Shown: one piece after another, positions 1 through 64,000 of the stretch | How the letters are laid out: every line of letters begins with the position of its first letter | Position numbering within the stretch: the first letter of the stretch is position 1 | Origin: a virus | Lineage: Duplodnaviria > Caudoviricetes | IMG/VR virus record: IMGVR_UViG_3300017821_000056 | Location: 32,001-96,000 of that record | Strand: one strand, 5' to 3' | DNA length: 64,000 nucleotides | The notes under the pieces: generated by a model | The model's database searches: none | The model's input: only the letters and a program-made list of their open reading frames with translations | What the model was told of the DNA's origin: nothing | Program-made: the position numbers and the translations under genes

Positions 1-104
1 TCAGCCATCCAGGCCACCATCTGCGCGGCCTCTTCCGCCGAGTAACCGCCCTGCTCGTAGTCGCGTCCCTCGAAGGTGTAGCGCAGCACCATCGGCCCGC
101 TCAT
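1..104 (-). CDS. hypothetical protein, partial (runs off left edge)
   Basis: ATG at 104, open to edge (MSGPMVLRYTFEGRDYEQGG), GC3-rich. Confidence 0.55.
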   Translation of the reverse strand, partial: MSGPMVLRYTFEGRDYEQGGYSAEEAAQMVAWMA

Positions 105-109
105 CGTCT

Positions 110-451
110 TCACAGCCCCTCATCCGGGTTGCAGTCGTACCGCACCAGCGACCAGCCGCGGCGGGTCCGCAGCCAGCGGTGTATGTCGCGGCGCATCTCA
201 GGGTCGGCGTACTGCGCTGCGTGCCATGCGTGCAGCCATGCCCGCTCCCAGGGGCCGTGCTGCGCCCGGCCGGCGTCGCGCAGCACGTCCATGTGATGCA
301 TGCGGTACACCGCGGAGCACGCCCCCGCCTCCTGGCCCGGTGTCACGGTGACCGCGGCATGGGCGGGCATCACGCCCAGGTTCGCCAGGATCGCCCCGGC
401 CGTGCAGCCCAGCGTGAACGCCACGGCAACGCGCCGGGTCAGCGTCCGCAC
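110..451 (-). CDS. secreted/membrane hypothetical protein
   Basis: Signal-peptide-like N-terminus ending PAHA; purine-rich RBS before GTG 451. Confidence 0.6.
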   Translation of the reverse strand: MRTLTRRVAVAFTLGCTAGAILANLGVMPAHAAVTVTPGQEAGACSAVYRMHHMDVLRDAGRAQHGPWERAWLHAWHAAQYADPEMRRDIHRWLRTRRGWSLVRYDCNPDEGL

Positions 452-590
452 CGCGCCGCCTCTTCCCCTTACTGCTGATCTGTGCTTACCCTTGACCCTG
501 GTCATGGCTTCCAGCTCCCTCAAGCTCGCCTGTCCGTGGCCTCCCGGTCCCGCGAGACTCTGACCTCCCGCGGGACCGTCATGCTTTTCC

Positions 591-791
591 CTACGCGATG
601 CCGAGCAGCTGCAGCAGCATGCCCCGCATGTTCGCCGTCAGGCCCAGCGAAACCCGGCCCCCGGTAGCGTCAGCCACCATCTGCCGGACATTGCCCGCCT
701 GGCCTTCGTCGAGCTCGACGTCGGTCACGTCCTGGCCGTCCACGCGGACAGTCCACGTGTTCAGGGTGATGTCCTCGGTCCTGGTCCTCAT
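591..791 (-). CDS. small hypothetical early protein
   Basis: GGAGG RBS, downstream of promoter 821-850. Confidence 0.7.
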   Translation of the reverse strand: MRTRTEDITLNTWTVRVDGQDVTDVELDEGQAGNVRQMVADATGGRVSLGLTANMRGMLLQLLGIA

Positions 792-820
792 TGCTGTCAC
801 CTCCCTTGCCCGATACCGCT

Positions 821-850
821 ATCATAGCGGATAGGTAGCGGATGCGTCAA
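821..850 (-). promoter_or_regulatory. sigma70-type promoter overlapped by TCCGCTA operator repeats
   Basis: TTGACG...TATGAT on minus strand; two TCCGCTA 11 bp apart. Confidence 0.75.
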
Positions 851-1038
851 CAGGGTACGAGCAGGGACTTCACCCCAAACCAAGCAGAGCCAAGAGCAGG
901 AATACGACCAGCCAAGAGCAGGAAAGCGACCAGACCAACAGCGCAAGCCAACAGCAGGAATGTTGTGCGCACCCGAACCCTGTAGGTACAGGTCGCGCGG
1001 TCCCTGGTGGGCCTGTAGTCGCGCCGGGAGGTGCAGCG

Positions 1039-1455
1039 TTGGCGGTTGCTAAGCGCCAGGTGATGTTCCGGGCGGCGTGTGACCTGCATGACCGTGCGGC
1101 GGAGCTGGCGAGCAGGCAGGGTGAGGCGCTGAACGAGGTGCTTACCCGGGCGCTGGAGGTGTACGTGGCGGGGGGGCTGCGGAGGGGCGCACCTGATATC
1201 ACCCCTGATATCACCCTGGAGCCTGCTAGCACCCCTGATATCACCCCTGGCCCTGATATCACCCCCGTAGAGGTGCTAGCACCCCCGGACGTGATATCAC
1301 CCCCGGACGCGGCGGCTAGGCCGCGGAGGCAGCGACGGGAGAAGGCCGTCACGGTTCCGGCCGCGTCTCCGTGGGCCGCAGTGCGCCGTGAGGACTGCCC
1401 GCACCGCGGGCTGCGCGGCGCCTACTGCAAACTCTGCCGCGCCACGGTCTGCTGA
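1039..1455 (+). CDS. ribbon-helix-helix DNA-binding protein with C-terminal Zn finger
   Basis: KRQVMFR...LHDRAAELASRQGEALNEVLTRALEVY; CPH...CKLC; GGGAGG RBS, TTG start. Confidence 0.7.
   Translation: MAVAKRQVMFRAACDLHDRAAELASRQGEALNEVLTRALEVYVAGGLRRGAPDITPDITLEPASTPDITPGPDITPVEVLAPPDVISPPDAAARPRRQRREKAVTVPAASPWAAVRREDCPHRGLRGAYCKLCRATVC
1194..1303. repeat. array of 7 palindromic octamers (TGATATCA x5, TGCTAGCA x2), each followed by a C-run
   Basis: Copies at 1194, 1206, 1224, 1236, 1254, 1274, 1292. Confidence 0.9.
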
Positions 1456-1605
1456 CCGGCCGCCTGGCGCGTCTCAGCGGGCCTCACAGCGGACGTGACG
1501 ACGGTCCTCCCCTCTCCTCGCTGCCAATGGTCCCGGCCTGTTACGGTGGCGCAGGATCGCAGCGACAGGGGGAAGAGAGGCGCCCCGCACCGTTACGCTC
1601 GACGC

Positions 1606-1782
1606 GTGGTTCTCTACATCTGGAATGATCGCAACCGCGCCACAGAGCCGGCGAAGGTGCTTGACCTGCCTGCGGTCCCCCGCGAGGGAGACACGGTGGC
1701 GCTGGAGGACATGGCGCGCGGGCGCGTGACACACGTGCACTGGGATTTCGCTAACGGCATCGTGCACGTGCATGCCAGCTAG
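1606..1782 (+). CDS. small hypothetical protein, probably leaderless
   Basis: TACGCT -10 six nt before GTG; LPAVPREGDTV...RVTHVHW. Confidence 0.6.
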   Translation: MVLYIWNDRNRATEPAKVLDLPAVPREGDTVALEDMARGRVTHVHWDFANGIVHVHAS

Positions 1783-1841
1783 CCGGCATGCATTAGCGCC
1801 CCGCCGGCTCTGGGCCGTACGGGGCGCGAGGTTGGTCCGGC

Positions 1842-2207
1842 CTAGGCCGTGAGCCGTTCGATGTGCTGCGGCAGCCAGCCGTCACAGATGCCCCCGGTAG
1901 TCGTCTCGGGGCACTCGCGCGCCACCGTGGCGACCAGCGCGCACACCTGGTACGGGGACATGAACCGCAGCTTCATCGCGTACGTGGCGCGCATCCTGGC
2001 CGTGACGAGCGACTTCCGTACCGCGTAGGCCACGGTGTGAACATCGGCGGGCAGGTCCGACTTGTCAGGCCTCGAGAGCGCGGCGAGGATGAGCTCCGTC
2101 CTCGAGCCGTCGTAGGCGATCCCGTCACGGTCCCGCAGCACGAAACGCTTGGTCCGCGGGCCGATCCCGACCGAACGCGCCACTTGGGCCGCTGTGATCT
2201 GTGGCAT
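1842..2207 (-). CDS. hypothetical protein
   Basis: AAGGAGGAG RBS, GC3-rich ORF. Confidence 0.75.
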   Translation of the reverse strand: MPQITAAQVARSVGIGPRTKRFVLRDRDGIAYDGSRTELILAALSRPDKSDLPADVHTVAYAVRKSLVTARMRATYAMKLRFMSPYQVCALVATVARECPETTTGGICDGWLPQHIERLTA

Positions 2208-2233
2208 CGCTCCTCCTTCTTCGCCGCCTAGTC

Positions 2234-2561
2234 CCTCTAGGCGCCTGCCACGGGATCACTGCATGCAGCGTCCCGTGACCAGCGTCTAGCCGGATTCAGT
2301 AGCCGACGCGGATCTGTACGCGCGGTTCGCGCCACGCGATGACGGCCGCCGTCTCGCGGTGCGCGTCCACGTACCGCACCGCGGCGTCTACGCCATCCGC
2401 GCCCGTCCACGTGACCACGCTGCCATCTGCCAGCTTGAGCTCGTACTGCTGCTGCGCCATCGCTGGGCCTCTCTTTCCCTCGGTGCGGTTTTCCAGGTCC
2501 TCTAGGCACCTGCCACAGTCCCGCCGTAGCGGGACCATGACCAGCGTCTAGCCGGTTCAGT
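2234..2561. repeat. two ~65 bp intergenic direct repeats (2234-2300, 2499-2561) with conserved ends and variable central hairpin
   Basis: CCTCTAGGCRCCTGCCAC...TGACCAGCGTCTAGCCGG(A)TTCAGT in both copies. Confidence 0.85.
2296..2460 (-). CDS. small hypothetical protein
   Basis: MAQQQYELKLADG; RBS GAAAGAGAGG. Confidence 0.7.
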   Translation of the reverse strand: MAQQQYELKLADGSVVTWTGADGVDAAVRYVDAHRETAAVIAWREPRVQIRVGY

Positions 2562-2724
2562 GGGTCAGGTAGCAGAACACTTCGCCGTCGTCCCAGTCCA
2601 TCGCCGCGTTGCCGTGGACCGGGCAGCCGATCGCGAGGGCGAAGATCTGCGCGTCGGTGAGGCCGTCCTCACGGGCCCGGGCCTCGGTCTGCGCGAACTG
2701 GGCCTCGGTCTGCATCCTGGTCAT
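2557..2724 (-). CDS. small hypothetical protein (55 aa, below ORF-track cutoff)
   Basis: GAGGAG RBS; MTRMQTEAQF...CPVHG...FCYLTH; follows promoter 2754-2782. Confidence 0.7.
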   Translation of the reverse strand: MTRMQTEAQFAQTEARAREDGLTDAQIFALAIGCPVHGNAAMDWDDGEVFCYLTH

Positions 2725-2753
2725 TGCTGCTCCTCTGTCGTGCCGATACCTAC

Positions 2754-2782
2754 ATCATAGCGGACACATAGCGGATACGCAA
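2754..2782 (-). promoter_or_regulatory. promoter with TCCGCTA operator repeats
   Basis: TTGCGT-17-TATGAT; near copy of 821-850. Confidence 0.75.
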
Positions 2783-3150
2783 GAGGCAGCCCCATACGTG
2801 CACGCACGCATGCGGCCAGGCCAGGACAGAGCTGGCAAGCAACGAGAAGGCAGGGCACAGCTCGGTACGCGAGCAGACGGCCGCGGGCACAGCTCGACCG
2901 GGCAGGGCACAAGCCAGCACTGGACCATGCCCGACCACGCCAGACAACCCTAGACCACGCTAGAGTGGATGATTCGGTCTAAACCAGGACAAAACGGGAA
3001 AGACCGTCAAGCTCTCTCTCGTGTTTCTCAGCAAAATCGCCCGGGGTGGGCCTGTTCCGTTGTCCCTGGTCAGGGCACTGGGTCCTGAAAATTGGGGTCG
3101 TGCGCGTACGCGAGGCTGTAACACGGCCTTTGGCCTGAGATGATGGCGCG

Positions 3151-3543
3151 GTGAAGGACCTGATCGCGTTCCTGGGTGCCCGGCTGGATGAGACTGCGGC
3201 GCGGGCGTGGGCTGTCCATGACGTGGAGCGGTGCGATGCCCTCTTGTACGAGGAGGATATGGGGGCTGCTGCCGCGCGCACCCCGGAGTGCGATTGCGGC
3301 TGCTCGGCCCGCGTGCTCCGTGGGGTGGGGGCTATGCGGGAGCTGATCACTTACGCTCTGGAGAACGCCGCGATGATCGACGGCGAGTGGGGCGACTGCC
3401 ATGAGGCTGCGGAGATCGCTAGCGGGCTGTGCGCGGATCATGGCGTGAAGGCTGCGGGCAGGGGCCTGGGGCTGCTCGCCGCGATCTGGCGGGATCATCC
3501 GGATTTCCGCCAGGAGTGGGCTCCCTCGGGCGGGGCTGTGTTA
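3151..3543 (+). CDS. DUF6221-like protein, apparently ending at an in-frame TTA
   Basis: LIAFLGARLDE...LLAAIWRDHPDFRQEWAP family-like ends; TTA 3541 followed by the promoter of the next gene. Confidence 0.7.
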
Positions 3544-3552
3544 CGGTCCCGC

Positions 3553-3589
3553 TTGCCACCCCGCTACCTGTCCGCTACACTGTCCGCTA
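3553..3589 (+). promoter_or_regulatory. leaderless promoter with three CCGCTA repeats
   Basis: TTGCCA-17-TACACT-7-ATG. Confidence 0.75.
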
Positions 3590-3960
3590 TGAACTCTGTG
3601 AAGCTGCCCCCCACCTCCGTAAATCTGGCCCCGGAGGAGAAAGCCAGGGTGAAGGCCCTGGGCGTGCCGCTGCGTACCGTGATCCTGACGGGGCTGGATG
3701 TCCTGGAAAGGGAACGGGCCGGTTCCGGTGAGGCTGCCGCGTCCGTTTACGCGGATCAGGCGGCGATGGTGCGGGCGATGGTCGCGGCGGAAGTGGACCG
3801 CAGGCTCCGGGAATGTGAGAGCGGCGCCGGGGGGGAGAAGGGGCTGCGGACTGCGCGGAAGCGGGCCGCCGCCCCGGTGAGGCACGCGGTGCCCGCGGCG
3901 GCATCCTCCGGTGATCCTGTTCCCGTCAGGTTCCAGCCGGGTACGGAGCCGGCGAGATGA
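3589..3960 (+). CDS. putative RHH-like transcriptional regulator
   Basis: PTSVNLAPEEKARVKALGVPLRTVILTGLDVLE; has its own promoter. Confidence 0.6.
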   Translation: MNSVKLPPTSVNLAPEEKARVKALGVPLRTVILTGLDVLERERAGSGEAAASVYADQAAMVRAMVAAEVDRRLRECESGAGGEKGLRTARKRAAAPVRHAVPAAASSGDPVPVRFQPGTEPAR

Positions 3961-4163
3961 GAGCGCCGGGCATGTACGCCTCCGAGGTGTGGCGCGACTA
4001 CCGCCGTGGCGCGAACGCCGTCGAGGCGGCGCTGATCGATCTCCAGGGGCAGCATGGCCTCACCGACCTGGAGATGGTCACGGCCCTGGAGGACTACCAG
4101 CGGACGCTTCTCGGGCACATGCTGAAGAAGCAGCACGCGCGCAAGCAGGGCCGGGCGTCATGA
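3957..4163 (+). CDS. hypothetical protein
   Basis: ATGA-coupled on both sides. Confidence 0.7.
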   Translation: MRAPGMYASEVWRDYRRGANAVEAALIDLQGQHGLTDLEMVTALEDYQRTLLGHMLKKQHARKQGRAS

Positions 4164-4429
4164 ACGACTACCTCGCGGTCGCGCAGTACTTCAACGACCG
4201 CCGCACTGCCCATGAGTTCGCCGTTGCCGCTAACTGGCGCTGTGCCATCTGCGGACGGAAGATCAGAACCGGGCAGCCCTGGACGAGCCTCCTCCCGTCG
4301 TGGGCTCCTGCTCACGGTTCCTGCGTCCCGTCCTCGTCGATGCACGACCTCCGGGAAACCTGGGGCGAGCCTGCATACGACCGGTGGCTGTGGTCCCCGT
4401 TCCTGCCCGACCTGCGGGCGGCGTCATGA
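4160..4429 (+). CDS. Zn-finger hypothetical protein
   Basis: CAICGRKI...HGSC; ATGA overlap. Confidence 0.7.
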   Translation: MNDYLAVAQYFNDRRTAHEFAVAANWRCAICGRKIRTGQPWTSLLPSWAPAHGSCVPSSSMHDLRETWGEPAYDRWLWSPFLPDLRAAS

Positions 4430-4560
4430 GCGGCGAGGACCCCAGCTTCCCGGTGCCGGAGGACGAGCAGCCTGCGCTGTTCCCGGAGGGGTTCTCCCCT
4501 GCGGAGGAACTCGCCGTGCTCCGGGCTGAGATACGGCTGGGCAGGCAGGGAACGCCGTGA
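4426..4560 (+). CDS. small hypothetical protein
   Basis: ATGA/GTGA overlaps. Confidence 0.6.
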   Translation: MSGEDPSFPVPEDEQPALFPEGFSPAEELAVLRAEIRLGRQGTP

Positions 4561-5153
4561 GGTGCCCCTGCTGCGGTTCTCCCGGCCCCTGCTACTGCTA
4601 CCGGAACCGTCCCGCACGGAACCGTGACACGGGGTACCGGCCGGCGCGGCGCGCGCAGCCGGGGACGCCGGCGGGCAATGGCGGCCCGGTTTTCCTCATC
4701 TGCCTCATGATCCTGGTCGCCGGGTTCTGGCCCGCGATGGTGTGGCACGGGTACGGCGGTCCCGAGGGGACGTCGTGGCGGTGGGACATCCACTCCACGA
4801 TCGCCTGCCTGATCTGGTGGGGGCTCACCATCGTGCCGCTCACGGTGGCGGCCGTCATCAGCGCGGGCAGGAAGCGGAAGCTGGGCAGGGCCGCCCCGGA
4901 AGCCGCGCGGGCAGTTACCGGGGCGCGGGCACTCACAGCCGAGGCGGCGAAAGTCCCGGAACCTCCCGTGTGCCGGCATCTGAACGCCGTCCGGGTGGAC
5001 TCGGTGCTCGACCCGAAACTTGTCTGGCAATGCTGGTGCCCCGACTGCGACCCTGACTGCGAGACCCCGCTGCCGGCGGATTTCAGGCGGCCCTGCTGCG
5101 GCACCGAACCCGAAGCGCCCCACCTGTACAACTGCCCGGAAACGCGGCAGTGA
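4557..5153 (+). CDS. two-TM membrane protein with Cys-rich termini
   Basis: Two hydrophobic spans; CxC/CxxC clusters. Confidence 0.7.
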   Translation: MRCPCCGSPGPCYCYRNRPARNRDTGYRPARRAQPGTPAGNGGPVFLICLMILVAGFWPAMVWHGYGGPEGTSWRWDIHSTIACLIWWGLTIVPLTVAAVISAGRKRKLGRAAPEAARAVTGARALTAEAAKVPEPPVCRHLNAVRVDSVLDPKLVWQCWCPDCDPDCETPLPADFRRPCCGTEPEAPHLYNCPETRQ

Positions 5154-5713
5154 ACCGGAGTCTCCTCCTCGCTGCCGCCCTTGCCTGCATGATGCTGGCG
5201 GCCTGCTCCCCGGCTGCCGCCGCCCCTCAGGATGCTGTTGCCGTCACGCACGGGCTGAAGCAGGTCCACGACCCCGGGCGGGTCACGGGAACCATCACCG
5301 GCCGCTGCGCCTACCGGGACCGCGGCCTCCTCCCCGACCCGCGCTGCACCCCCGGCAGCATTGATCCGGCCGTCACCCAGGCGGACATCGGCTCCACCAT
5401 CTGCAGGGAAGGCTGGACCCGGACAGCGCGGCCCCCGGAATCACAGACGGAAACGTTCAAGTTTCAGGTGGCCTACCCCGCCTACGGAGCATCGGGGCGG
5501 ACCGAGCTCGACCACCTGGTCCCCCTGGAACTGGGCGGCAGCAACGACGCCAGCAACCTGTGGCCTGAGTACCCGCCGACGCCCAACCCGAAGGATGACG
5601 TGGAGTACGCGCTGAACCGGGCGGTCTGCGACGGCAAGGTCACGCTCACAGCAGCGCAGAACGCAATCGCCTCGGACTGGCCCACGGCCGAGAAGAAACT
5701 GGGGGTCGGGTGA
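5150..5713 (+). CDS. secreted lipoprotein with HNH-like nuclease fold
   Basis: Lipobox LAAC; ELDHLVPLELGGSNDASNLWPE. Confidence 0.75.
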   Translation: MNRSLLLAAALACMMLAACSPAAAAPQDAVAVTHGLKQVHDPGRVTGTITGRCAYRDRGLLPDPRCTPGSIDPAVTQADIGSTICREGWTRTARPPESQTETFKFQVAYPAYGASGRTELDHLVPLELGGSNDASNLWPEYPPTPNPKDDVEYALNRAVCDGKVTLTAAQNAIASDWPTAEKKLGVG

Positions 5714-5935
5714 GCGGCAGCCTTGACTCCGACCTAGCCCGCCTTCAGCTCATCGCTGAGGCCAAGGGCCGGCGGGGCATCCTGGGCTGTCATCGGACGT
5801 ACCCTCGGCCAGCCCCCGAAGGTAGCCAAGCGGGACGCCAAGAGGCTGGCGCGCAAGACGAGCCGGGCAGCGTGGCAGCAGGAGAACGCCACGCGCGAGG
5901 CTGTGTCACAGGCTGGAGGCCGCGATTACCGCTGA
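5710..5935 (+). pseudogene. HTH protein with +1 frameshift near 5765
   Basis: LQLIAEAK continues in +1 frame as GASWAVIGRTLGQPPKVAKR to TGA 5933. Confidence 0.6.
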
Positions 5936-6353
5936 CGGCTGGTGCCCCGCCCACCACTGCTTCCGCACCGAATGCTCCGGGCGGACCCACGTCCGCACCG
6001 TCCGCTGCCTGGACGCCCTATGGGACAAGGTGGCCGCTAAAGCAGCGGCGAAGGGGATGGATACTAACGCCGGGGTCATGGCGGCACTGGAAGCGTGGGC
6101 TGGCGGGGAGACGAGACGCTGGCGGGACACGAAGCACGCCGCCGCAGTGCAGTGGGCCGCCGTCCTCGATGATGACGGCTTCTCCGAGTTCGTCACCGAG
6201 ATCACCGAAGCGGCGGCCGGGGGCGACCCCGCCGCGATCCGGGCATGCCTGCGGGAATGGCGGGTCACCGCCGGGGCCCTGTCCGGCCCGGGCCGGGCCG
6301 TGCTGACCGGGACGCCTGCGGACGGGGACTTCACCGAAGCGGCGGGGCCGTGA
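5925..6353 (+). CDS. RHH-domain protein with probable ATT start
   Basis: GGAGG-5nt-ATT; RHH motif RTVRCLDALWDKVAAKA begins upstream of the first GTG (6030). Confidence 0.65.
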   Translation: MTADGWCPAHHCFRTECSGRTHVRTVRCLDALWDKVAAKAAAKGMDTNAGVMAALEAWAGGETRRWRDTKHAAAVQWAAVLDDDGFSEFVTEITEAAAGGDPAAIRACLREWRVTAGALSGPGRAVLTGTPADGDFTEAAGP

Positions 6354-6559
6354 AGAAGCTGCGGGACTGGCGGGCGATCCGGCAGGCAGCGGCAGGTGAG
6401 CGGCTGGCGGCTTTCCGCGGCGGACCCAGGGAACGCTTCCATGCCTCGCTGGCGATGGCGGTGCGCAGCTCAGTGATCACCGGCAGCCCAGTCCCTGTCG
6501 ATAAGTGCCTGCGACGATGGTCCGCCGTGGTCGCGGAGATCCTGTCGGAACCGCGCTAG
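6350..6559 (+). CDS. hypothetical protein
   Basis: GTGA overlap. Confidence 0.55.
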   Translation: MKKLRDWRAIRQAAAGERLAAFRGGPRERFHASLAMAVRSSVITGSPVPVDKCLRRWSAVVAEILSEPR

Positions 6560-6602
6560 GACCATTGCAGCACCCGCGACCACCGCAGCACGACTTCCTT
6601 GC

Positions 6603-6809
6603 TCACCGGGCAATCTCCCGCCGCGCCTCTTCCGGCAGCCAGCCCTCCAGCCGGGGCAGGTCGCACGTGAAGATCCGCTCGTGGACGATGCTGTCGGTCT
6701 CGAGCCCTTCGTCGATCACCTGCCGCATCCGGGCGACGGCGCTGGCGAGGTCAATGAGCCTGACGGGGATCATGTCGTCGCCATGCTCAGCGAAGTAGTC
6801 AGGCTCCAT
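6603..6809 (-). CDS. hypothetical protein
   Basis: TGATG coupling with upstream minus gene. Confidence 0.65.
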   Translation of the reverse strand: MEPDYFAEHGDDMIPVRLIDLASAVARMRQVIDEGLETDSIVHERIFTCDLPRLEGWLPEEARREIAR

Positions 6810-6988
6810 CAGGTGTGCTCCCACTCCACTTCGCACGGGCACAGCGCGCACCCCTCGTGATCCCGCCAGTCACCCCAGCACGCCTTGTGCTCGGTAGCGT
6901 CGTGGCCGCAACCGCAGCCGGGAAACATCTGCACTGACGAGTAGTCCTCCCAGGCGTGCGGGCCGTCGTCTTCCTCGCTGCTGCTCAT
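6809..6988 (-). CDS. small Cys/His-rich protein, leaderless
   Basis: CGCGH...H...CALCPC; CAGGAT -10 before ATG. Confidence 0.65.
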   Translation of the reverse strand: MSSSEEDDGPHAWEDYSSVQMFPGCGCGHDATEHKACWGDWRDHEGCALCPCEVEWEHT

Positions 6989-7023
6989 AGCCCCCCATCC
7001 TGCCCGATCCGGGGAGGCGTCAC

Positions 7024-8823
7024 GTGGCCGGCGAGATCCAGTTCCCCGACGGCTACGAGAACTGGCCCCCCGAGATCCGCAAGCGGTGGCTCGAGGACTA
7101 CCACGCCCTGTACTTCCCCAAGCTCCGCTGGTGGGACAAGCCCGAAAGCGACGACGAGGACACCAGCGGCCCCCGCCCGAAACAGCTCCCCCCCGATCAC
7201 CCCCGCCACGGAGACCCGGACATGCGGGGCTACCGGTGCGGGTGCGTCCACAAGCTCCCGAACTGCCCTGACTGTCCCCCATGCCCCGGTAACCCGGACT
7301 GGTCAATCTGGCTCCAGCTCACGGCCCGGGGGACAGGGAAAACCAAGGCCGGAAGCAACTGGGTGCTCGAGATGGCCCTGTCCAAGCCCGGACTGTACGT
7401 CGGGCTGTGCGCCCCCACCCACGACGACATCCGCTCCATATGCATCGAGGGGGATAGCGGAATCCTCGCCGAGGCGCGCAGGAACGGCATCGATATCCCC
7501 GAGAAGTCGTACAACAAGAACCGGCAGGAGATCGAGCTTTCCAACGGGTCGAAGATCCGCGGGTTCTCCGCCGAGAAACCCGAATCGATCCGCGGCGAGA
7601 ACCTGAGTTACGTCTGGTTCGACGAGCTGGCGATGATCCGGTACTTCAGCTTCTACCATGAGGGCTTGCAGCCGGCGATGCGCAAGGGCGACAACCCCCG
7701 GCTGATGATCACTACCACCCCGAAACGGGTCCGGCTGATCCGCGACCTGATCGACGAGGCGAAGTTCGAGTTCGCCGGGGAAGACGGCGGCCCTGGGACC
7801 GGGGTCCACCTGACCGAGGCGATCACGGCGGAGAACATCCACTTCTCCCGTAAGCAGCGGGAACGGCTGGAACGCAAGTACGCCGGGAACCCGGTCATGC
7901 TCGCCCAGGAACTCCGCGGCGAGATGCTCGCCGAAGTCGACGGGACCCTGTTCCCGATCGGCCAGTTCAACGAGACCCGCGTGTTCCCCGGTGATGCGCT
8001 GCCGAAGTGGCGGCAGGTTGTGGTGGCGATCGACCCGGCCACCACCAGCCGGGATTCCAGCGACGAGACCGGGATCGTGGTCGCGACCGAGGGGGAGGAC
8101 GGGGAGTTCTACTGCCTGGAGGACTGCTCCGGGAAGTTCCCCCCCGACCAGCAGATGCGCGTCGTCGCCGAGGCGTTCCACCGCCACGACGCCGACTGCG
8201 TGGTCGGCGAAGTGAACATGACCGGCGACTACATGCGGTCCCTGCTGAACACCGTGGACCCGAACATCCCGCTCCGGTCCGTCCACGGGATGCGCGGCAA
8301 GGTGTCCCGCGCGCAAGGCCCGTCGTCGCTTTTCATGCAGGGCCGGATCCACATGGTCGGGGATCACTTCGCCAAGCTTGAGGACCAGCTCTCCGCGATG
8401 GCCGAGGGTGATGACCGGTCGAGGATGAAGGACGACCGGGCCGACGCTTTCGTCTGGGCGATGATCCACCTGTCCGGCGCAGGGCAGGGTGACTGGGGCA
8501 TGGTCTACGGGTTTGATGACTGCGGGTCCTGCGGTGCCAGGGTGAACGTCGACAAGGACGAGCGGTGCCGCAACTGCGGTGCCCCGGTAGCCAAGTTCGC
8601 CCCCAAGCACCCCGGCGGCTCAAAGGCCCGGGAACCCTGGTCGGCTGCCTACCTGAACACGTGCCCGAAGTGCGAGAAAACCTACCCGAGGCATGAGCGG
8701 ACCTGCCCCCATTGCAGCCTGAGCCCTGAGAGTTACATGCGCAGGGCGCTGGCGATCAGCGGGGGGAACGCCGGAGGGCTGGGGTACTCAGGGAAAGACA
8801 TCCTGCGGGGGCGGCGGTTCTGA
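7024..8823 (+). CDS. terL: terminase large subunit with C-terminal double Zn ribbon
   Basis: Walker A TARGTGKT, Walker B VWFDE, ITTTP coupling motif, nuclease VAIDPA...DDRADA. Confidence 0.95.
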   Translation: MAGEIQFPDGYENWPPEIRKRWLEDYHALYFPKLRWWDKPESDDEDTSGPRPKQLPPDHPRHGDPDMRGYRCGCVHKLPNCPDCPPCPGNPDWSIWLQLTARGTGKTKAGSNWVLEMALSKPGLYVGLCAPTHDDIRSICIEGDSGILAEARRNGIDIPEKSYNKNRQEIELSNGSKIRGFSAEKPESIRGENLSYVWFDELAMIRYFSFYHEGLQPAMRKGDNPRLMITTTPKRVRLIRDLIDEAKFEFAGEDGGPGTGVHLTEAITAENIHFSRKQRERLERKYAGNPVMLAQELRGEMLAEVDGTLFPIGQFNETRVFPGDALPKWRQVVVAIDPATTSRDSSDETGIVVATEGEDGEFYCLEDCSGKFPPDQQMRVVAEAFHRHDADCVVGEVNMTGDYMRSLLNTVDPNIPLRSVHGMRGKVSRAQGPSSLFMQGRIHMVGDHFAKLEDQLSAMAEGDDRSRMKDDRADAFVWAMIHLSGAGQGDWGMVYGFDDCGSCGARVNVDKDERCRNCGAPVAKFAPKHPGGSKAREPWSAAYLNTCPKCEKTYPRHERTCPHCSLSPESYMRRALAISGGNAGGLGYSGKDILRGRRF

Positions 8824-8834
8824 GGGGGGCGACG

Positions 8835-9029
8835 ATTACGAGCGATCTCCTGGCCTGCGCCTCGCCGACGCTATCCACGGGGCTCTGCGGGGCACTGCGG
8901 GAAGACGATCCCGACAGCGGCTGCCACAGATGCGCGCTGGACGATGAGCACATGCTGGAAAGCGGCCCTCGCCGCCTCTGCAAATGCCGCTGCGGGGACG
9001 AATGTGACTGGGGAGCGCCAAGGCGATGA
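8835..9029 (+). CDS. small Cys-rich protein with probable ATT start
   Basis: GAGGGGGG-5nt-ATT; 64-aa ORF ending in ATGA overlap; CHRC...H...CKCRC. Confidence 0.55.
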   Translation: MTSDLLACASPTLSTGLCGALREDDPDSGCHRCALDDEHMLESGPRRLCKCRCGDECDWGAPRR

Positions 9030-9253
9030 CTGATTTCCTGACCTGCTATCAGTGCGACGCGTCCTGGGGTCCCCGCTCAGAACGGGCCCGGGAAGACGCC
9101 GCCGACTGCCCTGACTGCGGCACCAGGCTGCACGCGGGACTTTTGTCAGTGCCGTTGCGACACCTGCGGGTGAGAATGCTGGGGCGAGACGAGCGCCGCC
9201 GGTCGCTGGCGCTGCTCGGCGATCTAGCGGAGAGCATCCGCGCCGCAGGCTAG
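9026..9253 (+). CDS. Zn-ribbon protein
   Basis: CYQC...CPDC. Confidence 0.7.
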   Translation: MTDFLTCYQCDASWGPRSERAREDAADCPDCGTRLHAGLLSVPLRHLRVRMLGRDERRRSLALLGDLAESIRAAG

Positions 9254-9564
9254 GCAGCCCGGCGTTCCTGCTCTGCGCGTCTTAGCTCCGCTTTCGTGCG
9301 GGGCCGCCAGCCAGGGCCGGTGCAGCCGCAGGAATCGTAGTCGTTTCCCGAGTTGAGCACTGCCGCGACGGCGTTCCACTCTGAGCGGTTCCCTTTGCGC
9401 GGGGCCTGGAAGTCGCGGCCCGCGTGCAGCATGGGCTCGCGGCACAGCGGACAGACAGGCCACCTTGCCTGCGGCAGGACGGACGGGTGCGGATACTGGG
9501 CCACATGACGGCAGGGGATGCACGCCCATGAGGTCTTGTAGTTGCTGAATGCGTAGCGGCACAT
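9250..9564 (-). CDS. conserved Zn-binding hypothetical protein
   Basis: WACIPCR...CPLCREPM..AGRDFQAP. Confidence 0.7.
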   Translation of the reverse strand: MCRYAFSNYKTSWACIPCRHVAQYPHPSVLPQARWPVCPLCREPMLHAGRDFQAPRKGNRSEWNAVAAVLNSGNDYDSCGCTGPGWRPRTKAELRRAEQERRAA

Positions 9565-9565
9565 C

Positions 9566-9913
9566 TCAGGCCGCCGCCTTCTGGAGCCGCGAGCGGACGA
9601 TCATCTTGAGCGTCTCGGCTGACGCTGTGCGTCCCTGCTCGGTGCACATGACGATGAGGTCGAGCGCCAGCCGGTCGGACAGGTGGAACCACTCGGTCTT
9701 GCCGATGCGCTCGGCGGCATACTTGCCGTGGTAGTAGTCCTCGACGCTCCTGCCGCCGCGAACGTTGCATAGTTCGGCAAAGTGCATCTCGCCGCCGCGC
9801 CGACCGCTGGGGCGGCTCGTGGTCCCGATCTTGATCTGGAAGTTCTCGCCGAGTCCGAAATAGACGCGCCGGGCATCGAGGATGACGAGTTCGGGGAAAA
9901 GGGTTTCGGTCAT
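9566..9913 (-). CDS. GIY-YIG/T5orf172-like domain protein
   Basis: VYF...IKIGTT...E...H......EWF. Confidence 0.75.
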   Translation of the reverse strand: MTETLFPELVILDARRVYFGLGENFQIKIGTTSRPSGRRGGEMHFAELCNVRGGRSVEDYYHGKYAAERIGKTEWFHLSDRLALDLIVMCTEQGRTASAETLKMIVRSRLQKAAA

Positions 9914-10014
9914 AGGTCGCGCCTCTCTGCTGGTACAGCCTCCCTCGCGGAGTGCCGTCCTAGCGGCAGTATGGAGTCAGGCAAATGCGCAGGTCAAATG
10001 AGCGCTGTGAGCGA

Positions 10015-10132
10015 TAACCGCGACTAACCGCGACTAACCTAGGCCCAGTTGCGTCCAGTTGCGTCCAGTTGCGTCCAGTGCCCATTTCAGTCTCCCGGAG
10101 TCTCCCGGAACTCGTTATTGAACTGTTATTGA
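10015..10132. repeat. cluster of four different 10-11 bp tandem repeats
   Basis: TAACCGCGAC x2.5, CCAGTTGCGT x3.5, AGTCTCCCGG x2, GTTATTGA x2. Confidence 0.9.
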
Positions 10133-10198
10133 GCGGCTCGCCGCTAAACGGGCGCAAGCCTCCATTCTCTCGCTGCGCTCTTGAACTTGGAGGCCCCG

Positions 10199-10706
10199 GT
10201 GTCCCATCACGAGTGCGATGTCGGCGGCGTCCCCCGTCCGCACCGTCCCCGGATCCGCCGCTGCTCGTGCGGGGAATGGTTCATCTACGGCCACGGCTGG
10301 ACGGGCATCGGACTGGCCCGGTGGCGTCCCATGGGCACGTGGTCCATGTGGCTGCACCGCAGGGAGATCGCCAGGATGCCGGGCGGCCTCATCAACTTGG
10401 CGCGGGAAGAGCACCCTGGACGTGGTGCTCCGCAACGACGCCCGGATCAAGGGCTTCTCCGCGGAGTCGCCTGATCGTATCCGCGGCCACCGGCTCGCCG
10501 GGGCATGGTTCGATGACGCCGAACTGCTGCGGGACTACTCGTTCTACAGCTGCGGGCTCCTGCCCGCCCTGAGGGCGGGATCATGCCGCCTGCTGGTCAC
10601 GGCCACCGTCCCTGAACGTCCCCGCCTGATCGCCGAGATCGAGGCACGGGCCATGGCCGGGGAGAGCGGCGTCGGCTTCATGGGGGCGTGGCGCTCTCGT
10701 TGCTAG
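10199..10706 (+). pseudogene. frameshifted gene carrying a diverged terminase ATPase fragment
   Basis: IKGFSAESPDRIRG..LAGAWFDD...GLLPALR...RLLVTAT aligns to TerL; frame change near 10397. Confidence 0.65.
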
Positions 10707-10768
10707 CCGTCTTCCTCCTGGGCGTCATCACCGGCCTGGTCGCGCACGCCGCGCTGACGAAGAAATGA
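10688..10768 (+). CDS. 26-aa single-TM peptide
   Basis: ALSLLAVFLLGVITGLVAHAALTKK. Confidence 0.5.
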   Translation: MALSLLAVFLLGVITGLVAHAALTKK

Positions 10769-10775
10769 GGGCCGC

Positions 10776-11075
10776 TTGCCCCTGACCCGCGCTGAGAAAG
10801 CCGACGCGCAGGCCGTCTTCCGCGGCGAGGTCCCCGGCAAGGAACCCTGCCAGTGGTGCGGCGGCATCCACGTCCGCGCGATCGTCCTCCCCAAGCTCCC
10901 CGAAGCCCTGCGGCCCGGCGAGGTCCACGAGGCCCGCTGCCCCCGGATCAGGCGCCTGGAGTTCCACCCCAACGGGAACCTCGTCGCGGTGGAGTTCTGG
11001 AAGGAATGGGACGAGAGCGCCGTGATCTGGCCTGAAGACGCGTTCGACCCGGAGGAGGCGGCGGGCAGTGGATGA
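10776..11075 (+). CDS. conserved phage protein upstream of portal
   Basis: CQWCGGIH...CPRIRRLEFHPNG..VEFW; TTG start with RBS. Confidence 0.75.
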   Translation: MPLTRAEKADAQAVFRGEVPGKEPCQWCGGIHVRAIVLPKLPEALRPGEVHEARCPRIRRLEFHPNGNLVAVEFWKEWDESAVIWPEDAFDPEEAAGSG

Positions 11076-11283
11076 CGCCCCTCCCGACGCCCCGGACCAG
11101 CCTCACGCCCCCTTCGCCCCCGAGGACGGCTACTACGCCGCCATCGTGTCCGAGTACGCGGGCCTCCAGCGCGGCGGCGCCGACCCCGTGAGCGCCGCCC
11201 TGATCACCGCCGCTCACCTGCTGCTCCTCGGAATGGCCAACGGGGCGGCAGCCGACCGGGCCGGCACGGAAGAGATCACCTGA
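11068..11283 (+). CDS. hypothetical protein
   Basis: GGAGG RBS, coupled. Confidence 0.7.
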   Translation: MDDAPPDAPDQPHAPFAPEDGYYAAIVSEYAGLQRGGADPVSAALITAAHLLLLGMANGAAADRAGTEEIT

Positions 11284-11296
11284 GGGGAGTGGTCTC

Positions 11297-14200
11297 GTGA
11301 GCCGCACCTCCGGCGCTCTCGCCGCCCTCAAGGCCGTTCCCGGCGGTGCCCGGTACACCCCGGCCCCCCAGTCCGGCGGGTGGGGCGCGATCAGCCCGGT
11401 AGCGGCCAACGCCCAGTTCGGCAACCCGTACGCGGCGCAGTACGGCTACGGCCCGTTCCTGCCGCGGCCCTCCAGGACGTTCACCGACGGCGCGTTCGGG
11501 CCGATGGCACCGATCCAGCCCGCGCCCGTCGACGAGCCGCCACCCGGCGGCCAGTTCCCCGACCCCCGCTGGTGGCAGTACCCCGTCGGCTGGAACCTGC
11601 CCACCCAGCCCGGTGCCGAAGGCCTGAAACTGGCGTCCTTCCAGCAGCTTTACACGCTGGCCAGCAAGTACAGCGTGGCACGGGCCTGCATCGAGCTCCG
11701 CAAGGAGGAGATCCGCAGCCTGGAATGGGAGATCCAGCTCACCACCCAGGCCGCCAAGGCATACCAGGGCGATGCCAAGGCCATGCGGGACTTCGGGGAA
11801 CGCGCCGCTGAGGCGACGAGGTTCTTCAGGAACCCGGACCCGGACTTCTGGAACTTCGGCAGCTTCATCGATGCCGTCCTCGAAGAGATCTTCGTGTACG
11901 ACGCGCTCGCGCTGGTGTTCCGGCCCAAGTACGGGAAGGGACTCGGCCGGGGGCTGCTCGGCTCCGACCTGGACTCCATCCGCCTGGTTTCAGGTCCGAC
12001 CGTGAGACCTTTGCTCGACATGCACGGCGGCAGGCCCCGCCCCCCGGCGCCGGCTTACCAGCAGTTCCTGTTCGGGGTTCCCCGCAGCGACTACCAGGCC
12101 ATCATCGCGGGCACGGACATCGACGACTACGGCCTCGCCGGGGCTGAGGTCAACACTTTCCGCGCGGACACGATGCTGTACGCGCCGCTGCTGGCACGCC
12201 GGGAAAGCCCCTACGGCTTCCCTCCCGTGGAACGGGCCCTCCTGCCGATCATCTCCGGGCTGCAGAAGCAGGAGTTCCAGCTCAGCTACTTCACCGAGGG
12301 CACCGTCCCGGCGGTGTACATCTCGCCGGGCGACGCGAACATGACCCCGACGCAGATCCGCGAGCTCCAGGACGCCCTGAACGGGGTAGCCTCGGACCCG
12401 GCCTACCACCTGAAGGTCATCGTCCTGCCGCCGGGCAGCAAGGTTGACCCGCAGCGGCCTGTGGACCTGTCGGACGGCTTCGACCTGCTCGTTCAGACGC
12501 AGGTCGCCATGGAGTTCGACGTGATGCCCGATGAGATCGGCCTCCTGCCGAACATCGCCGGGGCGGGCCCGTCCGCCGGCGCGTCCTCGTCGGGGGTGCG
12601 GCTGGGCTCGGCGGCGGCACGGAACATCAAGGACCGCAAGTCGTCCAAGCCTCTGCTGATGATGCTGTGCGACATCGCGGACTACGCCTTGCAGGGGATC
12701 TGCGGGCAGCAGGACATGCAGTTCCGGTTCGAGGGGCTGCAGGCCGAGGACGACAAGCAGGCCCTCGTGGACCGGGGCGTGCAGGGCATCCAGAACGGCC
12801 TGTACTCCATCGACGAGGTGCGCGGCTGGCTGGACCTGCCCCCGTGGGGACTCCCGGAGACATCGGAGCCGGTGGTGTTCACCGCGCAGGGCCCGGTGCC
12901 GTTCAGCATGGCCCCGGAGCTGATCCGCGCCGCGATCACGGGGAGTACGCCGCCGGGGCAAGGGACGAACTCGGGGCAGCGGTCGCCGTCGTCGCGGTCG
13001 AGGACGAGCCAGCCGAGCGTGCGGCGCGGCGGCCAGACCAAGCCGAACGGCAGTCACCCCGCGCCGGTAGCGGACCACCGGGAGGCCCCGCTCACGCCGG
13101 GGCACGCCGCCGCGGCCGGGGCCATCCAGTCCCCGACGCCCCGCACGGGCGGCACGACAAGCCGCTCGAGCGTGGCGGGGTCACGGAAGAAGGCTGTCGA
13201 CGCGGAACTCGGCGCCCTCGCCCGGCACCTGCGCAAGGGCCGGCTCATCTCCACGTGGGTCGCCGAGCACATCCCGGAACGGGCACTGGGGATGATCGCC
13301 GAGGACATCGCCAAGGGCGTGCTCATCGACACGGCGGTGGAACGAGCCGGGGATGTCTGCCTGAAGGATGATTGGGCGCATGGTTCATCCCGCGACAGCG
13401 CTCATGATCCCGATAGCGGTACTTGGGTCTCAGGCGCTGATCCTGCTGGTGCGGCTTGGCTTGTGGCTGCTGAAGAGGCGCAGGTCCACAAGGCGAGCGT
13501 TACGCACTGGCCCGGCTGGGAGCGGGACCTCGGCCTCGTCGGCGCCTACAAGAACCTCATCGGGCAGGCTTTCCATGACGCTGAGGCTAGAGGCTCAGCG
13601 TTGCGCAGGAAAGCCGCCACGGGGGCCATGTTCGTCTCCAACGGCACCTTGCGGGACCTGATCTCCGGTGAGGTGCGGGACGTGTTCAGCACCGTCCTCA
13701 CGCCCATGTGGACTGAGGCGTGGCACCTCGGCTACACCGCAGCGAAATCCCTCGTCACCGGGGAACCTGCCGACTTCGCGGCCAGGACGGACTCCGATCA
13801 CCTGCGCGGATTCATCGGCAGCGAGGAGGAGCACTGGCTCGGGCAGATCTCCCGCACCGGGCTGGGGAACAACTCCGCGCGGTCAGAAATGATCGCCCGG
13901 ACCGAGGTCGCGCGGGCCATCAACTCGGCGGCGATCCAGTGCTACCGGGATCACGGGGTGCAGTACAAGCACCTGCTCCTGTCGCCGGGAGCGTGTGACA
14001 TCTGCGAGGATGTGGCGGACGACGGGGATATTGCCCTGGACGCCCCGTTCTCAAACGGCGGCGTGCTGGGCCTCCAGCATCCGGGCTGCAGGTGCGTGCC
14101 CGCAGCGGCCGGGATCAACGTCGAGCCGCCCCTAGCGGACCTCGGCAAGTCGGCAGCCGCCGAGGACGACTCGCGCCTGTGCTGGCTGCTGCTGCGCGCC

Positions 14201-15862
14201 CGCGACGAGGACGGCAAGTACAGGTTCCTGCTGCAGCAGCGCCCCGACGGCACGTGGGGGATGCCCGGCGGCAAGCCCCACGTAGGCGAGGACTCGTGGG
14301 CCGGGGCTCTGCGGGAGACAGCCGAGGAGATCGGGCAGTTCCCCGCGCCCCGGATCGCCGGCACGTTCCACCACGTGGAGGACGACGGCACGACGCGGGT
14401 GTACCTGTGGCTGTGCGACGTCCCGTACTTCCATCCGGCGCTGGACGGGTCCACCCCGGAGGAAACCCGGGGGGCGGCCTGGTTCCGCCGCAAGGAGATC
14501 GCCGGCCTGGACCTGGCCCCGAAGTTCCGCGATGACTGGGAGCACGGGATCAGCCTGCGGGAGCACGTCACCAAGGCGCTCCAGCGGATGGTGAACGAGA
14601 ACGGGGAGGAACTGGTCCTCACGGACGCCTCACAGCGCCTCCAGGCGGTCGGCAGCCGCTGGCCATATCCGCACCGGGCCGACGGGACGGAATGGCCTGA
14701 CGCCGGCCCTGGGGCCGTTCCCGGAGCATCTGCGGGTGATGAGCCCCCCGGCCATATAAACGACATGGCCGCGCCGGAACCCCACGGCCCCGTAGAGCCG
14801 CGCGGCGGCGATGACGGGAAGTACCCGCGCAGGCGGGTGAGGAACCGGCCCGCGTCCCGGTTCCCGGACCAGGGCGGCCAGGATGATGAGGCGTGGCCGC
14901 AGCCGCAGGCCACGCTCACGCCCGGCATGACCACTGTCGGGGCACCCAAGAGCGGCGGGAACGACTCCGGCCATCCTGTCGTCGGTGCCTATCAGCCACA
15001 GCCGCTGAAGCCCATGAAGCCTCACGCGGTCGAGCCTGAGACGGTCGATCCTGCTGATGAGGTCGAGCGGTGGTCACCGGGCGATGACTCGGATGTCGCC
15101 CCGGCAGTCAAGGGCGCGCAGCACGTCACAGACGCGAACCCGGTCGAGTGGCGGCATGTGTATGCCCAGCTGGAAGCCAACTTCCCGGACTCGGCGCTGG
15201 AATGGGTGAAGCACTCGACGTGGGTCGGCCCGGTGAACGTGCCGTGGTCCCGCATTGATGATGATGACATCGGTTCGTGGGCTGCGAGTCACCAGCCCGA
15301 GGCAGTGACCCGGTTCGCCCGTGAGATCGCCAGGGGCGGTGCGCATACCAACCCGTCCATCCTGTTCCACCAGGCGAACCACTCCGACGGCCGGGAGAAG
15401 ATCGCCGACGGCCATCACCGGGCCATGGCCCGGCATTTCAAGCTCGGCAAGCCGGTCCTCGCCTACGTGGGCACGGTCCCGGCGCGGTGGATGCCGCGGG
15501 CGCTCGAGACGCACAGCAGTCAATTGCATTCGGGCGAGGACCCCGCCAACAAGTCCGCGCAGACCCCCGTCGTCAGCACCGTGCACCACCCGCTCGGCAG
15601 CGAAGGATTGTGGCACACCCCGTCCAAGAAGGTGCCCGAGCTGCAGCAATTGCCGGCCTACGTGCAGAACACGGCACGGGCGCTCATGCGCGATCAGGGC
15701 ATGGAGGAGTCGCAGGCCATCGCCACGGCGGTCAACGCGGTCAAGGAGTGGGCCGCCGGGCACGCCTTCGGCGGGAAGGTCCCCGTCACGCCAGAAGTCC
15801 AGCAGGCAGCGCAGCGCGCCTTGGATGAGTGGGAGCACCTGAAGGAGACGCACCACCCGTGA
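11297..15862 (+). CDS. portal protein fused to MuF, Nudix, ParB/Srx-like and C-terminal domains
   Basis: Portal (YGFPPVERAL, YFTEGTVP, SIDEVR); MuF IARTEVARA...HPGCRC; Nudix GG.....E....ALRETAEEIG; IADGHHR. Confidence 0.9.
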   Translation: MSRTSGALAALKAVPGGARYTPAPQSGGWGAISPVAANAQFGNPYAAQYGYGPFLPRPSRTFTDGAFGPMAPIQPAPVDEPPPGGQFPDPRWWQYPVGWNLPTQPGAEGLKLASFQQLYTLASKYSVARACIELRKEEIRSLEWEIQLTTQAAKAYQGDAKAMRDFGERAAEATRFFRNPDPDFWNFGSFIDAVLEEIFVYDALALVFRPKYGKGLGRGLLGSDLDSIRLVSGPTVRPLLDMHGGRPRPPAPAYQQFLFGVPRSDYQAIIAGTDIDDYGLAGAEVNTFRADTMLYAPLLARRESPYGFPPVERALLPIISGLQKQEFQLSYFTEGTVPAVYISPGDANMTPTQIRELQDALNGVASDPAYHLKVIVLPPGSKVDPQRPVDLSDGFDLLVQTQVAMEFDVMPDEIGLLPNIAGAGPSAGASSSGVRLGSAAARNIKDRKSSKPLLMMLCDIADYALQGICGQQDMQFRFEGLQAEDDKQALVDRGVQGIQNGLYSIDEVRGWLDLPPWGLPETSEPVVFTAQGPVPFSMAPELIRAAITGSTPPGQGTNSGQRSPSSRSRTSQPSVRRGGQTKPNGSHPAPVADHREAPLTPGHAAAAGAIQSPTPRTGGTTSRSSVAGSRKKAVDAELGALARHLRKGRLISTWVAEHIPERALGMIAEDIAKGVLIDTAVERAGDVCLKDDWAHGSSRDSAHDPDSGTWVSGADPAGAAWLVAAEEAQVHKASVTHWPGWERDLGLVGAYKNLIGQAFHDAEARGSALRRKAATGAMFVSNGTLRDLISGEVRDVFSTVLTPMWTEAWHLGYTAAKSLVTGEPADFAARTDSDHLRGFIGSEEEHWLGQISRTGLGNNSARSEMIARTEVARAINSAAIQCYRDHGVQYKHLLLSPGACDICEDVADDGDIALDAPFSNGGVLGLQHPGCRCVPAAAGINVEPPLADLGKSAAAEDDSRLCWLLLRARDEDGKYRFLLQQRPDGTWGMPGGKPHVGEDSWAGALRETAEEIGQFPAPRIAGTFHHVEDDGTTRVYLWLCDVPYFHPALDGSTPEETRGAAWFRRKEIAGLDLAPKFRDDWEHGISLREHVTKALQRMVNENGEELVLTDASQRLQAVGSRWPYPHRADGTEWPDAGPGAVPGASAGDEPPGHINDMAAPEPHGPVEPRGGDDGKYPRRRVRNRPASRFPDQGGQDDEAWPQPQATLTPGMTTVGAPKSGGNDSGHPVVGAYQPQPLKPMKPHAVEPETVDPADEVERWSPGDDSDVAPAVKGAQHVTDANPVEWRHVYAQLEANFPDSALEWVKHSTWVGPVNVPWSRIDDDDIGSWAASHQPEAVTRFAREIARGGAHTNPSILFHQANHSDGREKIADGHHRAMARHFKLGKPVLAYVGTVPARWMPRALETHSSQLHSGEDPANKSAQTPVVSTVHHPLGSEGLWHTPSKKVPELQQLPAYVQNTARALMRDQGMEESQAIATAVNAVKEWAAGHAFGGKVPVTPEVQQAAQRALDEWEHLKETHHP
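13368..13502 (+). CDS. overprinted single-TM peptide in +1 frame of portal linker, ending at TTA
   Basis: ALMIPIAVLGSQALILLVRLGLWLLKRRR; codon bias favours this frame locally. Confidence 0.45.
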
Positions 15863-16218
15863 CGATGATGGATGAGTACAACCGGCTGTACCGCGAACGC
15901 CAGGAGAACCCGTACAGGCCTGAGAACGACAACGACAAGGCTCCTGACTACCTCAAGGAACTGTTCGGCAAGAGGGTCAAGGTCTCGAGCGCCAAGGATT
16001 CCTCGCGCTGGTTCGGCTGGCTCGCCGGCTACTTCGAGCGCCCGGTCATCGTCGTCGCCAACAGCAGCGGCAGCAGGAATCACGGTGGCCTGTTCTCCTC
16101 GGGGACGATCCTTCCCGCGAGTTACCCGGTCGAGGAGTACGTGCCGCCGGCCCCAAGATCGTGCCCTACCTGCGGCCATACGGAACCGCTGATCGGAACT
16201 GACCCGATCATCTGGTGA
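15859..16218 (+). CDS. hypothetical protein
   Basis: GTGA overlap, AAGGAG RBS, CPTC. Confidence 0.7.
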   Translation: MTMMDEYNRLYRERQENPYRPENDNDKAPDYLKELFGKRVKVSSAKDSSRWFGWLAGYFERPVIVVANSSGSRNHGGLFSSGTILPASYPVEEYVPPAPRSCPTCGHTEPLIGTDPIIW

Positions 16219-16225
16219 GAATCCT

Positions 16226-16567
16226 TCACCTGTAGGTGATCCCCTCGAACTCCTCCGGCGCTGTCGCCTCGGTCCTGATGTGCAGGTTCCACCTCGGGTG
16301 AGCGGTGAACGACAACCGCAGCGAGGAGACTGCCTGCGTCAGCGGGACGAAGATTCCCCCGGCGGAGAACCTGCCCTTGCTCTGCCGCATCGTCATCCCG
16401 TCGCTCATCTGGAAGTCCTGCGGCTCTTTCGCCTGGTACTCGCGGATGCGGCCGTCGGCGTACTCGACGCGGATGAACACGCGGGCCACGGTGTCGTCCT
16501 CGTACCGCATCTCTGCCGCGGCCGGGGCCTTGACGATCTCGCCGGAGACCGGCTCTAGTTCGCTCAT
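16226..16567 (-). CDS. hypothetical protein (paralogue of 17420-17638)
   Basis: RVFIRVEYADGRIREY; leaderless CATCAT-6-ATG. Confidence 0.7.
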   Translation of the reverse strand: MSELEPVSGEIVKAPAAAEMRYEDDTVARVFIRVEYADGRIREYQAKEPQDFQMSDGMTMRQSKGRFSAGGIFVPLTQAVSSLRLSFTAHPRWNLHIRTEATAPEEFEGITYR

Positions 16568-16590
16568 CCGCCCATGATGGCAGGAGGCTC

Positions 16591-17142
16591 GTGAAGCTCG
16601 CCGAGTTCAAGGCCCTCTGCGACCGGGAATGGGCGAAGGATCGCCACGGCGACGTGCAGGCGCTGCACCTGACCGACCGCAGCCTCCTGGAGTTCAGTAC
16701 CGAGATACTCCTCGCAGGCGCCGAGGATCAGCCCTTCCTGTTCCCCCTGATCCCGCTCGTTGGCACCGAGGATATCCCGGGCATCCGTGCTGGCAAGGTC
16801 TTCAGCAAGGTCCTGAACCCGATCACTCGCAGCGTGGTCAGCATTTCAGGCGGCTCCGACCAGGATCTAGCCGAGGTCTACTCGGCACCGGACGGGCTGA
16901 CCGAAGTCGCCATCCCTCCCGATCCTGCCGTGAAGCTGGCCGACTTGAGTTCCCTCGCCCGCTGCCAGCGCAAGAACGCAGAGGATCTCCGCGAGGCGAT
17001 CACCGCCGCACGGGACGCGGGCGCCACCTGGGCGCAGATCGGCCAAGCTCTGGACATGCCGCGCGAGACGGCATTCCGCCAGCACCGGGCGGGCTCGCCC
17101 ATCGTGGTCGTGAAGGCGTACCAGTCCAAGCCGCGCCCGTGA
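16591..17142 (+). CDS. hypothetical protein with C-terminal HTH
   Basis: ARDAGATWAQIGQALDMPRETAFRQ. Confidence 0.7.
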   Translation: MKLAEFKALCDREWAKDRHGDVQALHLTDRSLLEFSTEILLAGAEDQPFLFPLIPLVGTEDIPGIRAGKVFSKVLNPITRSVVSISGGSDQDLAEVYSAPDGLTEVAIPPDPAVKLADLSSLARCQRKNAEDLREAITAARDAGATWAQIGQALDMPRETAFRQHRAGSPIVVVKAYQSKPRP

Positions 17143-17423
17143 CGCGCCGCCAGCCCGACAAGGCCGTCAAAGCGGTCCTCGCCGGGACCTGGCGCACCCC
17201 ACCAGCCGGACAGAACGCGCAGGACGCCCAGAAACTCCTGGCCTCCATCGCTGATGCCCTGAACGCCTGCGACCGGGCCGGGTTCACCGTGAAGCTCGCC
17301 CACGGGGCCGTGATCACCAGGGCCGGTTATGTCCTCCCGGTGTACCCGGATCCGGGGGAACGGTACGCAGTACGGACGATGGCGCTGACAGAGTTCCCGG
17401 TAGCTGGCGAGGACGAAGACTAA
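17139..17423 (+). CDS. hypothetical protein
   Basis: GTGA overlap. Confidence 0.65.
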   Translation: MTRRQPDKAVKAVLAGTWRTPPAGQNAQDAQKLLASIADALNACDRAGFTVKLAHGAVITRAGYVLPVYPDPGERYAVRTMALTEFPVAGEDED

Positions 17424-17638
17424 GGCTCAGCCAGAACAAAGGATGTTCCTTCCGCCGTCATCCCGGCCGGGATCTCCAGCACGTCCATCACCAGACGTGA
17501 CCCTGAAGGCGCCTGCGCCACGATGCCGCCCTCGTCGGCGAATCTCAGGACTAGGCCAGCCGGGTTAAGCGCCCGGTACTCGCGCACAGACCCGTCAGCA
17601 TGCTCAGCGCGGATCACCACGCGCGTTATGACGCTCAT
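17420..17638 (-). CDS. hypothetical protein (paralogue of 16226-16567)
   Basis: RVVIRAEHADGSVREY; CACGAT-6-ATG. Confidence 0.65.
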   Translation of the reverse strand: MSVITRVVIRAEHADGSVREYRALNPAGLVLRFADEGGIVAQAPSGSRLVMDVLEIPAGMTAEGTSFVLAEP

Positions 17639-17701
17639 TTCCTCATCGTGGCACGCCTGAGCGGCGGTCACCTGTCACGAATCCCCAGAGATCGGAGCCG
17701 T

Positions 17702-20700
17702 GTGGCCGCAACTCTCACCGATGAACTGACCAGGGTCTCGGTCGCGGACATCGAGAAATGGGAGGAAGCGGACGGCACCGTCTACGTCTACGGCCGCTGC
17801 ACGACACCCGAGATCGACACCGATGACCAGCGGGTTTCCGCCGAGTGGAGCGGGCCGGCGCTCAAGGAGTGGATGGCCACCGCCCCGACAGTCCGCGTAC
17901 AGCACAACCCGCAGCGTGACCCGGCCGGCTCCGGGGTCAAGGTCGACGTCAACCGCGACGGCGACGGCGCCCACTGGCTGAAGGCCGCCGTGGACGAGCC
18001 GGTCGCCCAGCGTCTGGTGAAGAAGGGCCACCTGCGGGCGTTCAGCGTCGGCATCGCCCGCCCCGTCATCGAACGGGACGTCACCGGGAAGGCGCGCGGC
18101 GGGATCATCAGCGGCGGCAAGATCGTCGAGGTCTCCCTGGTGGATTCCCCGGCGAACCGGTCGTGCTTCCTGGAGATCGCCAAGTCCGCTGCGGACGGCA
18201 CCTGCGAGTTCACCGGCAAGGTCTATGGCGACGATGAGGTTATCCGGAAGGCCATCGGCGGGGACCTGCTCGCCAAGGCCGTCGCCCCCGCAAGCCTGGA
18301 CACGTGGTCGCCCCCCGCAGACCTGAGCATCACCTTTACCCCGGCGGACATGGCGAAGCTGTTCCAGGGCAAGATCATCGAGCAGCACTACGACGACCTC
18401 GCCCTCAAGGCGGTCATCGAGGCCGAGGCGGCCGTCTACAAGCGGGACATCGACACCGCGACCCGCCGCCGGCTCAGGGCTGAGGGGAACGCGCTCCCGA
18501 ACCTGTCCTACCCGATCGAGAACGCCGGGGACCTGGACAACGCCGCCCGCCTGGCGCGTTCGGGTCACGGTGACGTCGCGGCTGCGCGCCGCCTTATCGC
18601 CCGCAGGGCAAGGGAGCTGGGTGTGGCCAATCCGCTCGATGAGGGCGATGCCGAGAAGGCCATCAGCGAGGAGGAGGCGGTGGCCAAGGCCCTGACGGCG
18701 CTGGACGCCTTCGCCGGGGCCGGCAGCAAGGAAGAAGCGGTAGCCGCCCTGGAGGCTGTCGCTGCGGCGGTGAAGGAAGCCGAGCCTGAGATCACCAAGG
18801 ACCCGGAGCCCGAGGCCAAGGACAAGCCCAAGCCTGTCAAGAAGGCGAAGAAGAAGCCGAAGAAGCTGCCCCCGTGGCTGAACAAGCCCAAGGACGGCGA
18901 CGGCGACGGCGACTCGGATGACGACGGGGCGTGCAAGCAGGACCACGCCCACACGGAGAAGTGCCACACCACCCCGGCTGAGGCTGCCGGGGTCTCCGGC
19001 TCCCACCCGATGCAGGCCGCCCCCGTCCCCGAGCTCCAGGAGACCCCGCCGGTCGCGGCGATGAAAGCCGGCCCCACCCCCGCCTCCGCCGGCCACGTCT
19101 CCGACGCCGCCCCGATGACCCCGGTCGCCGCCCACCGTGAGCCCGACGGCGCCCTCAACGACCCGATGGAGGCCGATGCGGGCCTGTCCGACGGCGACTC
19201 CGAGAAGCCGACCAGGCTGGAAGCGCCGATGATGAAGGGCCAGCCTGAGGTGTCCGCGATGCTGCGGTTCAAGGCCGCCGGCATCGACCCGGACCTGGGC
19301 CGCCTCCACGACCTGACCTGCCCCGCCTACCACCCGGACGAGGTGGCCAAGTACCACCCGTTCGCGGACTTCACGACGCTGATCGACGAGCGGGCGTGGA
19401 TGCGCAAGGCCCTCGCCGCCGCCTGCGGGCCGGCGGAGGAAGCCAAGGCGATGGCGCAGATGTGGAACTCGGTGACCATCCTGCGCGCGGCTGACCCGGC
19501 GATGCTGAACGACTTCCGCCTGCAGGCGCATAAGGCGTTCCGCGACGCGAACCCGGGCCCGTCCACGTACCCGGCGCCGGGGTCCATGTCGCCGCAGCGG
19601 TATAACCGGCCGCTGGTGACCGACGGGCATGAGGCCAGTTCCCCCGGCCACTCCGGACCCGGCACCTCCCCGGAAGTGGCAGGTTCCGCACCGAACGCGC
19701 ACTCGTTCGACCGGCCCCCGCTCGCCGCGGGCCACCAGTCACCGTCCCCGTCCCACATGAAGCAGGGCGGCGGCGAATACCCCGCCATGCAAGGCCAGCC
19801 CGTCCAGCTGTCCTACGCCCACATGGAGAAGGACCAGGCCCGCATGGCGCTGGTCCGGGTCCACGACCAGCTCGGCCGCCAGTTCCCCGAAGTCTGCCCC
19901 CTCGACACGCCCACGTCCCGGCCGCTGCGCGCCCAGCAGCCCGAGGGCCACCCGGTCCCGGCCATCGCGGGCATCGGGAAGACCGCCGCGATCCTGCCTG
20001 TGCCCGTGGATGAGCCCGCCCCCGTCGCCGTCGTCAAGGCCCAGCCTGAGTCGGACGGCCAGTTCATGGACGCCGACGTCTACAAGGGCTTCAAGAAGAT
20101 GCGCAAGAAGCTCGGCAAGAAGGTCCTGTCCGGGAAGATGACCGTGGATGAGGCCCGCTCCAGGATGGGCCGCCAGTTCGCCCAGAAGGGCGCGGAGCCG
20201 CAGGAGCCGGTGCAGAAGGGCTTCCTGCCCAGGCCGCGCGAGGGCTGGACCGGGTTCGAGGGGGGCACTGACCCGAACGGCGTCCCGCGGGTCCCGGTGG
20301 ACAGCCCGCTCCTGACCCCCGACCTGATCAAGGCCGCTGTCGCCGAAGCCCTCCGCGCGGAGTCCGTCCCGCTGGAGCCCGCCACGGTCGCGTCCTTCGA
20401 CCCGTCACCCGCCATCGAGGCTGCGGTGACCAAGGCCACCTCGGAACTGAAGGACCTGCTCGTCAAGCAGCAGGCCACCTTCGAGACCAAGCTTGCTGAG
20501 CAGCAGAAGGTGATCGACGCCATCGCTGACCAGCCCGACCCGTCCACGGCCGCTTTCAGCGGCCTGGCATTCCGTCCCGCCATGACCAAGGCGGCACGCC
20601 CGGCGGGCGTGACCGAGATAGCCGAGAGCCATGCGGCGCAGGCCCGGCTCCTGGTCCGGCAGGAACTCGAGAACACCTACTACAACCACAGCACCCCGGC

Positions 20701-20764
20701 TGTCCGCGAAGCGGCGGCACAGGCCATCGCGCGGCTGGGCAGCGGGAGGCAGGACATGACTTAG
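17702..20764 (+). CDS. prohead protease-scaffold fusion
   Basis: VRVQH, LRAFSVG, EVSLVDSPAN protease motifs; long low-complexity/coiled C-terminus; precedes capsid. Confidence 0.85.
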   Translation: MAATLTDELTRVSVADIEKWEEADGTVYVYGRCTTPEIDTDDQRVSAEWSGPALKEWMATAPTVRVQHNPQRDPAGSGVKVDVNRDGDGAHWLKAAVDEPVAQRLVKKGHLRAFSVGIARPVIERDVTGKARGGIISGGKIVEVSLVDSPANRSCFLEIAKSAADGTCEFTGKVYGDDEVIRKAIGGDLLAKAVAPASLDTWSPPADLSITFTPADMAKLFQGKIIEQHYDDLALKAVIEAEAAVYKRDIDTATRRRLRAEGNALPNLSYPIENAGDLDNAARLARSGHGDVAAARRLIARRARELGVANPLDEGDAEKAISEEEAVAKALTALDAFAGAGSKEEAVAALEAVAAAVKEAEPEITKDPEPEAKDKPKPVKKAKKKPKKLPPWLNKPKDGDGDGDSDDDGACKQDHAHTEKCHTTPAEAAGVSGSHPMQAAPVPELQETPPVAAMKAGPTPASAGHVSDAAPMTPVAAHREPDGALNDPMEADAGLSDGDSEKPTRLEAPMMKGQPEVSAMLRFKAAGIDPDLGRLHDLTCPAYHPDEVAKYHPFADFTTLIDERAWMRKALAAACGPAEEAKAMAQMWNSVTILRAADPAMLNDFRLQAHKAFRDANPGPSTYPAPGSMSPQRYNRPLVTDGHEASSPGHSGPGTSPEVAGSAPNAHSFDRPPLAAGHQSPSPSHMKQGGGEYPAMQGQPVQLSYAHMEKDQARMALVRVHDQLGRQFPEVCPLDTPTSRPLRAQQPEGHPVPAIAGIGKTAAILPVPVDEPAPVAVVKAQPESDGQFMDADVYKGFKKMRKKLGKKVLSGKMTVDEARSRMGRQFAQKGAEPQEPVQKGFLPRPREGWTGFEGGTDPNGVPRVPVDSPLLTPDLIKAAVAEALRAESVPLEPATVASFDPSPAIEAAVTKATSELKDLLVKQQATFETKLAEQQKVIDAIADQPDPSTAAFSGLAFRPAMTKAARPAGVTEIAESHAAQARLLVRQELENTYYNHSTPAVREAAAQAIARLGSGRQDMT

Positions 20765-20776
20765 TTAGGAGAACGT

Positions 20777-22690
20777 GTGGCAGCAATCCTCAGCGATGAG
20801 GAAGTCGCCGCCCCCGCGATGGGAGCGGGAGGGGCACCCAGGGTCAGCCAGATCGAGCCGTCCGGCCGGAACCTGGCAGAGAAGGCCGCCGGCGTTGCCG
20901 CCGGCCTGGTCAAGGGCGCCGGGCAGGTCCGCGGCAAGCGCGGCGCGACCGGCTACAACCTGGACGAAACCCAGCACGGCGCTGAGATCTTCACCAAGGC
21001 CCACGACACCATCACCCTCGGCAAGGCGGCTGCGATCGCCGGCTGGAACGACGGTGATGGCGTCGCGGATACTTTCAACCGGGACTTCGCGTCCCACCGG
21101 GAGTTCATCGCCCGGACCGGCGGCGTGTCGCGTCTGAAGCAGGACGCGATGGTCCGCAAGGCGTTCACCGCCACCAACCAGGGCCTCGCGGGCGTCCCGT
21201 ACGGCCTGGTCCCGTTCGACCTGCTCGCCCCGAGCAGGCTGATCTACCCGGTTTACACGTTGTTCCGCAACAAGTTCCCCCGCCCGGCCGGGCAGGGTGC
21301 CAGCCGCCAGGTCTACGGCCTGCTCGGCATCTCCGGCTCCCAGACCGGCGGCCAGGGCGTCATCGACATCTCCATCCCCGAGCTCGTCAAGACGTCCAGC
21401 AACACCATCAGCGGCTCGTCCGCGAACTGGCCGATCAACCTCCCTCAGACTGGCTCCCAGACCGAGTACAAGCTCAACGTGCCCTACCGGTTCTTCGGCC
21501 TCACTGAATCCCTTTCCTGGCTGGCCCAGTTCGAGGGTCAGGGCTTCGAGGACATCTCGGCCCTGGCAAACCTCGTGCTGCTCCAGGAGATGATGCTGGG
21601 CGAGGAATACCAGATGATCGCGGGTTCCTCGCAGAACCTGCCGGCCCCCGCAGCCCCGACCCTGACCCTGCGCACCGCGGGCTCCAACGAGACGGCGCTG
21701 GGCACCACGACCGGTTCCACCTACGTGAAGATCACCGCCCTGAACTACTTCGGGGAGACCACGGCGAGCGCCTCCGCGAACGTGGCGAACGCGGCGTCCT
21801 CGGTGATCGACGTGACGTGGGCCGGAGTTCCCGGAGCGCAGCAGTACAACATCTACGTCGGGTCCGCGAGCACCGCCAACCAGCAGTACATCCATGCGGG
21901 CACGACAGTCCAGTCCGGTGTGGCCTACGCCGGGAAGCAGACCGCCAACGCGGTCGGCGGGGTCAAGTTCACCATCCAGGGAGCCCAGGCCACCTCCGCG
22001 CAGCAGGCGTACCCGACCGCAGACACCGGGACGGGCGGGAACAACCGGATGGAAGGCCTCATCCCCACCCTGTCGGGCCTGTCCTCAACGGGTTCCGGGC
22101 CGTACGCGAACGTCGGCTTCGAGTCGTCGGGCGTCTGGCAGGGCGGCTACATCAACCAGTCCGTCGGCACCCACCTGTCAACCAACGCCATCTTCACGGC
22201 GCTCGACGCGCTGTGGGAGAACAACGGGCTGAACAACGTCACGCCGGGCGTGTACAAGGCGGACCCGTCCGAGATCGTCGCCGACGGCGGCGACCTGATG
22301 CGGCTCGCCAACGACATGCTCACCCAGGGGGCAGGCCTCAACTATCTGCTCAACATCCAGCAGAACGAGATCTCCGGCATCAGGGCGGGCGCCGCAGTCG
22401 CGGAGTTCGTCAACCCGGTCACCAGGAGCACCGTGAAGCTCACGGTGCATCCCTGGATGAGCCAGGGCACCGCGCTGCTCATGAGCTACCAGCTGCCTCA
22501 AACCTGGTCGCACGTGGACAACGCCTGGGAGATGACCTGCGTCCAGGACTACGTGAGCGTCGCGTGGCCCGTCATCGACGCCAGCTTCAGGTACAGCATC
22601 TTCCTCCTCGGGACCCTGGTGGCTCACGCCCCGTTCTACTCGGGCATCCTCCAGGGACTCCAGGTCTCCGACGTCACGCCTTACTCGTGA
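20777..22690 (+). CDS. major capsid protein with inserted Ig/Fn3-like domain
   Basis: Position, strongest codon bias, followed by terminator; insertion YVKITALNYFGET...VTWAGVPGAQQYNIYVG. Confidence 0.85.
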   Translation: MAAILSDEEVAAPAMGAGGAPRVSQIEPSGRNLAEKAAGVAAGLVKGAGQVRGKRGATGYNLDETQHGAEIFTKAHDTITLGKAAAIAGWNDGDGVADTFNRDFASHREFIARTGGVSRLKQDAMVRKAFTATNQGLAGVPYGLVPFDLLAPSRLIYPVYTLFRNKFPRPAGQGASRQVYGLLGISGSQTGGQGVIDISIPELVKTSSNTISGSSANWPINLPQTGSQTEYKLNVPYRFFGLTESLSWLAQFEGQGFEDISALANLVLLQEMMLGEEYQMIAGSSQNLPAPAAPTLTLRTAGSNETALGTTTGSTYVKITALNYFGETTASASANVANAASSVIDVTWAGVPGAQQYNIYVGSASTANQQYIHAGTTVQSGVAYAGKQTANAVGGVKFTIQGAQATSAQQAYPTADTGTGGNNRMEGLIPTLSGLSSTGSGPYANVGFESSGVWQGGYINQSVGTHLSTNAIFTALDALWENNGLNNVTPGVYKADPSEIVADGGDLMRLANDMLTQGAGLNYLLNIQQNEISGIRAGAAVAEFVNPVTRSTVKLTVHPWMSQGTALLMSYQLPQTWSHVDNAWEMTCVQDYVSVAWPVIDASFRYSIFLLGTLVAHAPFYSGILQGLQVSDVTPYS

Positions 22691-22725
22691 CGATCAGCCA
22701 CCAGTCCGACTGCTCGTAGCACCCA

Positions 22726-22760
22726 AGGAAGGCCCGGATGCGCGCTGTCCGGGCCTTCCT
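22726..22760. terminator. hairpin between convergent genes
   Basis: AGGAAGGCCCGGA / TCCGGGCCTTCCT perfect 13-bp stem. Confidence 0.8.
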
Positions 22761-22772
22761 GCCCTACCTGCC

Positions 22773-23201
22773 CTACCTGCACCTGCATCCGGGCTTGACG
22801 TGGACCATCGAACCGCTAGGCGTCTTGTAGCAGCGAGAGGACGGCTGGATCCGGTTGCGGAACGGCGTCCACGGCTCGGGCTTGTGCCTCGGCGCGCTGT
22901 CTATCCGGTCACCGAGTACCAAGTCCCACGTCCGCCGCGTGGCGCCGATGCCCTGGCCGCACTCGCCGCAGGTTTCCTCTTCCTCGCCTGCCGTCCAGAT
23001 GGTGCCGCAGTCCGGGCAGGTCCACGACTCGCCAGTGGCCAGTTCCGGGCGCTTGGTGCAGCGGTGCCGGGTGACTACCTCGTCGCAGGTCTTGCAGCCG
23101 GTCAGGTTTCCCGGCCACAGCCGGTAACTCTTGGCCCGGCCGCATTCCTCGCAGAAGTACCCGGCGGCGAGGTCGCCGAGGAAGATGCCGTGCTCGCTCA
23201 C
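22773..23201 (-). CDS. multi-Zn-ribbon protein
   Basis: Four CxxC pairs. Confidence 0.7.
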   Translation of the reverse strand: MSEHGIFLGDLAAGYFCEECGRAKSYRLWPGNLTGCKTCDEVVTRHRCTKRPELATGESWTCPDCGTIWTAGEEEETCGECGQGIGATRRTWDLVLGDRIDSAPRHKPEPWTPFRNRIQPSSRCYKTPSGSMVHVKPGCRCR

Positions 23202-23494
23202 CAGCGGTACTCCTCATCCGGCGGGGCCGGCACTTCCGCTACGGCCTTCTTGATCGCCATGATGTGCTCGCGGAGCAGCGCCGCCTCAGCCTCGGCTTTC
23301 CCTGCGCGGACAAGGGCAGCTTCCAGCTTCGCGGTCAGTTCGGTGTCGGCCCTGGCCTTCCTCGCTGCCTCGACCTCGCGGATGACGTTGCCGGGCAGGC
23401 CGCAGGACGGGCAGGCCGCCCGGACCCCTTCCATCGCGTCGTAGACGCCCGACAGCCATGCCTTGCAGGCCGGGCACTCGGCTTTCATGCTCAT
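23198..23494 (-). CDS. Zn-ribbon/coiled-coil protein, leaderless
   Basis: CPAC...CPSC; CATCAT-6-ATG. Confidence 0.7.
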   Translation of the reverse strand: MSMKAECPACKAWLSGVYDAMEGVRAACPSCGLPGNVIREVEAARKARADTELTAKLEAALVRAGKAEAEAALLREHIMAIKKAVAEVPAPPDEEYRW

Positions 23495-23526
23495 GCCCCG
23501 ATGATGCCACCAGGAAGGCGGACGCC

Positions 23527-23721
23527 ATGCCAGCCACGGCAACCGTAGAGGTCAGGGTCGCGGATGCCAAGCCTGTCGCGGCGCTGCTCGATGCCGTGGC
23601 GCAGGCCGTAGCCGAGTTCGTCAAGCTCGGCAGCGAGGAGAAAGCGGCGCTCCCGGAACCCGCGCGGGCCGGGATCGGCATCCTGCTTGCTGCTGCCAGG
23701 GACTTCACCCCTCACAACTGA
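23527..23721 (+). CDS. hypothetical protein
   Basis: AGGAAGG RBS. Confidence 0.6.
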   Translation: MPATATVEVRVADAKPVAALLDAVAQAVAEFVKLGSEEKAALPEPARAGIGILLAAARDFTPHN

Positions 23722-23784
23722 ATACGGCGGCGCGAGCCGCGCCCCCTTCTCACCCATTCACCGCGTACCAGAGAAAGGTCCCGT

Positions 23785-24123
23785 GTGGCTCTTGCAACCG
23801 GCTCCCTCACGACCACCGCCGTCGCCGCTGGCGGCACCGCCGCCATCTACACCGTCTCGACCACCGTGTACTCCCGTGACCTGGTGATCATGAACCAGTC
23901 CACGGCCGCGTCGAACTCGACCGCGTTCACAATGTTCATCGGCACCGGGGCGAGCTCGGTGTCGACGGGCACCGGCCTCCCGGTGCCGCCCGGCGGGCAG
24001 GTCACCATCCAGGGGCAGTGCGGCGGCGGCGCATTCGGCTCCAGCAACAACATCATCTACGCCTCCGCCGCGTCGGCGGTCACCGCCGTCGTCGGCCTCG
24101 GCTCCGTCGTCTCGGTCATCTAG
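23785..24123 (+). CDS. Thr/Ser-rich virion (head decoration-like) protein
   Basis: Beta-rich T/S/A composition, strong codon bias, GAAAGG RBS. Confidence 0.65.
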   Translation: MALATGSLTTTAVAAGGTAAIYTVSTTVYSRDLVIMNQSTAASNSTAFTMFIGTGASSVSTGTGLPVPPGGQVTIQGQCGGGAFGSSNNIIYASAASAVTAVVGLGSVVSVI

Positions 24124-24153
24124 CGGTCCCTACGCGACCAGGAAGGGGGCCCT

Positions 24154-24693
24154 GTGCCTTCGGTCAACACGACGCCGCTGCCGTCGCAGGTTTTCGTGGC
24201 GAACACCACCGCCGGGGTGACCTCGGTGGTGAACCTGCAGAACCAGGGGCCGCAGACCATGTTCGTCGGCCTGGCGGCGTGCACCCCGAACACGGGGCTG
24301 CCGCTCGGGCCCGGGGAGCGGATCCGGCTGAACAACGTCACCAAGTCGCTGTACGCCTGCTCCAACTGGGTGGCGGGCACCGCGGCGGCCACCCTGTCGA
24401 CGTCGGCGTCGGCGACGGTGGGCACCACGTCGTTCACCGTGGCGGCCGGGGGGATGCCGAACATCCCCGTCGGCACCTATTTCACGATCGGCGCGGGGAC
24501 CGGGCAGGAGGTCCTGAATGTGGCCACGTCGGCGTCGACGACGACGATCACGACGACGACCGGGTGCCTGTTCGAGCATTACGCCTCGGAGGTGCTGAAC
24601 TCGGTGACGTGGACGCCGGCGCCGCTGAACGTGCAGCGGGGCACGTCGCTGCCGGCGCAGATCGGCGGGGCCCTGGCCCCGTCAGGGCAGTAA
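24154..24693 (+). CDS. Thr-rich virion protein
   Basis: Similar N-domain to 23785 (NQG...MFVG...TGLPL.PG). Confidence 0.65.
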   Translation: MPSVNTTPLPSQVFVANTTAGVTSVVNLQNQGPQTMFVGLAACTPNTGLPLGPGERIRLNNVTKSLYACSNWVAGTAAATLSTSASATVGTTSFTVAAGGMPNIPVGTYFTIGAGTGQEVLNVATSASTTTITTTTGCLFEHYASEVLNSVTWTPAPLNVQRGTSLPAQIGGALAPSGQ

Positions 24694-24735
24694 GGGACGG
24701 GCGCGCGCTCGAGGGCGCTCCGGGGAAAGGGTGAA

Positions 24736-25719
24736 TTGACCGCAACGCTGATCACCGGCGGCGCCGGGTTCCTCGGCGCCGCCGTGGCCCGCCGCCTCGC
24801 CGCGGAAGGCCGCGAAGTCACGGTCCTGGACGACATGTCCCGGGGCCGGCCGGGACGCCTCGCGGGAACCGGGTGCCGGGTCGCGTACGGGGACGTGCGG
24901 GACGCCGGCGCGGTCCGGCGGGCCATGCAAGGCTGCGGGCGGGTCGTCCACATGGCCGCGGTGAACGGCACCGCCACGTTCTACGCCGAGCCGCGGCACG
25001 TCCTGGACGTGGCCCTGAACGGCATCCTGAACGTCCTGGACGCCTGCGAGCGGACCGGGTGCGGGGACCTGCTGCTCGTGTCGTCCTCCGAGGTGTACCA
25101 GTCCCCCCCGGTCGTCCCGGCGCCGGAGACGGTGCCGCTGTCGGTGCCGGACCCGCTGAACCCCCGGTACTCCTACGGCGGCGGGAAGATCGCCTCCGAG
25201 CTCGCCGCGCTGGCATGGCAGCGGACCGGGGTCCTGGACCGGCTGGTCATCGCCCGCGTGCACAACGCCTACGGCCCGGACGCCGGCTGGAAGCACGTCA
25301 TCCCCGAGCTGGCCGCCCGGATGGCCCGGCTGGCCGTAGAGCATCCGTCCGGGCCGGTGCCGTTCCCCGTCCAGGGGAGCGGGGAGGAGACCCGCGCGTT
25401 CTGCCACGTCAGCGACTGCACTGCCGCGTTCATGCTGCTGCTCGGCGAGGGCACGCCGGGCGGCATCTACAACGTCGGCAGCGACGAGGAAGTGACGATC
25501 GCGCATCTCGCCGCCCTGATCGGGGGGCACTACGGCCGTGAGGTGAAGATCATCCCGGGGGTGCTGGCGAAGGGTTCCCCGCCGCGGCGGTGCCCGGACA
25601 TCTCGAAACTGCGGGCCCTCGGCTACGAGCCGGGGATCCCGCTGGCGCAGGGCCTCGGCCCGGTCCTGGACTGGTACCGGGATCACCCGCAGCCCGGGAC
25701 GCGGGACCGTGCCGCCTAG
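24736..25719 (+). CDS. NAD-dependent nucleotide-sugar epimerase/dehydratase
   Basis: ITGGAGFLG, SSSEVY, YGGGK, NAYGP. Confidence 0.92.
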   Translation: MTATLITGGAGFLGAAVARRLAAEGREVTVLDDMSRGRPGRLAGTGCRVAYGDVRDAGAVRRAMQGCGRVVHMAAVNGTATFYAEPRHVLDVALNGILNVLDACERTGCGDLLLVSSSEVYQSPPVVPAPETVPLSVPDPLNPRYSYGGGKIASELAALAWQRTGVLDRLVIARVHNAYGPDAGWKHVIPELAARMARLAVEHPSGPVPFPVQGSGEETRAFCHVSDCTAAFMLLLGEGTPGGIYNVGSDEEVTIAHLAALIGGHYGREVKIIPGVLAKGSPPRRCPDISKLRALGYEPGIPLAQGLGPVLDWYRDHPQPGTRDRAA

Positions 25720-26485
25720 CCGGATCCTGGTCACCGGGGCCAGCCGCGGCGGCATCGGCGGGGCGATCTGCCGCAGGCTCGCCGCCGATGCGGTCACCCG
25801 CCACGGCGCCGCGGCGATCACGGTCACGGCGTCACGCGGCGGCCCGGACCTGAAGCTCCTCGCCGCGGAACTGGAAGACTCCGGCGCGTCGGTGCTCACC
25901 GTGGCCGGGGACCTGTCGGACCCGGATTTCCCCGCTGATCTGGTGACGGAAGCCGCCCGGCACGGGGGAGGCCTGGACGCGGTGGTCAGCAACGCGGGCC
26001 GGTCCCAGCACGGCCCGCTCGCCGGCCTGCGCCCTGCGGAGTGGGATCACGCACTGGCCGTCCACGCCCGCGCCGCATGGCTGCTCGCCAGGGCCGCGTT
26101 CGGCCACCTGGAGGAGTCCCGCGGGTCGTTCACCGCCACCGGCTCAGTGTCCGGGACCGTCCCGCATGCCGGCCGGGGCGCGTATGCGGTGGCGAAAGCC
26201 GCGCTGATCGCCCTCTGCCAGCAGCTCGCCCTCGAATGGGCACCCTCGGGGGTGCGGGTGAACGTGGTCTCCCCGGGGCTGGTCAGCACCCTGGCGAAAC
26301 CGAAGCCGTACGCGGCGGGGATCGTCCCGGCGGGACGCGCCGGGCTGCCGGAGGACATCGCCGCGGCGGTCGCGTTCCTGGCATCCCCGGAAGCCTCCTA
26401 CATCACCGGGCAGAACCTGGTCATCGACGGCGGCCTCGCAGCGGCGGGCCTCGGGGCCGCCCTGGAAAGCGGCCGGCGTGGCTGA
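25709..26485 (+). CDS. short-chain dehydrogenase/reductase
   Basis: VTGASRGGIG, NAG, YAVAK, VNVVSPG, ITGQNLVIDGG. Confidence 0.92.
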   Translation: MPPSRILVTGASRGGIGGAICRRLAADAVTRHGAAAITVTASRGGPDLKLLAAELEDSGASVLTVAGDLSDPDFPADLVTEAARHGGGLDAVVSNAGRSQHGPLAGLRPAEWDHALAVHARAAWLLARAAFGHLEESRGSFTATGSVSGTVPHAGRGAYAVAKAALIALCQQLALEWAPSGVRVNVVSPGLVSTLAKPKPYAAGIVPAGRAGLPEDIAAAVAFLASPEASYITGQNLVIDGGLAAAGLGAALESGRRG

Positions 26486-27605
26486 GGCCGCCGGGGTAAC
26501 CCGGTGCGGGTCATGCGGGGATAGCCGGCTGAGCCCGGTCCTGGACCTGGGCGTGCAGCCGCTGGCCGAGCGGGACAGCGGGGAACGGTACCCGCTGCGG
26601 CTGATCCAGTGCGCGAACTGCACCCTCGTGCAGCTGTCGCACATCCCGGATCAGCGGGAAGTGTTCCCCCCGGACCACCCGTACACCACCGGGACCACGC
26701 GGGCGATGCGGGAGCACTTCGCCGCGCTCGCCGCCAGGCTGAACAGCAGCCTCAAGTTCGGTGATCTCATCGTGGACATCGGCGCCAACGACGGGACACT
26801 GCTGGCCGCCTGCGGTGAGAAAGCCCGGTGCGTGGCGGTCGAGCCCACTGACCAGGCCGCCAAATGCCGGGCCCAGGGTTTCCGTACCTGGCAGCAGTTT
26901 TTCACCGCCAGCACTGCCCGCGACATCCTGCACGTCTGCGGCCCCGCGAAGGTCATCACTGCCTGCAACGTGTTCGCCCATGTCCCGGACCCTCACGACT
27001 TCCTGGAGGGCGTCCTGGCCCTGCTGGGGGATGACGGCACCCTGATCATCGAGACGCACGACTGGGCAAGCCTCGCCAACGGGCTCCAGGTCGACACCGT
27101 GTACCACGAGCACGCCCGTTTCTACTCTGTTGCCAGCCTGTCTTACCTGCTGGCCCGGCATGGCCTACTGGTGCGGGAGGCCGTGCCGATCCCGGTCCAT
27201 GGCGGCTCGTTCCGGGCGTTCGCCGTCCGCGAGCAGCAGCACCTGCAGGCCCGCGCGGCGAAGGCAGCCGACCACCTGTACGCCCTCATCCGTCACGCCG
27301 CAGCCGAAGGACCCGTCTACGGCATCGGCGCAACCACCAGGGCAACACCGCTGATCCACTACGCGGGCATCAAGGCGCACATCGCCTGCGTCTGCGAGGT
27401 CCCCGGCAGCGAGAAGACCGGGCAGAACATCCCCGGCACCTCGATCCCCGTCGTGGACGAGGCGAAGCTGATCGCAGACCAGCCGCCGCACGCGCTGCTG
27501 CTGTCCTGGCACCTGGCGGACAGCATCGTCCCCTCGCTGCGGGCCAAGGGCTACCAGGGCCGTTTCATCGTGCCGCTGCCGGAGGCGAGGTTCCTGGATG
27601 CCTGA
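26478..27605 (+). CDS. NDP-hexose C-methyltransferase (TylC3/EryBIII/NovU-like)
   Basis: CGSC...LDLG.QPLA...C..C.LVQ; DIGANDG; YHEH; HGGS; LLSWH. Confidence 0.9.
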   Translation: MAEAAGVTRCGSCGDSRLSPVLDLGVQPLAERDSGERYPLRLIQCANCTLVQLSHIPDQREVFPPDHPYTTGTTRAMREHFAALAARLNSSLKFGDLIVDIGANDGTLLAACGEKARCVAVEPTDQAAKCRAQGFRTWQQFFTASTARDILHVCGPAKVITACNVFAHVPDPHDFLEGVLALLGDDGTLIIETHDWASLANGLQVDTVYHEHARFYSVASLSYLLARHGLLVREAVPIPVHGGSFRAFAVREQQHLQARAAKAADHLYALIRHAAAEGPVYGIGATTRATPLIHYAGIKAHIACVCEVPGSEKTGQNIPGTSIPVVDEAKLIADQPPHALLLSWHLADSIVPSLRAKGYQGRFIVPLPEARFLDA

Positions 27606-27951
27606 CCGATTCGAGGACGCTAGGGGCCATATTCAGGACCTCCTGGGGCCCGTCGATGCCGTGACGGAGATCTACACGCGCCAGGGTTCGGTGCGCGGGA
27701 ACCACGTTCACATGGCCACGACGCAGTACACCTACGTCGCCTGGGGCGAGCTGCTGGCCGCCTGGACCGAGGACGACGGGCCGCACGAGAAGGCCTACGG
27801 CCCCGGCTCGCTGATCACCGAGCCGGCCGGCGTCCCCCACGCATGGAAGGCGCTCAAGGACACCCTCGTCCTCGTCTTCACCAGGGGACCGAGATCCGGC
27901 GATGCCTACGAATCCGACACTCACCGGCTCGAGGTGCCGATCCTGCGATGA
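27598..27951 (+). CDS. cupin (RmlC/FdtA-like sugar epimerase or isomerase)
   Basis: FEDARG, RGNHVH, PAGVPHA. Confidence 0.8.
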   Translation: MPDRFEDARGHIQDLLGPVDAVTEIYTRQGSVRGNHVHMATTQYTYVAWGELLAAWTEDDGPHEKAYGPGSLITEPAGVPHAWKALKDTLVLVFTRGPRSGDAYESDTHRLEVPILR

Positions 27952-28646
27952 CCGACCTGTGCGTCTTCCTCCCCACCCGCAACCGCCCCGCGAAAGCCCG
28001 GGAGTGCATCACCTCGTTCCGGGAAACCGTCAAAGGCGACGCGGACCTGATCCTCATACTCGACGACGACGACGGCTCATACGCTGACGGCTTCGAGGAC
28101 GTCGACAAGATCACCGTCACCCGGGGCACCCTCGTCACGGCCATAAACTCGGCCGCAGCGGTCCTCGCGGGCACCTATGACGCGCTGATGCTCGCCTCAG
28201 ACGACCTGGTGTTCGTCACCCCCGGGTGGGATGAGATCCTGCTGGCGAAACTCGCAGCGATGGGCGGCACGGGGATCATCGGGTGGGATTCGCGGCGCCG
28301 CTACGACCTGCTCGAGCACGTCCTCATGTCCAGCGGCATCGTCAAAGCGCTCGGCTATTTCGCGCTGCCGTGCTGCGGTCACTTTTACGTCGACAACGCC
28401 TGGACGGAGCTCGGGAAGCGGGCCGGCCTGCTCGGCTACTGCCCTGATGTCCTCATCGAGCACAGGCACTACTCGGTGACGCCCGGGGTGGAGCATGACG
28501 CGACGTACCGGGAGGCGGAGAAGAAGCACGGGGCCGCCGACCTTGCCGCGTTCCAGCAGTGGCGGGCGGAGCAGATAGCCAACGAGGTGTCAGTGCTGCG
28601 GAGGAAGTTCTCGCCTGATGTCCGCTGGGTATTGAGCCGCGTCTTA
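27948..28646 (+). CDS. GT-A (family 2-like) glycosyltransferase, apparently ending at TTA
   Basis: LPTRNRP, SDD, HFYVD, EHRH; 232 aa to TTA versus 235-aa paralogue at 57857. Confidence 0.85.
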
Positions 28647-29180
28647 TCCCGCCTGCCAGTCCTCCTCCCGGTAGCCGGGCCGGTGCTTGTAGCCGCTGGC
28701 GAGCAGGCGGACAGTGCGGCAGATGCCGTACCCGTTGACGCCGCCCCGGCTGGCGTAATGGCAGGTGACGCACCCGTTGACGCCGCCCCGGCTGGCGTAA
28801 TGGCAGGTGACGCACCCGCAGTCCTTCGGCGGGAACGGGGGGCTGATGATGCTGTACTGCTCGTACAGCGGATTCCGGTCACTGTCGGTCAGGATGTAGT
28901 GCTCGTCCAGGATGGCCAGTTCCGCCTCGCACCGGGCAATGGTGTCCTGCGGGTCGTTCAGGGCCATGTGCTGCCCGTTTGCCACCTGCCGGTGCCGGGT
29001 CCACGCCACGGTCACGCCTACGAGGTCGACTATGCCGTCGTGGACGGAGTAAAGCTCGTCGTCGGCCGGGTCGTCTCCCTCGAACTCCCACGGGCCGGGC
29101 GTAGCCGCCTGCGCTGCCGCCTTGCGCGCCTCGATCTGCGCCCGCAGCCACGCAACAGGCCCTTCTTCCTCGCTGCTCAT
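28644..29180 (-). CDS. DUF6221-like/Ead-like protein with 42-bp tandem duplication
   Basis: WLRAQI..ATPGPW...ARCEAELAILDEH...TVRLLASGYKHRPGY. Confidence 0.8.
   Translation of the reverse strand: MSSEEEGPVAWLRAQIEARKAAAQAATPGPWEFEGDDPADDELYSVHDGIVDLVGVTVAWTRHRQVANGQHMALNDPQDTIARCEAELAILDEHYILTDSDRNPLYEQYSIISPPFPPKDCGCVTCHYASRGGVNGCVTCHYASRGGVNGYGICRTVRLLASGYKHRPGYREEDWQAG
28730..28813. repeat. perfect 42-bp tandem duplication
   Basis: GCVTCHYASRGGVN x2 in minus-strand gene. Confidence 0.9.
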
Positions 29181-29215
29181 AGCCCGTCATGCTCTCATAC
29201 GGAAAGGGGCAGCAC

Positions 29216-29491
29216 ATGGCTCTGAATATGGGACAGGCGGCCATAGCCGGCACGGCGATCGCGTTCATCGTCCCTCCCGGCGCCTGCTCTGTCACCGTCT
29301 GGTCCGGTGCCGCCACCACCATCTACCTGGGGACGAACAAGGCCGGCCTCACCGCGTCCAACGGGTACGCCGTGAGCACCTACCCGACGGCTTTCGCCGC
29401 GTACGGCTCCAGTGCCGGAGCGACCGTGTACGGGCTGAACACCGCAGCGACGACCCTGGCCGTCAACTACATCGTGTCTTCGGAGGCGTAG
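29216..29491 (+). CDS. small virion-like protein
   Basis: GAAAGGGG RBS, T/A/S-rich. Confidence 0.65.
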   Translation: MALNMGQAAIAGTAIAFIVPPGACSVTVWSGAATTIYLGTNKAGLTASNGYAVSTYPTAFAAYGSSAGATVYGLNTAATTLAVNYIVSSEA

Positions 29492-29495
29492 CCGG

Positions 29496-29861
29496 ATGCC
29501 CAGGGTTCAGTTGCCAAATGGTTGTGCCGGCTTCGCCGACGGCGACACGAAGTACATGGCCGTGAACGGCCCCGGAAGCTACGTCAACATCGACGACACC
29601 GACCCGGCAGGGCAGAGGGCGCTCGCGAAGCTCCGCGCTCAGGATTACGCCTCAGCCGGGCTGGTCGATGCCGGGCCGGAGAAGTTCTACGTCCGCAAGG
29701 GTCCTGAGGGCCGCTGGTGCCCGTCCTGCCCGTCCAACACGATCTGGCACTCATGGACGAAGCACTGCCCGGAATGCGGTGCTGAGACGGTCCCCGAGTC
29801 GGAGATGACCTGCGTGAAGCCTGAGGGGCAGTACATGCCCTACGGGCCCGTATACGCCTAA
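29496..29861 (+). CDS. Zn-ribbon protein
   Basis: GGAGG RBS; CPSC...CPECG. Confidence 0.75.
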   Translation: MPRVQLPNGCAGFADGDTKYMAVNGPGSYVNIDDTDPAGQRALAKLRAQDYASAGLVDAGPEKFYVRKGPEGRWCPSCPSNTIWHSWTKHCPECGAETVPESEMTCVKPEGQYMPYGPVYA

Positions 29862-29873
29862 CCCAGCGAGAAG

Positions 29874-30545
29874 GTGAGTCCCATAACGCTCTACGCACGC
29901 GGTGATCTCCTCGCCGTCAGTGCCGTCCCCGGCTGCGAAGCGGGCCACGTGCGCCCCGTAGACGAGCGCACCGGCAAGCCCGTCCCCGTCTGGAGCCTGA
30001 CCTGCGACGCCCACGAGAAGTACTACAGGGGCGACGGGAAGCCGAAGATCCTCAAGTACCAGGTCGACAAGAACACGGGCCGGGTCCTGCGCCAGGAGCG
30101 CGTGGCGGACTCCTCGCCGATGTTCTCCAGCACCCCGGACACCGTGCCGCTCACCCCGGATGAGGAGGCCACGAATGCGATCCGCCAGGAGCGGGGCCGG
30201 ATGCAGATCGAGATGCTCCAGGCTCTCGCGGCGCTCCGCGCGACCGGCATCGAGGTGCCCCCGGAGGCGATGTGGCTGCTGGAGCGGGAGCTTCCCGAGA
30301 AGGTGCTCAAGGGCACCGTGGTGTGCGTCAACGGGCATGACGTCCCGGCGGGGAACCAGTTCTGCGGTTCCTGCGGGGCCTCCATGACCACGCGGGCCGC
30401 AGTGACGGCCGCGCCCGCGCCTGAGCCTGAGATCGACCTGGCCGTCCTGCACCCGCAGAGCCTGAAGAAGCTCCTCCGCGACCGGGGCCTTCCCGACAAG
30501 GGCACCAAGGAGCAGATGATCCGGCGTCTCCGCGAAGCCGCCTAG
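29874..30545 (+). CDS. Zn-ribbon + SAP-domain protein
   Basis: CVNGH...FCGSCG; LKKLLRDRGLPDKGTKEQMIRRL. Confidence 0.75.
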   Translation: MSPITLYARGDLLAVSAVPGCEAGHVRPVDERTGKPVPVWSLTCDAHEKYYRGDGKPKILKYQVDKNTGRVLRQERVADSSPMFSSTPDTVPLTPDEEATNAIRQERGRMQIEMLQALAALRATGIEVPPEAMWLLERELPEKVLKGTVVCVNGHDVPAGNQFCGSCGASMTTRAAVTAAPAPEPEIDLAVLHPQSLKKLLRDRGLPDKGTKEQMIRRLREAA

Positions 30546-30551
30546 GAGCCT

Positions 30552-30743
30552 GTGAGCCGGGGCGCCGGGCTGTGCAAGCGCTGCGGGGGCCCTAAGCGGG
30601 GCCGGAGCGGGCGGGTGGCGTGGCCGGTCGCCCAGTGCTCCCAGTGCGGTGATGAGGTCTGCGCCCGGCATTGCATCTGGGACACCGACCGGTACCTGTG
30701 CACCAAGTGCGCCAAGGCGGCAGGGATCAAGCCTCCGCCGTGA
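30552..30743 (+). CDS. small Zn-finger protein
   Basis: Multiple CxxC; AGGAG RBS. Confidence 0.7.
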   Translation: MSRGAGLCKRCGGPKRGRSGRVAWPVAQCSQCGDEVCARHCIWDTDRYLCTKCAKAAGIKPPP

Positions 30744-30912
30744 CGGGGAAAGGTGCGCCCCGTTCACCAGCTGTTGTAGAAGCGGATCGTCTTGACCTGC
30801 GGGGGGATGGCACGGTCACTCCTGCCGCCTTGCAGGCATTCCAGACTGCCCACATGTCCTGCCATCTTTCATCCGGGGGGACGAACCCGATGACGTGCGT
30901 GGACATGCTCAC
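30727..30912 (-). CDS. hypothetical protein, possibly truncated
   Basis: MSTHVIGFVPPDERWQ; coupled to HTH gene. Confidence 0.5.
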   Translation of the reverse strand: MSMSTHVIGFVPPDERWQDMWAVWNACKAAGVTVPSPRRSRRSASTTAGERGAPFPVTAEA

Positions 30913-31103
30913 GACTGCTCCTTCCCGATCCGGTCGACAGTGGTACGCGCCAGCCCTGTGGACTGGTGGATCTCCTCGATGCTGATGTCCGCCTCAAGGG
31001 CGGCCCGCACTAGCGAGTCACGCTCGGCCTCAAGGCCACGGCGGCGGCGGCCCCAGGAACGGAGCGCGGCCCGCAAGATGGCTGGCTGGTCGGTTGCTTC
31101 CAT
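30909..31103 (-). CDS. small HTH protein, leaderless
   Basis: ISIEEIHQSTGLARTTVDRI; TATGCT-7-ATG. Confidence 0.75.
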   Translation of the reverse strand: MEATDQPAILRAALRSWGRRRRGLEAERDSLVRAALEADISIEEIHQSTGLARTTVDRIGKEQS

Positions 31104-31150
31104 GCAGTAGAGCATACAGCATACGATGCACGGTGCGCTATACTTGAGGC

Positions 31151-32236
31151 ATGAAGACGTGCCTGCTGTGCGCGGAACCGGCCTACGGTCGCGGCTGGTG
31201 CAAGAAGCACTACATGAACTGGTACCGGCACGGAGACCCGGCCTTCGTCACGCCCGAGCGCACCCGTGCGACCTGCACCGAATGCGGAGATCCAGCGATC
31301 GGACGCGGACTGTGCCGCAAGCATTACCTCCGCTGGTACAAGCACGGCGACCCGTCCGTAGTGCTGGACCGCCACCGCAAGCGCGGTCCTGAGACATGCA
31401 GCGAATGCGAACGCCCTGCCGTGTCCTTCGGCTACTGCACCAAGCACTACCGCCGCTTCAAGGTCCACGGCGACCCGTCTGTAGTGGGCAAGGCCGGCAA
31501 CAACGGCAGCCAGCGGAAGTACTCGGTGAACCACGACTACTTTCGGGAGATCGACACCCCCGAGAAGGCTTACTGGCTGGGGTTCATCACCGCTAATGGC
31601 AGCGTGAACGAAGGCCCGAAAAGCTACTGCCTCACGCTGGAACTGAAAAGATCCGACGCAGGCCACCTGCTCAAGTTCGCGGAAGCCATCGGGTCGGACG
31701 CTCCGGTCAGGGAGACCGGCCAGAACTGCTCGGCCACACGGATCCACTCCTGGAGGCTCGTTGAGAGCCTCGTCAGCCTGGGCGTGACCGCGCGCAAGAG
31801 CCTCGTTGTCGAGCCGCCGCTGGCGAGGCTGGCCGGGCTGGAGCGCTACTACTGGCGCGGCCTGTGGGACGGCGACGGCTACATCTCTGATAGGGCCGCG
31901 CGTTCCCGATGGCATATCGGCATCGTAGGCAGCCTCGCCTGCGCAGAGGGATTCGCCGCATGGGCGCGCGCCGCATGCGGCAGCTCAGCCAAGCTCTATA
32001 ACGCCGGCCCGAACCCGAGATGCTGGGCATGGGCAACCGGCGGGACGAGGATGCCGCAACTCCTGGGTGATGCCCTCAGGCAAGCCGGGCCGGGTTTCGG
32101 CCTTGAGCGCAAGCAGATCATGCTGGGAAAGCTCTGCGCCATTGACTTCGGTGAGCATGAGGCCCGGCTGAATGACGGCCGCTCGGCCATGATGCGAGAG
32201 GCCTGGGTTTCCGGCCGCCATCCACGAGCAAGCTAG
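31151..32236 (+). mobile_element. free-standing LAGLIDADG homing endonuclease with three N-terminal Zn repeats
   Basis: AYWLGFITANG and YWRGLWDGDG; TATACT-6-ATG leaderless promoter. Confidence 0.85.
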
Positions 32237-32262
32237 TTACGGCAAGGGGGGTGATGCCCCCT

Positions 32263-33263
32263 ATGTCGACGCCGCTGCCCCTGGGTCTTACTCCGTATAT
32301 ATCTCCTACGACCCTGCTCACGGCGCCGACATTATCGAAATTGGAATTGATTTTAGTTCGATACCTTCGGGCGACTACACCCAGCCTACGGAAAACTGGG
32401 CCGAGTGGTGGAACATGACGGCCAGGGCCACGTCGCGTGTCGACGGCTATTGTTCCCAGGTCTTGCGTGCCACCATCGACACTGAGCCGCTGCACGGCCC
32501 GGACTACCGGGTCACCGTGGGCCCCGCTGCGGGCGGATCGTACCCGACGCCGTACTGGGGGAACTCCGGGGCGCAGAACGCGCGGCTGATCCTGTCCCGG
32601 TGGCCGGTGCTGCAGGTGACGAACGTGGCGACCTGCCCGAACTCGCTGTGGCCAAGGTCGTGGACGAACCTGCCGGCCGGGTACTACGAGCCCGAGGTGC
32701 CCACTCTCGGCGTGTACGGCTCCATCTCCCCGGCCGGGTCCGCTGACGGGGGGCAGGCGATCCTGGTCGGCGGCGGGTACATCGACTGGTCTTACGGGCG
32801 TAACGGGTGGGCGATCCTGGTCACCTATATCAACGGGTGGCCGCACTGCTCCCTCACCTCGGCTGTGGCGGCAGGGGCCACGTCGCTGCCGGTGAACGAC
32901 TGCACCGGGTGGGGGATAACGGACTACAACAGCGTCTTCACCGGGGCGACCGGCCGGATCGTGGACTCGGGCGCCCAGGAAGCCATCCACGTCACGGCCA
33001 CGTCGGCGGCGTCGGGGCCGGGGAACCTGACCCTCTCCTCGCCGCTGAATTTCGCCCACACCGCGCAGACGCTTGTCACTACCTTGCCGGCGTCGATCGA
33101 GCAGGCGTGCATCCTGTTCTGCGTCGCGGAGGCCCTGACGAGGGGGGCGACGACGACGACGATCCATGACATCGGCGGGCACGCGCAGTCCACCGGGGGG
33201 GACGTGGCAGGGCTGACAGCGGAGGCCGAGCTCTTGTGCCATCCGTTCCGCAGAACTGTATAA
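32263..33263 (+). CDS. head-tail adaptor/completion protein split by an 11-nt TTA-led gap (32332-32342)
   Basis: RBS+ATG 32263 gives PYISPTTLLTAPT; other frame continues GIDFSSIP...RATSRVDGYC...Y.NGW...LPASIEQAC. Confidence 0.75.
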
Positions 33264-33304
33264 GTCTCGGTATGGAGTGGCGAGTCATTTTGCTACAGTG
33301 GGGC

Positions 33305-34018
33305 ATGGCAACCTGCACAGCAGCCGATGACTGCGAGAAGCCCCCGTTCCGGCGCGGCTGGTGCTCCATGCACTACTCGCGATGGCAGCGGTACGGCGAC
33401 TTCACCACCGTAAATAAGCCCGGCAACCCTCGGCAACTAGGCGACTGCCACCTCTGCGACAAGCCGGCTCTCGCCCGCGACATGTGCATCAAGCACTACA
33501 CCCGCTGGCAGCGGTACGGCGACCCGACGGTTACGAAGCTAGATCGGGACCGCACGCCAGAGGAGCGCTTCTGGCCGCGCGTCAACAAGGACGGTCCAGT
33601 ATCCGCTCACCGGCCCGACCTCGGCCCGTGCTGGGTGTGGACCGGCGGCCTCGCAGAGGGCTACGGGATGTTCTGGCTCGACGGCCGCAACATCCACGCG
33701 CACATCGTGTCCTTCACTTGGGAGTACGGCGACATCCCCGAAGGCTGGGAGCGCGACCATCTCTGCCGCAACCGTGCATGCGTGCGACCTGACCATCTTG
33801 AAGCCGTAACCCACTGGACAAACGTGGCGCGCGGCATCTCTCCGCACGGGCTGAACGCGGCCAAGACGAAGTGCCGTAACGGCCATGACTTCACGCCGGA
33901 AAACACGCGCGTGAATAGCAAGGGCCAGCGCGTTTGCATCGCCTGCGCTCGCGCAGCATGTTTGCGGTGGTACCACCGTCAGCGCCAGACGGAACCGGTG
34001 GCCGACGCCCTGTTCTAA
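33305..34018 (+). mobile_element. HNH homing endonuclease with Zn repeats
   Basis: RFWPRV, CWVWTG, DHLCRNRACVRPDHL, KTKCRNGH; TACAGT -10. Confidence 0.88.
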
Positions 34019-34030
34019 CGCCCGGAGAAA

Positions 34031-34076
34031 CGGGACGCCCCTTGCGGTCACCCGGAGGCTCCTACGGGGCGTCCCG
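34031..34076. terminator. GC-rich hairpin
   Basis: CGGGACGCCCC / GGGGCGTCCCG. Confidence 0.65.
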
Positions 34077-34129
34077 CCTTCACTACTCCTGTCTCAAGGA
34101 GTGGTACCGATTATGGCAGTCTTGGCAGC

Positions 34130-34495
34130 ATGACAACCATCCGCCTGCGCGGCATCGCCCACCGGGAGACTCCCGGGCGGTCCGGGCTCGACCCGACCAC
34201 CATCGTGCCGGAAACCGTGCCCGTCTACGTTGAGTACGCAGGCACCGCCATCGGCACCGCGGCCCTGCGCCGCGACGACGACGACACGATCTGGGCAGAC
34301 GCCACGGTGGAGGACGGCCCCTGGCGGGAAACCTGCCGGTTCTTCGGCATGTCGTTCCGCTGCGGCCACCTCGCAGAAGTGCCGGGCGCCGGGCTCGGGG
34401 AGGCTATCGCGGTATCGCTCACCGCTTCGGTTCTCAGCAACAAGCTCATCCCCGGCCACCGGCCGCCGTTCGAGGTCGCCGACGACGATTTTTTA
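34130..34495 (+). CDS. hypothetical protein, apparently ending at TTA
   Basis: Acidic domain ending ADDDF-TTA, followed by GGAGG RBS and ATG of a compositionally different protein. Confidence 0.6.
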
Positions 34496-34516
34496 CAGGT
34501 CCCCTGGGAGGCTGCC

Positions 34517-34978
34517 ATGTCCTGCGGGAAGACGGTCACCCGGAGGCAGGCCAAAGCCCGCACCAGTTCCGCCCGCGCACACCAGGCCAGGCGAGCCGCT
34601 ACTCCCTCCGCGAAAGCGGCGAAGGCCCGGTACCGGCAGCAGTCCTACGCCGCGTTCGTCCGCCAGCTGAGGCACTACTACCACGTCCGCCACCTCCAGC
34701 ACGTCGCCCACCAGGCCGCTGCGGCAGCGCAGGCCCCGCACCCGGCTAAGCGCCGGGCCGCCCGCGCAGCAGCCCGGCACGGCGTCACGTCGCGGATCCG
34801 GTGCAAGCAGAAGACCCGCAAGGCCGCGGTCGTCCGCAAGGGGCCGGCGAAGAAGAAGACGGCCCCGGCGAAGTCCAGGGCTGTCAAGGCGGCGGCAGGG
34901 AGAAGGGCAGCCCTTCCCTCTGCCGGGGTGCGCGCGGCACGGTCGGCACGGTCGGCGCGGGCGAGGCGGGGACGTTAG
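34517..34978 (+). CDS. very basic Arg/Lys/Ala-rich protein
   Basis: Own GGAGG RBS; no acidic residues seen in 153 aa. Confidence 0.7.
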   Translation: MSCGKTVTRRQAKARTSSARAHQARRAATPSAKAAKARYRQQSYAAFVRQLRHYYHVRHLQHVAHQAAAAAQAPHPAKRRAARAAARHGVTSRIRCKQKTRKAAVVRKGPAKKKTAPAKSRAVKAAAGRRAALPSAGVRAARSARSARARRGR

Positions 34979-35682
34979 GCAAACCTCGATCGGGCCGGAG
35001 TCGTTGCGAGCGGCAGTCCCGCACGCGCCTTGTCCTCCAAGGCGGCAAGCGTCATGTGCGCTTCCTCTGGCGTGGTGCCCCTGATGTGCACTGACCATCC
35101 GTACATGACCGGCTCCGGGTGGAGCAGGGTGGCTGCGGCATAGCGCGGCTGAATGCTCACCAACGGAGAGCCGGGCAGGTCGGCGCAATCCTCGTACGGG
35201 ACCGTGTGCAGCGCGACCTGATAGCCGCCCTCGTGGAAGCCATCCACCGTGAGCACGGTGCTGATATCGATGACGGGATAGCGTGCCTTGCGGCGCTGCT
35301 GTGGCGGCTTCTGGCCCTTTTCTATGTAGCCGATCAGCGATTTGTCAGGCTTGTACGGCGGCGGTGCTGGCGGTTCGGGCCTCCACTCCCCGAGCCACTC
35401 CTTGCATGAGGCGTGAACGGGCCAGCTGAATATCTCCGCGAGGTCATCCGGGATCATCTGGTCCAGGTCGGTCATCCCGCACACGGGACAGGTCCGGAGC
35501 GTCTCCTCCGTCGCTGCAGAATCGCCTCGCGGGTACGGGCGGGACATGTCGCGCGGGACTCTCGGATCACCTGCCGGTTCTGGCAGCGCGGCCTTGTGCT
35601 GCTGCTGCGCGGGACGCACGAAGCTGCCATAGAAGGTCATCGCCACCGCAAGGAACGCGAGCGTCATCACGAGGAAGCTCAT
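34975..35682 (-). CDS. membrane-anchored hypothetical protein, leaderless
   Basis: N-terminal TM; CPVC..H..C; CACGAT-6-ATG. Confidence 0.7.
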   Translation of the reverse strand: MSFLVMTLAFLAVAMTFYGSFVRPAQQQHKAALPEPAGDPRVPRDMSRPYPRGDSAATEETLRTCPVCGMTDLDQMIPDDLAEIFSWPVHASCKEWLGEWRPEPPAPPPYKPDKSLIGYIEKGQKPPQQRRKARYPVIDISTVLTVDGFHEGGYQVALHTVPYEDCADLPGSPLVSIQPRYAAATLLHPEPVMYGWSVHIRGTTPEEAHMTLAALEDKARAGLPLATTPARSRFA

Positions 35683-35715
35683 CCGCTCATCGTGGCACGA
35701 AGGGGCGGTGCCGCC

Positions 35716-36231
35716 GTGCCCCTGGTGTCGGTGCAGTCCTTCCTATTCTCACTGCTGGACCAGCTCCCGATGCCGTACGGCCTCCCCACGGCCAAGGCCT
35801 ACGTCACGCCGCCGGACCCCAGGGTGCAGGCGAAGATCCCTGCGATCTACATCTGGCCCGCGGACGGCGATGAGAACCGCACCGAGCAGCTGGGCGGCAC
35901 GGTCCCCCGCAACACGGGGCCGGGCACCTCGTCGGGCACCAAGGGGATCATGCACCGGTTCGACGTGTACCTGACGTGGTTCTCCGCCGGGGCCGGGGTG
36001 GATCAGGACCCGAAGTTCCCCGGCATGGTCGACGCGCTGATGTTCAAGCTGCGGACATCCCAGCCGAACCCGTACGCTGCGACCGACCCGAACACGGGCC
36101 TCACGTCAACGATCTACAACGTCGGCGAGAATATGGTGTACCGTACCGGAATCGAAAGTACGGCCGATGAGCGCACGAAACGGTACGACGCGCTAATCCA
36201 GGTTGACGTCTGGGAGATCATCAACGCCTAG
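35716..36231 (+). CDS. tail terminator/completion protein
   Basis: Size and position before tail tube; PAIYIW motif. Confidence 0.65.
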   Translation: MPLVSVQSFLFSLLDQLPMPYGLPTAKAYVTPPDPRVQAKIPAIYIWPADGDENRTEQLGGTVPRNTGPGTSSGTKGIMHRFDVYLTWFSAGAGVDQDPKFPGMVDALMFKLRTSQPNPYAATDPNTGLTSTIYNVGENMVYRTGIESTADERTKRYDALIQVDVWEIINA

Positions 36232-36551
36232 TCCGGCCGCCCATCGTCCGGCACCCACTCGAACCGCATCCCGTCCGGCAGCAGCAACCCGCTGAGCTCA
36301 TCCGCGACCTCCTGCGCCCGGCCTGGAAGCGCGGCAGCGTGCGCCTCCAGCACGGCCCGCGCAGCGGCCTCTGCGGCGTTATAGGACCACCAGTTGATGG
36401 CCTTCCCGCGCCGGTAAGCGAACGTGATCGCGCGCCAGAACCGGACCCTCAGCGGGGGCGGCTCCAGTCCTGCTTCCCACGGCTTCAACCCGAACGCCGC
36501 GAGCGTCTGGCTCCGCAGTCTCGCCGCGAACTCCTCCTCGTCGCTGCCCAT
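36228..36551 (-). CDS. hypothetical protein, leaderless
   Basis: GACAAT-7-ATG; CTAG stop overlap. Confidence 0.65.
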   Translation of the reverse strand: MGSDEEEFAARLRSQTLAAFGLKPWEAGLEPPPLRVRFWRAITFAYRRGKAINWWSYNAAEAAARAVLEAHAAALPGRAQEVADELSGLLLPDGMRFEWVPDDGRPD

Positions 36552-36583
36552 GACCGCCATTGTCCACGACACAGGAGGCTCTT

Positions 36584-36877
36584 GTGACGCGCGCTGTCTA
36601 CACCGGCCATGAGGCCCTGACCTTCCCCGGCTACATCGACCTGGAGTCCGGGCAGACCCTCCACGCCGAGCCGGGCGGGACGTACGACATCGCCCCGGCG
36701 TCAGGGAACGCGGGGGACGAGGTGCCTTTCCCGTGGTTCGTGGCCGCCGATGCCGGGGCGCAGGCCGCGGCGGAGGCCGCACGGGCGGCAGCGGAGGCTG
36801 AGCGGCTGGCCGCGGAGAACGCAGGGGACGGCGGGGAACCGGGCGGCGAACCCGGGCCCGGCGGCGAAGACATGTAA
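36584..36877 (+). CDS. small conserved protein before tail tube
   Basis: AGGAGG RBS. Confidence 0.7.
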   Translation: MTRAVYTGHEALTFPGYIDLESGQTLHAEPGGTYDIAPASGNAGDEVPFPWFVAADAGAQAAAEAARAAAEAERLAAENAGDGGEPGGEPGPGGEDM

Positions 36878-36937
36878 CTCTCGTCATTCTGGCAGTACAT
36901 CCCAGCGATTCGCCTGTAATGGCGAGAGAGGGGCCGT

Positions 36938-38329
36938 GTGAGCCTCGGAACGCCGAACATCTATCCGGGTGTGCTCACCTACATGGGCATCGCACGCGAG
37001 CTGACGGCCGGCACGCCGATCGTGCCCGTGATCACCCACCCGCTGAACCAGTCCGAGTTCGAGCCCGAGGACATGCCCCGCTTCCTCGATGACAAGGCCA
37101 TCCGCGGATCGATGACGGACCTGTTCTATAAGACGCTCGGCGTCGAGTCGGCCACGTTCAGCCTGGGCGGCCCCAACTTCCTCGACACCCACGGCTATTT
37201 CTTCGACAACGTGTTCGGGGACCTGTCCACGACGGGCACCGGCGCCCTGAACCCGGCCACGTTCAACTCGGCGCTCGCGGTCGGCGCGACCCAGGGAACC
37301 CTGTCCGCCGTCCCTCCCGCCCAGTACACGGCCGGGGCGGTCCTCCAGATCGGGACCGGGGCGACCACCGAAGTCGTCGTCATCGGCTCCACCGCCGCCT
37401 CCAACGTGGTCAACTTCGCGATCAGCTCGGGCGGGGAAGCGTACCCGCTGCGGTTCACCCACCCGACCGGCCCGACGGTGAGCACGGTCACATCCCCGTA
37501 CACCCACAAGTGGGCCGCCCTCAACTCGGCGCTCGGCTACGGCGGCGCGTACGGGGCGCAGCCCCCCACGCACACCCTGACCGACGTGACGAACCTGGTC
37601 AACACGTTCACCAGCGCCACCTACGGCACCGTCGCCACCTCCACCTACGGGGCGCGGCAGTACCCGAGCGCCGTCCTCAAGGACATCTCGTTCTCCGGGA
37701 ACGCCGAGCAGCTCCTCAACATCCGGATGACCGGCGACTCGTGGCTGTCGGTGATCGCCGGGACCGCCGTCACCAACGTGACGACGAACAGCCGGCCCAT
37801 CCCGAACTGGACCGCCACCGTCGTCCTCGCGGGCAACACGATCAGCAGCAGCAACACCTACAACGGGGTCGGCGAGTTCAACGTCAGCGCCAAGCGCGCC
37901 ACCCAGGTGTACTGGACCGTCCAGGGCACCCAGACCCCGTACATCATCGCCCGCGGCCCGCTGACGATGGACGGCACCATCCAGTTCGACCCGTCGAACT
38001 CCGAGATGCCGCTGGACCTGATGCTGCTGAACAGCCAGGCGCCCCTGAGCATCTCGCTGACCAACGCGAACATCACGAACGCGGGCACCCCGTTCACGCT
38101 GACATTCACGATGTCCCAGGCGGCGATGACCAAGTCCAAGATCATGCGGAACAAGGCTCTCCTGGGCTTCGGGAACACCATGGAAGCCGTTGCTAACTCA
38201 ACGGATACGGGTGGTAGCGGAGGGTTGGGGCCGGGGACGATTACGCTCGTCAACAACACGGCCGTATACGCTCTGTCATCAGATGACTTCGATCTGTATC
38301 TGGCGGCGCGGCACCTGTCGGAGGTCTAG
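36938..38329 (+). CDS. major tail tube protein
   Basis: MGIARELTAGT, YTHKW; precedes chaperone and tape measure. Confidence 0.85.
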   Translation: MSLGTPNIYPGVLTYMGIARELTAGTPIVPVITHPLNQSEFEPEDMPRFLDDKAIRGSMTDLFYKTLGVESATFSLGGPNFLDTHGYFFDNVFGDLSTTGTGALNPATFNSALAVGATQGTLSAVPPAQYTAGAVLQIGTGATTEVVVIGSTAASNVVNFAISSGGEAYPLRFTHPTGPTVSTVTSPYTHKWAALNSALGYGGAYGAQPPTHTLTDVTNLVNTFTSATYGTVATSTYGARQYPSAVLKDISFSGNAEQLLNIRMTGDSWLSVIAGTAVTNVTTNSRPIPNWTATVVLAGNTISSSNTYNGVGEFNVSAKRATQVYWTVQGTQTPYIIARGPLTMDGTIQFDPSNSEMPLDLMLLNSQAPLSISLTNANITNAGTPFTLTFTMSQAAMTKSKIMRNKALLGFGNTMEAVANSTDTGGSGGLGPGTITLVNNTAVYALSSDDFDLYLAARHLSEV

Positions 38330-39069
38330 CCGGCTTCTTGCTGGCGCTTTCGCTCGCGCATGCGCCGCTTGCGTTCTCGGGCAAGTTCTCGGACATGCTC
38401 CTGCTGCTCGGGACTCAGTTCCGAGACCTTCGGGATCAGTCCTTCTGCCTGCCGGCGGCGTTGCTGCTCGCGAGCGCGAGCGCGGCGCTTCTCAAGCTCA
38501 TTGGGCGGCAGGTCGGCCGATGGTGTCCACACCTGCTTGCCTGTCGCTTTCCTCGCGTAGTACTGCTCCAGTCCGCGCTCGCGCTTGCAGGTCAGGCAGA
38601 CCCGGCTCCCCTTGTTGTTGATCATGGTGTTCTCGGGCGTGTACTCATGACCCTGCGGGCACTCGGTGACATTCAACTGCCACGTAGTCCCGTGGCGGTG
38701 CTTGTCTCGCATGTTCTCGGCATGGGTCCCGTAGATCAGGTTGCCGCCAGCGGCCACGGTCTCCGCTTCATCGCCGGGTGCCCAGCGGTTGTTGCCGGGG
38801 TTGCCGTCCAGGTGGCGGACTTCCTGCCCTTCGGGGCAGGGGCCGACGAACGCCTCCATGACGATCTTGTGGACCTGGCGGGGCTTCTGCTTGCCGTCTT
38901 TGGTCAGGGTGACCCAGTGGTATCCGTTCGCCTTGACAATGACGTGCTTGAGGATGCCGCCGCGGGTTGTTGCTCGCGGCTCGCTCCAGACGTCACCCCG
39001 GTCTGATACGCGGTACAGGCCCTCGTAGTCAGGTACCCAGGCCCAGCGTTCGGGCGTAACGTCATCCAT
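38326..39069 (-). mobile_element. NUMOD4-HNH homing endonuclease
   Basis: W..VPDYEGLYRVSDRG; VHKIVMEAFVG; RHLDGN..NN..NL; CPQGHEY. Confidence 0.9.
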
Positions 39070-39153
39070 GTCGGAACCTCTCATCCAGGTTTCGGCCACG
39101 CCCCCGGACGATTTGCACTCGTCGCGGGGGTCTTTTCGTGCCTACATTCTACC
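39070..39153 (-). promoter_or_regulatory. TAGAAT promoter and two-hairpin 5' leader of HNH gene
   Basis: Stems 39070-39096 (covers RBS) and 39101-39130. Confidence 0.6.
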
Positions 39154-39220
39154 AGCTAGGAGCGGCGAATGGGCTTTGCCTCGCGGCATTCAGCCTCCCG
39201 CATAGGGGAGGTGATGCTTT

Positions 39221-40435
39221 ATGGCTAGGCTTATGTGGCACTCATGTGCTCCGTGGTCTGCCAGTTTAAAATGCGGATACGGAACCCAGACCGCGATCTG
39301 GACCCGGAAGCTCAAGGAAATGGGCCATGAGGTCCTGATCAGCAATTTCTGGGGACTGCATGGCTGTTCCCTGGAATGGAACGGCATCCCGGTGCTGCCC
39401 GCGTTCGGCGGGTCGTACTGCACCCCGTCGCTCGCCCAGCATGCGAAGCACGCGGACCCGGACCTGATCATCTGCCTGGGTGACATCTGGCCGATGGACC
39501 CGTCGCTGATGGCCGGGCTGCCTTTGGCGCACTGGCTGCCGTCGGACTGCCGGCCGATGTCGATGGCGGACCGGGAGAAGGCGGAGGCGGCGGGGCCGCA
39601 GCTGATCGCGATGTCCCGGTTCGGGGAGGCCCGGTTCCGGGCGGCCGGGTTCCGGGATGTCCGGTACGTGCCGCACGGCATCGACCTGGAGGCGTTCAGG
39701 CCGCCGGAGGACCGGGACGCGCTCCGGAAGGCGGCGGGGCTGGACGGGGCGTTCGTGGTGGGCGCGAACATGGCCAACAATGACGCGATCCGCAAGGCAT
39801 TGCCCGAGATCATGCTGGCGTTCGCCCGGTTCCACTCCGACCATCCGGATGCGCTGCTGGCCCTGCACACGGGGGTGCACCAGGACGGCGGCCAGGACCT
39901 GGAGGCGATCGCGGAGAACCTGGGGATCACGGACCGGTGCAAGGTGGTGGACCAGTACCGGTACACGTCCGGGTTCGTCACCGAGGAGGACCTGCGCGGC
40001 TGGTACGGGACGGTTGACGTGCTGTGCGCGGCGTCGTACGCGGAGGGGTTCGGGCTGCCGATCGTGGAAGCCCAGGCCGTCGGCTGCCCGGTGATCACGA
40101 CGGCGTGCTCGAGCATGGAAGAGCTTAACCCGCTGGGGATCTCGGTGGACGGCTCGCCATTTTGGAATGGCGTCCATCGCGCCTGGTGGGTCCGCCCCGA
40201 CGTCCGCGGGCTTTACGAGGCGTTCTGCCTGGCATACGAAAACCGCGACAGCGTGGACCGGGGGAAGCTGCGGGAGTTCGCGGCCGGCAACTACGAGGTG
40301 GGCCACGTGGCGGAAACGTACATGAAGCCCGTCGTCGATGAGCTTCTGGAAGTTATGGCACAGCGGCGCGGGAAGCGCCCGGAACTACAGGAAGCAGGCG
40401 CGGATGCGGATAACGCTGCCGTCGAAGCAGGCTGA
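39221..40435 (+). CDS. GT-B (family 4-like) glycosyltransferase with 9-nt TTA-led insert
   Basis: GYGTQ, VPHGID, EGFGLPIVEAQAVG. Confidence 0.9.
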   Translation: MARLMWHSCAPWSASLKCGYGTQTAIWTRKLKEMGHEVLISNFWGLHGCSLEWNGIPVLPAFGGSYCTPSLAQHAKHADPDLIICLGDIWPMDPSLMAGLPLAHWLPSDCRPMSMADREKAEAAGPQLIAMSRFGEARFRAAGFRDVRYVPHGIDLEAFRPPEDRDALRKAAGLDGAFVVGANMANNDAIRKALPEIMLAFARFHSDHPDALLALHTGVHQDGGQDLEAIAENLGITDRCKVVDQYRYTSGFVTEEDLRGWYGTVDVLCAASYAEGFGLPIVEAQAVGCPVITTACSSMEELNPLGISVDGSPFWNGVHRAWWVRPDVRGLYEAFCLAYENRDSVDRGKLREFAAGNYEVGHVAETYMKPVVDELLEVMAQRRGKRPELQEAGADADNAAVEAG

Positions 40436-41011
40436 CGGGTCGGAGAACTGGGTCGAGGTGAAGGGGGCCGACGACTTCCTCGCCGCCGACCTGTTCGCCA
40501 TGCACCGGGCGGTGCGGATCACCAACGACCCGACGGGGAAGACCAGCTACAGTCCTGCGGAGATGGCCGACGACCGGGTGAACGCGTTCCTCGGCGCGGC
40601 GATCACCGGGTGGTCGTTCCCGTCGCCGGTCCCTTCGCAGGCGAACGTAGCGGCGGCGGACGTGGTGATCGGCCGGGCGATGAAAGCCCGTGACTGGGCG
40701 GTGCTGCGGAACAAGGTCCAGCCGCTGATGGACGAGCTCGAAGGCGCCGACAGCAGCGACGATGCCGGGGACCCAAAAGAGACATCGCCCGGTTCCTGAT
40801 CTACCGGGCGAACCCGCAGGCCGACCCGGCCCGCGCCCCGGCGCTGCCGGACGGGTTCCCGGTGGTGATGTTCACGTACCGGATGTTCGCGGAACTGTAC
40901 GGGTGGACGCCGGAGCAGGTGCGGTCGCTGCGGCGGGATGAGCTGTACTGGCTGCCGGTGACGGCGGAGGCGTTCCGGGAAGCGGCTGAGACGCTCGCAG
41001 GCAAGGATTGA
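40404..41011 (+). CDS. tail assembly chaperone G (40404-40799) and -1 frameshift product GT (to 41011)
   Basis: Slippery C CCA AAA at 40772-40778; -1 frame has FAELYGWTPEQV. Confidence 0.85.
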
Positions 41012-41032
41012 GGACCGGGCCGGGGTGATCGC

Positions 41033-41515
41033 ATGGCCGTGACCCCGGAGCAGAACCTGGCGCATCTGGAGCAGGTGCGGCGCAGGGCCCGGTACGGTGC
41101 TACGGCGGCAGCGACGGCGATGGCGAAGTACGTCCGGGACCGGGCGCGCGACGATACCTTGCAGCGGACCCGGCACCAGAAAGGCGAATGGTACCGGCAG
41201 CGGCCCGGCGAGCCGCCCGCGCGGGCGTCGGGGGCGCTGATCCGGGACATGTTCTACAAGCCGGCGTCCGGGGGCCTGCGGGCCACGGCGCTGGCGGGGA
41301 ACAAGTCCGAGTACGGGCGGATCCTCGAGTTCGGGTGCGTGATCGTCCCGGTGAACAGGAAGTTCATGCACTGGACGGACTCCGGCGGGTCCTGGTATCA
41401 CACGATGCTGGTCGTCCCCGCGCACCCGTACCTGTCCACGACGACGGACGAGGCGATCGATGACGGGGAGCTTCAGCGGGCTGCGGTAGAGGCGTTCCGG
41501 GATTACGACCCCTGA
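41033..41515 (+). CDS. HK97 gp10-like neck/tail completion protein
   Basis: PGEPPARASGAL, YGRILEFG, PAHPYL. Confidence 0.8.
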   Translation: MAVTPEQNLAHLEQVRRRARYGATAAATAMAKYVRDRARDDTLQRTRHQKGEWYRQRPGEPPARASGALIRDMFYKPASGGLRATALAGNKSEYGRILEFGCVIVPVNRKFMHWTDSGGSWYHTMLVVPAHPYLSTTTDEAIDDGELQRAAVEAFRDYDP

Positions 41516-41557
41516 CCCTGACCTGCTCCTGCCACGGTGCCCGGATGGGGGTGAGCC

Positions 41558-44500
41558 GTGCCTAGAGGCCTCCCTTCCGTGGAGCAGCAGTTTTCCGCCG
41601 AGACGAGCGGGTACGACGCCGGCATTGCCCGGATGGTCGAGGACAACCGCCGGCTGATCGCCTCGATCGGGGACGTGCAGAAGCAGGTCGGCGAGATGAA
41701 CCGGCTGCTCGGTTCCCTGCCTGACCGCAAGGCGATCAGGATCAGCGTCGAAGGCGCCGACAGCGCGATAGCCGAGATAGCCAAGGTGAAGGCCGCGCTG
41801 GACGGCCTGGGCGATAAGAGCATCGCCATCGGCGGCAGCGAGGCGATGGTCCGCGAGCTGCGGGACATCTCGGCGTCGATGGACATGGCGACGTCTTCCA
41901 TGGGCCGGATGGAAGAACACCTGACCGTCATCAGCCGCAGCGTGCAGGATTCGTCCGCTGACCTGATGATGCAGACGCAGATGCTGCGGGACAACGCCGA
42001 CGCGCACAACGCGGCAGCGACAGCGGTAGCAGCGCTGGCGACAGCACGCGGCGGCGCTGGCGGGGGCAGCGGATGGGGTGCCGCAGCAGCCGGCGCCGCC
42101 GCGGGTGCCGCAGCGGGCGGCGGGGGCGGGGGCGGAGGAGGTGCCCCCGGCTTCGTCCCGTGGGCTGGTGGCGGCTGGCAGGCGGTCCGCTTCTGGGGGA
42201 TGATGGGCGCCGAAGTCGCCTCCACCGTGGTCCCCGCTCTCGTCGCCGCAGGCTCGGCGGCCCTGGTCGGCGCGCAGGGGTTCGAGCAGTTGCAGAACCG
42301 AGCGCAGGCGATCTACACGACTAGCGAGGCCCTGGGCGCCTCGCTGAACCAGACGTTCGGCTCGTTTGTCGTCGGCGGCAAGTACGGGAACGCCTTGCAG
42401 CAGGCCCAGAACATGGCCCAGGGCGCCGTGTACGGGATCGCCGGGGCAGGGATCAATCTTCTCCAGGGAGGCGCGGGCCAGGGGCTGCTGAACATGGGCG
42501 TCCAGACCACCGACATGATCAGCCGGAGCGCCGCGCAACTCGTGCTCAGTGCCCAGCAGCGGGGTCTCGGCGCGCAGCTCACCGGGCTGGTCGGCGGCGG
42601 CCCCCGGTACCTGCAGCAGTTCGGGCAGGTCGGGGCGAACCTGGGGAACATCCTGCTGGGTGTCGCGCCGAATCTGCCGGGGGTCGGCAAGGACCTCCTG
42701 TCCACCCTGGTGGGCGGGACCGGGGTCCTGGCGGCCGGTGCCGAGAACATCCCCAGCCCTCTCCTGAAAGGCTTCTTCACATACGAGGCCGCGTCCCGGT
42801 GGCTGCCCGCGCTGCTCGGCGGGCAGGGGCTGATCGGCAGGGCACTGGGCCTGCGGGGAGTCGGCGGCCTCGGCGGGCTGATCAGCAAGGGCGGGGAAGC
42901 GCTTTTCACCCGCGGCATGGGGGGTGCCCTCGGGGATGTCGGGCTCGGCGCGATGGGCTTCGGGGACACGCTCGCGGCGCTGACCGGTCCTGAGGTGGCG
43001 ATTCCTCTCGCGCTGATGCAGGCTGAGTTCGCGGGGCTTAACATGCTCCCGCGCGGCGCAGGAGGCGCGGCAGCGGGACAGATCGCGGGCTTGCGGGCGG
43101 GGATCACGGCGGGGGGTTTCACCGGGGCGTGGCAGCCGCTCGCCCAGGCGATCACCAAGATGTCCGGGTTCCAGGCCGGCCTGCCGGACTACGTGAGGAT
43201 GGCCGCGCCGACGCAGCAGATGCTGGCTTCCAGGGAGGGGGCCGGCCTGCAGGCCGCCTACGCCACGTCGCCTCAGGTGCTGACCGGGCAGGCGATGCAG
43301 ACCTGGACCCAGCAGCTAGGCGACCTGGTTGCGAGCGGACCGCAGCTGGTGTCCGCTCTGCAGAAAGCGGGGCTGAACACCAGCAACATGGCGGACGCGT
43401 TCATGATCGCGCAAAACGCGGGACTGGACCTGTCGCACTCTTTCAAGGCGAACGGGCAGCTGACCGATGTTGCCACGCAGCAGCTGAAGCAGTACACCGC
43501 CGCCATCGCGCCGATGACGAGGAGCACCGGCGCGTTCGGCGCGGCGGTGTCCGCGCAGTACATCATGGGCCAGCCTGCGGTGCAGAACGTCGCGAAGGTC
43601 AACCAGGCCATGGATTCCATGACCCAGATCATGACGGGAGGTCCCCTGGGTCAGGCGGGCCTGACCGGTGCGCTGGCGTCGATCCAGACTCTCGGCACCA
43701 CGCTGTCCAGTCTCGCCGCCGCACCTCCGGGTGCGGCAGGCCTGGCGAAAGCGAACACGGCGGTAGTCGCGCAGGCTTTGTCCAACGTGATCACCCCGGG
43801 CGGGGCGGCGGCATGGCAGGCGTTCGCCGGGTCCCCGGGCGGGGTTCCCGGGGTGATCCCGTCAACGCAGGCGATCATGGATCAGCTGCGGACGGCGCTG
43901 GCGATGGGCGCGATCGGTATTTCCGGGTCGGTGGCAGGAGGGGCACCTACTCCGGGCGGGGCGGCGGGCCTGGCCGGGTTCAATATTCTCCAGGCGCTCC
44001 CGGTTGCCCGGCAGTCCCCGGCGGCACTGGCATCGCTGATGCAGCAGGGCGCGCAGATGGGCGTGACCCCGTACTACGACCCGACTAAATCCCTGGCGCA
44101 GAACTATGCGGCTGCCGCGACCGCCGCCGGGAAGGTCGCGGACAATGCCAAGACGGCGAACATAGCTACGCAGGGTCAGGTCGTGAACTTGTCCCGGATG
44201 CCGCAGCTGGCCCAGCAGTTCGTCGGCGGCCTGAACGCGCAGACCCTGGCGAACCAGCTCGCGGACGCATCCAAGGCAGTGGGCCAGATCAGCACGCAGG
44301 CCGGGAAAGGGCTGGTCGACAAGGGCGCGCTGACCCAGCTGGTCGGTGATTTCAAGACGGCAGGGATTCAGGGTGCGGGGAATATCAAGGCGGCCCTGGA
44401 TTCGGCGCTGACCACAGCGGGCGTCTCCCAGACGATGCGGCTCAAGATCGAGGCTGAGGTTACGCCGCATGTCGATACCGCCGCAGTGAAGGCGGTGAAA

Positions 44501-46156
44501 ATCCCGGCGCAGCTGGAGACGAAGCTCGGCGCGCAGGATCTCCAGCAGCTGAAAGCATCAGGGACGGTCACGTGGACGAATAAGACCACCCCGCTTCCCT
44601 CTCAGCATGCAGGCGGCACGGTTGCGTGGCATAACAGTTTCACGATCCCCGCTGTCCCGACATTGCATGGCCAGATCATCTACACGACGACAATCGTCGG
44701 CGGCGTGGCGACTATCGGCACGACGAATGCCCAGGGATTCCAGAATGTCTCCCCGATAAAAGCCGCCCAGCGCGGCTTCAAGGTCCCCGGCTTCGGCGGC
44801 GGGGACATCTGGGGCCCGGCGATGCTCGAACCCGGTGAGCTGGTCGTCCCGAAGGGCATGGTGGCGGCCGGGGCGGTCGATCACCTGCGGGGGAAGATCC
44901 CCGGGTTCCAGGGCGGGGGGATGGTCCCGTACTTTCCCGGGGTGAGCGTGGCGATCCGCGCATCCATGCAGGATGTCGCGGCCGAGCTGGTCAGCTTCAT
45001 CCAGCAGGCCATGTCGTCGGTGACCGGAACCCTGCGTTCCGGCGGTGGTTACATGCAGCCTTACGGCGGGCTGCAGCCGTCCATGGTCCGCCCGCCGCAT
45101 ACCGCCGGTGGGTCGCCTGGTTCTATCCCGGTGCATGTGGCGAGTGTCGCGCCTGCTGCTGCTGCCGCCATGAGCGGCGGTGCTCCCGGTGCGCCGCTGC
45201 CGATGCCCGCGGCGGCGCAGAAAGTCCTCGACGCCTTCGAGAAAACCTTCAAGAGCATGGGTGACCCGTGGGGGAAACTCGCGTCGGAAATCCTCACCGG
45301 GCTTGAAGCAGCGGTGAAAGACCCGATGAAGGAGACAGCGGCAGCAGCGCAGAAACTCGTTAACCAGGTCACGACGGAGATTAATTTCGGGAAGAACCTG
45401 GCAGCGCAGACCCTGCAGGGCCTGAATCTCGCAGGGATGACCGTCCCCGCCCCGGGGAGCGCTATCCAGATGGTGCAGCCGGGTCCGGGGGCTAAAGGGT
45501 TCAACGCTGCCTCGTACAACGCGTACGTTCAGGCGTTCGCCGGTAACACCCTGCCTGGTGACGTGAACGCTGCGGCGCAGCCGCAGTCGGTGCAGCAGCA
45601 GATGCAGTCCTACCTGAAGTCCATCCAGGCGTTCTCCAAGGACATCGGGGAACTGTCCAAGGGCGGGCTGAGCAAGGCCGTCTTGCAGCAGCTGCTGGCT
45701 GCCGGGCCGGCACAGGGGGATGCGCTGGCGCAGTCGATCATGAGCGGCCCCGGGGGGATCAAGGCGGTCAACCAGCTGTACCAGCAGATCCAGAAGGCAT
45801 CGACGGGTCTGGGTGTCGCGGGGATGGAAGGCGTGTACGGGGCGCCGAAACAGCTGGCAGGCGCGATCAGCCAGGTGCATGGGAAGAAAGTGGATATTCA
45901 GACGAGCGCCCCTACGGGTCCGGTGCTGGCGTTGCAGTCCGCGATCAACGCCCTGCACGGCAAGACGGTGACCATCAAGGTGGTCATCGACACCGGCACC
46001 GGCGGCGGCGGCAAAGCCAGCGGTGCCCCTGTCTCCCTCGGGGACCTGTCCAAGGCGGACATCAACCACATCACCGCCCAGGTCCAGGCGTCACTCCTGC
46101 AGCAGGCCAAGCGCAACCGCCGGACCGGCCTCACCCTCCCGGGCTACGGGTCCTGA
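41558..46156 (+). CDS. tape measure protein
   Basis: 1532 aa Ala/Gly/Gln-rich helical protein after chaperone; VPGFGGGD...LEPGELVV motif. Confidence 0.9.
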   Translation: MPRGLPSVEQQFSAETSGYDAGIARMVEDNRRLIASIGDVQKQVGEMNRLLGSLPDRKAIRISVEGADSAIAEIAKVKAALDGLGDKSIAIGGSEAMVRELRDISASMDMATSSMGRMEEHLTVISRSVQDSSADLMMQTQMLRDNADAHNAAATAVAALATARGGAGGGSGWGAAAAGAAAGAAAGGGGGGGGGAPGFVPWAGGGWQAVRFWGMMGAEVASTVVPALVAAGSAALVGAQGFEQLQNRAQAIYTTSEALGASLNQTFGSFVVGGKYGNALQQAQNMAQGAVYGIAGAGINLLQGGAGQGLLNMGVQTTDMISRSAAQLVLSAQQRGLGAQLTGLVGGGPRYLQQFGQVGANLGNILLGVAPNLPGVGKDLLSTLVGGTGVLAAGAENIPSPLLKGFFTYEAASRWLPALLGGQGLIGRALGLRGVGGLGGLISKGGEALFTRGMGGALGDVGLGAMGFGDTLAALTGPEVAIPLALMQAEFAGLNMLPRGAGGAAAGQIAGLRAGITAGGFTGAWQPLAQAITKMSGFQAGLPDYVRMAAPTQQMLASREGAGLQAAYATSPQVLTGQAMQTWTQQLGDLVASGPQLVSALQKAGLNTSNMADAFMIAQNAGLDLSHSFKANGQLTDVATQQLKQYTAAIAPMTRSTGAFGAAVSAQYIMGQPAVQNVAKVNQAMDSMTQIMTGGPLGQAGLTGALASIQTLGTTLSSLAAAPPGAAGLAKANTAVVAQALSNVITPGGAAAWQAFAGSPGGVPGVIPSTQAIMDQLRTALAMGAIGISGSVAGGAPTPGGAAGLAGFNILQALPVARQSPAALASLMQQGAQMGVTPYYDPTKSLAQNYAAAATAAGKVADNAKTANIATQGQVVNLSRMPQLAQQFVGGLNAQTLANQLADASKAVGQISTQAGKGLVDKGALTQLVGDFKTAGIQGAGNIKAALDSALTTAGVSQTMRLKIEAEVTPHVDTAAVKAVKIPAQLETKLGAQDLQQLKASGTVTWTNKTTPLPSQHAGGTVAWHNSFTIPAVPTLHGQIIYTTTIVGGVATIGTTNAQGFQNVSPIKAAQRGFKVPGFGGGDIWGPAMLEPGELVVPKGMVAAGAVDHLRGKIPGFQGGGMVPYFPGVSVAIRASMQDVAAELVSFIQQAMSSVTGTLRSGGGYMQPYGGLQPSMVRPPHTAGGSPGSIPVHVASVAPAAAAAMSGGAPGAPLPMPAAAQKVLDAFEKTFKSMGDPWGKLASEILTGLEAAVKDPMKETAAAAQKLVNQVTTEINFGKNLAAQTLQGLNLAGMTVPAPGSAIQMVQPGPGAKGFNAASYNAYVQAFAGNTLPGDVNAAAQPQSVQQQMQSYLKSIQAFSKDIGELSKGGLSKAVLQQLLAAGPAQGDALAQSIMSGPGGIKAVNQLYQQIQKASTGLGVAGMEGVYGAPKQLAGAISQVHGKKVDIQTSAPTGPVLALQSAINALHGKTVTIKVVIDTGTGGGGKASGAPVSLGDLSKADINHITAQVQASLLQQAKRNRRTGLTLPGYGS

Positions 46157-46200
46157 CTCCTCCTTCCCTCTCGCTGCTGCCTTAAGGCGGTGCCATCACC

Positions 46201-46389
46201 ATGCCCGAACCCGCCCCCCTGACCGTCACCTGCGACTCGTGCGGGGCCTCGGCCAGGACCTTTAACGGCTCCGACCCGGACGGTGCCCTGGAGTGCGGCT
46301 GCTGCCCGGAGGACCACAGCCATGCGGGGCTCGGCTGCCGCACCGTCACCATCTCGGCCACGGCGTACCTGACCGGCGAAGCCAGCTGA
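46201..46389 (+). CDS. small Cys/His protein
   Basis: CDSC...CGCCPEDHSH; TAAGGCGGTG RBS. Confidence 0.7.
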   Translation: MPEPAPLTVTCDSCGASARTFNGSDPDGALECGCCPEDHSHAGLGCRTVTISATAYLTGEAS

Positions 46390-46433
46390 CTTCCCCGGAC
46401 ACCCCGGGCTTGACCCCGAAGGAGTGAGCAGCC

Positions 46434-47021
46434 ATCAGTACCTACACCGGCACCCAGACCGAGGTGATCTTCGCCAACGGGTTCGCCTACCCCGCGGCAG
46501 CCGCCTCATCGAGCTCGGCCCAGTCGCTGATGACCGGGGCGACCGGGAAGTACCAGCAGCCGGTGTACTGGGGCGGGTTCTGGCAGCAAGGCCGGTCCAA
46601 CCAGACATCCACCATCGACTTCTCCGTCATCCTGGCGGGCCAGGGATCAGCGACCACCGCGATCTTCACCGCCGGGCTGAACACCGCGTCGAACAACATC
46701 TCCGGCAGCACCCTGGTCGCCTGCAACGCGTTCACGTGCACCTCTTTTTCCTCGGGGACGGTCGCCGGGCATATCGAGATCTCCAACTTCGGCTCCGGGT
46801 ACGGCACGTCCTCGGTGGCCACGAACCTGTGGTCGACGATCTCGCTGATCGCCAACAACGGGTCCACCACGGGCGGGGTGGTGGCGGCGGGAGGGCCGAC
46901 GCAGCTGGCCACGATCGACTTCTCGGTGAACCAGTGGCTGTACCTGACGGTCACGTTCTCCACGTCCAGCTCGAGCAATTCGGCGACGCTCCAGCAGCTG
47001 ATCGTGAGAGGTGACAACTAG
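46434..47021 (+). CDS. minor tail protein with probable ATC start
   Basis: GAAGGAG-9nt-ATC AGT ACC TAC ACC; GTG 46464 lacks a properly spaced RBS. Confidence 0.7.
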   Translation: MSTYTGTQTEVIFANGFAYPAAAASSSSAQSLMTGATGKYQQPVYWGGFWQQGRSNQTSTIDFSVILAGQGSATTAIFTAGLNTASNNISGSTLVACNAFTCTSFSSGTVAGHIEISNFGSGYGTSSVATNLWSTISLIANNGSTTGGVVAAGGPTQLATIDFSVNQWLYLTVTFSTSSSSNSATLQQLIVRGDN

Positions 47022-47052
47022 GTGGCCTTTCTGCAGCTAAGGCGGTGATTTA

Positions 47053-47448
47053 ATGGCTATGTTCGACCAGACCGACGCCACGAACCTGCTAGCTGCCATC
47101 CTCAATAACACCAGCTACACCACGGTGGCCGCGACGCACATCCGCCTCGGCACGAATGCGCCCACGGCCGGCGCCAATATGACCGAGCTCGGCGGCGGCT
47201 CCGGGTACACGACGGGCGGGGCGTCCATCTCCTGGAACACCGTGTCGGCGGCGGCCACGTCGAACTCGGGCACCGTGTCGTGGACGAACTCGGGGTCTGG
47301 CTGGACCCTGGTGGGGCTGGAGATCTGGGACACGGCGGGGACGCCGCTGAGGCACCTGTTCGGGACGTGGACGGGGCAGCCGGTCAGCGTGGCGACGGGC
47401 AATACGTTCCAGGTCGCTGCCGCTGGCATCGCCGTGTCGCTCGTGTTA
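47053..47448 (+). CDS. minor tail protein, apparently ending at TTA
   Basis: ELGGGSGY...IWDTAG...VATGNTFQVAAAGIAVSLV family-like end, then TTA. Confidence 0.75.
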
Positions 47449-47507
47449 CGGAAAGTAGTTGCGCTAACTGCTGACTGTAACTTAGCGTGCGTCCGAGAGG
47501 GTGACCG

Positions 47508-50500
47508 ATGCCCTCAGTGACGTTTACGTCCAGCGGCACATGGACCTCCGTCGCCACCTCGGTTGACTGCCAGGCCTGGGGCGAGGGCGGCAAAGGGGCC
47601 AGCGGCGTATCCGGCAGCAGCGGCCACGGCGGAGGCGGAGGCGGCGGCGGCGCCTACGCTGAGGAAACCGCCCTCGCCGTCACGAACGGCAGCAACTACA
47701 CCTACACGATCGGCGCCGGCGGCACCGCGACCAACACTGTCTTCCCCGGAGACAGCGTTACCGTCACCGCTAAATTCGGGGCGTCCACCACCACGCAGAG
47801 CGGCGCCGCCGGCGGCGCGGCCGGTTCCAACGGCATCGCGTTCGCGGGAGGCGCTGGTGCCGCCGGGCAGTCCGGGACGGGCTCCAAGGAGGGCGGCGGC
47901 GGCGGCGGCGCAGCAGGAGCCAGCGGCGCCGGCGGCAATGCGCCCGGGCCCGCTGGCGGGACCGGGACCGGGGGCGGCGGCAGCGGAGGTGCCGGCGGGG
48001 GGACCGGCGGCACGGGAACCGTCCCTGGCGGCGGCGGCGGAGGCGGCGGGAAAGCTAACACCTTCTCCGACCCCGGCGGCAACGGCGCCGGCGGGCAGAT
48101 CACCCTCATCTACACCTCCTCGGTCAGCGGCACCGCGACCCTCGCCGGCGCGGGCACGCTCACGGCGGCGGGCACGTCCGCCACGCCCGGCAGCCCGGTC
48201 GTCCCGCAGCAGAACCCGGGCGCGACGTGGCTGCGCCGGTTCGGCGGCTACCGGAACATCAGGCTCCCGTGGAACCAGCTGCAGACCATCGCGGGCACCG
48301 CCACGCTGGCCGGCGCCGGCACCCTGGCGGCGTTCGGGTCAGCCCCCGCGCCTGCCGTGGTCAACCAGTGGGCGAACTCCTACGGCCAGGGCACCGCCTT
48401 CACCAGCATCACCTCGGCCCTGCAGTCCTGCGTCGTGCCGCTGACGCCCGCCTACTCCGCAGGCCCCGGGTCGGGGTACCCGACGGCGGGGAACTGGCTG
48501 TTCGCCATCGCCTCCTGGACGCAGGACCCGCAGATCATCAACGTCCATGTCGGGACCGGGGACGACATCCACTCATACTGGCGGGAATACCCGGCCGCCG
48601 GATCCGGCGGGTACACCCGCACCGCCATCTCCTACACCCCGAACATCGCCCGCCAGGTCGGCAACGTGTACGTCGCGCCGGACATGGAGATCGCGGCGAT
48701 CAACGTCCTGGTCGTGGAGGTCGCCGGCCTCGGCCAGTGGGACACCGTAGTCGGCACGGACATCGCCTACGACGCGGCGTCCACGTCGATCTCCCTGTCC
48801 CAGGCTGCCGGGGCGCAGGCGACGTTCTTCATCGGCGCCGTCGGCGGGGACAACGCGTCCTCCGGGCAGGCGTTCCTGCCGTCCGGGTGGATGGGCCTGG
48901 CGACCCAGACCCAGACCAACGGGGCCAATAACCTCGCGGACAACATCCTCACCGCCGCCTACCTGCCGTCCTCCAATTCCGCGCAGAACGTCTCCGGGTC
49001 GGCGGTGACGGCGGAGAACCTGTCCGGGTTCATGCTCGCCGTCCTGGTCTCCGGGAACAGCCCCATCCCCGCCGGGCACAACCCGGACTGGCCGTACGTC
49101 ATCTTCGAAGCCGGGTTCGGCGCCGGGTACAACACCCCGGACTCGCAGGTCACCTGGACCGACATCACCCAGAACCTGTGGGACTGGAACGAGACCACCG
49201 GGATCCAGTACCAGCTCGGGCAGCTGCAGGCGACCAACCTGACCATGCACCTGGACGACCTCAGCGGCTACCTGATCCCCTCCAACGCCAGTTCGCCGTA
49301 CTACCCGGATGTCCAGCCGGGGACTCCGGTGAGGATCCGGGCCGCGCTCGGCACGATGGCGGGAGTCAGCTACAACCGCTGGTACATCATCCAGCGGAAC
49401 GCCACCCAGTGGGGCGAGGGGATCGACGAGGTCTTCCGCCGCTACTGCCCTGTCTCGGGAACCGACCTGTGGGCGGCGCTGTCCTCGACCCCGCCGACGT
49501 TCTACCGGTCGGAGATCTACGAGGACAAGCCGTACGCGTGGTGGCCGTGCGATGACCAGCCGGGGACGGCGGGCGTGCTCCCCACTCAGATGCTGAACGC
49601 CGCGATCGGGAATACGAATACGCTGAACATCAAGCTGTCTCCCTCCGGGGGGGTCCTCGAACCGTATTACGCTAAAAACGGGGCGGATACTTCTCACGCC
49701 ACCGTCGGGGGCTCTGGTGCCGCCGCCAACACCAGCAGTGCTTATCCGCCGGGTATCGCCGTTTACGCGGTCGGCGCGGATGCCGGATGGATGCCGGGAG
49801 ATCCGCAGAGTTCTGTCGCGTCCCTGGGTACCGGGAACCCGGTCACGTCTACTCCCGGGTCTGCCGCGTGGCAGGCATCCGGGCAGGCTGGGAACACTGG
49901 TTCATTCGGCTGGTACCTGATCTGCAATGATAACAGCTTCCCGGCGCTATCGGGCGGCGTCACGGTCGAGATCTGGTTTAATGCGGCATATTACCTGACC
50001 AGCGCCGGATGGTCAGTCGGCGTCCCGATCGGGCAGCCCGGCGGTGAATCAGAGTATCCTATTACCGCACAGCCGTATAATTCTCCCATAACTATATGGG
50101 AGATCGCGACTAACTCCGCGCCGACCTGCCTTCTCCAGCTGGATACATCCGGGCACCTGAATCTCATCACGGCAGGCACCAGTCACAGTATTTACACCGC
50201 CTCGGATCTGCGCAGCAATTCCTGGCATATGGTCACGGTCACGCTGACGACGACCGCATGGCAGGTTTGGCTGGATGGCGGGGCGAACGCCAACGTCTCG
50301 GGAACCGCATCGATGGCTTCCGCGTGGACATATTTCATCGCCAACGGCGACTTCGGTTCGTCGGGGGGCGGCAGTCCCGCGTCACTGGTACACGGCGGGA
50401 ACATCTCACTGTCCCATATCGCGATCTACCCGTGCGTGCTCCCGTATTACCGGGTACTGGATCATTACTGGGCGGCTATCACCGCGTTCGGGCAGCTGGC

Positions 50501-51770
50501 TGCGCCTACCGGGGTTCAGGTAGCCTGGGTTGAGGGAGTGTACCCGGCTACCGGCGCAGGGCAGAGCGCGCTGCAATCGGGCGAGTTCGTCCCGGACGGT
50601 TCCCTCGGGGGTCCCAACATCCCGCTGGGCGGCGGCATCCTGGGCGCGGGCGGCTATAACGCCTCTTCGGGTACCGGCATCTCCGTCGTGGTGACAGCTG
50701 CGGCTCCCGGGATCACGTCAGGTCCTTCCGCGTGGCTCACCAGCGCGACCTCTTATGCGGCGATAGCGGGTGCCGATACGCCCCTTAATAACGTTTTCCC
50801 GTGGGTCTCCTGGTCCGGGGTGGCTCCTCTTTTCAATGTTTACACCAGTATTAATCTCGGCTCTGAGACGCAGGCCGCCGTGGTCTGCGGGAACGGGGAT
50901 TCATTCAGCGGGGGTTACGGGGGGAGTGCTACAGGGAACGGCTTCTCGCAGGTATCCGGGGGAAACGGGTCCGTCCCGCCTGTGGCCGCCTCCGCGATCG
51001 GGGACACCGTGGGGCAGCGGATCGAGCGGCTGATGCGCGGCGGCCGGTGCACGTCCCCGAACCGGTGCATCGACCCCGCCCCCCTCCTGGTGCAGGCACC
51101 CGGGGTGAACGGCGGCGGGCAGCAGGTCGGCGCGGAGATCCAGGCGATCCAGCAGTCCGACGGCGGCATGCTGTACATCGACAACTGCAACCACCTCACC
51201 TACTGGCAGCGCCCCCACCTAGCATCCCAGTACTCCTCCCCGGTGTGGAACATCGGCCCCACCACCTCGGCGGGCAGGATCCCGTACTACAAGGACATCG
51301 AGTGGGTCACCGACCCGCAGCGGGTCTGGAACGTGATCACCATCACCCCGCTGTCCCCCACCGGGGCGGCCCTGCCGGAGATCACCCCGAGCAGCGCCTC
51401 GGCGGTGAACTCCTCGCAGATCCGGTACGGGGCGCAGCCGCTGGCGATCACCTCCTACCTGCAATCCACGGCGGAGATGCAGAACCAGGCGGACTGGCTG
51501 CTGTCGAACTTCGGGACCCCGCAGCGGCACGCGGAGAACGTGAAGATCGACGCCGCAGCCTACCCGCAGGCATGGGAACTGGTCCTGGGGGTCAACGTGG
51601 GTGACCTGATCACGCTCGAAGATTGGGAGATCGGCGGCGGCGGATCGGTGCAGACGTACCGGGTGACCGAGATCCAGCGGCACATCACCATGGGGTTCGG
51701 GGACAACCCGGCGACGACAGGCAGCGTGACGCTCACGCTCGATGCGGAGCCCAGTAGTTACTGGGCGTAG
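47508..51770 (+). CDS. large minor tail/tip protein (Gly-rich N-domain, LamG-like domain, hub domain)
   Basis: GGGGGGGAYAE; WTDIT; PYAWWPCDD; WHMVTVT...VWLDG...SHIAIY. Confidence 0.85.
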   Translation: MPSVTFTSSGTWTSVATSVDCQAWGEGGKGASGVSGSSGHGGGGGGGGAYAEETALAVTNGSNYTYTIGAGGTATNTVFPGDSVTVTAKFGASTTTQSGAAGGAAGSNGIAFAGGAGAAGQSGTGSKEGGGGGGAAGASGAGGNAPGPAGGTGTGGGGSGGAGGGTGGTGTVPGGGGGGGGKANTFSDPGGNGAGGQITLIYTSSVSGTATLAGAGTLTAAGTSATPGSPVVPQQNPGATWLRRFGGYRNIRLPWNQLQTIAGTATLAGAGTLAAFGSAPAPAVVNQWANSYGQGTAFTSITSALQSCVVPLTPAYSAGPGSGYPTAGNWLFAIASWTQDPQIINVHVGTGDDIHSYWREYPAAGSGGYTRTAISYTPNIARQVGNVYVAPDMEIAAINVLVVEVAGLGQWDTVVGTDIAYDAASTSISLSQAAGAQATFFIGAVGGDNASSGQAFLPSGWMGLATQTQTNGANNLADNILTAAYLPSSNSAQNVSGSAVTAENLSGFMLAVLVSGNSPIPAGHNPDWPYVIFEAGFGAGYNTPDSQVTWTDITQNLWDWNETTGIQYQLGQLQATNLTMHLDDLSGYLIPSNASSPYYPDVQPGTPVRIRAALGTMAGVSYNRWYIIQRNATQWGEGIDEVFRRYCPVSGTDLWAALSSTPPTFYRSEIYEDKPYAWWPCDDQPGTAGVLPTQMLNAAIGNTNTLNIKLSPSGGVLEPYYAKNGADTSHATVGGSGAAANTSSAYPPGIAVYAVGADAGWMPGDPQSSVASLGTGNPVTSTPGSAAWQASGQAGNTGSFGWYLICNDNSFPALSGGVTVEIWFNAAYYLTSAGWSVGVPIGQPGGESEYPITAQPYNSPITIWEIATNSAPTCLLQLDTSGHLNLITAGTSHSIYTASDLRSNSWHMVTVTLTTTAWQVWLDGGANANVSGTASMASAWTYFIANGDFGSSGGGSPASLVHGGNISLSHIAIYPCVLPYYRVLDHYWAAITAFGQLAAPTGVQVAWVEGVYPATGAGQSALQSGEFVPDGSLGGPNIPLGGGILGAGGYNASSGTGISVVVTAAAPGITSGPSAWLTSATSYAAIAGADTPLNNVFPWVSWSGVAPLFNVYTSINLGSETQAAVVCGNGDSFSGGYGGSATGNGFSQVSGGNGSVPPVAASAIGDTVGQRIERLMRGGRCTSPNRCIDPAPLLVQAPGVNGGGQQVGAEIQAIQQSDGGMLYIDNCNHLTYWQRPHLASQYSSPVWNIGPTTSAGRIPYYKDIEWVTDPQRVWNVITITPLSPTGAALPEITPSSASAVNSSQIRYGAQPLAITSYLQSTAEMQNQADWLLSNFGTPQRHAENVKIDAAAYPQAWELVLGVNVGDLITLEDWEIGGGGSVQTYRVTEIQRHITMGFGDNPATTGSVTLTLDAEPSSYWA

Positions 51771-51799
51771 CCAGTATATTACGTTGCGTTGAGGTGAGC

Positions 51800-52192
51800 A
51801 TGCGCGTATTCGACTGTGTGATCCTCGCCCACTGGGGCGAGATGGGCCTGCTGGAGAAACGGTTCCGCGCCTGCGAGAGCAACCCCGATGTCACCCACGT
51901 GATCTGCGAGGCCCTGGCCGGCCCTGACGGGAACCCGAAACCGGCCGTCTTCACCGGCAGCGACCTGGCGGCCCGGTGGCACGGCAGGTGGAACCACGTC
52001 AAAGTGGAAGCCGGCGAGATAACCGGGCGGACCCGGGAGGAACGCGAGGACTGCCTCCGCGAGTACCTGCTGCACGGGTTCACCGGGGACCCGGATGATC
52101 TCGTCATGTTCAGCGACATCAGGGACATCCCCGCGATGCCCGGCGGCAGGCCGAGGAGCAGCATCACGAAGATGGCGGACCTGGCCTCCTGA
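51800..52192 (+). CDS. truncated GT17-like glycosyltransferase
   Basis: VFDC...E..LL..R...VICEA...GNPKP...RE..R...DDLVMFSDIRDIP. Confidence 0.6.
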   Translation: MRVFDCVILAHWGEMGLLEKRFRACESNPDVTHVICEALAGPDGNPKPAVFTGSDLAARWHGRWNHVKVEAGEITGRTREEREDCLREYLLHGFTGDPDDLVMFSDIRDIPAMPGGRPRSSITKMADLAS

Positions 52193-52233
52193 CACGGAGG
52201 GGCGCGCGGCGGCGCGGTAAAGGGGGATCGCGT

Positions 52234-52488
52234 GTGCCGGATTCCGCCCTGCTGTCGATCCTGTCCTCGGCAGGCGTTGCGGGCGTGTTCTGCGTCCTTT
52301 TCATCGCCGGGTTCATCTTCCCCAAGTCCGTCCTCACCGATAAGAACGCCGAGATCTCCGAGCTCAAGGAGGCGCTGCAGGCCGAGCGGGAACGGGCCAA
52401 CACCGCGGTCGCGGCGGCGTCGGCGACCAGGGACATCCTGGCCGCCATCCAGATCGGCCAGAACCTGAAGACCGGATCAGGCCCGTGA
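52234..52488 (+). CDS. membrane protein with coiled coil (holin/lysis-associated)
   Basis: TM span then heptads; lysis region. Confidence 0.65.
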   Translation: MPDSALLSILSSAGVAGVFCVLFIAGFIFPKSVLTDKNAEISELKEALQAERERANTAVAAASATRDILAAIQIGQNLKTGSGP

Positions 52489-52709
52489 GGTGGCTCAGGA
52501 AGGCGGCAGCCGTGCTCCTCCCCTGGGCGTCCCGCCAGCAGCGGCAGGAGGCCATCAGCGATGCCCGCCGGGAGAAGGAGCGGTCCCGGTCCAGTGCCGC
52601 CCGCGCGGCCATGATCGAGCGGGACATCGAGCGGATGGCGTCGGTGAATCATTTCGCGGCGGCGATAGCGGAGACGATCACGCAGCGGCATCACCGGGAC
52701 GGGGGCTGA
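52485..52709 (+). CDS. small lysis-cassette protein
   Basis: NHFAAAI C-terminal motif; GTGA overlap. Confidence 0.65.
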   Translation: MRWLRKAAAVLLPWASRQQRQEAISDARREKERSRSSAARAAMIERDIERMASVNHFAAAIAETITQRHHRDGG

Positions 52710-52715
52710 TCTGCG

Positions 52716-53135
52716 GTGCTCAAGCAGGTGACGTGGCGGTCCTCGGTGCTGGTGCCCGGTGTCCTGTTCGCCGTCTACATCGTGCTCGGGCTGACCTGGA
52801 CACCCCGCGGCAGCGCCCTGGAATGGATCTTCAAGGCCGGCACGCTCGGGGCATCGTTCGCCCCGCTGTTGCTCGCAGGAATCTACACGGTCACCGGGAA
52901 CGCCTGGTGGAGGACGGATGTAGGCGCGGCGCTGGTGCAGCTCGCCCTGAGCATCGTCATCATCGCCGGCCCGCTGGCCTGGGCCTCATGGCTGGATGGG
53001 GGGTCCATCACCGGGGGCATGGTGGCCTGGATGGAGATAGCCGGGCCGGTGCTGGTGACCCTGGCGATCCTGCGGCTGTGCTACGTCTTCATGCGCATCT
53101 ACCGGGCCGGGGACGATCACGGCGAGGAGCCGTGA
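52716..53135 (+). CDS. 4-TM putative holin
   Basis: Four hydrophobic spans, WWRTDVG. Confidence 0.65.
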   Translation: MLKQVTWRSSVLVPGVLFAVYIVLGLTWTPRGSALEWIFKAGTLGASFAPLLLAGIYTVTGNAWWRTDVGAALVQLALSIVIIAGPLAWASWLDGGSITGGMVAWMEIAGPVLVTLAILRLCYVFMRIYRAGDDHGEEP

Positions 53136-53139
53136 CCCG

Positions 53140-53274
53140 GTGCCCCTCCTCCCCGCCGTCGCGGCCCTGACTACAGCCCTGGCCCTCGACATCACGGGGA
53201 GCGGGCTGAGCCGCCCGTTTCATGGCGGCCGGGCTGGTGCTCCTCCTCCTCGCCGCGGTCTTCCCCCGCCGTGA
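53140..53274 (+). CDS. small membrane protein with apparent compensating frameshifts
   Basis: MPLLPAVAALTTALALD; second TM MAAGLVLLLLAAVF lies in +1 frame. Confidence 0.4.
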   Translation: MPLLPAVAALTTALALDITGSGLSRPFHGGRAGAPPPRRGLPPP

Positions 53275-53468
53275 GCGCCCTCCGGGCCGACGTGTGGGCC
53301 GACCTGATCGCCTGGGCGGCGACGTCCGGGCCGGTGTTCGTCCTCCACCACCTGCTCCTGAAACGGCATGTGACCAGGATCACCAGGAGCCAGACCGGCC
53401 ACATCGACCGGCTGACCGCCGAGCAGACGGCTGCCCTTACTCAGCAGCGAGAGGAAGGGATGCCGTGA
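53271..53468 (+). CDS. small membrane protein
   Basis: GTGA overlaps on both ends. Confidence 0.6.
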   Translation: MSALRADVWADLIAWAATSGPVFVLHHLLLKRHVTRITRSQTGHIDRLTAEQTAALTQQREEGMP

Positions 53469-53986
53469 GCGAGCATCCGCACTTCGGCTTCACGAAGCAC
53501 GGGCTGGCGGTCCATGCCCGCACCGCCGACCATCACCCGGCCGGGACCGCCTACCAGCGGCTGAACAAGAAGGTCGCGCTCGCCCTGACCGCCGGGGTCG
53601 GGACGATGACCTGCTTCTGGCTGTTCTGCTGCCTGTCGCTGTGCTCGCTGCCGTCCGTGCTGTCAGCGTTCGCGCCGTTCGCTCACACGTTCCCCGCGTG
53701 GATGGTCAAGGCCAGCATCATCGCCCTGGTCGCGTGGATCGCCCAGACATTCTTCCAGCTTGTTTTGCTCCCGGCCCTGATGGTGGGCCAGAACTTGCAG
53801 AACGAGGCGGCTGACGCGCGGGCCGCCAAGACGTTCTAGGACGTAGAAAGCGTCAAGGCGGACCTGATCACGGCCCTGGACCGGCTGGACGTCACCACCG
53901 ATGGGGGCCTGAAGGCCATCCTCGACGCGGTGAACGCGCTGGGCGCACGCTCCGCTAGCAGTTCACCAGGGCCGGGCTCTGGTTGA
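53465..53986 (+). pseudogene. DUF1003-like membrane protein with in-frame TAG at 53837
   Basis: VGTMTCFW...QLVLLPALMVGQN..AADARAAKTF*DVE; coding-like sequence continues past TAG. Confidence 0.65.
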
Positions 53987-54341
53987 GGATCTGCGCCCGC
54001 GTGCTGGTGAACTCGGCGTACTCCCCGTCCGCGTCCGGGTCGAAAACGGCCAGTGCGTGGCAGTTCTGGAACGCCAGCCAGACACCGAAATGCCGTCCCG
54101 CCGCCGCCCTCATCGCATCGCTGGCCACGAAGCGCAGGAGCTGGCCGCGGGCGTCCTCGTCCGGCGGGGCGATCTGATTCACCGCAGACGGTCCCCCGCT
54201 GGCCCGCAGCACGTTAACCAGGCCGGTCACCACGCTCCAGGCATAGGGCAGCGATGAGGCAATGCAGGCGGTGAACGAGGCATCATCCACCTCGCCACGC
54301 TCGGCCTGCTCCAGCAGTCCGGGGGAAACGGTCAGCGACAT
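53955..54341 (-). CDS. SCO5389-family conserved actinobacterial protein
   Basis: MSL.VSP.LLEQAERGEV...SLPYAW...RGQLLR...LAFQNCH...NQSP. Confidence 0.8.
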   Translation of the reverse strand: MSLTVSPGLLEQAERGEVDDASFTACIASSLPYAWSVVTGLVNVLRASGGPSAVNQIAPPDEDARGQLLRFVASDAMRAAAGRHFGVWLAFQNCHALAVFDPDADGEYAEFTSTRAQILNQSPALVNC

Positions 54342-54410
54342 GCCTGCGTCCTTTCTTCGGTGAGCTATACGAGAACGGTTCTCAATAAGCTAGCAGGGAG
54401 GCCGCGCGGG

Positions 54411-55163
54411 GTGGGCAACATCATCATGTTCGACGCAACGGACGTCGGCCAGATACCCGCCGGGCCCGCAGCGGTCGCCGGTTACGTCGATGGCCGGTGG
54501 GTAACAGCCCCGGTGCTGGCACACCGGTTCCCGCACGCCCGGCTCCTCACCATCGCCACCAGCCCCGCCCATGACGCGGACTGCCTGGACATCGAAGGCG
54601 GAGACGCGGCCCCCGCCGACGCGGCAGGCTGGTTCACCCGGCAGCGAGGAAGAGGAGCCGCCCGGCCCTGCCTTTATGCCTCGGTCGGGCTGATGCAGGC
54701 CGAGGTGATCCCCGTCCTGCAGGCGGCGTCGATCGAGAGGCCGCTCGTACGGCTGTGGACGGCTCACTATGCGGGGCTTCATGTCTGCGCGCACGACACG
54801 TGCGGGGAGCTGTCCATCCCTGCGGACGGAACCCAGTGGACCGACTTCGCGTTCGGCCGGCCCGTGGACCAGTCCCTTCTCCTCGCTGATTTCTTTGACA
54901 CCCCGCCCGCCCCCAAGCCTGATCCGGTGCCCGCCTGGCAGGAGGCCATGATGCAAGCGCTCCCGGTAGTCCGGCCCGGTGACACGGGTGACGTGGTGAG
55001 GACAGTGCAGGGGCTGTGCGTCGCCCGAGGCCACCAGATCGCAGTCGACGGCGACTTCGGGAACGCCACACATGAGGCGGTCCTGGCGGTGCAGGCGGCG
55101 GCGCATATCGCCCAGGACGGCACTGTCGGGCCGGAGACCTGGCCGCCACTTGCCGGGGTCTAG
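54411..55163 (+). CDS. endolysin (GH25-like muramidase + peptidoglycan-binding domain)
   Basis: LDIE.GD, PCLYAS, LWTAHY, TQW; GDTGDVVRTVQ...VDGDFG...DGTVGPETW. Confidence 0.85.
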   Translation: MGNIIMFDATDVGQIPAGPAAVAGYVDGRWVTAPVLAHRFPHARLLTIATSPAHDADCLDIEGGDAAPADAAGWFTRQRGRGAARPCLYASVGLMQAEVIPVLQAASIERPLVRLWTAHYAGLHVCAHDTCGELSIPADGTQWTDFAFGRPVDQSLLLADFFDTPPAPKPDPVPAWQEAMMQALPVVRPGDTGDVVRTVQGLCVARGHQIAVDGDFGNATHEAVLAVQAAAHIAQDGTVGPETWPPLAGV

Positions 55164-55171
55164 AGCGTCCC

Positions 55172-55366
55172 GTGAAGTGGGGCGTGGCTGCGGTGTGCAT
55201 TTACGAGGCGGCCTCGATCACGACCGGCAGGACACCGACGATCACCATGCTCTGCGCCCGCCACAGATGGCTTGCCCCGGCCGTGCTGGCGACGCTCGCT
55301 GTTCATCTGTACCGGCAGCCGCGAATGCAGCGGCACAGCAAAAGCCCCCAGGAGGCGCGTGCATGA
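55172..55366 (+). CDS. small membrane protein
   Basis: Hydrophobic; ATGA-coupled to next gene. Confidence 0.6.
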   Translation: MKWGVAAVCIYEAASITTGRTPTITMLCARHRWLAPAVLATLAVHLYRQPRMQRHSKSPQEARA

Positions 55367-56505
55367 TACTGGGATGGCAAGGTAACAGCCCCACTACTAA
55401 CAGTGGCTACGGCAAGATGACTGCCCTGTTCGTCCCCCGCATTGCCGCCCTCGGACATGAGTTCGCCTTCATATCCTCCCCGTACTCGTTCGGCGGATCC
55501 CCGATCGAGTGGAACGGCATCCCGATCCTGGGGACGGCCCGGGACATCGCCGGAAACGACACCATCCTGAGAAACCACGAGTACTTCAAGGCTGACCTCA
55601 CGATTACCCTCGCGGACCCGTTCGGGCTGCTGAGATCCGCGAAGGAACTCGCCCAGATCAATCTGGCGTCCTGGTTCCCGGTGGACACGAGTCCCGTCGG
55701 CTACGGCGACGTGACGTTCCTGCGCGAAAGCGGGACCATCCCCATCGCGATGTCCCTGTTCGGGAAGAATGCCCTTGAGAACGAGGGATGCGAGCCGCTG
55801 CTGGTCCCCCACGGGTTCGACCCGGGCATCTACCATCCCGGCCCCCGCAGCTACCGGGACACGATCCCCGGCGTCACGGATGACACGTTCGTGATCGGGC
55901 TGTGCGCGATGAACCGGGACCCGAACCGGAAGGGGTTCTTCGAGCAGTTCGCGGCGTTCTCCCGGCTCCACGCGAGGCACCCGGACAGCTTCCTGGCGGT
56001 GCACAGTTCCCCCGGCGGCGGCGGGAAGGGCCTGAACCTGCACGGGATGGCGTGCCAGCTGGGGATCTCGGCAGCCGTCGGCTTCCCCGACTCCTACAGC
56101 TACGACCTGGGGCTGATCACCGAGGAGCAGATGGCGGCCTGGTACAACGGGCTGGACGTCCTGTCCTTGTGTTCTTACGGCGAGGGTTTCGGTTTGCCGC
56201 TCATCGAAGCTCAGGCGTGCGGCGTCCCGGTGATCACCACCGACGCCGCGTCGATGACGGAACTGTGCGGGGCCGGGTTCCTCGTCTCGGGGACCCCGTT
56301 CTGGTCAGATGGCCACACCTCCATGTGGACGCGGCCTGACATCTCCGACATCGACGCGGCATACGAGGCGGCGTGGAACGCATGGCAGCAGGGCGCGCTC
56401 CCGTGCAAGCCCGCGGCGGACTTCGCCGCGCAGTTCGCCGCGGACAAGGTGCTCGAGGACTTCTGGAAGCCTGCCCTGGCCGAATTGGAGGAACGGATCG
56501 GATGA
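55363..56505 (+). CDS. GT-B (family 4-like) glycosyltransferase
   Basis: SGYG, VPHGFD, EGFGLPLIEAQACG; paralogue of 39221. Confidence 0.9.
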   Translation: MILGWQGNSPTTNSGYGKMTALFVPRIAALGHEFAFISSPYSFGGSPIEWNGIPILGTARDIAGNDTILRNHEYFKADLTITLADPFGLLRSAKELAQINLASWFPVDTSPVGYGDVTFLRESGTIPIAMSLFGKNALENEGCEPLLVPHGFDPGIYHPGPRSYRDTIPGVTDDTFVIGLCAMNRDPNRKGFFEQFAAFSRLHARHPDSFLAVHSSPGGGGKGLNLHGMACQLGISAAVGFPDSYSYDLGLITEEQMAAWYNGLDVLSLCSYGEGFGLPLIEAQACGVPVITTDAASMTELCGAGFLVSGTPFWSDGHTSMWTRPDISDIDAAYEAAWNAWQQGALPCKPAADFAAQFAADKVLEDFWKPALAELEERIG

Positions 56506-56780
56506 GCATCTGCCCCGGTTTCCGCCCGGTAATGGATGGCAAGCGGGTTGTCTACATGCCTGCTGGCGAAGTCAGTGAGCCGACGCCGGTCATGCAAGGC
56601 TGGTACCGGACCATGCCGGTTCCTGACCAGATGCACTGCACCAACTGCAAGTATGAGTGGATCACGCTTGCCACCTGCCGACCCTGCCTTCCGGGATGCC
56701 CGTGCGCTCCGTTCCATGTGCCCGTGTACCCTGTCCCGCTCCCGGAGACGCTGGCGTCGCTCGAGGAAATGCTCGCCTGA
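56502..56780 (+). CDS. Cys-rich hypothetical protein
   Basis: Coupled overlaps; CTNC. Confidence 0.6.
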   Translation: MSICPGFRPVMDGKRVVYMPAGEVSEPTPVMQGWYRTMPVPDQMHCTNCKYEWITLATCRPCLPGCPCAPFHVPVYPVPLPETLASLEEMLA

Positions 56781-57391
56781 TGCCGCTCGCCCGCACTTAC
56801 GACGCATCCATCGGGAAAGTGGTCACGACCGTTCACGACGCGTTCGCCGACCGGCTCAGCCGCTGGAGTGACATCCAGGAGTATCTTCCGTTCCTGCACG
56901 AGACGGCAGCGTCATACCCGCAGGTCAGGGTCCTGGAACTGGGATCTCGGCGGGGTAATTCGACGCTCGCGTTCCTGGCTGCTGCCCTGACGGTACGCGG
57001 CTCCGTGGTCTCGGCGGACCTGGACCCGGTGGCTGATTATGACGAGGGGATGCGCCGCTGGCGGGACTGCCCCTGGTGGACGTTCGTCCAGGGCGACGAC
57101 ATGGACGAGGCGGTGCAGGCACGTCTCCCCGCACAGTGCGACGTCCTGTTCGTCGACACGTCGCACGAGTACGCGCACACCCTGGCCGAGCTCCGCGCCT
57201 ACATGCCGAGGGTCGTCCCCGGCGGGGTCGCGCTGTTCCATGACACCAGGATCTTCGGCACCTGGTCAGAGCCGGGCGACACGATCCCCCCTGTCGCCAG
57301 GGCGCTGGACGGCTGGTGCGCGGAGGCCGGCCTGTCTTGGGAGAACCTCCCGGGGGAATACGGCCTGGGTGTCGTGAGGGTGCCGGGATGA
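56780..57391 (+). CDS. SAM-dependent O-methyltransferase (Methyltransf_24-like)
   Basis: VLELGSRRGNST, LFVDTSHEY, PGGVALFHD. Confidence 0.9.
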   Translation: MPLARTYDASIGKVVTTVHDAFADRLSRWSDIQEYLPFLHETAASYPQVRVLELGSRRGNSTLAFLAAALTVRGSVVSADLDPVADYDEGMRRWRDCPWWTFVQGDDMDEAVQARLPAQCDVLFVDTSHEYAHTLAELRAYMPRVVPGGVALFHDTRIFGTWSEPGDTIPPVARALDGWCAEAGLSWENLPGEYGLGVVRVPG

Positions 57392-57676
57392 AACGCTGCA
57401 AGCAGTGCGAGGACGAGGCAAAGCAGGGGCCGTCCGGCCCGGTCAGGATGATCGAGGTTACCCGCCGTGACGCGAATAATGTCCCGGTCGAGTTCCGGGA
57501 ATACGACCTTGACCCCGAGGCTGCGGGAGCTGATCGACAGCGGCGGCCTGGACTGGGACAACCCGCGGCATCGTGAGGCGTACCTGCGCGCATGGGCCGC
57601 AGGCTGCCTGCCCGCGGGCAAAGAAGAAGGAGACGGCGATGGCCGAAGTCAATCAGACGAGCCAGCGGCAGTGTGA
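57388..57676 (+). pseudogene. hypothetical gene with +1 frame change near 57508 (or two overlapping ORFs)
   Basis: EFREYDL continues as TPRLRELIDSGGLDW in +1 frame. Confidence 0.45.
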
Positions 57677-57854
57677 CCGCTGCGGGGCGCAGTCGGATCC
57701 GGCACCGAAGGGGACCGCCCGGGAGGGGTGGCTGACGGGGCTCGGCCTGCACGCCCAGGGGGCGCCCGGAGTGCTCGACGACCTGTGCCCGGGATGCGCC
57801 GGGCTGCCCGTCGCGCAGGCCGTCGTGCCCGTGCCGGGGGAGCAGGCCGCCTGA
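57639..57854 (+). CDS. Zn-finger protein
   Basis: CDRCG...GW...DLCPGC; AAGGAG RBS. Confidence 0.7.
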   Translation: MAEVNQTSQRQCDRCGAQSDPAPKGTAREGWLTGLGLHAQGAPGVLDDLCPGCAGLPVAQAVVPVPGEQAA

Positions 57855-57856
57855 CG

Positions 57857-58564
57857 ATGACCGGTGACCTGCTCGTCATCGTTCCCAGCCGGGGCAGGCC
57901 GGGAAGCATCGCGCGGATGCTGGATGCCGTCCGCGCCACCAGCCGCGCAGTAGCTCACCTGCATGTCGCGGTGGACGAGGACGACGAGGAACTGCCCCGG
58001 TACCGGGCGGTCATGGACAAGGCAGGCAGCGACGGGGACGTCCTGGAGACGGGCCCCCGCAAGGGCCTGTGCGCGTGGACCAACGAGGTGGCGGTCCGCC
58101 GTGCCGCCGAGTACCCGTACCTCGCCTCCTTCGGCGACGACCACGTGCCCCGGACCCCCGGCTGGGATCGGGCGCTGATCCGGGGGATTGAGCGGATGGG
58201 CGGCACCGGGTTCACCTACCCGTGGGACGGCACCCGGGAGGACATCCCCGAAGCCGTGGTCCTGTCCTCGGGCATCGTGCAGGCCCTCGGCTGGATGAGC
58301 CTTCCGGGCCTGGCCCACTTCTACCACGATGACGTCTGGGCCGACCTCGGCCGCGGCGCCGGGTGCCTGCGCCACCTGCGGGCTGTCGCCGTCGACCACC
58401 TCAACGTCGCGTCGGGCCAGGGGAGGCCGGACGCGACCGCCCGGGACAACGGCCGGTCCCTGGAAGCTGACCGTGACGTGTATTACGGCTGGCGCAGGGA
58501 GCGGATGGCCTCCGATATCGCCACGGTCGCCGCGCTGCGGGAGAAGGCGCTCCAGCCAGCCTGA
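57857..58564 (+). CDS. GT-A (family 2-like) glycosyltransferase
   Basis: VPSRGRP, GDDH, HFYHDD; paralogue of 27948. Confidence 0.88.
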   Translation: MTGDLLVIVPSRGRPGSIARMLDAVRATSRAVAHLHVAVDEDDEELPRYRAVMDKAGSDGDVLETGPRKGLCAWTNEVAVRRAAEYPYLASFGDDHVPRTPGWDRALIRGIERMGGTGFTYPWDGTREDIPEAVVLSSGIVQALGWMSLPGLAHFYHDDVWADLGRGAGCLRHLRAVAVDHLNVASGQGRPDATARDNGRSLEADRDVYYGWRRERMASDIATVAALREKALQPA

Positions 58565-58655
58565 CTTTCCTTTCACCCTCTGATCCGGCCGCGTTACCCG
58601 CGTGCCGTCAACCCGCAATCCGGTACGTGACCGGCTCAAGAAAGGTGTTCGAAAA

Positions 58656-59189
58656 ATGGCTTTGGCCAGGGTTTACAACGTGGATGCGAACAGCACCACC
58701 GGCATCACGATCGGTAGCACTACGCCCGGTTCGGAGTTCCCGATCCTGTGGGGGAACACCACCTCCGAGTTCAACGTGTCCGCCATCCGGGTCGGCACAT
58801 ACTCGGGGTCCTCGGCAAGCTACCCGTCCAACGGGACGATCACGTGGCGGCTGCGCCGCGTCGGGCAGGCGGCCACGTTCAGCGCGGGCCTGCAGGGAGG
58901 CACCGGGACGGCATACCCGGTCGGGCAGTCCACCACCGCAGCCGTGTCCACCTGGTACTACTCCACGTGGACGAACGCCACCGGGACATTCTCGGTGATG
59001 ACCGCCTCCCCGGTGTGGGAGCAGACCATCCCCTGCACCGCCGGCGCGAACTGGGGCGAATGGTTCACCCCCGGTTTCGAGATCAATGTCGGGCCGGGGA
59101 TCGCGACGCTGGCGCTCACCTACGAGTACGGCGCGGCGGGCACCAGCTCCGCGGTGAACCTGATGGCCGGGCTGGTCATCAGCGAGTAG
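58656..59189 (+). CDS. Thr/Ser-rich virion protein
   Basis: GAAAGG RBS; beta-rich composition. Confidence 0.65.
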   Translation: MALARVYNVDANSTTGITIGSTTPGSEFPILWGNTTSEFNVSAIRVGTYSGSSASYPSNGTITWRLRRVGQAATFSAGLQGGTGTAYPVGQSTTAAVSTWYYSTWTNATGTFSVMTASPVWEQTIPCTAGANWGEWFTPGFEINVGPGIATLALTYEYGAAGTSSAVNLMAGLVISE

Positions 59190-59221
59190 CAGCCTGTTCT
59201 TGTCACTACCCGGGCGGAGCC

Positions 59222-59362
59222 ATGGTCACGGTCGATGTTGACGACACGACCATGGCTCCGCCCGGGACCCGGCAAGAAGATGACGCCGGGGATCCGGACA
59301 ACACGGCGCAGCAGAACACGTCATGGCGGGACGCCGCCGTCTACCTGGGTGTGGGTGCTTGA
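59222..59362 (+). CDS. small acidic protein
   Basis: GGAG RBS, fills the gap. Confidence 0.5.
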   Translation: MVTVDVDDTTMAPPGTRQEDDAGDPDNTAQQNTSWRDAAVYLGVGA

Positions 59363-59956
59363 ATGACGGTTTACACGCTGTTCGGCCAGACGGGCGGCGG
59401 GTCGGCCAGCGGAGATAACGCCTCGTACACGCTGGGAGTGCAGTTCACCGTCTCATCGGTGGTCACTCTCACCGGTATCTGGTGGTACTCTGCGGCCACT
59501 CAGAATGTCCTGCCGGCTGCCTGCTGTATCTTCGCGGAGACGTCCCCTGGAAGCGGCTCAATCGTCTCCGGCACGCAGAATAACTCCCCGTCGTGGTCAG
59601 GGGCGGCGGGATCGGGATGGGTCAGGTGCTCTTATTCCGCACCCGCCCTGTCTCCCGGGAACACATACAAGGCCTGCGTCCTGGGCTCGGGCGGCGGCAC
59701 GCCCGGCTGGTATTCCGCGACGTCCCACTACTGGGACACCGGCTCAGGTTCGGGCGGCCTGGCCAGCGGGCCTCTCAGCGCCCCGGGCAACGCGGGCGGC
59801 GACGGCGGCCAGGATACATTCGTCACCCCGGCCGCAGCGCTGACCTACCCGGCCAGCTCGTTCAACGCGGCGAACTACTGGGTCGATGTTGAGGTCACCG
59901 CATCCGGCGTCACGCCTGCCGGGCCTGCTTATACCGCGCTCATGAGCGGCATGTTA
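59363..59956 (+). CDS. DUF4082-like carbohydrate-binding virion protein, apparently ending at TTA
   Basis: YTLGVQF...TGIWWY...NYWVDV; TTA overlaps next ATG as TTATG. Confidence 0.75.
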
Positions 59957-61050
59957 TGTCTGCCATCAACATTACCTACAGTAACTATTACCCGTCGCCG
60001 GTAAGCGCGGACCCGCAGCCGGCCGGCAACCCGTCAGGCGGCCCGTGGACGCTCGCCTTCAGGGACGAGTTCAGCGACCCGCTGGGTACGGGCCAGCCGG
60101 ATTGGACGGTCTGGGCCGATCATTTCATCGACGGGGAAAACGACCGGGGCTACAACAACAGCAACGAGATCGAATGGTACGACCATTCGCACACCGGGGA
60201 GATCATCTCCGGCGGCATCCTGTCCCTCAAGGCGATCAACCGGGGCAGTGTCGCCGCGGTGCAGGCTATCGACCCGCAATGCCCTGATCCGCTGCCCAAC
60301 GGGCAGCATGCCACGTACACCTCCGGGATGATCCAGTCGTTCCGCGCCTTCAACTTCACCTACGGCTACGTCGAATCCCGCATCCAGAACCCGAGCGGCG
60401 CGGTCACCGGCTGGTGGCCCGCGTTCTGGATGGTCACCTCCGACAACGCCTGGCCCCCTGAGATCGACATCGACGAGATGGACGTCCCGGGCGTCATCGA
60501 CAACAACTACATCAACACCGCGGGCAGCTCGCAGACGTCCACCTACTCCGAGGACACGTCCTGGCACGTGTACGGGATGCGCCTGGACGCCTCCCATGTG
60601 ACGTTCTTCCGTGACGGCGTGGAGACCTACCAGGCTAACTACGACGGCAACGCCTACCCGTGGTTCATCATCTTCAATGCCGCTGTCAACACCAGCGCAA
60701 CCGGTGCCGGGTTCCCGTGCCAGTGGAACATCGATTACGTGCGGGCCTGGACGGTGCAGGGCGTCCCCGGCCAGCCGGTCATCACCTCCGTCACCCCGTC
60801 CACGGGCATCCCCACGGCAGGCACCCTGCAGGTCGCGTTCAGCACAGTCTCCGGCGCGGCGAACTACCGGGCCACCGCCGGCTGGGTGACCGGCTACCCC
60901 GGCAGCCATTCGTTCACCGCGTCCGGGACTGGCAGCCCGCTCACGATCAGCGGCCTGGTCAACGGCGATCAGTACATGGTCACCGTCGGCGCGTCAAATG
61001 CCACCGGGTGGGGTATCGAGTCGCTTCCCGTCCCGGTGCCGCCGGCTTAA
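59956..61050 (+). CDS. GH16 glycoside hydrolase with Fn3 domain
   Basis: WTLAFRDEF, YGYVE, WPAFWM, EIDIDE, WHVYG, IDYVRAW; Fn3 C-terminus. Confidence 0.88.
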   Translation: MSAINITYSNYYPSPVSADPQPAGNPSGGPWTLAFRDEFSDPLGTGQPDWTVWADHFIDGENDRGYNNSNEIEWYDHSHTGEIISGGILSLKAINRGSVAAVQAIDPQCPDPLPNGQHATYTSGMIQSFRAFNFTYGYVESRIQNPSGAVTGWWPAFWMVTSDNAWPPEIDIDEMDVPGVIDNNYINTAGSSQTSTYSEDTSWHVYGMRLDASHVTFFRDGVETYQANYDGNAYPWFIIFNAAVNTSATGAGFPCQWNIDYVRAWTVQGVPGQPVITSVTPSTGIPTAGTLQVAFSTVSGAANYRATAGWVTGYPGSHSFTASGTGSPLTISGLVNGDQYMVTVGASNATGWGIESLPVPVPPA

Positions 61051-61084
61051 ACGGGGACCGGTGCCGTGAGGAAGGCGGGCTAGC

Positions 61085-61810
61085 GTGGCAGCGCCGACCC
61101 TCATCCAGTACGCCGAGACCAGCTGGACCACCCCCGATACTGCGAAAACCACTGGCAGTATCACCTGGCTAGCCGGGGATGTCATCGTCGCCGTCGCCGG
61201 GGACGAGAGCCAGCGGACCATCCCCACGCCGACGTTCGCCGGCGGCACGTTCGTCGCGATCACTGGCGCGGCCTGCACTAACGCCAGCAACTGCGCCGCC
61301 AACGCCTGGTCCTGCACCCCGGTCTCGGGGGGGTCCGGCGCGGTCAGCATCGCGCTCACGCCGGACATCGACGGTCTCGGCGTCTGGGTGTGGCGGAATA
61401 GCGGCGGCATCGGGAATGTCGGCTCATCCACTTCGACAGCCAACAACAACCTGACCCAGAGCCTCATCCGGTCCGGTAATAATTCCTGCGTCGTGGGCGG
61501 CTGTTTCGACTGGAGCGCGACCGCGACCACGGGTTACGGCTGGACGCCGACTGTGGCAAATGACCGGCAGCACGGCCAGGTCAGCGGCCAGTATTCCTAT
61601 TATGTCGCGGACTGGGGTGATCAGGGCAGCGCGGGTACCACCTCCTACGGCCTCACCGGGATTACCGCCGGACCGTTCGCCCGGCTGTTCGTGGAAATCC
61701 TGGGCAAAGCTGCCGCCGCCGTCAGCAAGGCGGGGTCTCCCGTGAAAGCGAAACTTCCCTGGCAGCATGACCTGACCCTTGAACCTCCCGGTCTCATTTA
61801 CGTCAATTAA
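61085..61810 (+). CDS. minor tail/fibre-associated protein
   Basis: AGDVIVAVA beta-sandwich type; RBS present. Confidence 0.65.
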   Translation: MAAPTLIQYAETSWTTPDTAKTTGSITWLAGDVIVAVAGDESQRTIPTPTFAGGTFVAITGAACTNASNCAANAWSCTPVSGGSGAVSIALTPDIDGLGVWVWRNSGGIGNVGSSTSTANNNLTQSLIRSGNNSCVVGGCFDWSATATTGYGWTPTVANDRQHGQVSGQYSYYVADWGDQGSAGTTSYGLTGITAGPFARLFVEILGKAAAAVSKAGSPVKAKLPWQHDLTLEPPGLIYVN

Positions 61811-61820
61811 GGGGGTGCCC

Positions 61821-62066
61821 GTGCACGGCATCTCCCTGCGTCCCCGCGCGAATATTCCCCAGCCCGTAAGGGGACGCTGCAGCAGCACGGCAAGCATTCC
61901 CGTGTGCAACCCGCGTAGGCGGATCGTGAAGCCGCTGCGGTGCAGGATCCGTGCCCGGCGGCAGCCCGCCGGGAGGGTGCACTCGAGGAAAGCTGCCAGG
62001 GCTGCCTGCCGTTGCATGCTGACGGCGAGGGAACCCGACCAGGAGGAAGATTTACTGCGCCCTTAG
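61821..62066 (+). CDS. basic protein with degenerate copies of the downstream repeat
   Basis: RANIPQPVRGRCSSTASIPVCNP; AAGGGGG RBS; TTA at 62052 four codons before TAG. Confidence 0.5.
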   Translation: MHGISLRPRANIPQPVRGRCSSTASIPVCNPRRRIVKPLRCRIRARRQPAGRVHSRKAARAACRCMLTAREPDQEEDLLRP

Positions 62067-62075
62067 GGGCGTCCT

Positions 62076-64000
62076 GTGACCACATTCGCGTCCGGGCGGA
62101 CGATGTGGAACTCCGGTGCCCCGGTCAGCAACCCGCAGCCCGGTCCCGTCTTCCGGCAGCGGACAAGCCAGCGGCGCCCGCGCGGGGCAATGTACCTTCC
62201 CCGCTCAGGCGGGGTCTTCGGCGGTTACGGACCTCAGTCCGGGGATACGTCGTTCGGTTCCGGGCGTGTCATGTGGAGCAGCGGCGCTCCCGTCCAGAAC
62301 CCTCCCGCCGCTGCGGGGCCGCCGCCTCCGCCTGCGCCCGTCAGGGCGAAGCAGCCGCTACCCGGGCGCGGCAGGGTCTATTCCAATGCCGGCGCCCCGG
62401 TCCGCAACCCGCAGCCAGGACCCGTCTTCCGCCAGGCGGCAGCGCCCATCCGGGTGCGCCTGCCGCAATTGCAGCCGCGCGCCGGGCGGATCAGCAGCAA
62501 TAAAGGATCACTTCCCCCGGTCCCGGCCGGGCCGCCTCCGGTTTACCCGCTACAGGGACCGGTACGTGCCCGCCTGCCGCTGCCCCAGCCTCCCGCCGGC
62601 AGGATCGCCGGGCATGCCGGCGCCCCGGCCGGCAACCCGCAGCCAGGACCCGTCTTCTATCCTGCGGCCTCCCCGATCCGGGCCAGGATCCCGCAGAACG
62701 CGCCGCGAGGACGCACCGCCTCCGGCACCGGAGGGCCGTTCGTCAACCCGGTCACCGGCACTGGTCCTGTCTTCTGCCCGCGCAACCAGGTCCGGGCGCA
62801 GCTTCCGCTGCCCCGCCGCGGCACCTGCCGGACGATCCGGTTCTACCCGCTTCCTGTCAGCCCCGTGTCCGGCCCGGTATTCACTCAGGCGGTTTCCCCG
62901 GCCCGCGCGAGGATCACCGCCCCGCCACGCGGGCGCGTCTCCTCCAGCCCCGGTGCCGCAGTCCGCAACCCGCAGCACGGCCCGGTGTTCCGCCAGGCCG
63001 TACGCCCCGCGCAAGCCCGGATCTCCCAGATCGTCCCCCGGGGCCGGACCGCCTCCAGCATCACCGTTCCCGTCCCGAATGTCGTCCGGGTCACCGGGGG
63101 GATGCCGGGACCGGTCCGCGCAGCACTCCCGGTGCACCTGCGCGGGTCTGTCACTTCCAGCCCGGGCGGCCCCGTCCGCAACCCGGTCCCGGGTCCGGTA
63201 TTCCGCCAGGCCACATCGCCTGCGCGGATCAGGATCACCCTCCCGCCGCGAGGACGCACCGGCTCCAGTCCGGGCGGCCCGGTCGTGCGCGAGGTCACGG
63301 GTCCCCCGTTCTACCCGGCCCGGTCCCCGGCCAGGGCACGGATCCCGCAGGACGGGCCGCGCGGCAGGATCACCTCGTCGGCGGGCGCACCGGTCCGCAA
63401 CCCGGTCCCGGGTCCCGTCTTCGCCGCTGCCGTCCAGCCTGCCCGGGCTCGCGTCCCGCAGGCGTTCAGCAAGGGCAGGGTCTCGTCCTCTGCGGGCGGC
63501 CCCGTCCTCAACCCGCCGGCGCCGCTTTACCCGCTGCGGGCACCCGTCCGGGGCCGCCCGGCCCTGCCGCCTCGCGGGCGCATCACCTCGAACGCGGGCA
63601 TCCCGGTTCCGCGCCTGGCACCGGTCTACCCGCTGCACGGCCCGGTGCAGGCCAGGATGCCGCTCCCGGCACGCGGGCGCATTACCTCGAACCCGGGCAT
63701 CCCGGTCACTGCAGCGCCGAAACCAGCACAGGCCTACCCGCTGCACGGCCCGGTCATGGCGCGCAGGCCGCTGCCCCCGCACGGCCGGGTCATCACCGGG
63801 AACCCCGGCGCACCCGTCGCCAACCCGTCCCCGGGCCCGGTGTTCCATCCGGCGGTCAAGCCGATCCGGGGCGTGATCCCGCAGAACGCCCCCCGGGGAA
63901 GGACGAGCTCCAACCCGGGCGGCCCGGTGGAGAACATCCCGTTCAAGCTGATCCTGGTCACCGTCGTCTCCGCCCGCCAGCTCTGGTCGGTGCCCTCGGC
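62076..64000 (+). CDS. Pro/Arg-rich repeat protein, partial (missing from ORF track because no stop in window)
   Basis: GTG 62076 frame read open to the edge; ~31-aa unit RGRxxSxPGAPVRNPxPGPVFxxAxxPARARIP; GC3 favours this frame. Confidence 0.8.
   Translation, partial: MTTFASGRTMWNSGAPVSNPQPGPVFRQRTSQRRPRGAMYLPRSGGVFGGYGPQSGDTSFGSGRVMWSSGAPVQNPPAAAGPPPPPAPVRAKQPLPGRGRVYSNAGAPVRNPQPGPVFRQAAAPIRVRLPQLQPRAGRISSNKGSLPPVPAGPPPVYPLQGPVRARLPLPQPPAGRIAGHAGAPAGNPQPGPVFYPAASPIRARIPQNAPRGRTASGTGGPFVNPVTGTGPVFCPRNQVRAQLPLPRRGTCRTIRFYPLPVSPVSGPVFTQAVSPARARITAPPRGRVSSSPGAAVRNPQHGPVFRQAVRPAQARISQIVPRGRTASSITVPVPNVVRVTGGMPGPVRAALPVHLRGSVTSSPGGPVRNPVPGPVFRQATSPARIRITLPPRGRTGSSPGGPVVREVTGPPFYPARSPARARIPQDGPRGRITSSAGAPVRNPVPGPVFAAAVQPARARVPQAFSKGRVSSSAGGPVLNPPAPLYPLRAPVRGRPALPPRGRITSNAGIPVPRLAPVYPLHGPVQARMPLPARGRITSNPGIPVTAAPKPAQAYPLHGPVMARRPLPPHGRVITGNPGAPVANPSPGPVFHPAVKPIRGVIPQNAPRGRTSSNPGGPVENIPFKLILVTVVSARQLWSVPS

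Follow-up and report, generated by a model that had tools for sequence, protein, structure and literature searches.

We analysed a window of 64,000 nucleotides (positions 32,001 to 96,000 of IMG/VR record IMGVR_UViG_3300017821_000056) from the complete 128-kb, high-GC genome of a tailed phage, here called G0; all coordinates are window positions. Five genes in the window have an in-frame TTA, and no TAA, TAG, or TGA, at their natural end (3541, 28644, 34493, 47446, and 59954), as the original prediction had stated. These genes and the associated features are listed in Table 1.

Table 1 Genes ending on TTA, their neighbours, and TTA-led inserts in the window
Feature	Position	Strand	Remarks
DUF6221 gene, 130 aa	3151..3543	+	Ends on TTA 3541-3543, no standard stop
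Promoter-like site TTGCCA-17-TACACT	3553..3581	+	7 nt before next ATG; consensus match only
Separate downstream gene, 123 aa	3589..3960	+	Same frame as DUF6221 gene
Glycosyltransferase (GT), 232 aa	27948..28646	+	Ends on TTA 28644-28646
Convergent DUF6221 gene, 178 aa	28644..29180	-	TAA stop is the TTA triplet of the GT on the other strand
11-nt TTA-led insert	32332..32342	+	Breaks the frame of conserved virion gene 32263..33263
Gene, 121 aa	34130..34495	+	Ends on TTA 34493-34495
Next ORF, putative gene	34517..34978	+	Same frame; GGGAGG upstream; very basic Ala/Arg/Lys-rich product
9-nt in-frame TTA-led insert, TTAAAATGC	39266..39274	+	In N-terminal S-GYG motif of glycosyltransferase 39221..40435
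Gp80-like tail-fibre-type gene, 129 aa	47059..47448	+	Ends on TTA 47446-47448
Tail to and including first standard stop	47449..47520	+	Non-coding composition; second in-frame TTA at 47482
DUF4082 gene, 197 aa	59363..59956	+	Pfam DUF4082; ends on TTA 59954-59956, TTATG overlap with next start
GH16-domain gene	59956..61050	+	Gene call and Pfam GH16; ATG shares A with TTA

The product of the first gene matches the entire Pfam DUF6221 profile (positions 1–122 of 122) with its residues 1–125, the profile ending 5 residues before the TTA, and DUF6221 homologues end at query residues 122–129. All of the 150 best hits among 1.8 billion proteins match either residues up to 129, to their own C-terminus, or residues 147–268, and none of these 150 spans both this gene and the next. 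The product of the downstream gene corresponds to query residues 147–268, which independent proteins of 112–131 aa match from their own residue 1. The promoter proposed to lie directly after 3541 is present as a promoter-like consensus match; the consensus scan found one such site versus 0.0 in shuffled sequences.

The GT is indeed slightly shorter than its 235-aa paralogue, and its end is located at residue 232 in 16 of 25 relatives. The codon corresponding to 28644 is TAG in the orthologue from the related phage G1 and TAA in that from G2. The GC3 frame switches strand at the same position, beyond which the GC1/2/3 pattern fits the minus strand and a second DUF6221 protein is encoded (Pfam, E = 2.3e-19). 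Neither G1 nor G2 has this convergent gene between the respective orthologues. The gene ending at 34493 has 17 homologues of 104–127 aa; the ten that were aligned (111–127 aa) end within 3 residues of the TTA, and the nearest one (L124, 83% identity) ends on TGA. The GGAGG and ATG noted to follow are found as GGGAGG and then ATG, and no family match was found for the product of the next ORF.

Positions 7–127 of the 128 in Pfam Gp80 are matched by the product of the Gp80-like gene, which ends in ...IAVSLV as described. Among relatives whose proteins share the ...SLV end, exactly codon 47446 is TAG, TGA, or TAA, and L141, from an independent lineage, has a TTA at the corresponding gene end. At 59954, the TTATG that had been likened to the usual TGATG coupling is present; the homologues are all distant, and the best of them, in G2, puts the end within one codon. 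Taken together, orthologues verify the TTA ends at 3541, 28644, 34493, 47446, and 64691 (outside the window, where the G4 orthologue has TGA), and that at 59954 to within one codon. The alignment with orthologous stops is exact at 28644, 47446, and 64691, and within 3 residues at 3541 and 34493. Two positions suggested as weaker cases had to be discarded: the TTA at 13500 is not in the frame of the real gene there (11297–15862; 1521 aa, with collinear orthologues), and the TTA at 62052 lies in an ORF whose translation is Arg-rich junk, with a TAG following 4 codons later.

Logan contigs of run X1 (depth 12–15), an independent re-assembly of the reads, cover 28400–28759, 28789–41220, and 41406–47613 with 0 differences. 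They confirm TTA, and not TGA or TAA, at 28644, 34493, and 47446, three of the five main sites. Pieces from a second study are also identical to G0.

Across the whole genome, approximately 12 of 206 genes (~6%) end on TTA, five of them inside the window. Among 34,879 called codons, in-frame TTA was observed 9 times versus 57 predicted from positional composition, and TTA is frequent in the other two reading frames. Seven of the nine fall in the final 25 codons, against a baseline of 14%; the remaining two are located between two genes. Chance is excluded as the source of this distribution. Gene bodies, where 57 TTAs would be expected, are free of them except for two short TTA-led inserts (32332 and 39266), the latter containing the sole in-frame TTA within a gene body; background use in mid-domain is not seen, in agreement with the original prediction. 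No stop in G0 is replaced by a sense codon other than TTA, and gene ends on TTA number 12 versus 18 on TAA. In four of the ~12, the TTA overlaps the start codon of the next gene (TTATG), compared with 8 TGATG junctions in the genome, a stop-like geometry (Fisher p = 0.0026), and convergent gene pairs share TTA/TAA or TTAA. Structural genes are among those affected, and back-up stops after the TTA ends are not under selection. Genes for tRNAs, release factors, rescue factors, and WhiB are absent from G0. An actinomycete host is weakly hinted at by the DUF6221 family itself and by a 3-kb contig that was binned in a Streptosporangiaceae MAG.

The sequence downstream of each TTA resembles the sequence after a real stop. 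The tails have negative codon scores and GC3 values of 0.27–0.50, with the exception of the tail of the GT (0.68), which lies antisense to a gene. Extensions starting with other codons have coding GC3 values (0.72–1.0) in 10 of 11 cases, and 0.53 at 39320. The gene ending at 47446 has a GC3 of 0.93 and its tail 0.48, with codon log-odds of −0.68 for the tail, and the tail after 59954 has 0.27 (log-odds −1.06); both tails contain a further in-frame TTA (47482 and 59972). The median distance to the next in-frame stop is 29 after TTA and 33.5 after real stops (p = 0.58). Five tails are short (7–23 codons), and five run for 113–192 codons through other genes or antisense sequence. A coding-like, conserved C-terminal extension, as expected for programmed read-through, was not found: the homologues are without tails, and relatives stop at these positions instead of reading on through an ordinary Leu codon. 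There is no extra RNA structure at the 12 gene-end TTAs, where the MFE is weaker than at standard stops. The original prediction had named three findings that would speak against it (standard stops in the reads, homologues with the extensions, and mid-domain TTA), and none of them was seen.

The two inserts differ from the gene ends. The G1 orthologue of the interrupted virion gene reads ...APT-GID... without the insert at 32332; frame A matches up to the TTA, and from GGA onward the match continues in frame B. The reads are identical there. The insert at 39266 is missing in the G1 and G2 orthologues and in the paralogue at 55363. A UUA with a short non-coding block interrupting a conserved ORF, the arrangement known from phage phiHau3, was found at 32332 and 39266 only; at the gene-end TTAs, the orthologues stop. 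Take-off and landing codons do not match at either insert (ACA vs ATT; AGT vs TGC).

TTA has been purged from the genes of six related genomes as in G0. In-frame TTA was observed versus expected 1 vs 148 times in G1, 1 vs 61 in G2, 1 vs 64 in G4, 3 vs 39 in G5, and 1 vs 31 in G6. A Leu(UAA) tRNA is absent from the 35–42 tRNA genes each in G1, G2, G4, and G5. TTA is also placed at stop positions in G5, G7, L041, and L030, and L141 represents an independent event at the same gene end. Its use is not consistent across the lineage: TTA ends none of 177 genes in G4 and at most 3 of 205 (weak ORFs) in G1, with 36–68 TAA ends, and TAA ends a third of the genes in G1 (58% GC). In more distant relatives, TTA is found in alignment columns of conserved Leu. 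Because G1 and G4 avoid TTA yet hardly end genes on it, either the host or the mechanism varies among members of the clade.

The absence of TTA from gene bodies and its placement at the stops of relatives suggest, at the level of sequence comparison, that TTA most likely marks the end of translation in G0. We tentatively propose that approximately 12 genes use TTA as the working end of translation, with unread UUA as the terminator. UUA would go undecoded as leucine in the infected cell; a codon not read as leucine allows a stop to mutate to TTA without lengthening the protein, and TTA lies one base from TAA or TGA. By analogy with the vegetative hyphae of Streptomyces (bldA), the host would have little or no charged tRNA-Leu(UAA). 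The ribosome would halt at UUA with a finished chain, which host rescue or drop-off pathways would free. Such a stop would be conditional, since appearance of the tRNA would give 12 proteins junk tails or fusions, and productive infection would thus be tied to a tRNA-poor state. The inserts at 32332 and 39266 would fit the same unread-UUA logic and resemble the UUA-led coding gaps of phiHau3. A point against this mechanism is that stalled chains are usually tagged by tmRNA and degraded, a poor route to structural proteins; the avoidance of TTA without TTA ends in G1 and G4 and the TTA at conserved Leu in distant relatives also count against the proposal. The initial view of UUA as a terminator or switch is upheld for stop replacement, where translation most likely ends, and is not upheld for a useful read-through product, the tails being non-coding. 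It also did not separate out a true stop read by a release factor, which is equally live.

In that alternative, which is possible but on balance unlikely, UUA is a genuine fourth stop in a host with an altered release factor and a lost tRNA-Leu(UAA), and the phage follows the host code with clean release. TTA is nearly as common as TAA (12 vs 18), a ratio more in keeping with efficient termination than with stalling. Structural genes are affected, selection for back-up stops is lacking, and the full exclusion of TTA from ORFs is stop-like. Different hosts would easily explain TTA ends in G0, G5, and G7 and none in G1 and G4. However, the phage has no release factor, TTA ends only ~6% of its genes, the 58%-GC G1 has TAA on a third of its genes and TTA on at most three weak ORFs, and our literature searches brought up no bacterial sense-to-stop code. 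Should UUA nevertheless be read by the host release machinery, for which we see a less than even chance, the clade would record a sense-to-stop path from purge and absence of the tRNA (G1, G2, and G4) to terminator (G0, G5, G7, and L141).

Decoding of TTA as leucine, perhaps slowly, would mean that the tails are made, the stop loss being tolerated or serving as a pausing device for the next start at TTATG. A single base separates TTA from TAA and TGA, five of the tails are short, distant relatives decode TTA as Leu, and four TTA ends overlap the next ATG, comparable to the UUA 5 nt before the adpA start (PMC10732093). Nevertheless, all 12 replacements are TTA, although TTA represents only 2 of 23 one-step sense changes from the three stops and no other codon replaces a stop. 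Five tails of 113–192 codons cross other genes or antisense sequence, and the tails are non-coding in composition and hold more TTAs. The exclusion of TTA from gene bodies indicates that it is not freely decodable, and we consider decoding as leucine improbable. It is very unlikely that the TTAs open coding gaps that are bypassed or frameshifted to fuse neighbours (DUF6221 with the next gene, DUF4082 with GH16). Two real TTA-led inserts, the phiHau3 precedent (PMC10732093), and the recurrence of the codon before the TTA at 59954 and 88159 (ATG and CCG) 5 and 8 nt downstream in the frame of the next gene point in this direction, but orthologues are separate genes with real stops, no fused homologue was found, matching take-off and landing codons are missing at the other TTATG sites, and no RNA structure is added near the TTA ends. 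Sequencing or assembly errors, or a defective genome with many broken stops, are scarcely credible: although every TTA is one base away from a stop and the source is a metagenome assembly, the Logan assembly over 28400–47613 and the pieces from the second study are identical, the pattern is shared by the unrelated assemblies G5, G7, L041, and L141, and the changes are confined to stop positions and one codon.

To our knowledge, UUA as a stop has been published so far for only a few organelle codes, such as NCBI table 23 (Thraustochytrium mitochondria). As in these codes, TTA is missing at conserved sense positions and placed at the standard stops of relatives; unlike them, the present case is a bacterial tailed phage with only ~6% of genes affected and no known release-factor change, and its close relatives avoid TTA without using it at ends. 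Phages with stop-codon recoding decode TAG or TGA as an amino acid. Table 11 annotation fails for them as it does here, whereas the direction in G0 is sense-to-stop and there is no phage suppressor tRNA or release factor. Our literature searches brought up no account of TTA replacing stop codons.

In Streptomyces, bldA limits UUA decoding (PMC10732093; PMC4255298), and Streptomyces phage genomes are usually without UUA entirely (PMC10732093). The clade-wide near-absence of TTA in ORFs and the large tRNA sets without a UUA reader are similar to this avoidance. TTA in Streptomyces genes is biased toward gene starts, not ends (PMC10732093; PMC4255298); a bldA-type pattern of 5'-biased TTA inside coding sequences, read as Leu, was not found in G0, where the TTAs are at stop positions with non-coding tails. 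phiHau3 and two prophages have UUA-led coding gaps in the terminase, which are candidates for bypassing (PMC10732093 and its reference 45), and UUA is exchangeable for UAA as a slow codon in phiHau3 recoding (PMC10732093). G0 resembles phiHau3 in its genome, which is TTA-free apart from a few special sites, in the slow, stop-like UUA, and in the short TTA-led blocks in conserved genes (7–10 nt there; 11 and 9 nt here). It differs in the 12 gene-end TTAs without a bypass target, at which orthologues stop, and no Streptomyces host is known here. In the upstream ORF of Streptomyces adpA, UUA is located 5–6 nt before the main start, and ribosomes pause there (PMC10732093). In G0, the UUA that closes an upstream frame similarly adjoins the next start, but adpA has a standard stop two codons later in a host regulatory leader, while here full genes end on TTA.

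Table 11 fuses or lengthens ~12 proteins of G0 (for example, the 269-aa, 425-aa, and 282-aa ORFs are really 130, 232, and 121 aa), and small genes can be missed with it. If translation ends at UUA here, either sense-to-stop change extends beyond organelles to phages and their bacterial hosts, or an unreadable codon takes over the role of a stop. If the stop is conditional on the tRNA, the phiHau3 hypothesis of 2013–2023 would be testable at many sites at once, and the phage would sense host physiology via a dozen genes.

The virus record behind the window (its bases 32001-96000; genome G0) is 128,210 bp long, has direct terminal repeats and is rated 100% complete. Products encoded in the window include a major head protein, a tape measure and large tail proteins, and its GC content is 68.7%. 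Comparison with 50,697 phage records gave no cultured relative; the top hit has 26% identity across the major head protein. Uncultured relatives are numerous in IMG/VR, and six were retrieved whole or mostly (G1, 135 kb; G2, 87 kb; G4, 130 kb, complete; G5, 115 kb; G6, 82 kb; G7, 36 kb; GC 58-71%), together with 79 loci around the head gene.

Gene calling relied on a model of codon usage and GC3 that had been trained on G0 itself. In-frame TTA occurs nine times in 34,879 called codons. Seven of these lie within the last 25 codons of an ORF, a zone that holds 14% of all codons; the corresponding share is 7-26% for most other A/T-rich codons (AGA, 43%; CCA, 32%). The remaining two, at 3541 and 34493, are located between two coding stretches in one frame. 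The glycosyltransferase (GT) gene that ends at 28644 was missed in the first gene call because its frame continues through the convergent gene.

The pattern is statistically strong, and homologues confirm the original prediction that five genes have TTA at their natural end. The Gp80-like protein ends in ...SLV, directly followed by TAG, TGA or TAA in three viral and six metagenome relatives; at the GT end the codon in the place of TTA is TAG in G1 and TAA in G2. For the gene at 34493, the ends of 17 homologues (104-127 aa) lie no more than three residues away, and the closest homologue (83% identity) has TGA. Exhaustive comparison with 1.8 billion proteins showed that all homologues of the DUF6221 protein end at query residues 122-129 and that another protein family begins at residue 147 (ATG 3589), and no protein spans DUF6221 and the next gene; a promoter-like site lies between the TTA and this ATG. 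The DUF4082 gene has distant homologues only, the best of which puts the end within one codon. Two weaker candidates were not borne out: the TTA at 13500 is out of frame with a real gene of 1521 aa, and the ORF at 62052 is not credible.

TTA ends reach wider than originally seen. With TTA allowed as a stop, the 206 genes of the genome end in 12 TTA, 133 TGA, 43 TAG and 18 TAA. TTA is alone among sense codons in being tolerated at the stop position: no stop in G0 has given way to a different sense codon, though just 2 of the 23 single-step changes that turn one of the three stops into a sense codon lead to TTA. Overlap with the next start as TTATG is found at 4 of the 12 TTA ends, compared with 8 of the 194 standard ends as TGATG (Fisher p = 0.0026), and the genome has no TAATG junctions. 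The TTATG at 64691 was rejected as a start overlap, its ATG opening just 6 codons. Homologue support was sought for the TTA-ended ORFans at 88159 and -18299, and no homologues were found.

Gene-end TTA codons and associated features (window-relative positions)
Position	Feature	Observation
3541	TTA end, DUF6221 gene	
28644	TTA end, GT gene at 27948	
34493	TTA end	
47446	TTA end, Gp80-like gene	
59954	TTA end, DUF4082 gene	
-27650	TTA end, outside window	
-18299	TTA end, outside window	
64691	TTA end, outside window	Aligned codon in the G4 orthologue is TGA
71466	TTA end, outside window	
71467	TTA end, outside window	
88159	TTA end, outside window	
93959	TTA end, outside window	
71466-71469	TTAA where a convergent gene pair meets, outside window (G0 103466-103469; locus L126 7466-7469)	Both genes are in frame with TTA, not with the TAA one base over
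28644-29180 (-)	Second DUF6221 gene, between GT and the gene at 29189	G1 and G2 have those two side by side; the boundary of the insertion is exactly at the last sense codon of GT
13380-13500	Local third-position GC dip inside the 1521-aa gene 11297-15862	Frame unchanged; possibly a linker or recent insertion
32332-32342	11-nt TTA-led insert in a conserved virion gene	Breaks the frame; G1 orthologue uninterrupted (...APT-GID...)
32263-32418	Region around the 11-nt insert	After the insert, frame A ends at a TGA overlapping ATG 32415 as ATGA
39266-39274	9-nt in-frame insert TTAAAATGC in glycosyltransferase 39221-40435	Lies in the conserved S-GYG motif; neither the paralogue at 55363 nor the orthologues in G1 and G2 have it

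The sequence from a gene-end TTA to the next standard in-frame stop (the tail) differs from ordinary C-terminal variation. Extensions in G0 past orthologue ends that are not led by TTA are such variation, with coding composition (GC3 0.72-1.0 in 10 of 11; 0.53 at 39320), whereas TTA-led tails have GC3 of 0.27-0.50 and negative codon scores. GC3 is 0.68 in the GT tail, which crosses a gene in antisense. Two tails contain a second in-frame TTA. The distance to the next standard in-frame stop follows the same distribution after TTA as after real stops (median 29 versus 33.5 codons, p = 0.58), so there is no enrichment of, and no selection for, back-up stops. RNA structure and hairpins at TTA ends are not stronger than at standard stops and, if anything, weaker. 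A +1 slip onto a stop (UUA-R) was rejected: a purine follows TTA only at the TTAA pair, and +1-frame stops are 3 to 16 codons away.

Among the relatives, in-frame TTA is almost absent from all six genomes and common in the other two frames. Observed counts against those expected from positional composition are 1 versus 148 in G1, 1 versus 61 in G2, 1 versus 64 in G4, 3 versus 39 in G5 and 1 versus 31 in G6. G1, G2, G4 and G5 have 35-42 tRNA genes each, which cover nearly all A-ending codons and never Leu(UAA); Leu(UAG) is missing from these arrays as well (loci L011-L022 and L102-L114). ARAGORN also predicted a tRNA with the four-base anticodon tagg in G5 (loci L109-L114), possibly a quadruplet reader or a prediction artefact. 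The complete G0 genome, in contrast to those with arrays, has no tRNA gene, and its GC content is the highest of the complete genomes. TTA stands at the stop position in about four genes of G5 (one as TTATG), in two or three of G7 (at one of them, four homologues have aligned stops), at locus L041 (as TTATG) and in the GT orthologue of locus L030. At locus L141 (56% GC; 595-1008), TTA ends the same Gp80-like gene as an independent event, followed by 6 codons and TAG. G4 has no genes ending on TTA and 36 on TAA; G1 has at most three, all weak candidates, and 68 TAA ends. In a clade-wide automated test, TTA had the highest rate among codons aligned with homologue stops (0.0054 versus 0.00006 overall), a signal diluted by shadow ORFs.

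Because TTA is selected against where leucine is needed, is tolerated at the stop position and is followed by unconstrained sequence, translation of the TTA-ended genes most likely stops effectively at TTA, which supports the proposed role of UUA as a terminator. For the mechanism we tentatively favor, at somewhat below an even chance, a shortage of tRNA that would stall the ribosome at UUA, the chain then being freed by host rescue or drop-off. A true stop, with UUA read by the host, is appreciably less probable; it agrees better with TTA being nearly as frequent as TAA (12 versus 18 ends) and with the contrast of G0 with G1 and G4, but the phage itself lacks a release factor. A search of the whole phage for tRNA, tmRNA, release-factor and rescue genes found none (no RF-1 or PCRF domain, Pth or SmpB), and the window has no Rfam families. 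Leucine is the ancestral meaning, as TTA occupies conserved leucine columns in distant relatives (L087, L065 and L075). Ordinary decoding as leucine in G0, with the tails tolerated or UUA having a pausing role, is improbable; ribosome pausing has been described at a UUA 5 nt before the adpA start (PMC10732093).

The tRNA-shortage stall would also bring the two inserts and the gene-end TTAs under one explanation. Both inserts resemble UUA-led blocks of 7-10 nt in the phiHau3 terminase; in this Streptomyces phage, experiments partly support translational bypassing of the blocks, and UAA could stand in for UUA as the slow codon of the recoding (PMC10732093). The take-off and landing codons of the two inserts do not match, and fusions produced by bypassing are a very unlikely account of the TTA ends. 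Expression of the interrupted virion gene may proceed in two coupled pieces or involve recoding. A sequencing artefact is hardly credible, given that an independent Logan assembly (depth 12-15) of reads from the probable source run has no differences to the window across 28400-47613, so the TTAs are present in the DNA. The letters of both inserts are the same in the re-assembly. Low-depth pieces from a second study (run X2) are likewise identical over the stretches they span, which may lie outside the TTA sites.

Hints to the host come only from a species-genome scan, with one 3-kb contig of a Streptosporangiaceae MAG, and from the actinomycete-linked DUF6221 family; there is no WhiB gene and no host signal in Atlas. 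Streptomyces as the host is thus an assumption, and the special role of TTA may be confined to Streptomycineae (PMC4255298). Streptomyces phage genomes usually lack UUA altogether, for the stated reason that its sole reader, the bldA tRNA, is non-functional in vegetative hyphae (PMC10732093). No case of TTA in the place of stop codons, whether in a phage or in a bacterium, emerged from a literature search. TTA is known as a stop in organelles (NCBI table 23). The TTA ends described here can be regarded as a variant of organelle UUA stops and of UUA-based recoding in actinophages. A stall caused by tRNA shortage would make the stop conditional, as first proposed, and a switch governed by bldA is plausible.

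Follow-up and report, generated by a model that had tools for sequence, protein, structure and literature searches.

The closest described systems come from phage T4, from Escherichia coli test constructs, and from Streptomyces phages. In particular, the MobA/gene 60 element of T4, reportedly described by Bonocora and colleagues in 2011, is said to join a homing endonuclease to a 50-nt bypass, and hungry-codon hopping and stop-hopping are said to have been described in E. coli test constructs by Weiss and colleagues in 1987 and by Gallant and Lindsley in 1998. The MobA element comprises a diverged homologous region followed by a bypass cassette, and the landing codon marks the end of the insert (bioRxiv 10.1101/2022.08.31.505936), and some copies retain the gap after loss of the endonuclease (Manning & Atkins preprint, 10.1101/2022.08.31.505936). 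The large terminase gene of Streptomyces phage phiHau3 contains two 10-nt UUA-led gaps (Smith et al. 2013; Antonov et al. 2023, PMC10732093). UUA-led gaps of 10 nt and 7 nt have been proposed in phiHau3 and in the StrepC.1 and S. catenulae prophages, that is, in 3 of 100 terminase genes, and bypass of the phiHau3 sequence in E. coli was detected by mass spectrometry with UAA in place of UUA (PMC10732093). A literature search found no later paper extending UUA-led bypass past the phiHau3 terminase and the two prophages.

Our analysis of a 64,000-nt stretch of DNA from a soil phage (the window; bases 32001–96000 of a virus record that is complete at 128,210 bp and has direct terminal repeats) points to a head-tail adaptor protein that would be made by UUA-provoked translational bypassing of an 11-nt coding gap, with the gap carried on a homing-endonuclease cassette; we assign this reading a probability of about 0.72. 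The locus and phiHau3 have in common short frame-disrupting inserts led by the rare codon UUA, flanks that are contiguous in orthologues, a high-GC phage genome, a proposed landing codon, and products that are probably needed only in few copies. The two differ in gene (terminase in phiHau3; head-tail adaptor and GT4 glycosyltransferase here), in clade (here uncultured, with genomes of ~130 kb), in frequency (3 of 100 terminase genes versus 61% of adaptor alleles), in the gaps themselves (here 4–26 nt, some TAG-led and some in frame), in the linkage of the gap to a homing endonuclease, which was not reported for phiHau3, and in the kind of evidence (mass spectrometry there, sequence comparison here). 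A search for cultured relatives in a phage collection gave matches of only ~24% identity for the adaptor (tblastn) and no match for a 463-aa neighbouring virion protein, and a host search against genome contigs gave a single distant match, on a 4-kb MAG contig.

Anatomy of the adaptor locus

The locus contains the following features:

30909..31115, minus strand: small ORF of 68 aa, part of the inserted block, beside the LAGLIDADG gene
31151..32236, plus strand: gene for a free-standing LAGLIDADG-type homing endonuclease of 361 aa (Pfam LAGLIDADG_3, 25 bits, cut-off 22.5; phrog_4645 endonuclease, 5e-28)
32263..32331, plus strand: adaptor gene segment 1, codons 1–23, the last being the putative take-off codon ACA (32329–32331)
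32332..32342, plus strand: coding gap of 11 nt, TTATCGAAATT, missing from 29 intact alleles
32332–32334 and 32340–32342, plus strand: ends of the gap, respectively TTA, the putative hungry A-site codon, and ATT, the putative landing triplet
32343..33263, plus strand: adaptor gene segment 2, restarting at GGA (Gly24), frame open, ending with TAA (33261–33263)
33236..34018, plus strand: gene for an HNH_3 homing endonuclease, directly 3′ of the adaptor gene (Pfam HNH_3, 3e-11; phrog_826, 6e-44)

The start codon ATG 32263 is preceded by GGGGGGTGA, a G-rich ribosome-binding site, and opens a frame with the translation MSTPLPLGLTPYISPTTLLTAPT (23 residues). Past ACA, this upstream frame continues as TTA TCG AAA TTG GAA TTG ATT TTA and runs to a stop, TGA 32416–32418. 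The main frame is open from 32193, has the sequence ..DIIEI-GIDFSSIP.., and contains no ATG, GTG, or TTG before 32415; deletion of 32332–32342 joins APT to GIDF. The original prediction had described all of this (the frames, the 11-nt gap, the APT-GIDF junction, the TGA at 32416, and the lack of a start before 32415), and all of it is present. Two further points in it are likewise correct: the region is AT-rich, with a GC content of 45–48% over 32290–32380 versus 68.7% (~69%) for the genome, and the adaptor gene starts about 25 bp after the LAGLIDADG gene, which ends 26 nt before ATG 32263.

A protein search returned 788 homologues of the adaptor in two length classes: proteins of 328–331 aa with the N-terminus M[ST]TPLPLGLAPYISPTTLxTAPTGIDW, and proteins of 282–288 aa that are called from an internal Met and account for about half of the database homologues. 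The adaptor has no family in Pfam or PHROGs, a Foldseek search of PDB structures returned nothing at E <= 0.001, and a PDB sequence profile search gave nothing relevant. A structure comparison with an AlphaFold (AF2) model of the intact homologue P0011 (pLDDT 76) as the query matched the phage Mu neck subunit (5ydn, Z 9.0), the DT57C neck (8hqo_R, Z 8.8), the phage 812 neck (8q01_b, Z 8.6), the GTA adaptor (6tba, Z 8.5), and HK97 gp6 (3jvo, Z 8.1); the alignments to neck and adaptor proteins span residues 10–329 of the model, with each single Z score little over a background of 7–8. In a tblastn search of a phage collection, the adaptor found a distant match to the protein annotated as 'head-to-tail adaptor' in Arthrobacter phage Mufasa8. 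Because the structure matches form a consistent family and the distant tblastn match is to an annotated adaptor, the protein is likely a gp6-like head-tail adaptor with inserted beta domains.

Junction alleles and the case for a ribosome hop

The junction was analysed in 74 distinct alleles, using DNA from short-class homologues and from loci in viral and metagenome collections. Uninterrupted junctions were found in 29 alleles, and the other 45 (61%) are broken, nearly all within codons 23–27; the intact homologues read APTGID without a break. The insert begins with TTA in 41 of the 45 broken alleles and with TAG in two (L048 and L050), and the TTA-led breaks are far beyond chance. The inserts follow Thr23 (ACA/ACT), Gly24 (GGT), Ile25 (ATT/ATA), or Asp26 (GAT), and have gap lengths of 4, 5, 7, 8, 10, 11, 16, 23, and 26 nt, the combinations of take-off codon and gap amounting to 28 distinct types. 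Some alleles have particular features: L117 carries a 15-nt in-frame gap, TTAGGGCCGTGAATT, that holds TGA; L058 carries a 9-nt in-frame TTA-led insert and is tallied among the intact alleles; L051 carries an in-frame TAG two codons farther on; L065 has an unexplained 2-nt break without TTA; and L072 and L074 have two gaps apiece. A given insert can recur on diverged backgrounds, as TTAGGAC does in five alleles. The 23-nt gap of L001 consists of TTA, a 15-nt hairpin, and GAATT; the window gap is homologous to the gaps of L001 and L117, with which it has the TTA head and the RAATT tail in common.

The coding sequence on either side of the gap is conserved. Specifically, the broken alleles retain start codons and the N-terminal 23 codons; in all of them, the main frame is free of stops over the 24 codons from the gap to ATG 32415, and the protein sequence of this segment is conserved; and of 44 broken alleles, 41 have a complete main frame, whose median length from Trp27 (301 codons) equals that of intact alleles. 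Both flanks of the gap are, to judge from this conservation, under selection. Broken and intact alleles are scattered across a tree of 71 alleles (36 changes of gap state versus 39 with shuffled labels), so that no single origin can be drawn. The broken alleles include those of complete 128–135-kb genomes.

From these comparisons we infer a ribosome hop and its efficiency. In the proposed mechanism, the ribosome would start at ATG 32263 and decode 23 codons; it would stall at the very rare codon UUA in the A site, with ACA and its peptidyl-tRNA-Thr occupying the P site; the peptidyl-tRNA would release ACA and the mRNA would move by 11 nt; the tRNA would re-pair on AUU (32340–32342) through A:U and U.G, with one mismatch; and decoding would restart at GGA, yielding ..LLTAPT-GIDFSSIP.., as in intact homologues.

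The allele series reveals a pairing rule at the predicted landing site. The last triplet of the gap can pair with the take-off tRNA at at least two of three positions in all 28 types, and at all three positions in 13; shifted registers give 4–10 of 28, base composition predicts 11.8, and the observed sum was never reached in 20000 shuffles of the take-off codons. Examples are GAT with GAC or GGC, ACT with ACC, GCC, or GCT, ATA with ATA, GGT with AGC or CGC, ATT with CTC, and ACA with ATT, TCA, or CCA. The take-off codons end in U or A, which gives weak or wobble pairing, and the landing triplets mostly end in C. The 28 gap types look independent without being phylogenetically independent, and the way in which the inserts arose, for example inside a codon or by microhomology, could account for part of the take-off/landing match.

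The window allele falls in the weakest pairing class, as its landing AUU would pair with tRNA-Thr(UGU) at two of three positions (A:U and U.G), one of them a U.G wobble. The original prediction had noted as a difficulty that take-off ACA and landing ATT are not matched; the two-of-three pairing eases this difficulty, as does the internal TGA of L001 and of L117, which leaves ATT as the sole landing place that keeps Gly24, yet the weak pairing class of the window allele stands. RNA folding at the window gap is no better than in shuffles (z −0.75 to −1.3), folding of the L001 and L002 gaps is not significant (z +0.1 to +0.3), and the window gap contains no internal Shine-Dalgarno sequence.

The window allele by itself would also accommodate a short slip, in which the peptidyl-tRNA would move by +2 (equal to −1) at ACA-UUA onto the first AUU (32331–32333) and three extra residues would be added (APT-IEI-GIDF): the target frame is open through the window gap (DIIEI-GIDF), and this first AUU, 2 nt past the take-off position, is identical to the proposed landing AUU. 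The other alleles make such a slip unlikely. Extra residues at this place occur in no intact homologue, including the IIEI-like residues that the original prediction had named as the mark of a simple 1-nt indel, and there is no slippery heptamer. The net shift needed at the same site is +1 in some alleles and +2/−1 in others, and with opposite shift directions at one site, no single frameshift signal fits. A stop in the target frame lies within the gap in L001, L046, and L050, and L117 has one in frame, so that stops block the equivalent route in these four alleles; the same holds for most +1 types. TTAR heads 17 of the 26 TTA-led types, and where +1 is needed, a slip at the stall brings TAG or TAA at once. 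Programmed −1/+1 frameshifting as such was rejected on the same grounds: the missing heptamer, the mixed need for +1 and +2/−1, and the in-gap target-frame stops of many alleles.

A split gene, giving a 51-residue peptide and a truncated adaptor from ATG 32415, or a pseudogene, would fit the 282–288-aa products that gene callers start at the internal Met, but is improbable in view of the conservation described above: the codons before 32415 are open and conserved, and the start and the N-terminal 23 codons are kept. Moreover, a dead gene would mean that 61% of alleles are defective in a single-copy virion gene, including those of complete 128–135-kb genomes, and both versions leave the TTA head and the landing rule without explanation.

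Removal of the 11 nt from the RNA before translation, by a micro-intron or by editing, had been raised along with the original prediction, and most inserts are indeed flanked by short direct repeats. We nevertheless consider it very improbable: we know of no bacterial splicing system that takes out 4–26 nt; an Rfam search of 30000–35000 found no family; the gaps have no common 3′ boundary except a tRNA-specific triplet; and every head is a signal at the level of codons, either TTA or TAG in the upstream frame. Finally, a false frameshift from sequencing or assembly error, a doubt that the original prediction had raised about the 11 nt, has next to no probability, because, although the record is a metagenome assembly and the sole run with the whole stretch may be its own source, 32100–32600 is identical in another assembler's contig of the probable source run (k-mer depth 13), and such inserts occur in 45 alleles from many samples, with TTAGGAC in five, on diverged backgrounds. 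A listing of public runs that contain the stretch named no RNA data set.

The comparison among homologues thus favours UUA-provoked bypassing, as the original prediction had proposed, through the contiguous APTGID of intact homologues and through 28 gap types with a TTA head and a re-pairing landing triplet; the kind of mechanism is not new, as it had already been published for phiHau3.

The homing-endonuclease cassette

The LAGLIDADG protein has three N-terminal Cys/His repeats, and the HNH_3 protein encoded 3′ of the adaptor gene has N-terminal repeats in common with it (43% similarity over 83 aa). Ten other alleles have a LAGLIDADG homologue (35–85% identity) located 6–55 nt before the adaptor gene. 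In a tblastn search, the 68-aa ORF, which has no Pfam family, was found in four other alleles: it adjoins the LAGLIDADG gene in three (L002, L046, and L050) and precedes the adaptor gene in L059. The junction is broken in 9 of 11 alleles with the endonuclease versus 19 of 43 without it (Fisher p = 0.04, a test that ignores relatedness), and the gap is often present without the endonuclease, for example in L001, the closest relative of the window.

The pair of loci L045 and L046 is decisive for the architecture of the block. The flanks of the two loci are nearly identical: 99.5% over 207 nt on the side of the upstream Zn-ribbon gene and 98.8% over 912 nt in the adaptor gene. The intervening sequence is 73 nt long in L045, and in L046 its place is taken by a 1643-nt block with a small ORF on the minus strand, the LAGLIDADG gene, a ribosome-binding site, a separate copy of codons 1–23, and a 26-nt TTA gap. 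Codons 1–23 of the block match those of L045 at 49 of 69 nt (71%), with two amino-acid changes; the divergence stops at the landing triplet, where the near-identity of the two loci begins again. On this architecture, as read from L045 and L046, the gap would be the right end of a mobile block consisting of the LAGLIDADG gene, the ribosome-binding site, the block's own codons 1–23, and the TTA gap, and the block would have taken the place of the resident 5′ end of the adaptor gene. By analogy with T4 MobA/gene 60, the gap probably guards its carrier from the carrier's own endonuclease.

The relation between gap class and endonuclease lineage is only loose. The LAGLIDADG proteins of L046 and L050 are 85% identical, and both alleles have a 26-nt gap after Thr; those of L002 and L049 are 73% identical, and the alleles have different gap classes; and L104 and L108 have identical adaptor bodies with different endonuclease lineages and different gap classes. 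The cassette that the original prediction had envisaged, with bypass and endonuclease together, is supported by the L046 block and by the excess of broken junctions beside an endonuclease, although many gaps have no endonuclease next to them. A corollary in the original prediction, that homologues without the LAGLIDADG gene should read APTGID contiguously, holds for the intact alleles but not for the 19 of 43 endonuclease-free alleles that are broken. A group I or group II intron or an intein was also considered and rejected: Rfam is empty on 30000–35000, and the endonuclease has an ORF of its own, which lies before the start of the adaptor gene.

The architecture closely parallels that of the T4 MobA/gene 60 element. 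In both, the endonuclease gene is directly upstream; on its right side, the block finishes with the gap, the last triplet being the landing triplet; a diverged version of the replaced coding piece is part of the block (71% identity here versus 67–81% there); the block is present or absent among near-identical genomes; and some copies have the gap without the endonuclease. The differences are an endonuclease of LAGLIDADG type here versus HNH there; a gap of 11 nt versus 50; the rare sense codon UUA in the A site here versus UAG (after GGA) there; a host gene that is not split here into two ORFs with added extensions; and no take-off stem-loop or nascent-peptide signal found here. The two elements are not homologous in sequence, and the cassette would work like the T4 MobA/gene 60 element without being a member of it.

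A second gene with TTA-led inserts, and TTA as a codon

A TTA-led insert is also present in a glycosyltransferase gene of the window:

38326..39099, minus strand: gene for a NUMOD4 + HNH_3 homing endonuclease (Pfam NUMOD4, 2e-9; HNH_3, 2e-11), divergent from the adjoining GT4 gene
39221-40435, plus strand: GT4 glycosyltransferase gene (Pfam)
39263..39277, plus strand, with flanking codons: TTA-led insert in the GT4 gene, AGT [TTAAAATGC] GGA, 9 nt in frame (39266–39274)

At the insert, the window protein reads SAS-LKC-GYG, versus PWSxS-GYG without an insert in more than 100 homologues. A TTA-led insert is located at the same spot in 12 of ~40 GT4 alleles. The 11 inserts other than that of the window are 4–7 nt long: AGT[TTAGC] (three alleles), CCG[TTAGCCG] (two alleles), AGT[TTAAAGC], AGC[TTAATGC], CCT[TTACCC], GCT[TTAGCC], AGT[TTAAGC], and TAT[TTAC]. 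Take-off codon and predicted landing triplet are synonymous in 10 of these 12 alleles, the classic design of a hop (e.g., CCT-TTA-CCC, GCT-TTA-GCC, AGT-TTA-AGC, and CCG-TTAG-CCG). The proposed events at both genes resemble hopping in E. coli, in that a slow codon occupies the A site and the peptidyl-tRNA lets go and pairs again with a cognate or near-cognate triplet that lies a few bases farther on; CUU-UAG-CUA in E. coli may be set beside CCT-TTA-CCC here. The E. coli constructs were engineered and of low efficiency, whereas here natural genes would depend on the event.

TTA is the rarest Leu codon of the phage, with ~15 occurrences in 31,017 codons, or ~0.5 per 1000 (a crude count on an approximate gene set). 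Nowhere in the ~23,000 adaptor codons of the 74 alleles does TTA serve as an ordinary internal Leu codon; it is found only at the heads of gaps and, in six alleles, at the normal stop position after ..RRT[VI]. No tRNA genes were found in the phage. We assume that host tRNA-Leu(UAA) is scarce, as in the case of bldA in Streptomyces, and synthesis of the adaptor may be regulated by the supply of this tRNA, a possibility that the original prediction had put as the gating of virion assembly on UUA starvation. A GC3-based screen of the genome for more TTA-led frame switches gave no clear extra site, but the same screen also missed the adaptor site and is therefore insensitive.

A broader scenario, which we regard as possible but doubtful, is that UUA may be effectively unassigned in the hosts, acting as a stop-like codon or leaving an empty A site; that selfish endonuclease cassettes may use 'X-UUA-...-X' as a portable hop signal to plant protective inserts in the most conserved motifs of essential genes; and that TTA may also replace stop codons at gene ends, as in the six adaptor alleles mentioned above. 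If this were true, the phage proteome would reflect a conditional state of the genetic code in the host.

The published cases of UUA-triggered bypassing are three terminase genes only, with partial experimental support. The present locus would add to it an adaptor and a glycosyltransferase gene, a new phage clade, a larger allele series, and the link to an endonuclease cassette. The natural series of 28 + 12 gap types makes candidate rules of the hop readable: take-off codons with U or A as the last base, UUA or UAG as the A-site codon, landing triplets with two to three paired positions and usually a final C, and gap lengths of 4–26 nt. There is also a consequence for annotation, since gene callers truncate such genes, as in the roughly half of database homologues that start at the internal Met. 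Finally, the locus ties short actinophage gaps to homing endonucleases with the block architecture of T4 MobA/gene 60, and this shared architecture suggests that, in general, bypass gaps originate as a means by which endonuclease cassettes protect themselves.

A second TTA-led insert, in the glycosyltransferase gene

The genome carries a second TTA-led insert, in a gene adjoined by a NUMOD4-HNH gene:

39221-40435, GT4 glycosyltransferase gene
39263-39277, AGT[TTAAAATGC]GGA (take-off codon, insert, resuming codon), insert of 9 nt, in frame

Comparison of alleles reveals TTA-led inserts of 4-7 nt at the same spot of the GT4 gene, between Ser15 and Gly16, in 11 further alleles, and in most of these the landing codon (the last three bases of the insert) is synonymous.

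Variation in the position and number of TTA codons in the adaptor gene

In the head-tail adaptor gene, TTA was never found as an ordinary internal codon among the 74 distinct alleles analysed. Six alleles (L049, L051, L058, L060, L066, and L109) have an in-frame TTA at the usual stop position, after ..RRT[VI]. Past this terminal TTA, the reading frame stays open for 23-100 codons in five of the six (in L049, up to the contig end), and a stop codon lies immediately 3′ of the TTA in L109. The read-on possibly crosses the antisense of a convergent gene.

In L072 and L074, a single adaptor gene is interrupted twice by TTA-led gaps, first at GAT[TTAGCGGGAC]TGG and again, ~20 nt downstream, at CCC GGT TTA GGG. 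L065 departs from the rule: it has a LAGLIDADG gene upstream and a 2-nt break (TGG TCT CC ACC) with neither TTA nor a stop at the break. This allele may be dead or the product of an error, or it may rely on a different shift.

In the phage itself, the codons directly 3′ of the gap (GGA ATT GAT TTT AGT TCG ATA; 32343-32372) are unusually AT-rich for the genome, which might reflect a co-conversion tract or a weakly structured mRNA that would ease landing. ARAGORN found no tRNA genes in the whole 128-kb genome.

Flanking endonucleases and cassette exchange

The homing endonucleases on either side of the adaptor gene have N-terminal repeats in common (C..C....G.C..HY.RW...GDP), with 43% identity over 83 aa between the two repeat regions:

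31151-31480, repeat region of the LAGLIDADG endonuclease
33300-33560, repeat region of the HNH endonuclease

The repeats look like a shuffled module, putatively DNA-binding.

The adaptors of alleles L104 and L108 are identical in protein across the 300 residues compared and 97.3% identical in DNA, yet their upstream LAGLIDADG genes show no DNA-level alignment (42% amino acid identity) and their gap classes are unlike, being ATT[TTAGCTC] in L104 and GGT[TTACCGC] in L108. This combination of identical adaptors with different endonuclease genes and gap classes suggests that cassettes at the adaptor locus are swapped rapidly.

Follow-up and report, generated by a model that had tools for sequence, protein, structure and literature searches.

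A TTA-led in-frame insert in a phage glycosyltransferase gene, probably an atypical member of a class of UUA-bypass elements

The glycosyltransferase locus

The window analysed here is a 64,000-nt stretch of a single 128,210-bp contig with 68.7% G+C, on which no tRNA genes were found, and it carries virion genes of a tailed phage (capsid-like and tape measure genes; Table 1). The glycosyltransferase gene of the window is preceded by a ribosome-binding site whose context, GGAGGTGATGC, is also present in relatives. Its product was matched by both Pfam PF00534 and PF13692, and the two glutamates of the E-x7-E motif, E275 and E283, are invariant in an alignment of 98 sequences. The AF2 model (pLDDT 90) has a two-Rossmann GT-B fold, and its top Foldseek matches were PBCV B736L, MshA, BshA, PimA and WaaG (E-values from 1e-17 to 1e-12). 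Judged from these domain matches and the predicted model, the gene is one for a GT4 retaining glycosyltransferase of the GT-B type.

Table 1. Positions of genes and sequence elements in the window
Feature	Position	Strand	Remarks
Head-tail adaptor-like gene	32263..33263	+	Split by an 11-nt TTA-led gap, 32332-32342
Flanks of the adaptor gap	32329-32331; 32343	+	ACA before the gap; GGA resumes at 32343; sequence reading
Capsid-like gene	36938-38329		
NUMOD4-HNH homing-endonuclease-like gene	38326..39099	-	Pfam HNH_3 at 1.8e-11, NUMOD4 at 2.1e-9
Ribosome-binding site GGAGG	39207..39211	+	9 nt before ATG 39221; sequence reading
GT4 (GT-B fold) glycosyltransferase gene	39221..40435	+	404 codons; Pfam Glycos_transf_1 at 1.7e-12
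Possible 5' hairpin, codons 3-13	39227..39259	+	MFE -13.0 kcal/mol; ends 6 nt before TTA
AGT (Ser15), putative take-off codon	39263..39265	+	Invariant Ser of the S-GYG motif
Insert TTA AAA TGC	39266..39274	+	9 nt; Leu-Lys-Cys if translated
TTA	39266..39268	+	Rare codon at the head of the insert
AAA	39269..39271	+	Middle codon of the insert; sequence reading
TGC, putative near-cognate landing codon	39272..39274	+	AGC in most relatives
GGA (Gly of GYG)	39275..39277	+	Resume codon if the insert is skipped; invariant G19
Tape measure gene	41558-46156		
Glycosyltransferase paralogue	55366-56505		NSPTTNS-GYG, without insert

Codons 15-19 of the gene read AGT TTA AAA TGC GGA (39263-39277), giving SAS-LKC-GYG within the translation MARLMWHSCAPWSAS-LKC-GYGTQ, and the 9-nt, in-frame, TTA-led insert in the SGYG motif that had been noticed in a first-pass annotation of the sequence is therefore confirmed. 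Residues S15, G19, Y20 and G21 are invariant in the 98-sequence alignment. The insert falls within the beta1-alpha1 loop (residues 9-19), where pLDDT drops to 69; this loop is the sole N-terminal stretch of the AF2 model with reduced confidence, and the fold is undisturbed.

Comparison with homologues and use of TTA

The proposed alignment of GT4 homologues did reveal the expected three-residue gap: S-x-S-GYG was read in about 200 homologues and an LKC-type extra of three residues in none of them. Three extra residues encoded by non-TTA codons, the pattern that the annotation had named as contrary to its proposal, occurred in 0 of about 240 sequences. Among 120 database homologues (60-74% identity), about 100 have PW-x-x-S-GYG, eight carry a two-residue insert (SPLPSGYG, SALASGYG, SASLSGYG or APSLSGYG) and eight show a cut or odd N-terminus (an internal MGHEV start or an odd frame), the protein of the window being the only one with three extra residues before GYG. 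The paralogue, described beforehand as free of the insert, indeed reads through to GYG directly and leaves a gap of three residues against the window's enzyme at 35% identity (BLASTP).

TTA accounts for two of the 1,502 Leu codons of the 128-kb genome, counted over 85 confident ORFs (17,812 codons) in a stringent ORF census, which replaced a GC3-periodicity scan of in-frame TTAs that was confounded by antisense frames. One of the two lies 7 codons before the end of a gene, and the TTA of the glycosyltransferase insert is the sole one inside a conserved domain. On this codon census the insert is more than a chance event, because TTA is nearly absent from the genome and only this TTA falls inside a conserved domain. 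The host is expected to decode UUA poorly, an expectation drawn solely from the codon usage of the phage. No prophage relatives of the phage were found in 185,579 reference genomes; among isolated phages, the capsid of the window had no match and the glycosyltransferase matches were at most 35% identical.

TTA-led inserts in related glycosyltransferase genes

About 175 related loci (L numbers below) were collected from viral and metagenome contigs, and the spacer between the P-W codons and the G-Y-G codons was measured. At the DNA level, the canonical 9-nt spacer is found in 98 of 121 distinct 5' ends and a frame-breaking insert in 18, with two further frame-breaking cases among proteins called from an internal Met. 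The 20 distinct frame-breaking inserts come from 18 metagenome samples and measure 4, 5, 7 or 8 nt; about ten relatives have in-frame, two-residue inserts of 6 nt in this loop.

All inserts at the loop of the relatives start with TTA in the upstream frame. They comprise +4 forms (GGN TAT-T-TAC GGN in L044, L106 and L167), +5 forms (AGT-TT-AGC in L011, L013, L014 and L065; ACT-TT-ACC in L141; AAT-TTAGC-TCT in L133, with the site five codons earlier), +7 forms (AGT-TTAA-AGC in L048, L059, L083 and L117; CCG-TTAG-CCG in L022, L189 and L190; AGY-TTAA-TGC in L040, L045 and L112), a +8 form (ACT-TTAGG-GCT in L148) and the 6-nt in-frame forms (CCT TTA CCC, GCT TTA GCC, AGT TTA AGC and ACT TTA ACC). 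Nearly all of them are arranged by one rule: a sense codon, mostly NNT, is followed by the in-frame TTA and then by a codon of the same tRNA, usually NNC, that abuts the resumed frame. The codon preceding TTA is AGT in 14 related inserts. A same-tRNA codon pair flanks 10 of the 14 insert types of the glycosyltransferase genes (11 of 17 when three adaptor-gene gaps are included); matched codons share their first two bases, for which the chance expectation is about 1/16 per insert type. In the relatives, a hop between the flanking codons always regenerates the canonical S-x-S-G-Y-G, so that hopping under this rule would give back the canonical protein.

As an observation apart, TTA is followed by A or G in 23 of 30 inserts, so that UAA or UAG arises in the +1 frame. 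An apparent insertion of about 550 nt in the glycosyltransferase genes of L034 and L066 was rejected, being a duplicated C-terminal fragment downstream.

In a quick IQ-TREE tree, the insert-bearing genes are scattered beside canonical sisters, with at least 14 changes needed to account for their distribution, and the gene of the window groups in the clade that contains all +7 alleles.

Selection on the interrupted genes

The upstream 15 codons of the frame-broken genes keep M-x-R-I-L-W-H-S-C-A-P-W-x-x-S, with mostly synonymous differences, and the downstream stretch of about 365 codons is open in all insert-bearing cases. Between genes with the same frame-breaking insert, dN/dS is 0.20 at dS 0.70 (L059/L117), 0.20 at dS 0.78 (L040/L112) and 0.27 at dS 0.75 (L044/L106), and canonical pairs give 0.10-0.24. 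By these ratios, genes with frame-breaking inserts remain under purifying selection.

In L013, a TAG shuts the downstream frame immediately before the landing codon, and ordinary initiation therefore cannot supply GYGTQTA. Ribosomes that decoded TTA and stayed in the upstream frame of the relatives would mostly meet a stop within 12-30 codons. The conservation of both frames, the TAG of L013 and the early stops on read-through together imply that the two frames must be joined during decoding. A single +1 or -1 slippage mechanism was considered and rejected, since it cannot serve the +4, +5, +7 and +8 inserts alike and would lengthen the invariant loop. All frame-breaking lengths of the relatives are accommodated by a hop across the complete insert, and from the pattern of frames and codons it seems most likely that ribosomes hop over these inserts. 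The earlier proposal that skipping restores the loop can thus be upheld for the relatives, where it is the sole way to join two conserved, selected frames; it does not carry over in the same manner to the window copy, which is in frame and whose TGC matches the take-off codon at two of three positions.

A second TTA-led gap in an adaptor gene

A second TTA-led gap is present in the head-tail adaptor-like gene of the window, whose product is presumably part of the virion. The ORF at 32263, led by a ribosome-binding site, encodes MSTPLPLGLTPYISPTTLLTAPT ahead of the gap; the junction is ACA-TTATCGAAATT-GGA, and GGA ATT GAT carries the main ORF on in another frame. Relatives of this gene read APT-GID uninterrupted (L181, L182, L185 and L187), or have GAT-TTAG-GAC (L184) or a 26-nt TTA-led gap ending in ACC (L188); the L188 adaptor gene and the +4 glycosyltransferase allele L167 are located on one contig.

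Judging by the two frames, the phage of the window seems to depend on the skipping of this gap, and since the adaptor gene needs its 11 nt skipped, the hosts must support such events. Assignment of the glycosyltransferase insert and the adaptor gap to the same element class, as first suggested from the letters of the window, finds support here: both are TTA-led and lie at a conserved junction near the 5' end, and the adaptor and glycosyltransferase relatives carry frame-breaking TTA-led gaps that obey the same rule.

The neighbouring HNH gene and the 5' hairpin

The insert had also been said to adjoin a homing endonuclease gene, and in fact a gene for a protein with NUMOD4 and HNH_3 domains lies 122 nt upstream of the glycosyltransferase gene, divergent from it on the opposite strand. 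Of 16 insert-bearing loci, 6 have an HNH-family gene at most 1 kb upstream, versus 9 of 78 canonical ones (Fisher p = 0.019, uncorrected for relatedness), and 7 of 13 have one within 3 kb, versus 8 of 52 (p = 0.007, likewise uncorrected for relatedness); L179 and L180 also have an HNH-family gene directly upstream. The co-occurrence that had been predicted for relatives is therefore present as an enrichment, but an HNH gene is missing from the neighbourhood of many insert-bearing loci, and the suggestion that the insert destroys the nuclease target receives indirect support only. The insert interrupts the most conserved DNA stretch of the glycosyltransferase gene, beside the HNH gene, and may protect it against cleavage, an idea of nuclease immunity with modest statistical support only. 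Recent transfer of the HNH gene and the insert as one cassette was rejected, since L011, L013 and L065 do not resemble one another more closely upstream of the gene than within its body.

The predicted hairpins of codons 3-13 average -12.1 kcal/mol in insert-bearing genes versus -7.8 in canonical ones, and they are stronger by 3.5 kcal/mol (-3.5) when insert-bearing genes are compared with their nearest canonical relatives (paired Wilcoxon p = 0.002). When the hairpin of the window was imposed on 14 insert-bearing sequences, 64% of the cells were paired, versus 50% in the nearest canonical relatives. RNAalifold returned no consensus RNA structure, no hairpin covariation beyond that of shuffles was seen in the 14 insert-bearing sequences, and the z-scores of whole-region folds were unremarkable. 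The hairpin as a stimulator is a suggestive possibility only, a predicted hint and not more because consensus structure and covariation are absent.

A broader hypothesis would join these elements: TTA-led inserts would be marks of immunity placed where HNH homing endonucleases cleave, of which only the hoppable ones survive as 'invisible' indels, and the choice between hopping and reading at the window's insert would switch virion glycosylation through tRNA-Leu(UAA). We regard this hypothesis as doubtful; if true, the tRNA-Leu(UAA) state of the host would decide whether the glycosyltransferase is made in an active form (SGYG) or in an altered one (LKC).

Interpretation of the insert in the window

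The insert of the window very probably belongs to the UUA-bypass class. In common with that class, the insert is a block that opens with UUA, is absent from homologues and sits at a conserved junction, while two other class features are lacking: the 9 nt break no frame, and the landing codon is not cognate, AGT and TGC matching at two of three positions. The first position of UGC does not pair with tRNA-Ser(GCU), and there is no AGY triplet in or after the insert. As compared in sequence, the window copy is an atypical member of the class, in frame and with a near-cognate landing codon.

The TGC ending is common to the window and to the +7 relatives L040, L045 and L112, which are under purifying selection, and TTAAAATGC is two bases off the +7 forms, corresponding to TTAATGC plus AA or to TTAAAGC plus AT. 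The simplest history suggested by these alleles is that of a +7 hop element that gained 2 nt and was thereby turned in frame. UGC seems workable as a landing site, since the +7 relatives ending in TGC have been kept under selection.

In the mechanism that we propose, the ribosome would arrive at codon 15 with peptidyl-tRNA-Ser on AGU and meet UUA, a codon scarcely used by the phage, which the host would be expected to decode slowly or never. The stalled peptidyl-tRNA would release AGU, the mRNA would slide and re-pairing would occur at the end of the insert, on AGC in the relatives and on the near-cognate UGC in the window; decoding would then restart at GGA and yield the canonical, invariant S-G-Y-G loop. 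If UUA were read instead, the in-frame window copy would give SAS-LKC-GYG. The expected peptides are ...WSASGYGTQ... for skipping and ...WSASLKCGYGTQ... for translation. Since the in-frame copy can be either read or skipped, two products are possible, in a ratio set by the availability of the UUA-reading tRNA.

Our preferred reading, held with some reserve, is that the 9 nt are a UUA-headed hop element of the phiHau3-terminase type whose length is by chance a multiple of three. Bypassing is not obligatory for this copy, because the insert is in frame, and whether skipping is the source of the functional enzyme of the window appears to us an evenly balanced question. Skipping is plausible in view of the avoidance of TTA elsewhere, the need for UUA to go unread at 32332, the selected TGC-ending +7 alleles and the invariant Ser before GYG; for translation speak the reading frame, the incomplete pairing of UGC with tRNA-Ser(GCU), limited to two of three positions, and the fact that Cys is the nearest substitute for Ser.

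The same allele history is compatible with the insert being a relic that ribosomes now simply translate: what was once a +7 hop element (TTAATGC to TTAAAATGC) would have gained 2 nt in its A-run and be read as Leu-Lys-Cys, which needs tRNA-Leu(UAA) and an enzyme that tolerates three extra loop residues and a Cys in place of the invariant Ser, the sole remaining effect of TTA being that glycosyltransferase synthesis depends on a host decoder of UUA. We consider this possible but the less likely outcome. The in-frame insert and the non-cognate landing codon agree with it, as do the isostery of Cys (TGC) with the Ser that precedes GYG in all relatives, the eight relatives with in-frame two-residue versions translated by gene callers, and the lower model confidence of a loop that leaves the fold undisturbed. 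However, the four motif residues S15, G19, Y20 and G21 show no variation among 98 sequences, extra residues at this place stem only ever from TTA-led inserts in homologues, TTA is otherwise shunned by a phage whose adaptor gene requires the skipping of a TTA-led gap, and the +7 relatives with the same TGC ending stayed under selection. Very unlikely, in our view, is a reading without recoding in which the frame-breaking inserts have inactivated the genes, being scars of, for instance, error-prone repair after HNH cleavage, and the window holds a scar that happens to be in frame. The enrichment of HNH genes near insert-bearing copies points that way, short duplications beside the inserts could stem from staggered-cut fill-in and a capsid-associated glycosyltransferase may be dispensable, but about 365 codons are open downstream in every case, dN/dS is 0.20-0.27 at dS of about 0.7 between genes with the same scar, conservation extends to the first 15 codons, which lie in another frame, the in-frame TTA start and the NNT/NNC take-off and landing pattern are unpredicted by repair alone, and the same rule recurs in the adaptor-like gene, presumably for a virion part.

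It is extremely improbable that the element is a programmed -1 frameshift site, at which slippage on T_TTA_AAA (canonical X_XXY_YYZ) would lead to a stop after about 20 codons and so to a 37-residue peptide or a lower glycosyltransferase output. The heptamer is present and in register with the gene, but neither a stimulator nor a conserved -1 ORF was found in the window: the downstream structure is not significant (z = -1.4) and the -1 frame is closed after 19 codons. The inserts of the relatives (TTAGC, TTAGCCG, TAT T TAC) have no slippery heptamer, which marks the heptamer as a by-product of TTA and an A-run.

Significance and comparison with known systems

To our knowledge, translational bypassing is among the rarest departures from standard decoding, and, leaving aside T4 gene 60 and one yeast mitochondrion, the published natural candidates are limited to the terminase genes of three Streptomyces phages or prophages. 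We found no description in the literature of UUA bypassing in glycosyltransferase or adaptor genes. If the hop reading holds, the glycosyltransferase family would offer dozens of independent natural UUA-hop variants of 4-9 nt, with cognate or near-cognate landing, in or out of frame, and thereby a ready mutational series on the requirements of ribosomal hopping. Such genes are truncated or mistranslated by gene callers (of the 120 database proteins, 8 have an internal Met as their start or begin in a wrong frame), and the annotation of in-frame forms like that of the window may include residues absent from the actual protein. A general route by which selfish nucleases shape recoding is suggested by the link with HNH genes.

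In T4 gene 60, a 50-nt gap is bypassed from GGA to GGA, with UAG after the take-off codon, a nascent-peptide signal, a take-off hairpin and the adjacent mobA gene, and the insert has been proposed to shield the DNA against the mobA nuclease. The present elements resemble it in being inserted into a conserved gene beside a free-standing homing-endonuclease gene, in the proposed take-off of peptidyl-tRNA and landing on a matching codon, and in a 5' stem-loop that may help; they differ from it in having gaps of 4-11 nt and a rare sense codon instead of a stop, and no sequence or structure in common was found. The window itself has a 9-nt gap, no in-frame stop and no conserved structure.

Weiss, Gesteland and Atkins in 1987, and also Gallant and Lindsley, reportedly described short ribosomal hops past stop codons or hungry codons in E. 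coli reporters. The +5 and +6 hops between synonymous codons in those reporters have the geometry of AGT TT AGC and CCT TTA CCC; the reporter hops are synthetic and of low efficiency, whereas the natural genes described here have this geometry as a fixed feature and are under selection. In bldA-dependent regulation in Streptomyces, the TTA codon stands at an ordinary place in the gene and is decoded as Leu. A single 5'-proximal TTA likewise ties expression to the state of tRNA-Leu(UAA) in both systems, but the TTA of the glycosyltransferase gene, unlike those of bldA targets, heads an insert foreign to the protein family.

The closest parallel is the phiHau3 terminase, in which Smith et al. 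are said to have described UUA-mediated bypassing in 2013. Such bypassing has been proposed for the phiHau3 large terminase, with two 10-nt UUA gaps, and short UUA terminase gaps are also present in two prophages (StrepC.1 and that of S. catenulae, 7 nt in the latter), these candidates amounting to 3 of 100 terminase genes (PMC10732093). Support was given in 2023 by Antonov et al., with a full-length product in Streptomyces and a junction peptide detected by mass spectrometry (PMC10732093), and a 2016 recoding review had named the UUA terminase cases as the best candidates for regulatory bypassing (PMC5009743). The elements described here are alike in that a rare UUA heads a short, non-homologous block at a conserved junction of a high-GC actinophage gene, in that the block is missing from most homologues and in that skipping restores the conserved sequence; block sizes are 7-10 nt in the terminases and 4-11 nt in the glycosyltransferase and adaptor genes. 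They differ from the phiHau3 type in several respects: the genes concerned are those of a GT4 glycosyltransferase and a head-tail adaptor instead of a terminase, the glycosyltransferase site lies at codons 16-18 from the start, many of its hops are so short (+4, +5) that the landing codon overlaps UUA, dozens of variants follow the rule of NNU take-off and NNC landing, and in-frame forms exist, among them the 9-nt copy of the window.

TTA-led gaps in the adaptor and glycosyltransferase genes

The gap that splits the head-tail adaptor-like gene in the window reads ACA|TTATCGAAATT|GGA, with ATT, which is non-cognate to ACA, as landing triplet. Adaptor relatives are either unbroken or carry different TTA-led gaps, GAT|TTAG|GAC in locus L184 and a TTA-led gap of 26 nt with GGAGGG inside in locus L188. 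The latter lies, together with the glycosyltransferase locus L167, on IMGVR_UViG_3300032954_000028, the contig of one uncultured phage, which thus has a +4 TTA gap in the glycosyltransferase gene as well as the 26-nt gap in the adaptor gene. Both genes are canonical in four other contigs and, therefore, TTA gaps seem to cluster in particular genomes. Among the 85 confident ORFs of the phage contig that holds the window (G000), the sole other in-frame TTA is found outside the window, at contig position 120161 on the minus strand; as codon 84 of 91, it is near the end of its gene, in line with the separate claim of the first-pass annotation that TTAs of this genome are located at the ends of genes.

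Several public calls of the glycosyltransferase family (P0011, P0014, P0043, P0050, P0064, P0109, P0116 and P0044) have an internal MGHEV start or the wrong frame. The DNA of P0043 and P0050 contains a CCG|TTAG|CCG gap upstream of the called start, and these calls are therefore annotation artefacts that the gaps have caused.

Gene arrangement

The arrangement of genes in window positions 36938-40799 is not shared by all of the related loci L001-L018: in the majority of these relatives the order is capsid, 153-aa gene and glycosyltransferase, whereas in the window and L016 it is capsid, HNH, glycosyltransferase and 153-aa gene. HNH genes occupy several distinct slots near the capsid gene in the loci compared. 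The two ORFs that flank the adaptor gene look like putative additional homing-endonuclease-type genes, from their motifs.

Features of the window and of related loci
Feature	Location	Strand	Remarks
ORF	window 31151-32236	+	flanks adaptor gene; repeated C-x2-C...KHY-x-RW-x-HGDP motifs
Head-tail adaptor-like gene	window 32263-33263		split by 11-nt TTA-led gap, 32332-32342
ORF	window 33236-34018	+	flanks adaptor gene; same repeated motifs
153-aa gene	window 40338-40799		comes after glycosyltransferase gene
Partial second glycosyltransferase C-terminus	L034:3168-3386		residues 307-383
Partial second glycosyltransferase C-terminus	L066:1371-1592		residues 307-383

The partial C-terminal copies, about 52-55% identical, lie ~350 nt downstream of the glycosyltransferase gene, which is intact in both loci. 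In the window, T_TTA_AAA (39265-39271) has the form of a canonical -1 slippery heptamer, and its register is that of the glycosyltransferase frame; the -1 frame entered from it reaches a stop after 19 codons, and the heptamer is probably a by-product of a TTA followed by an A-run.
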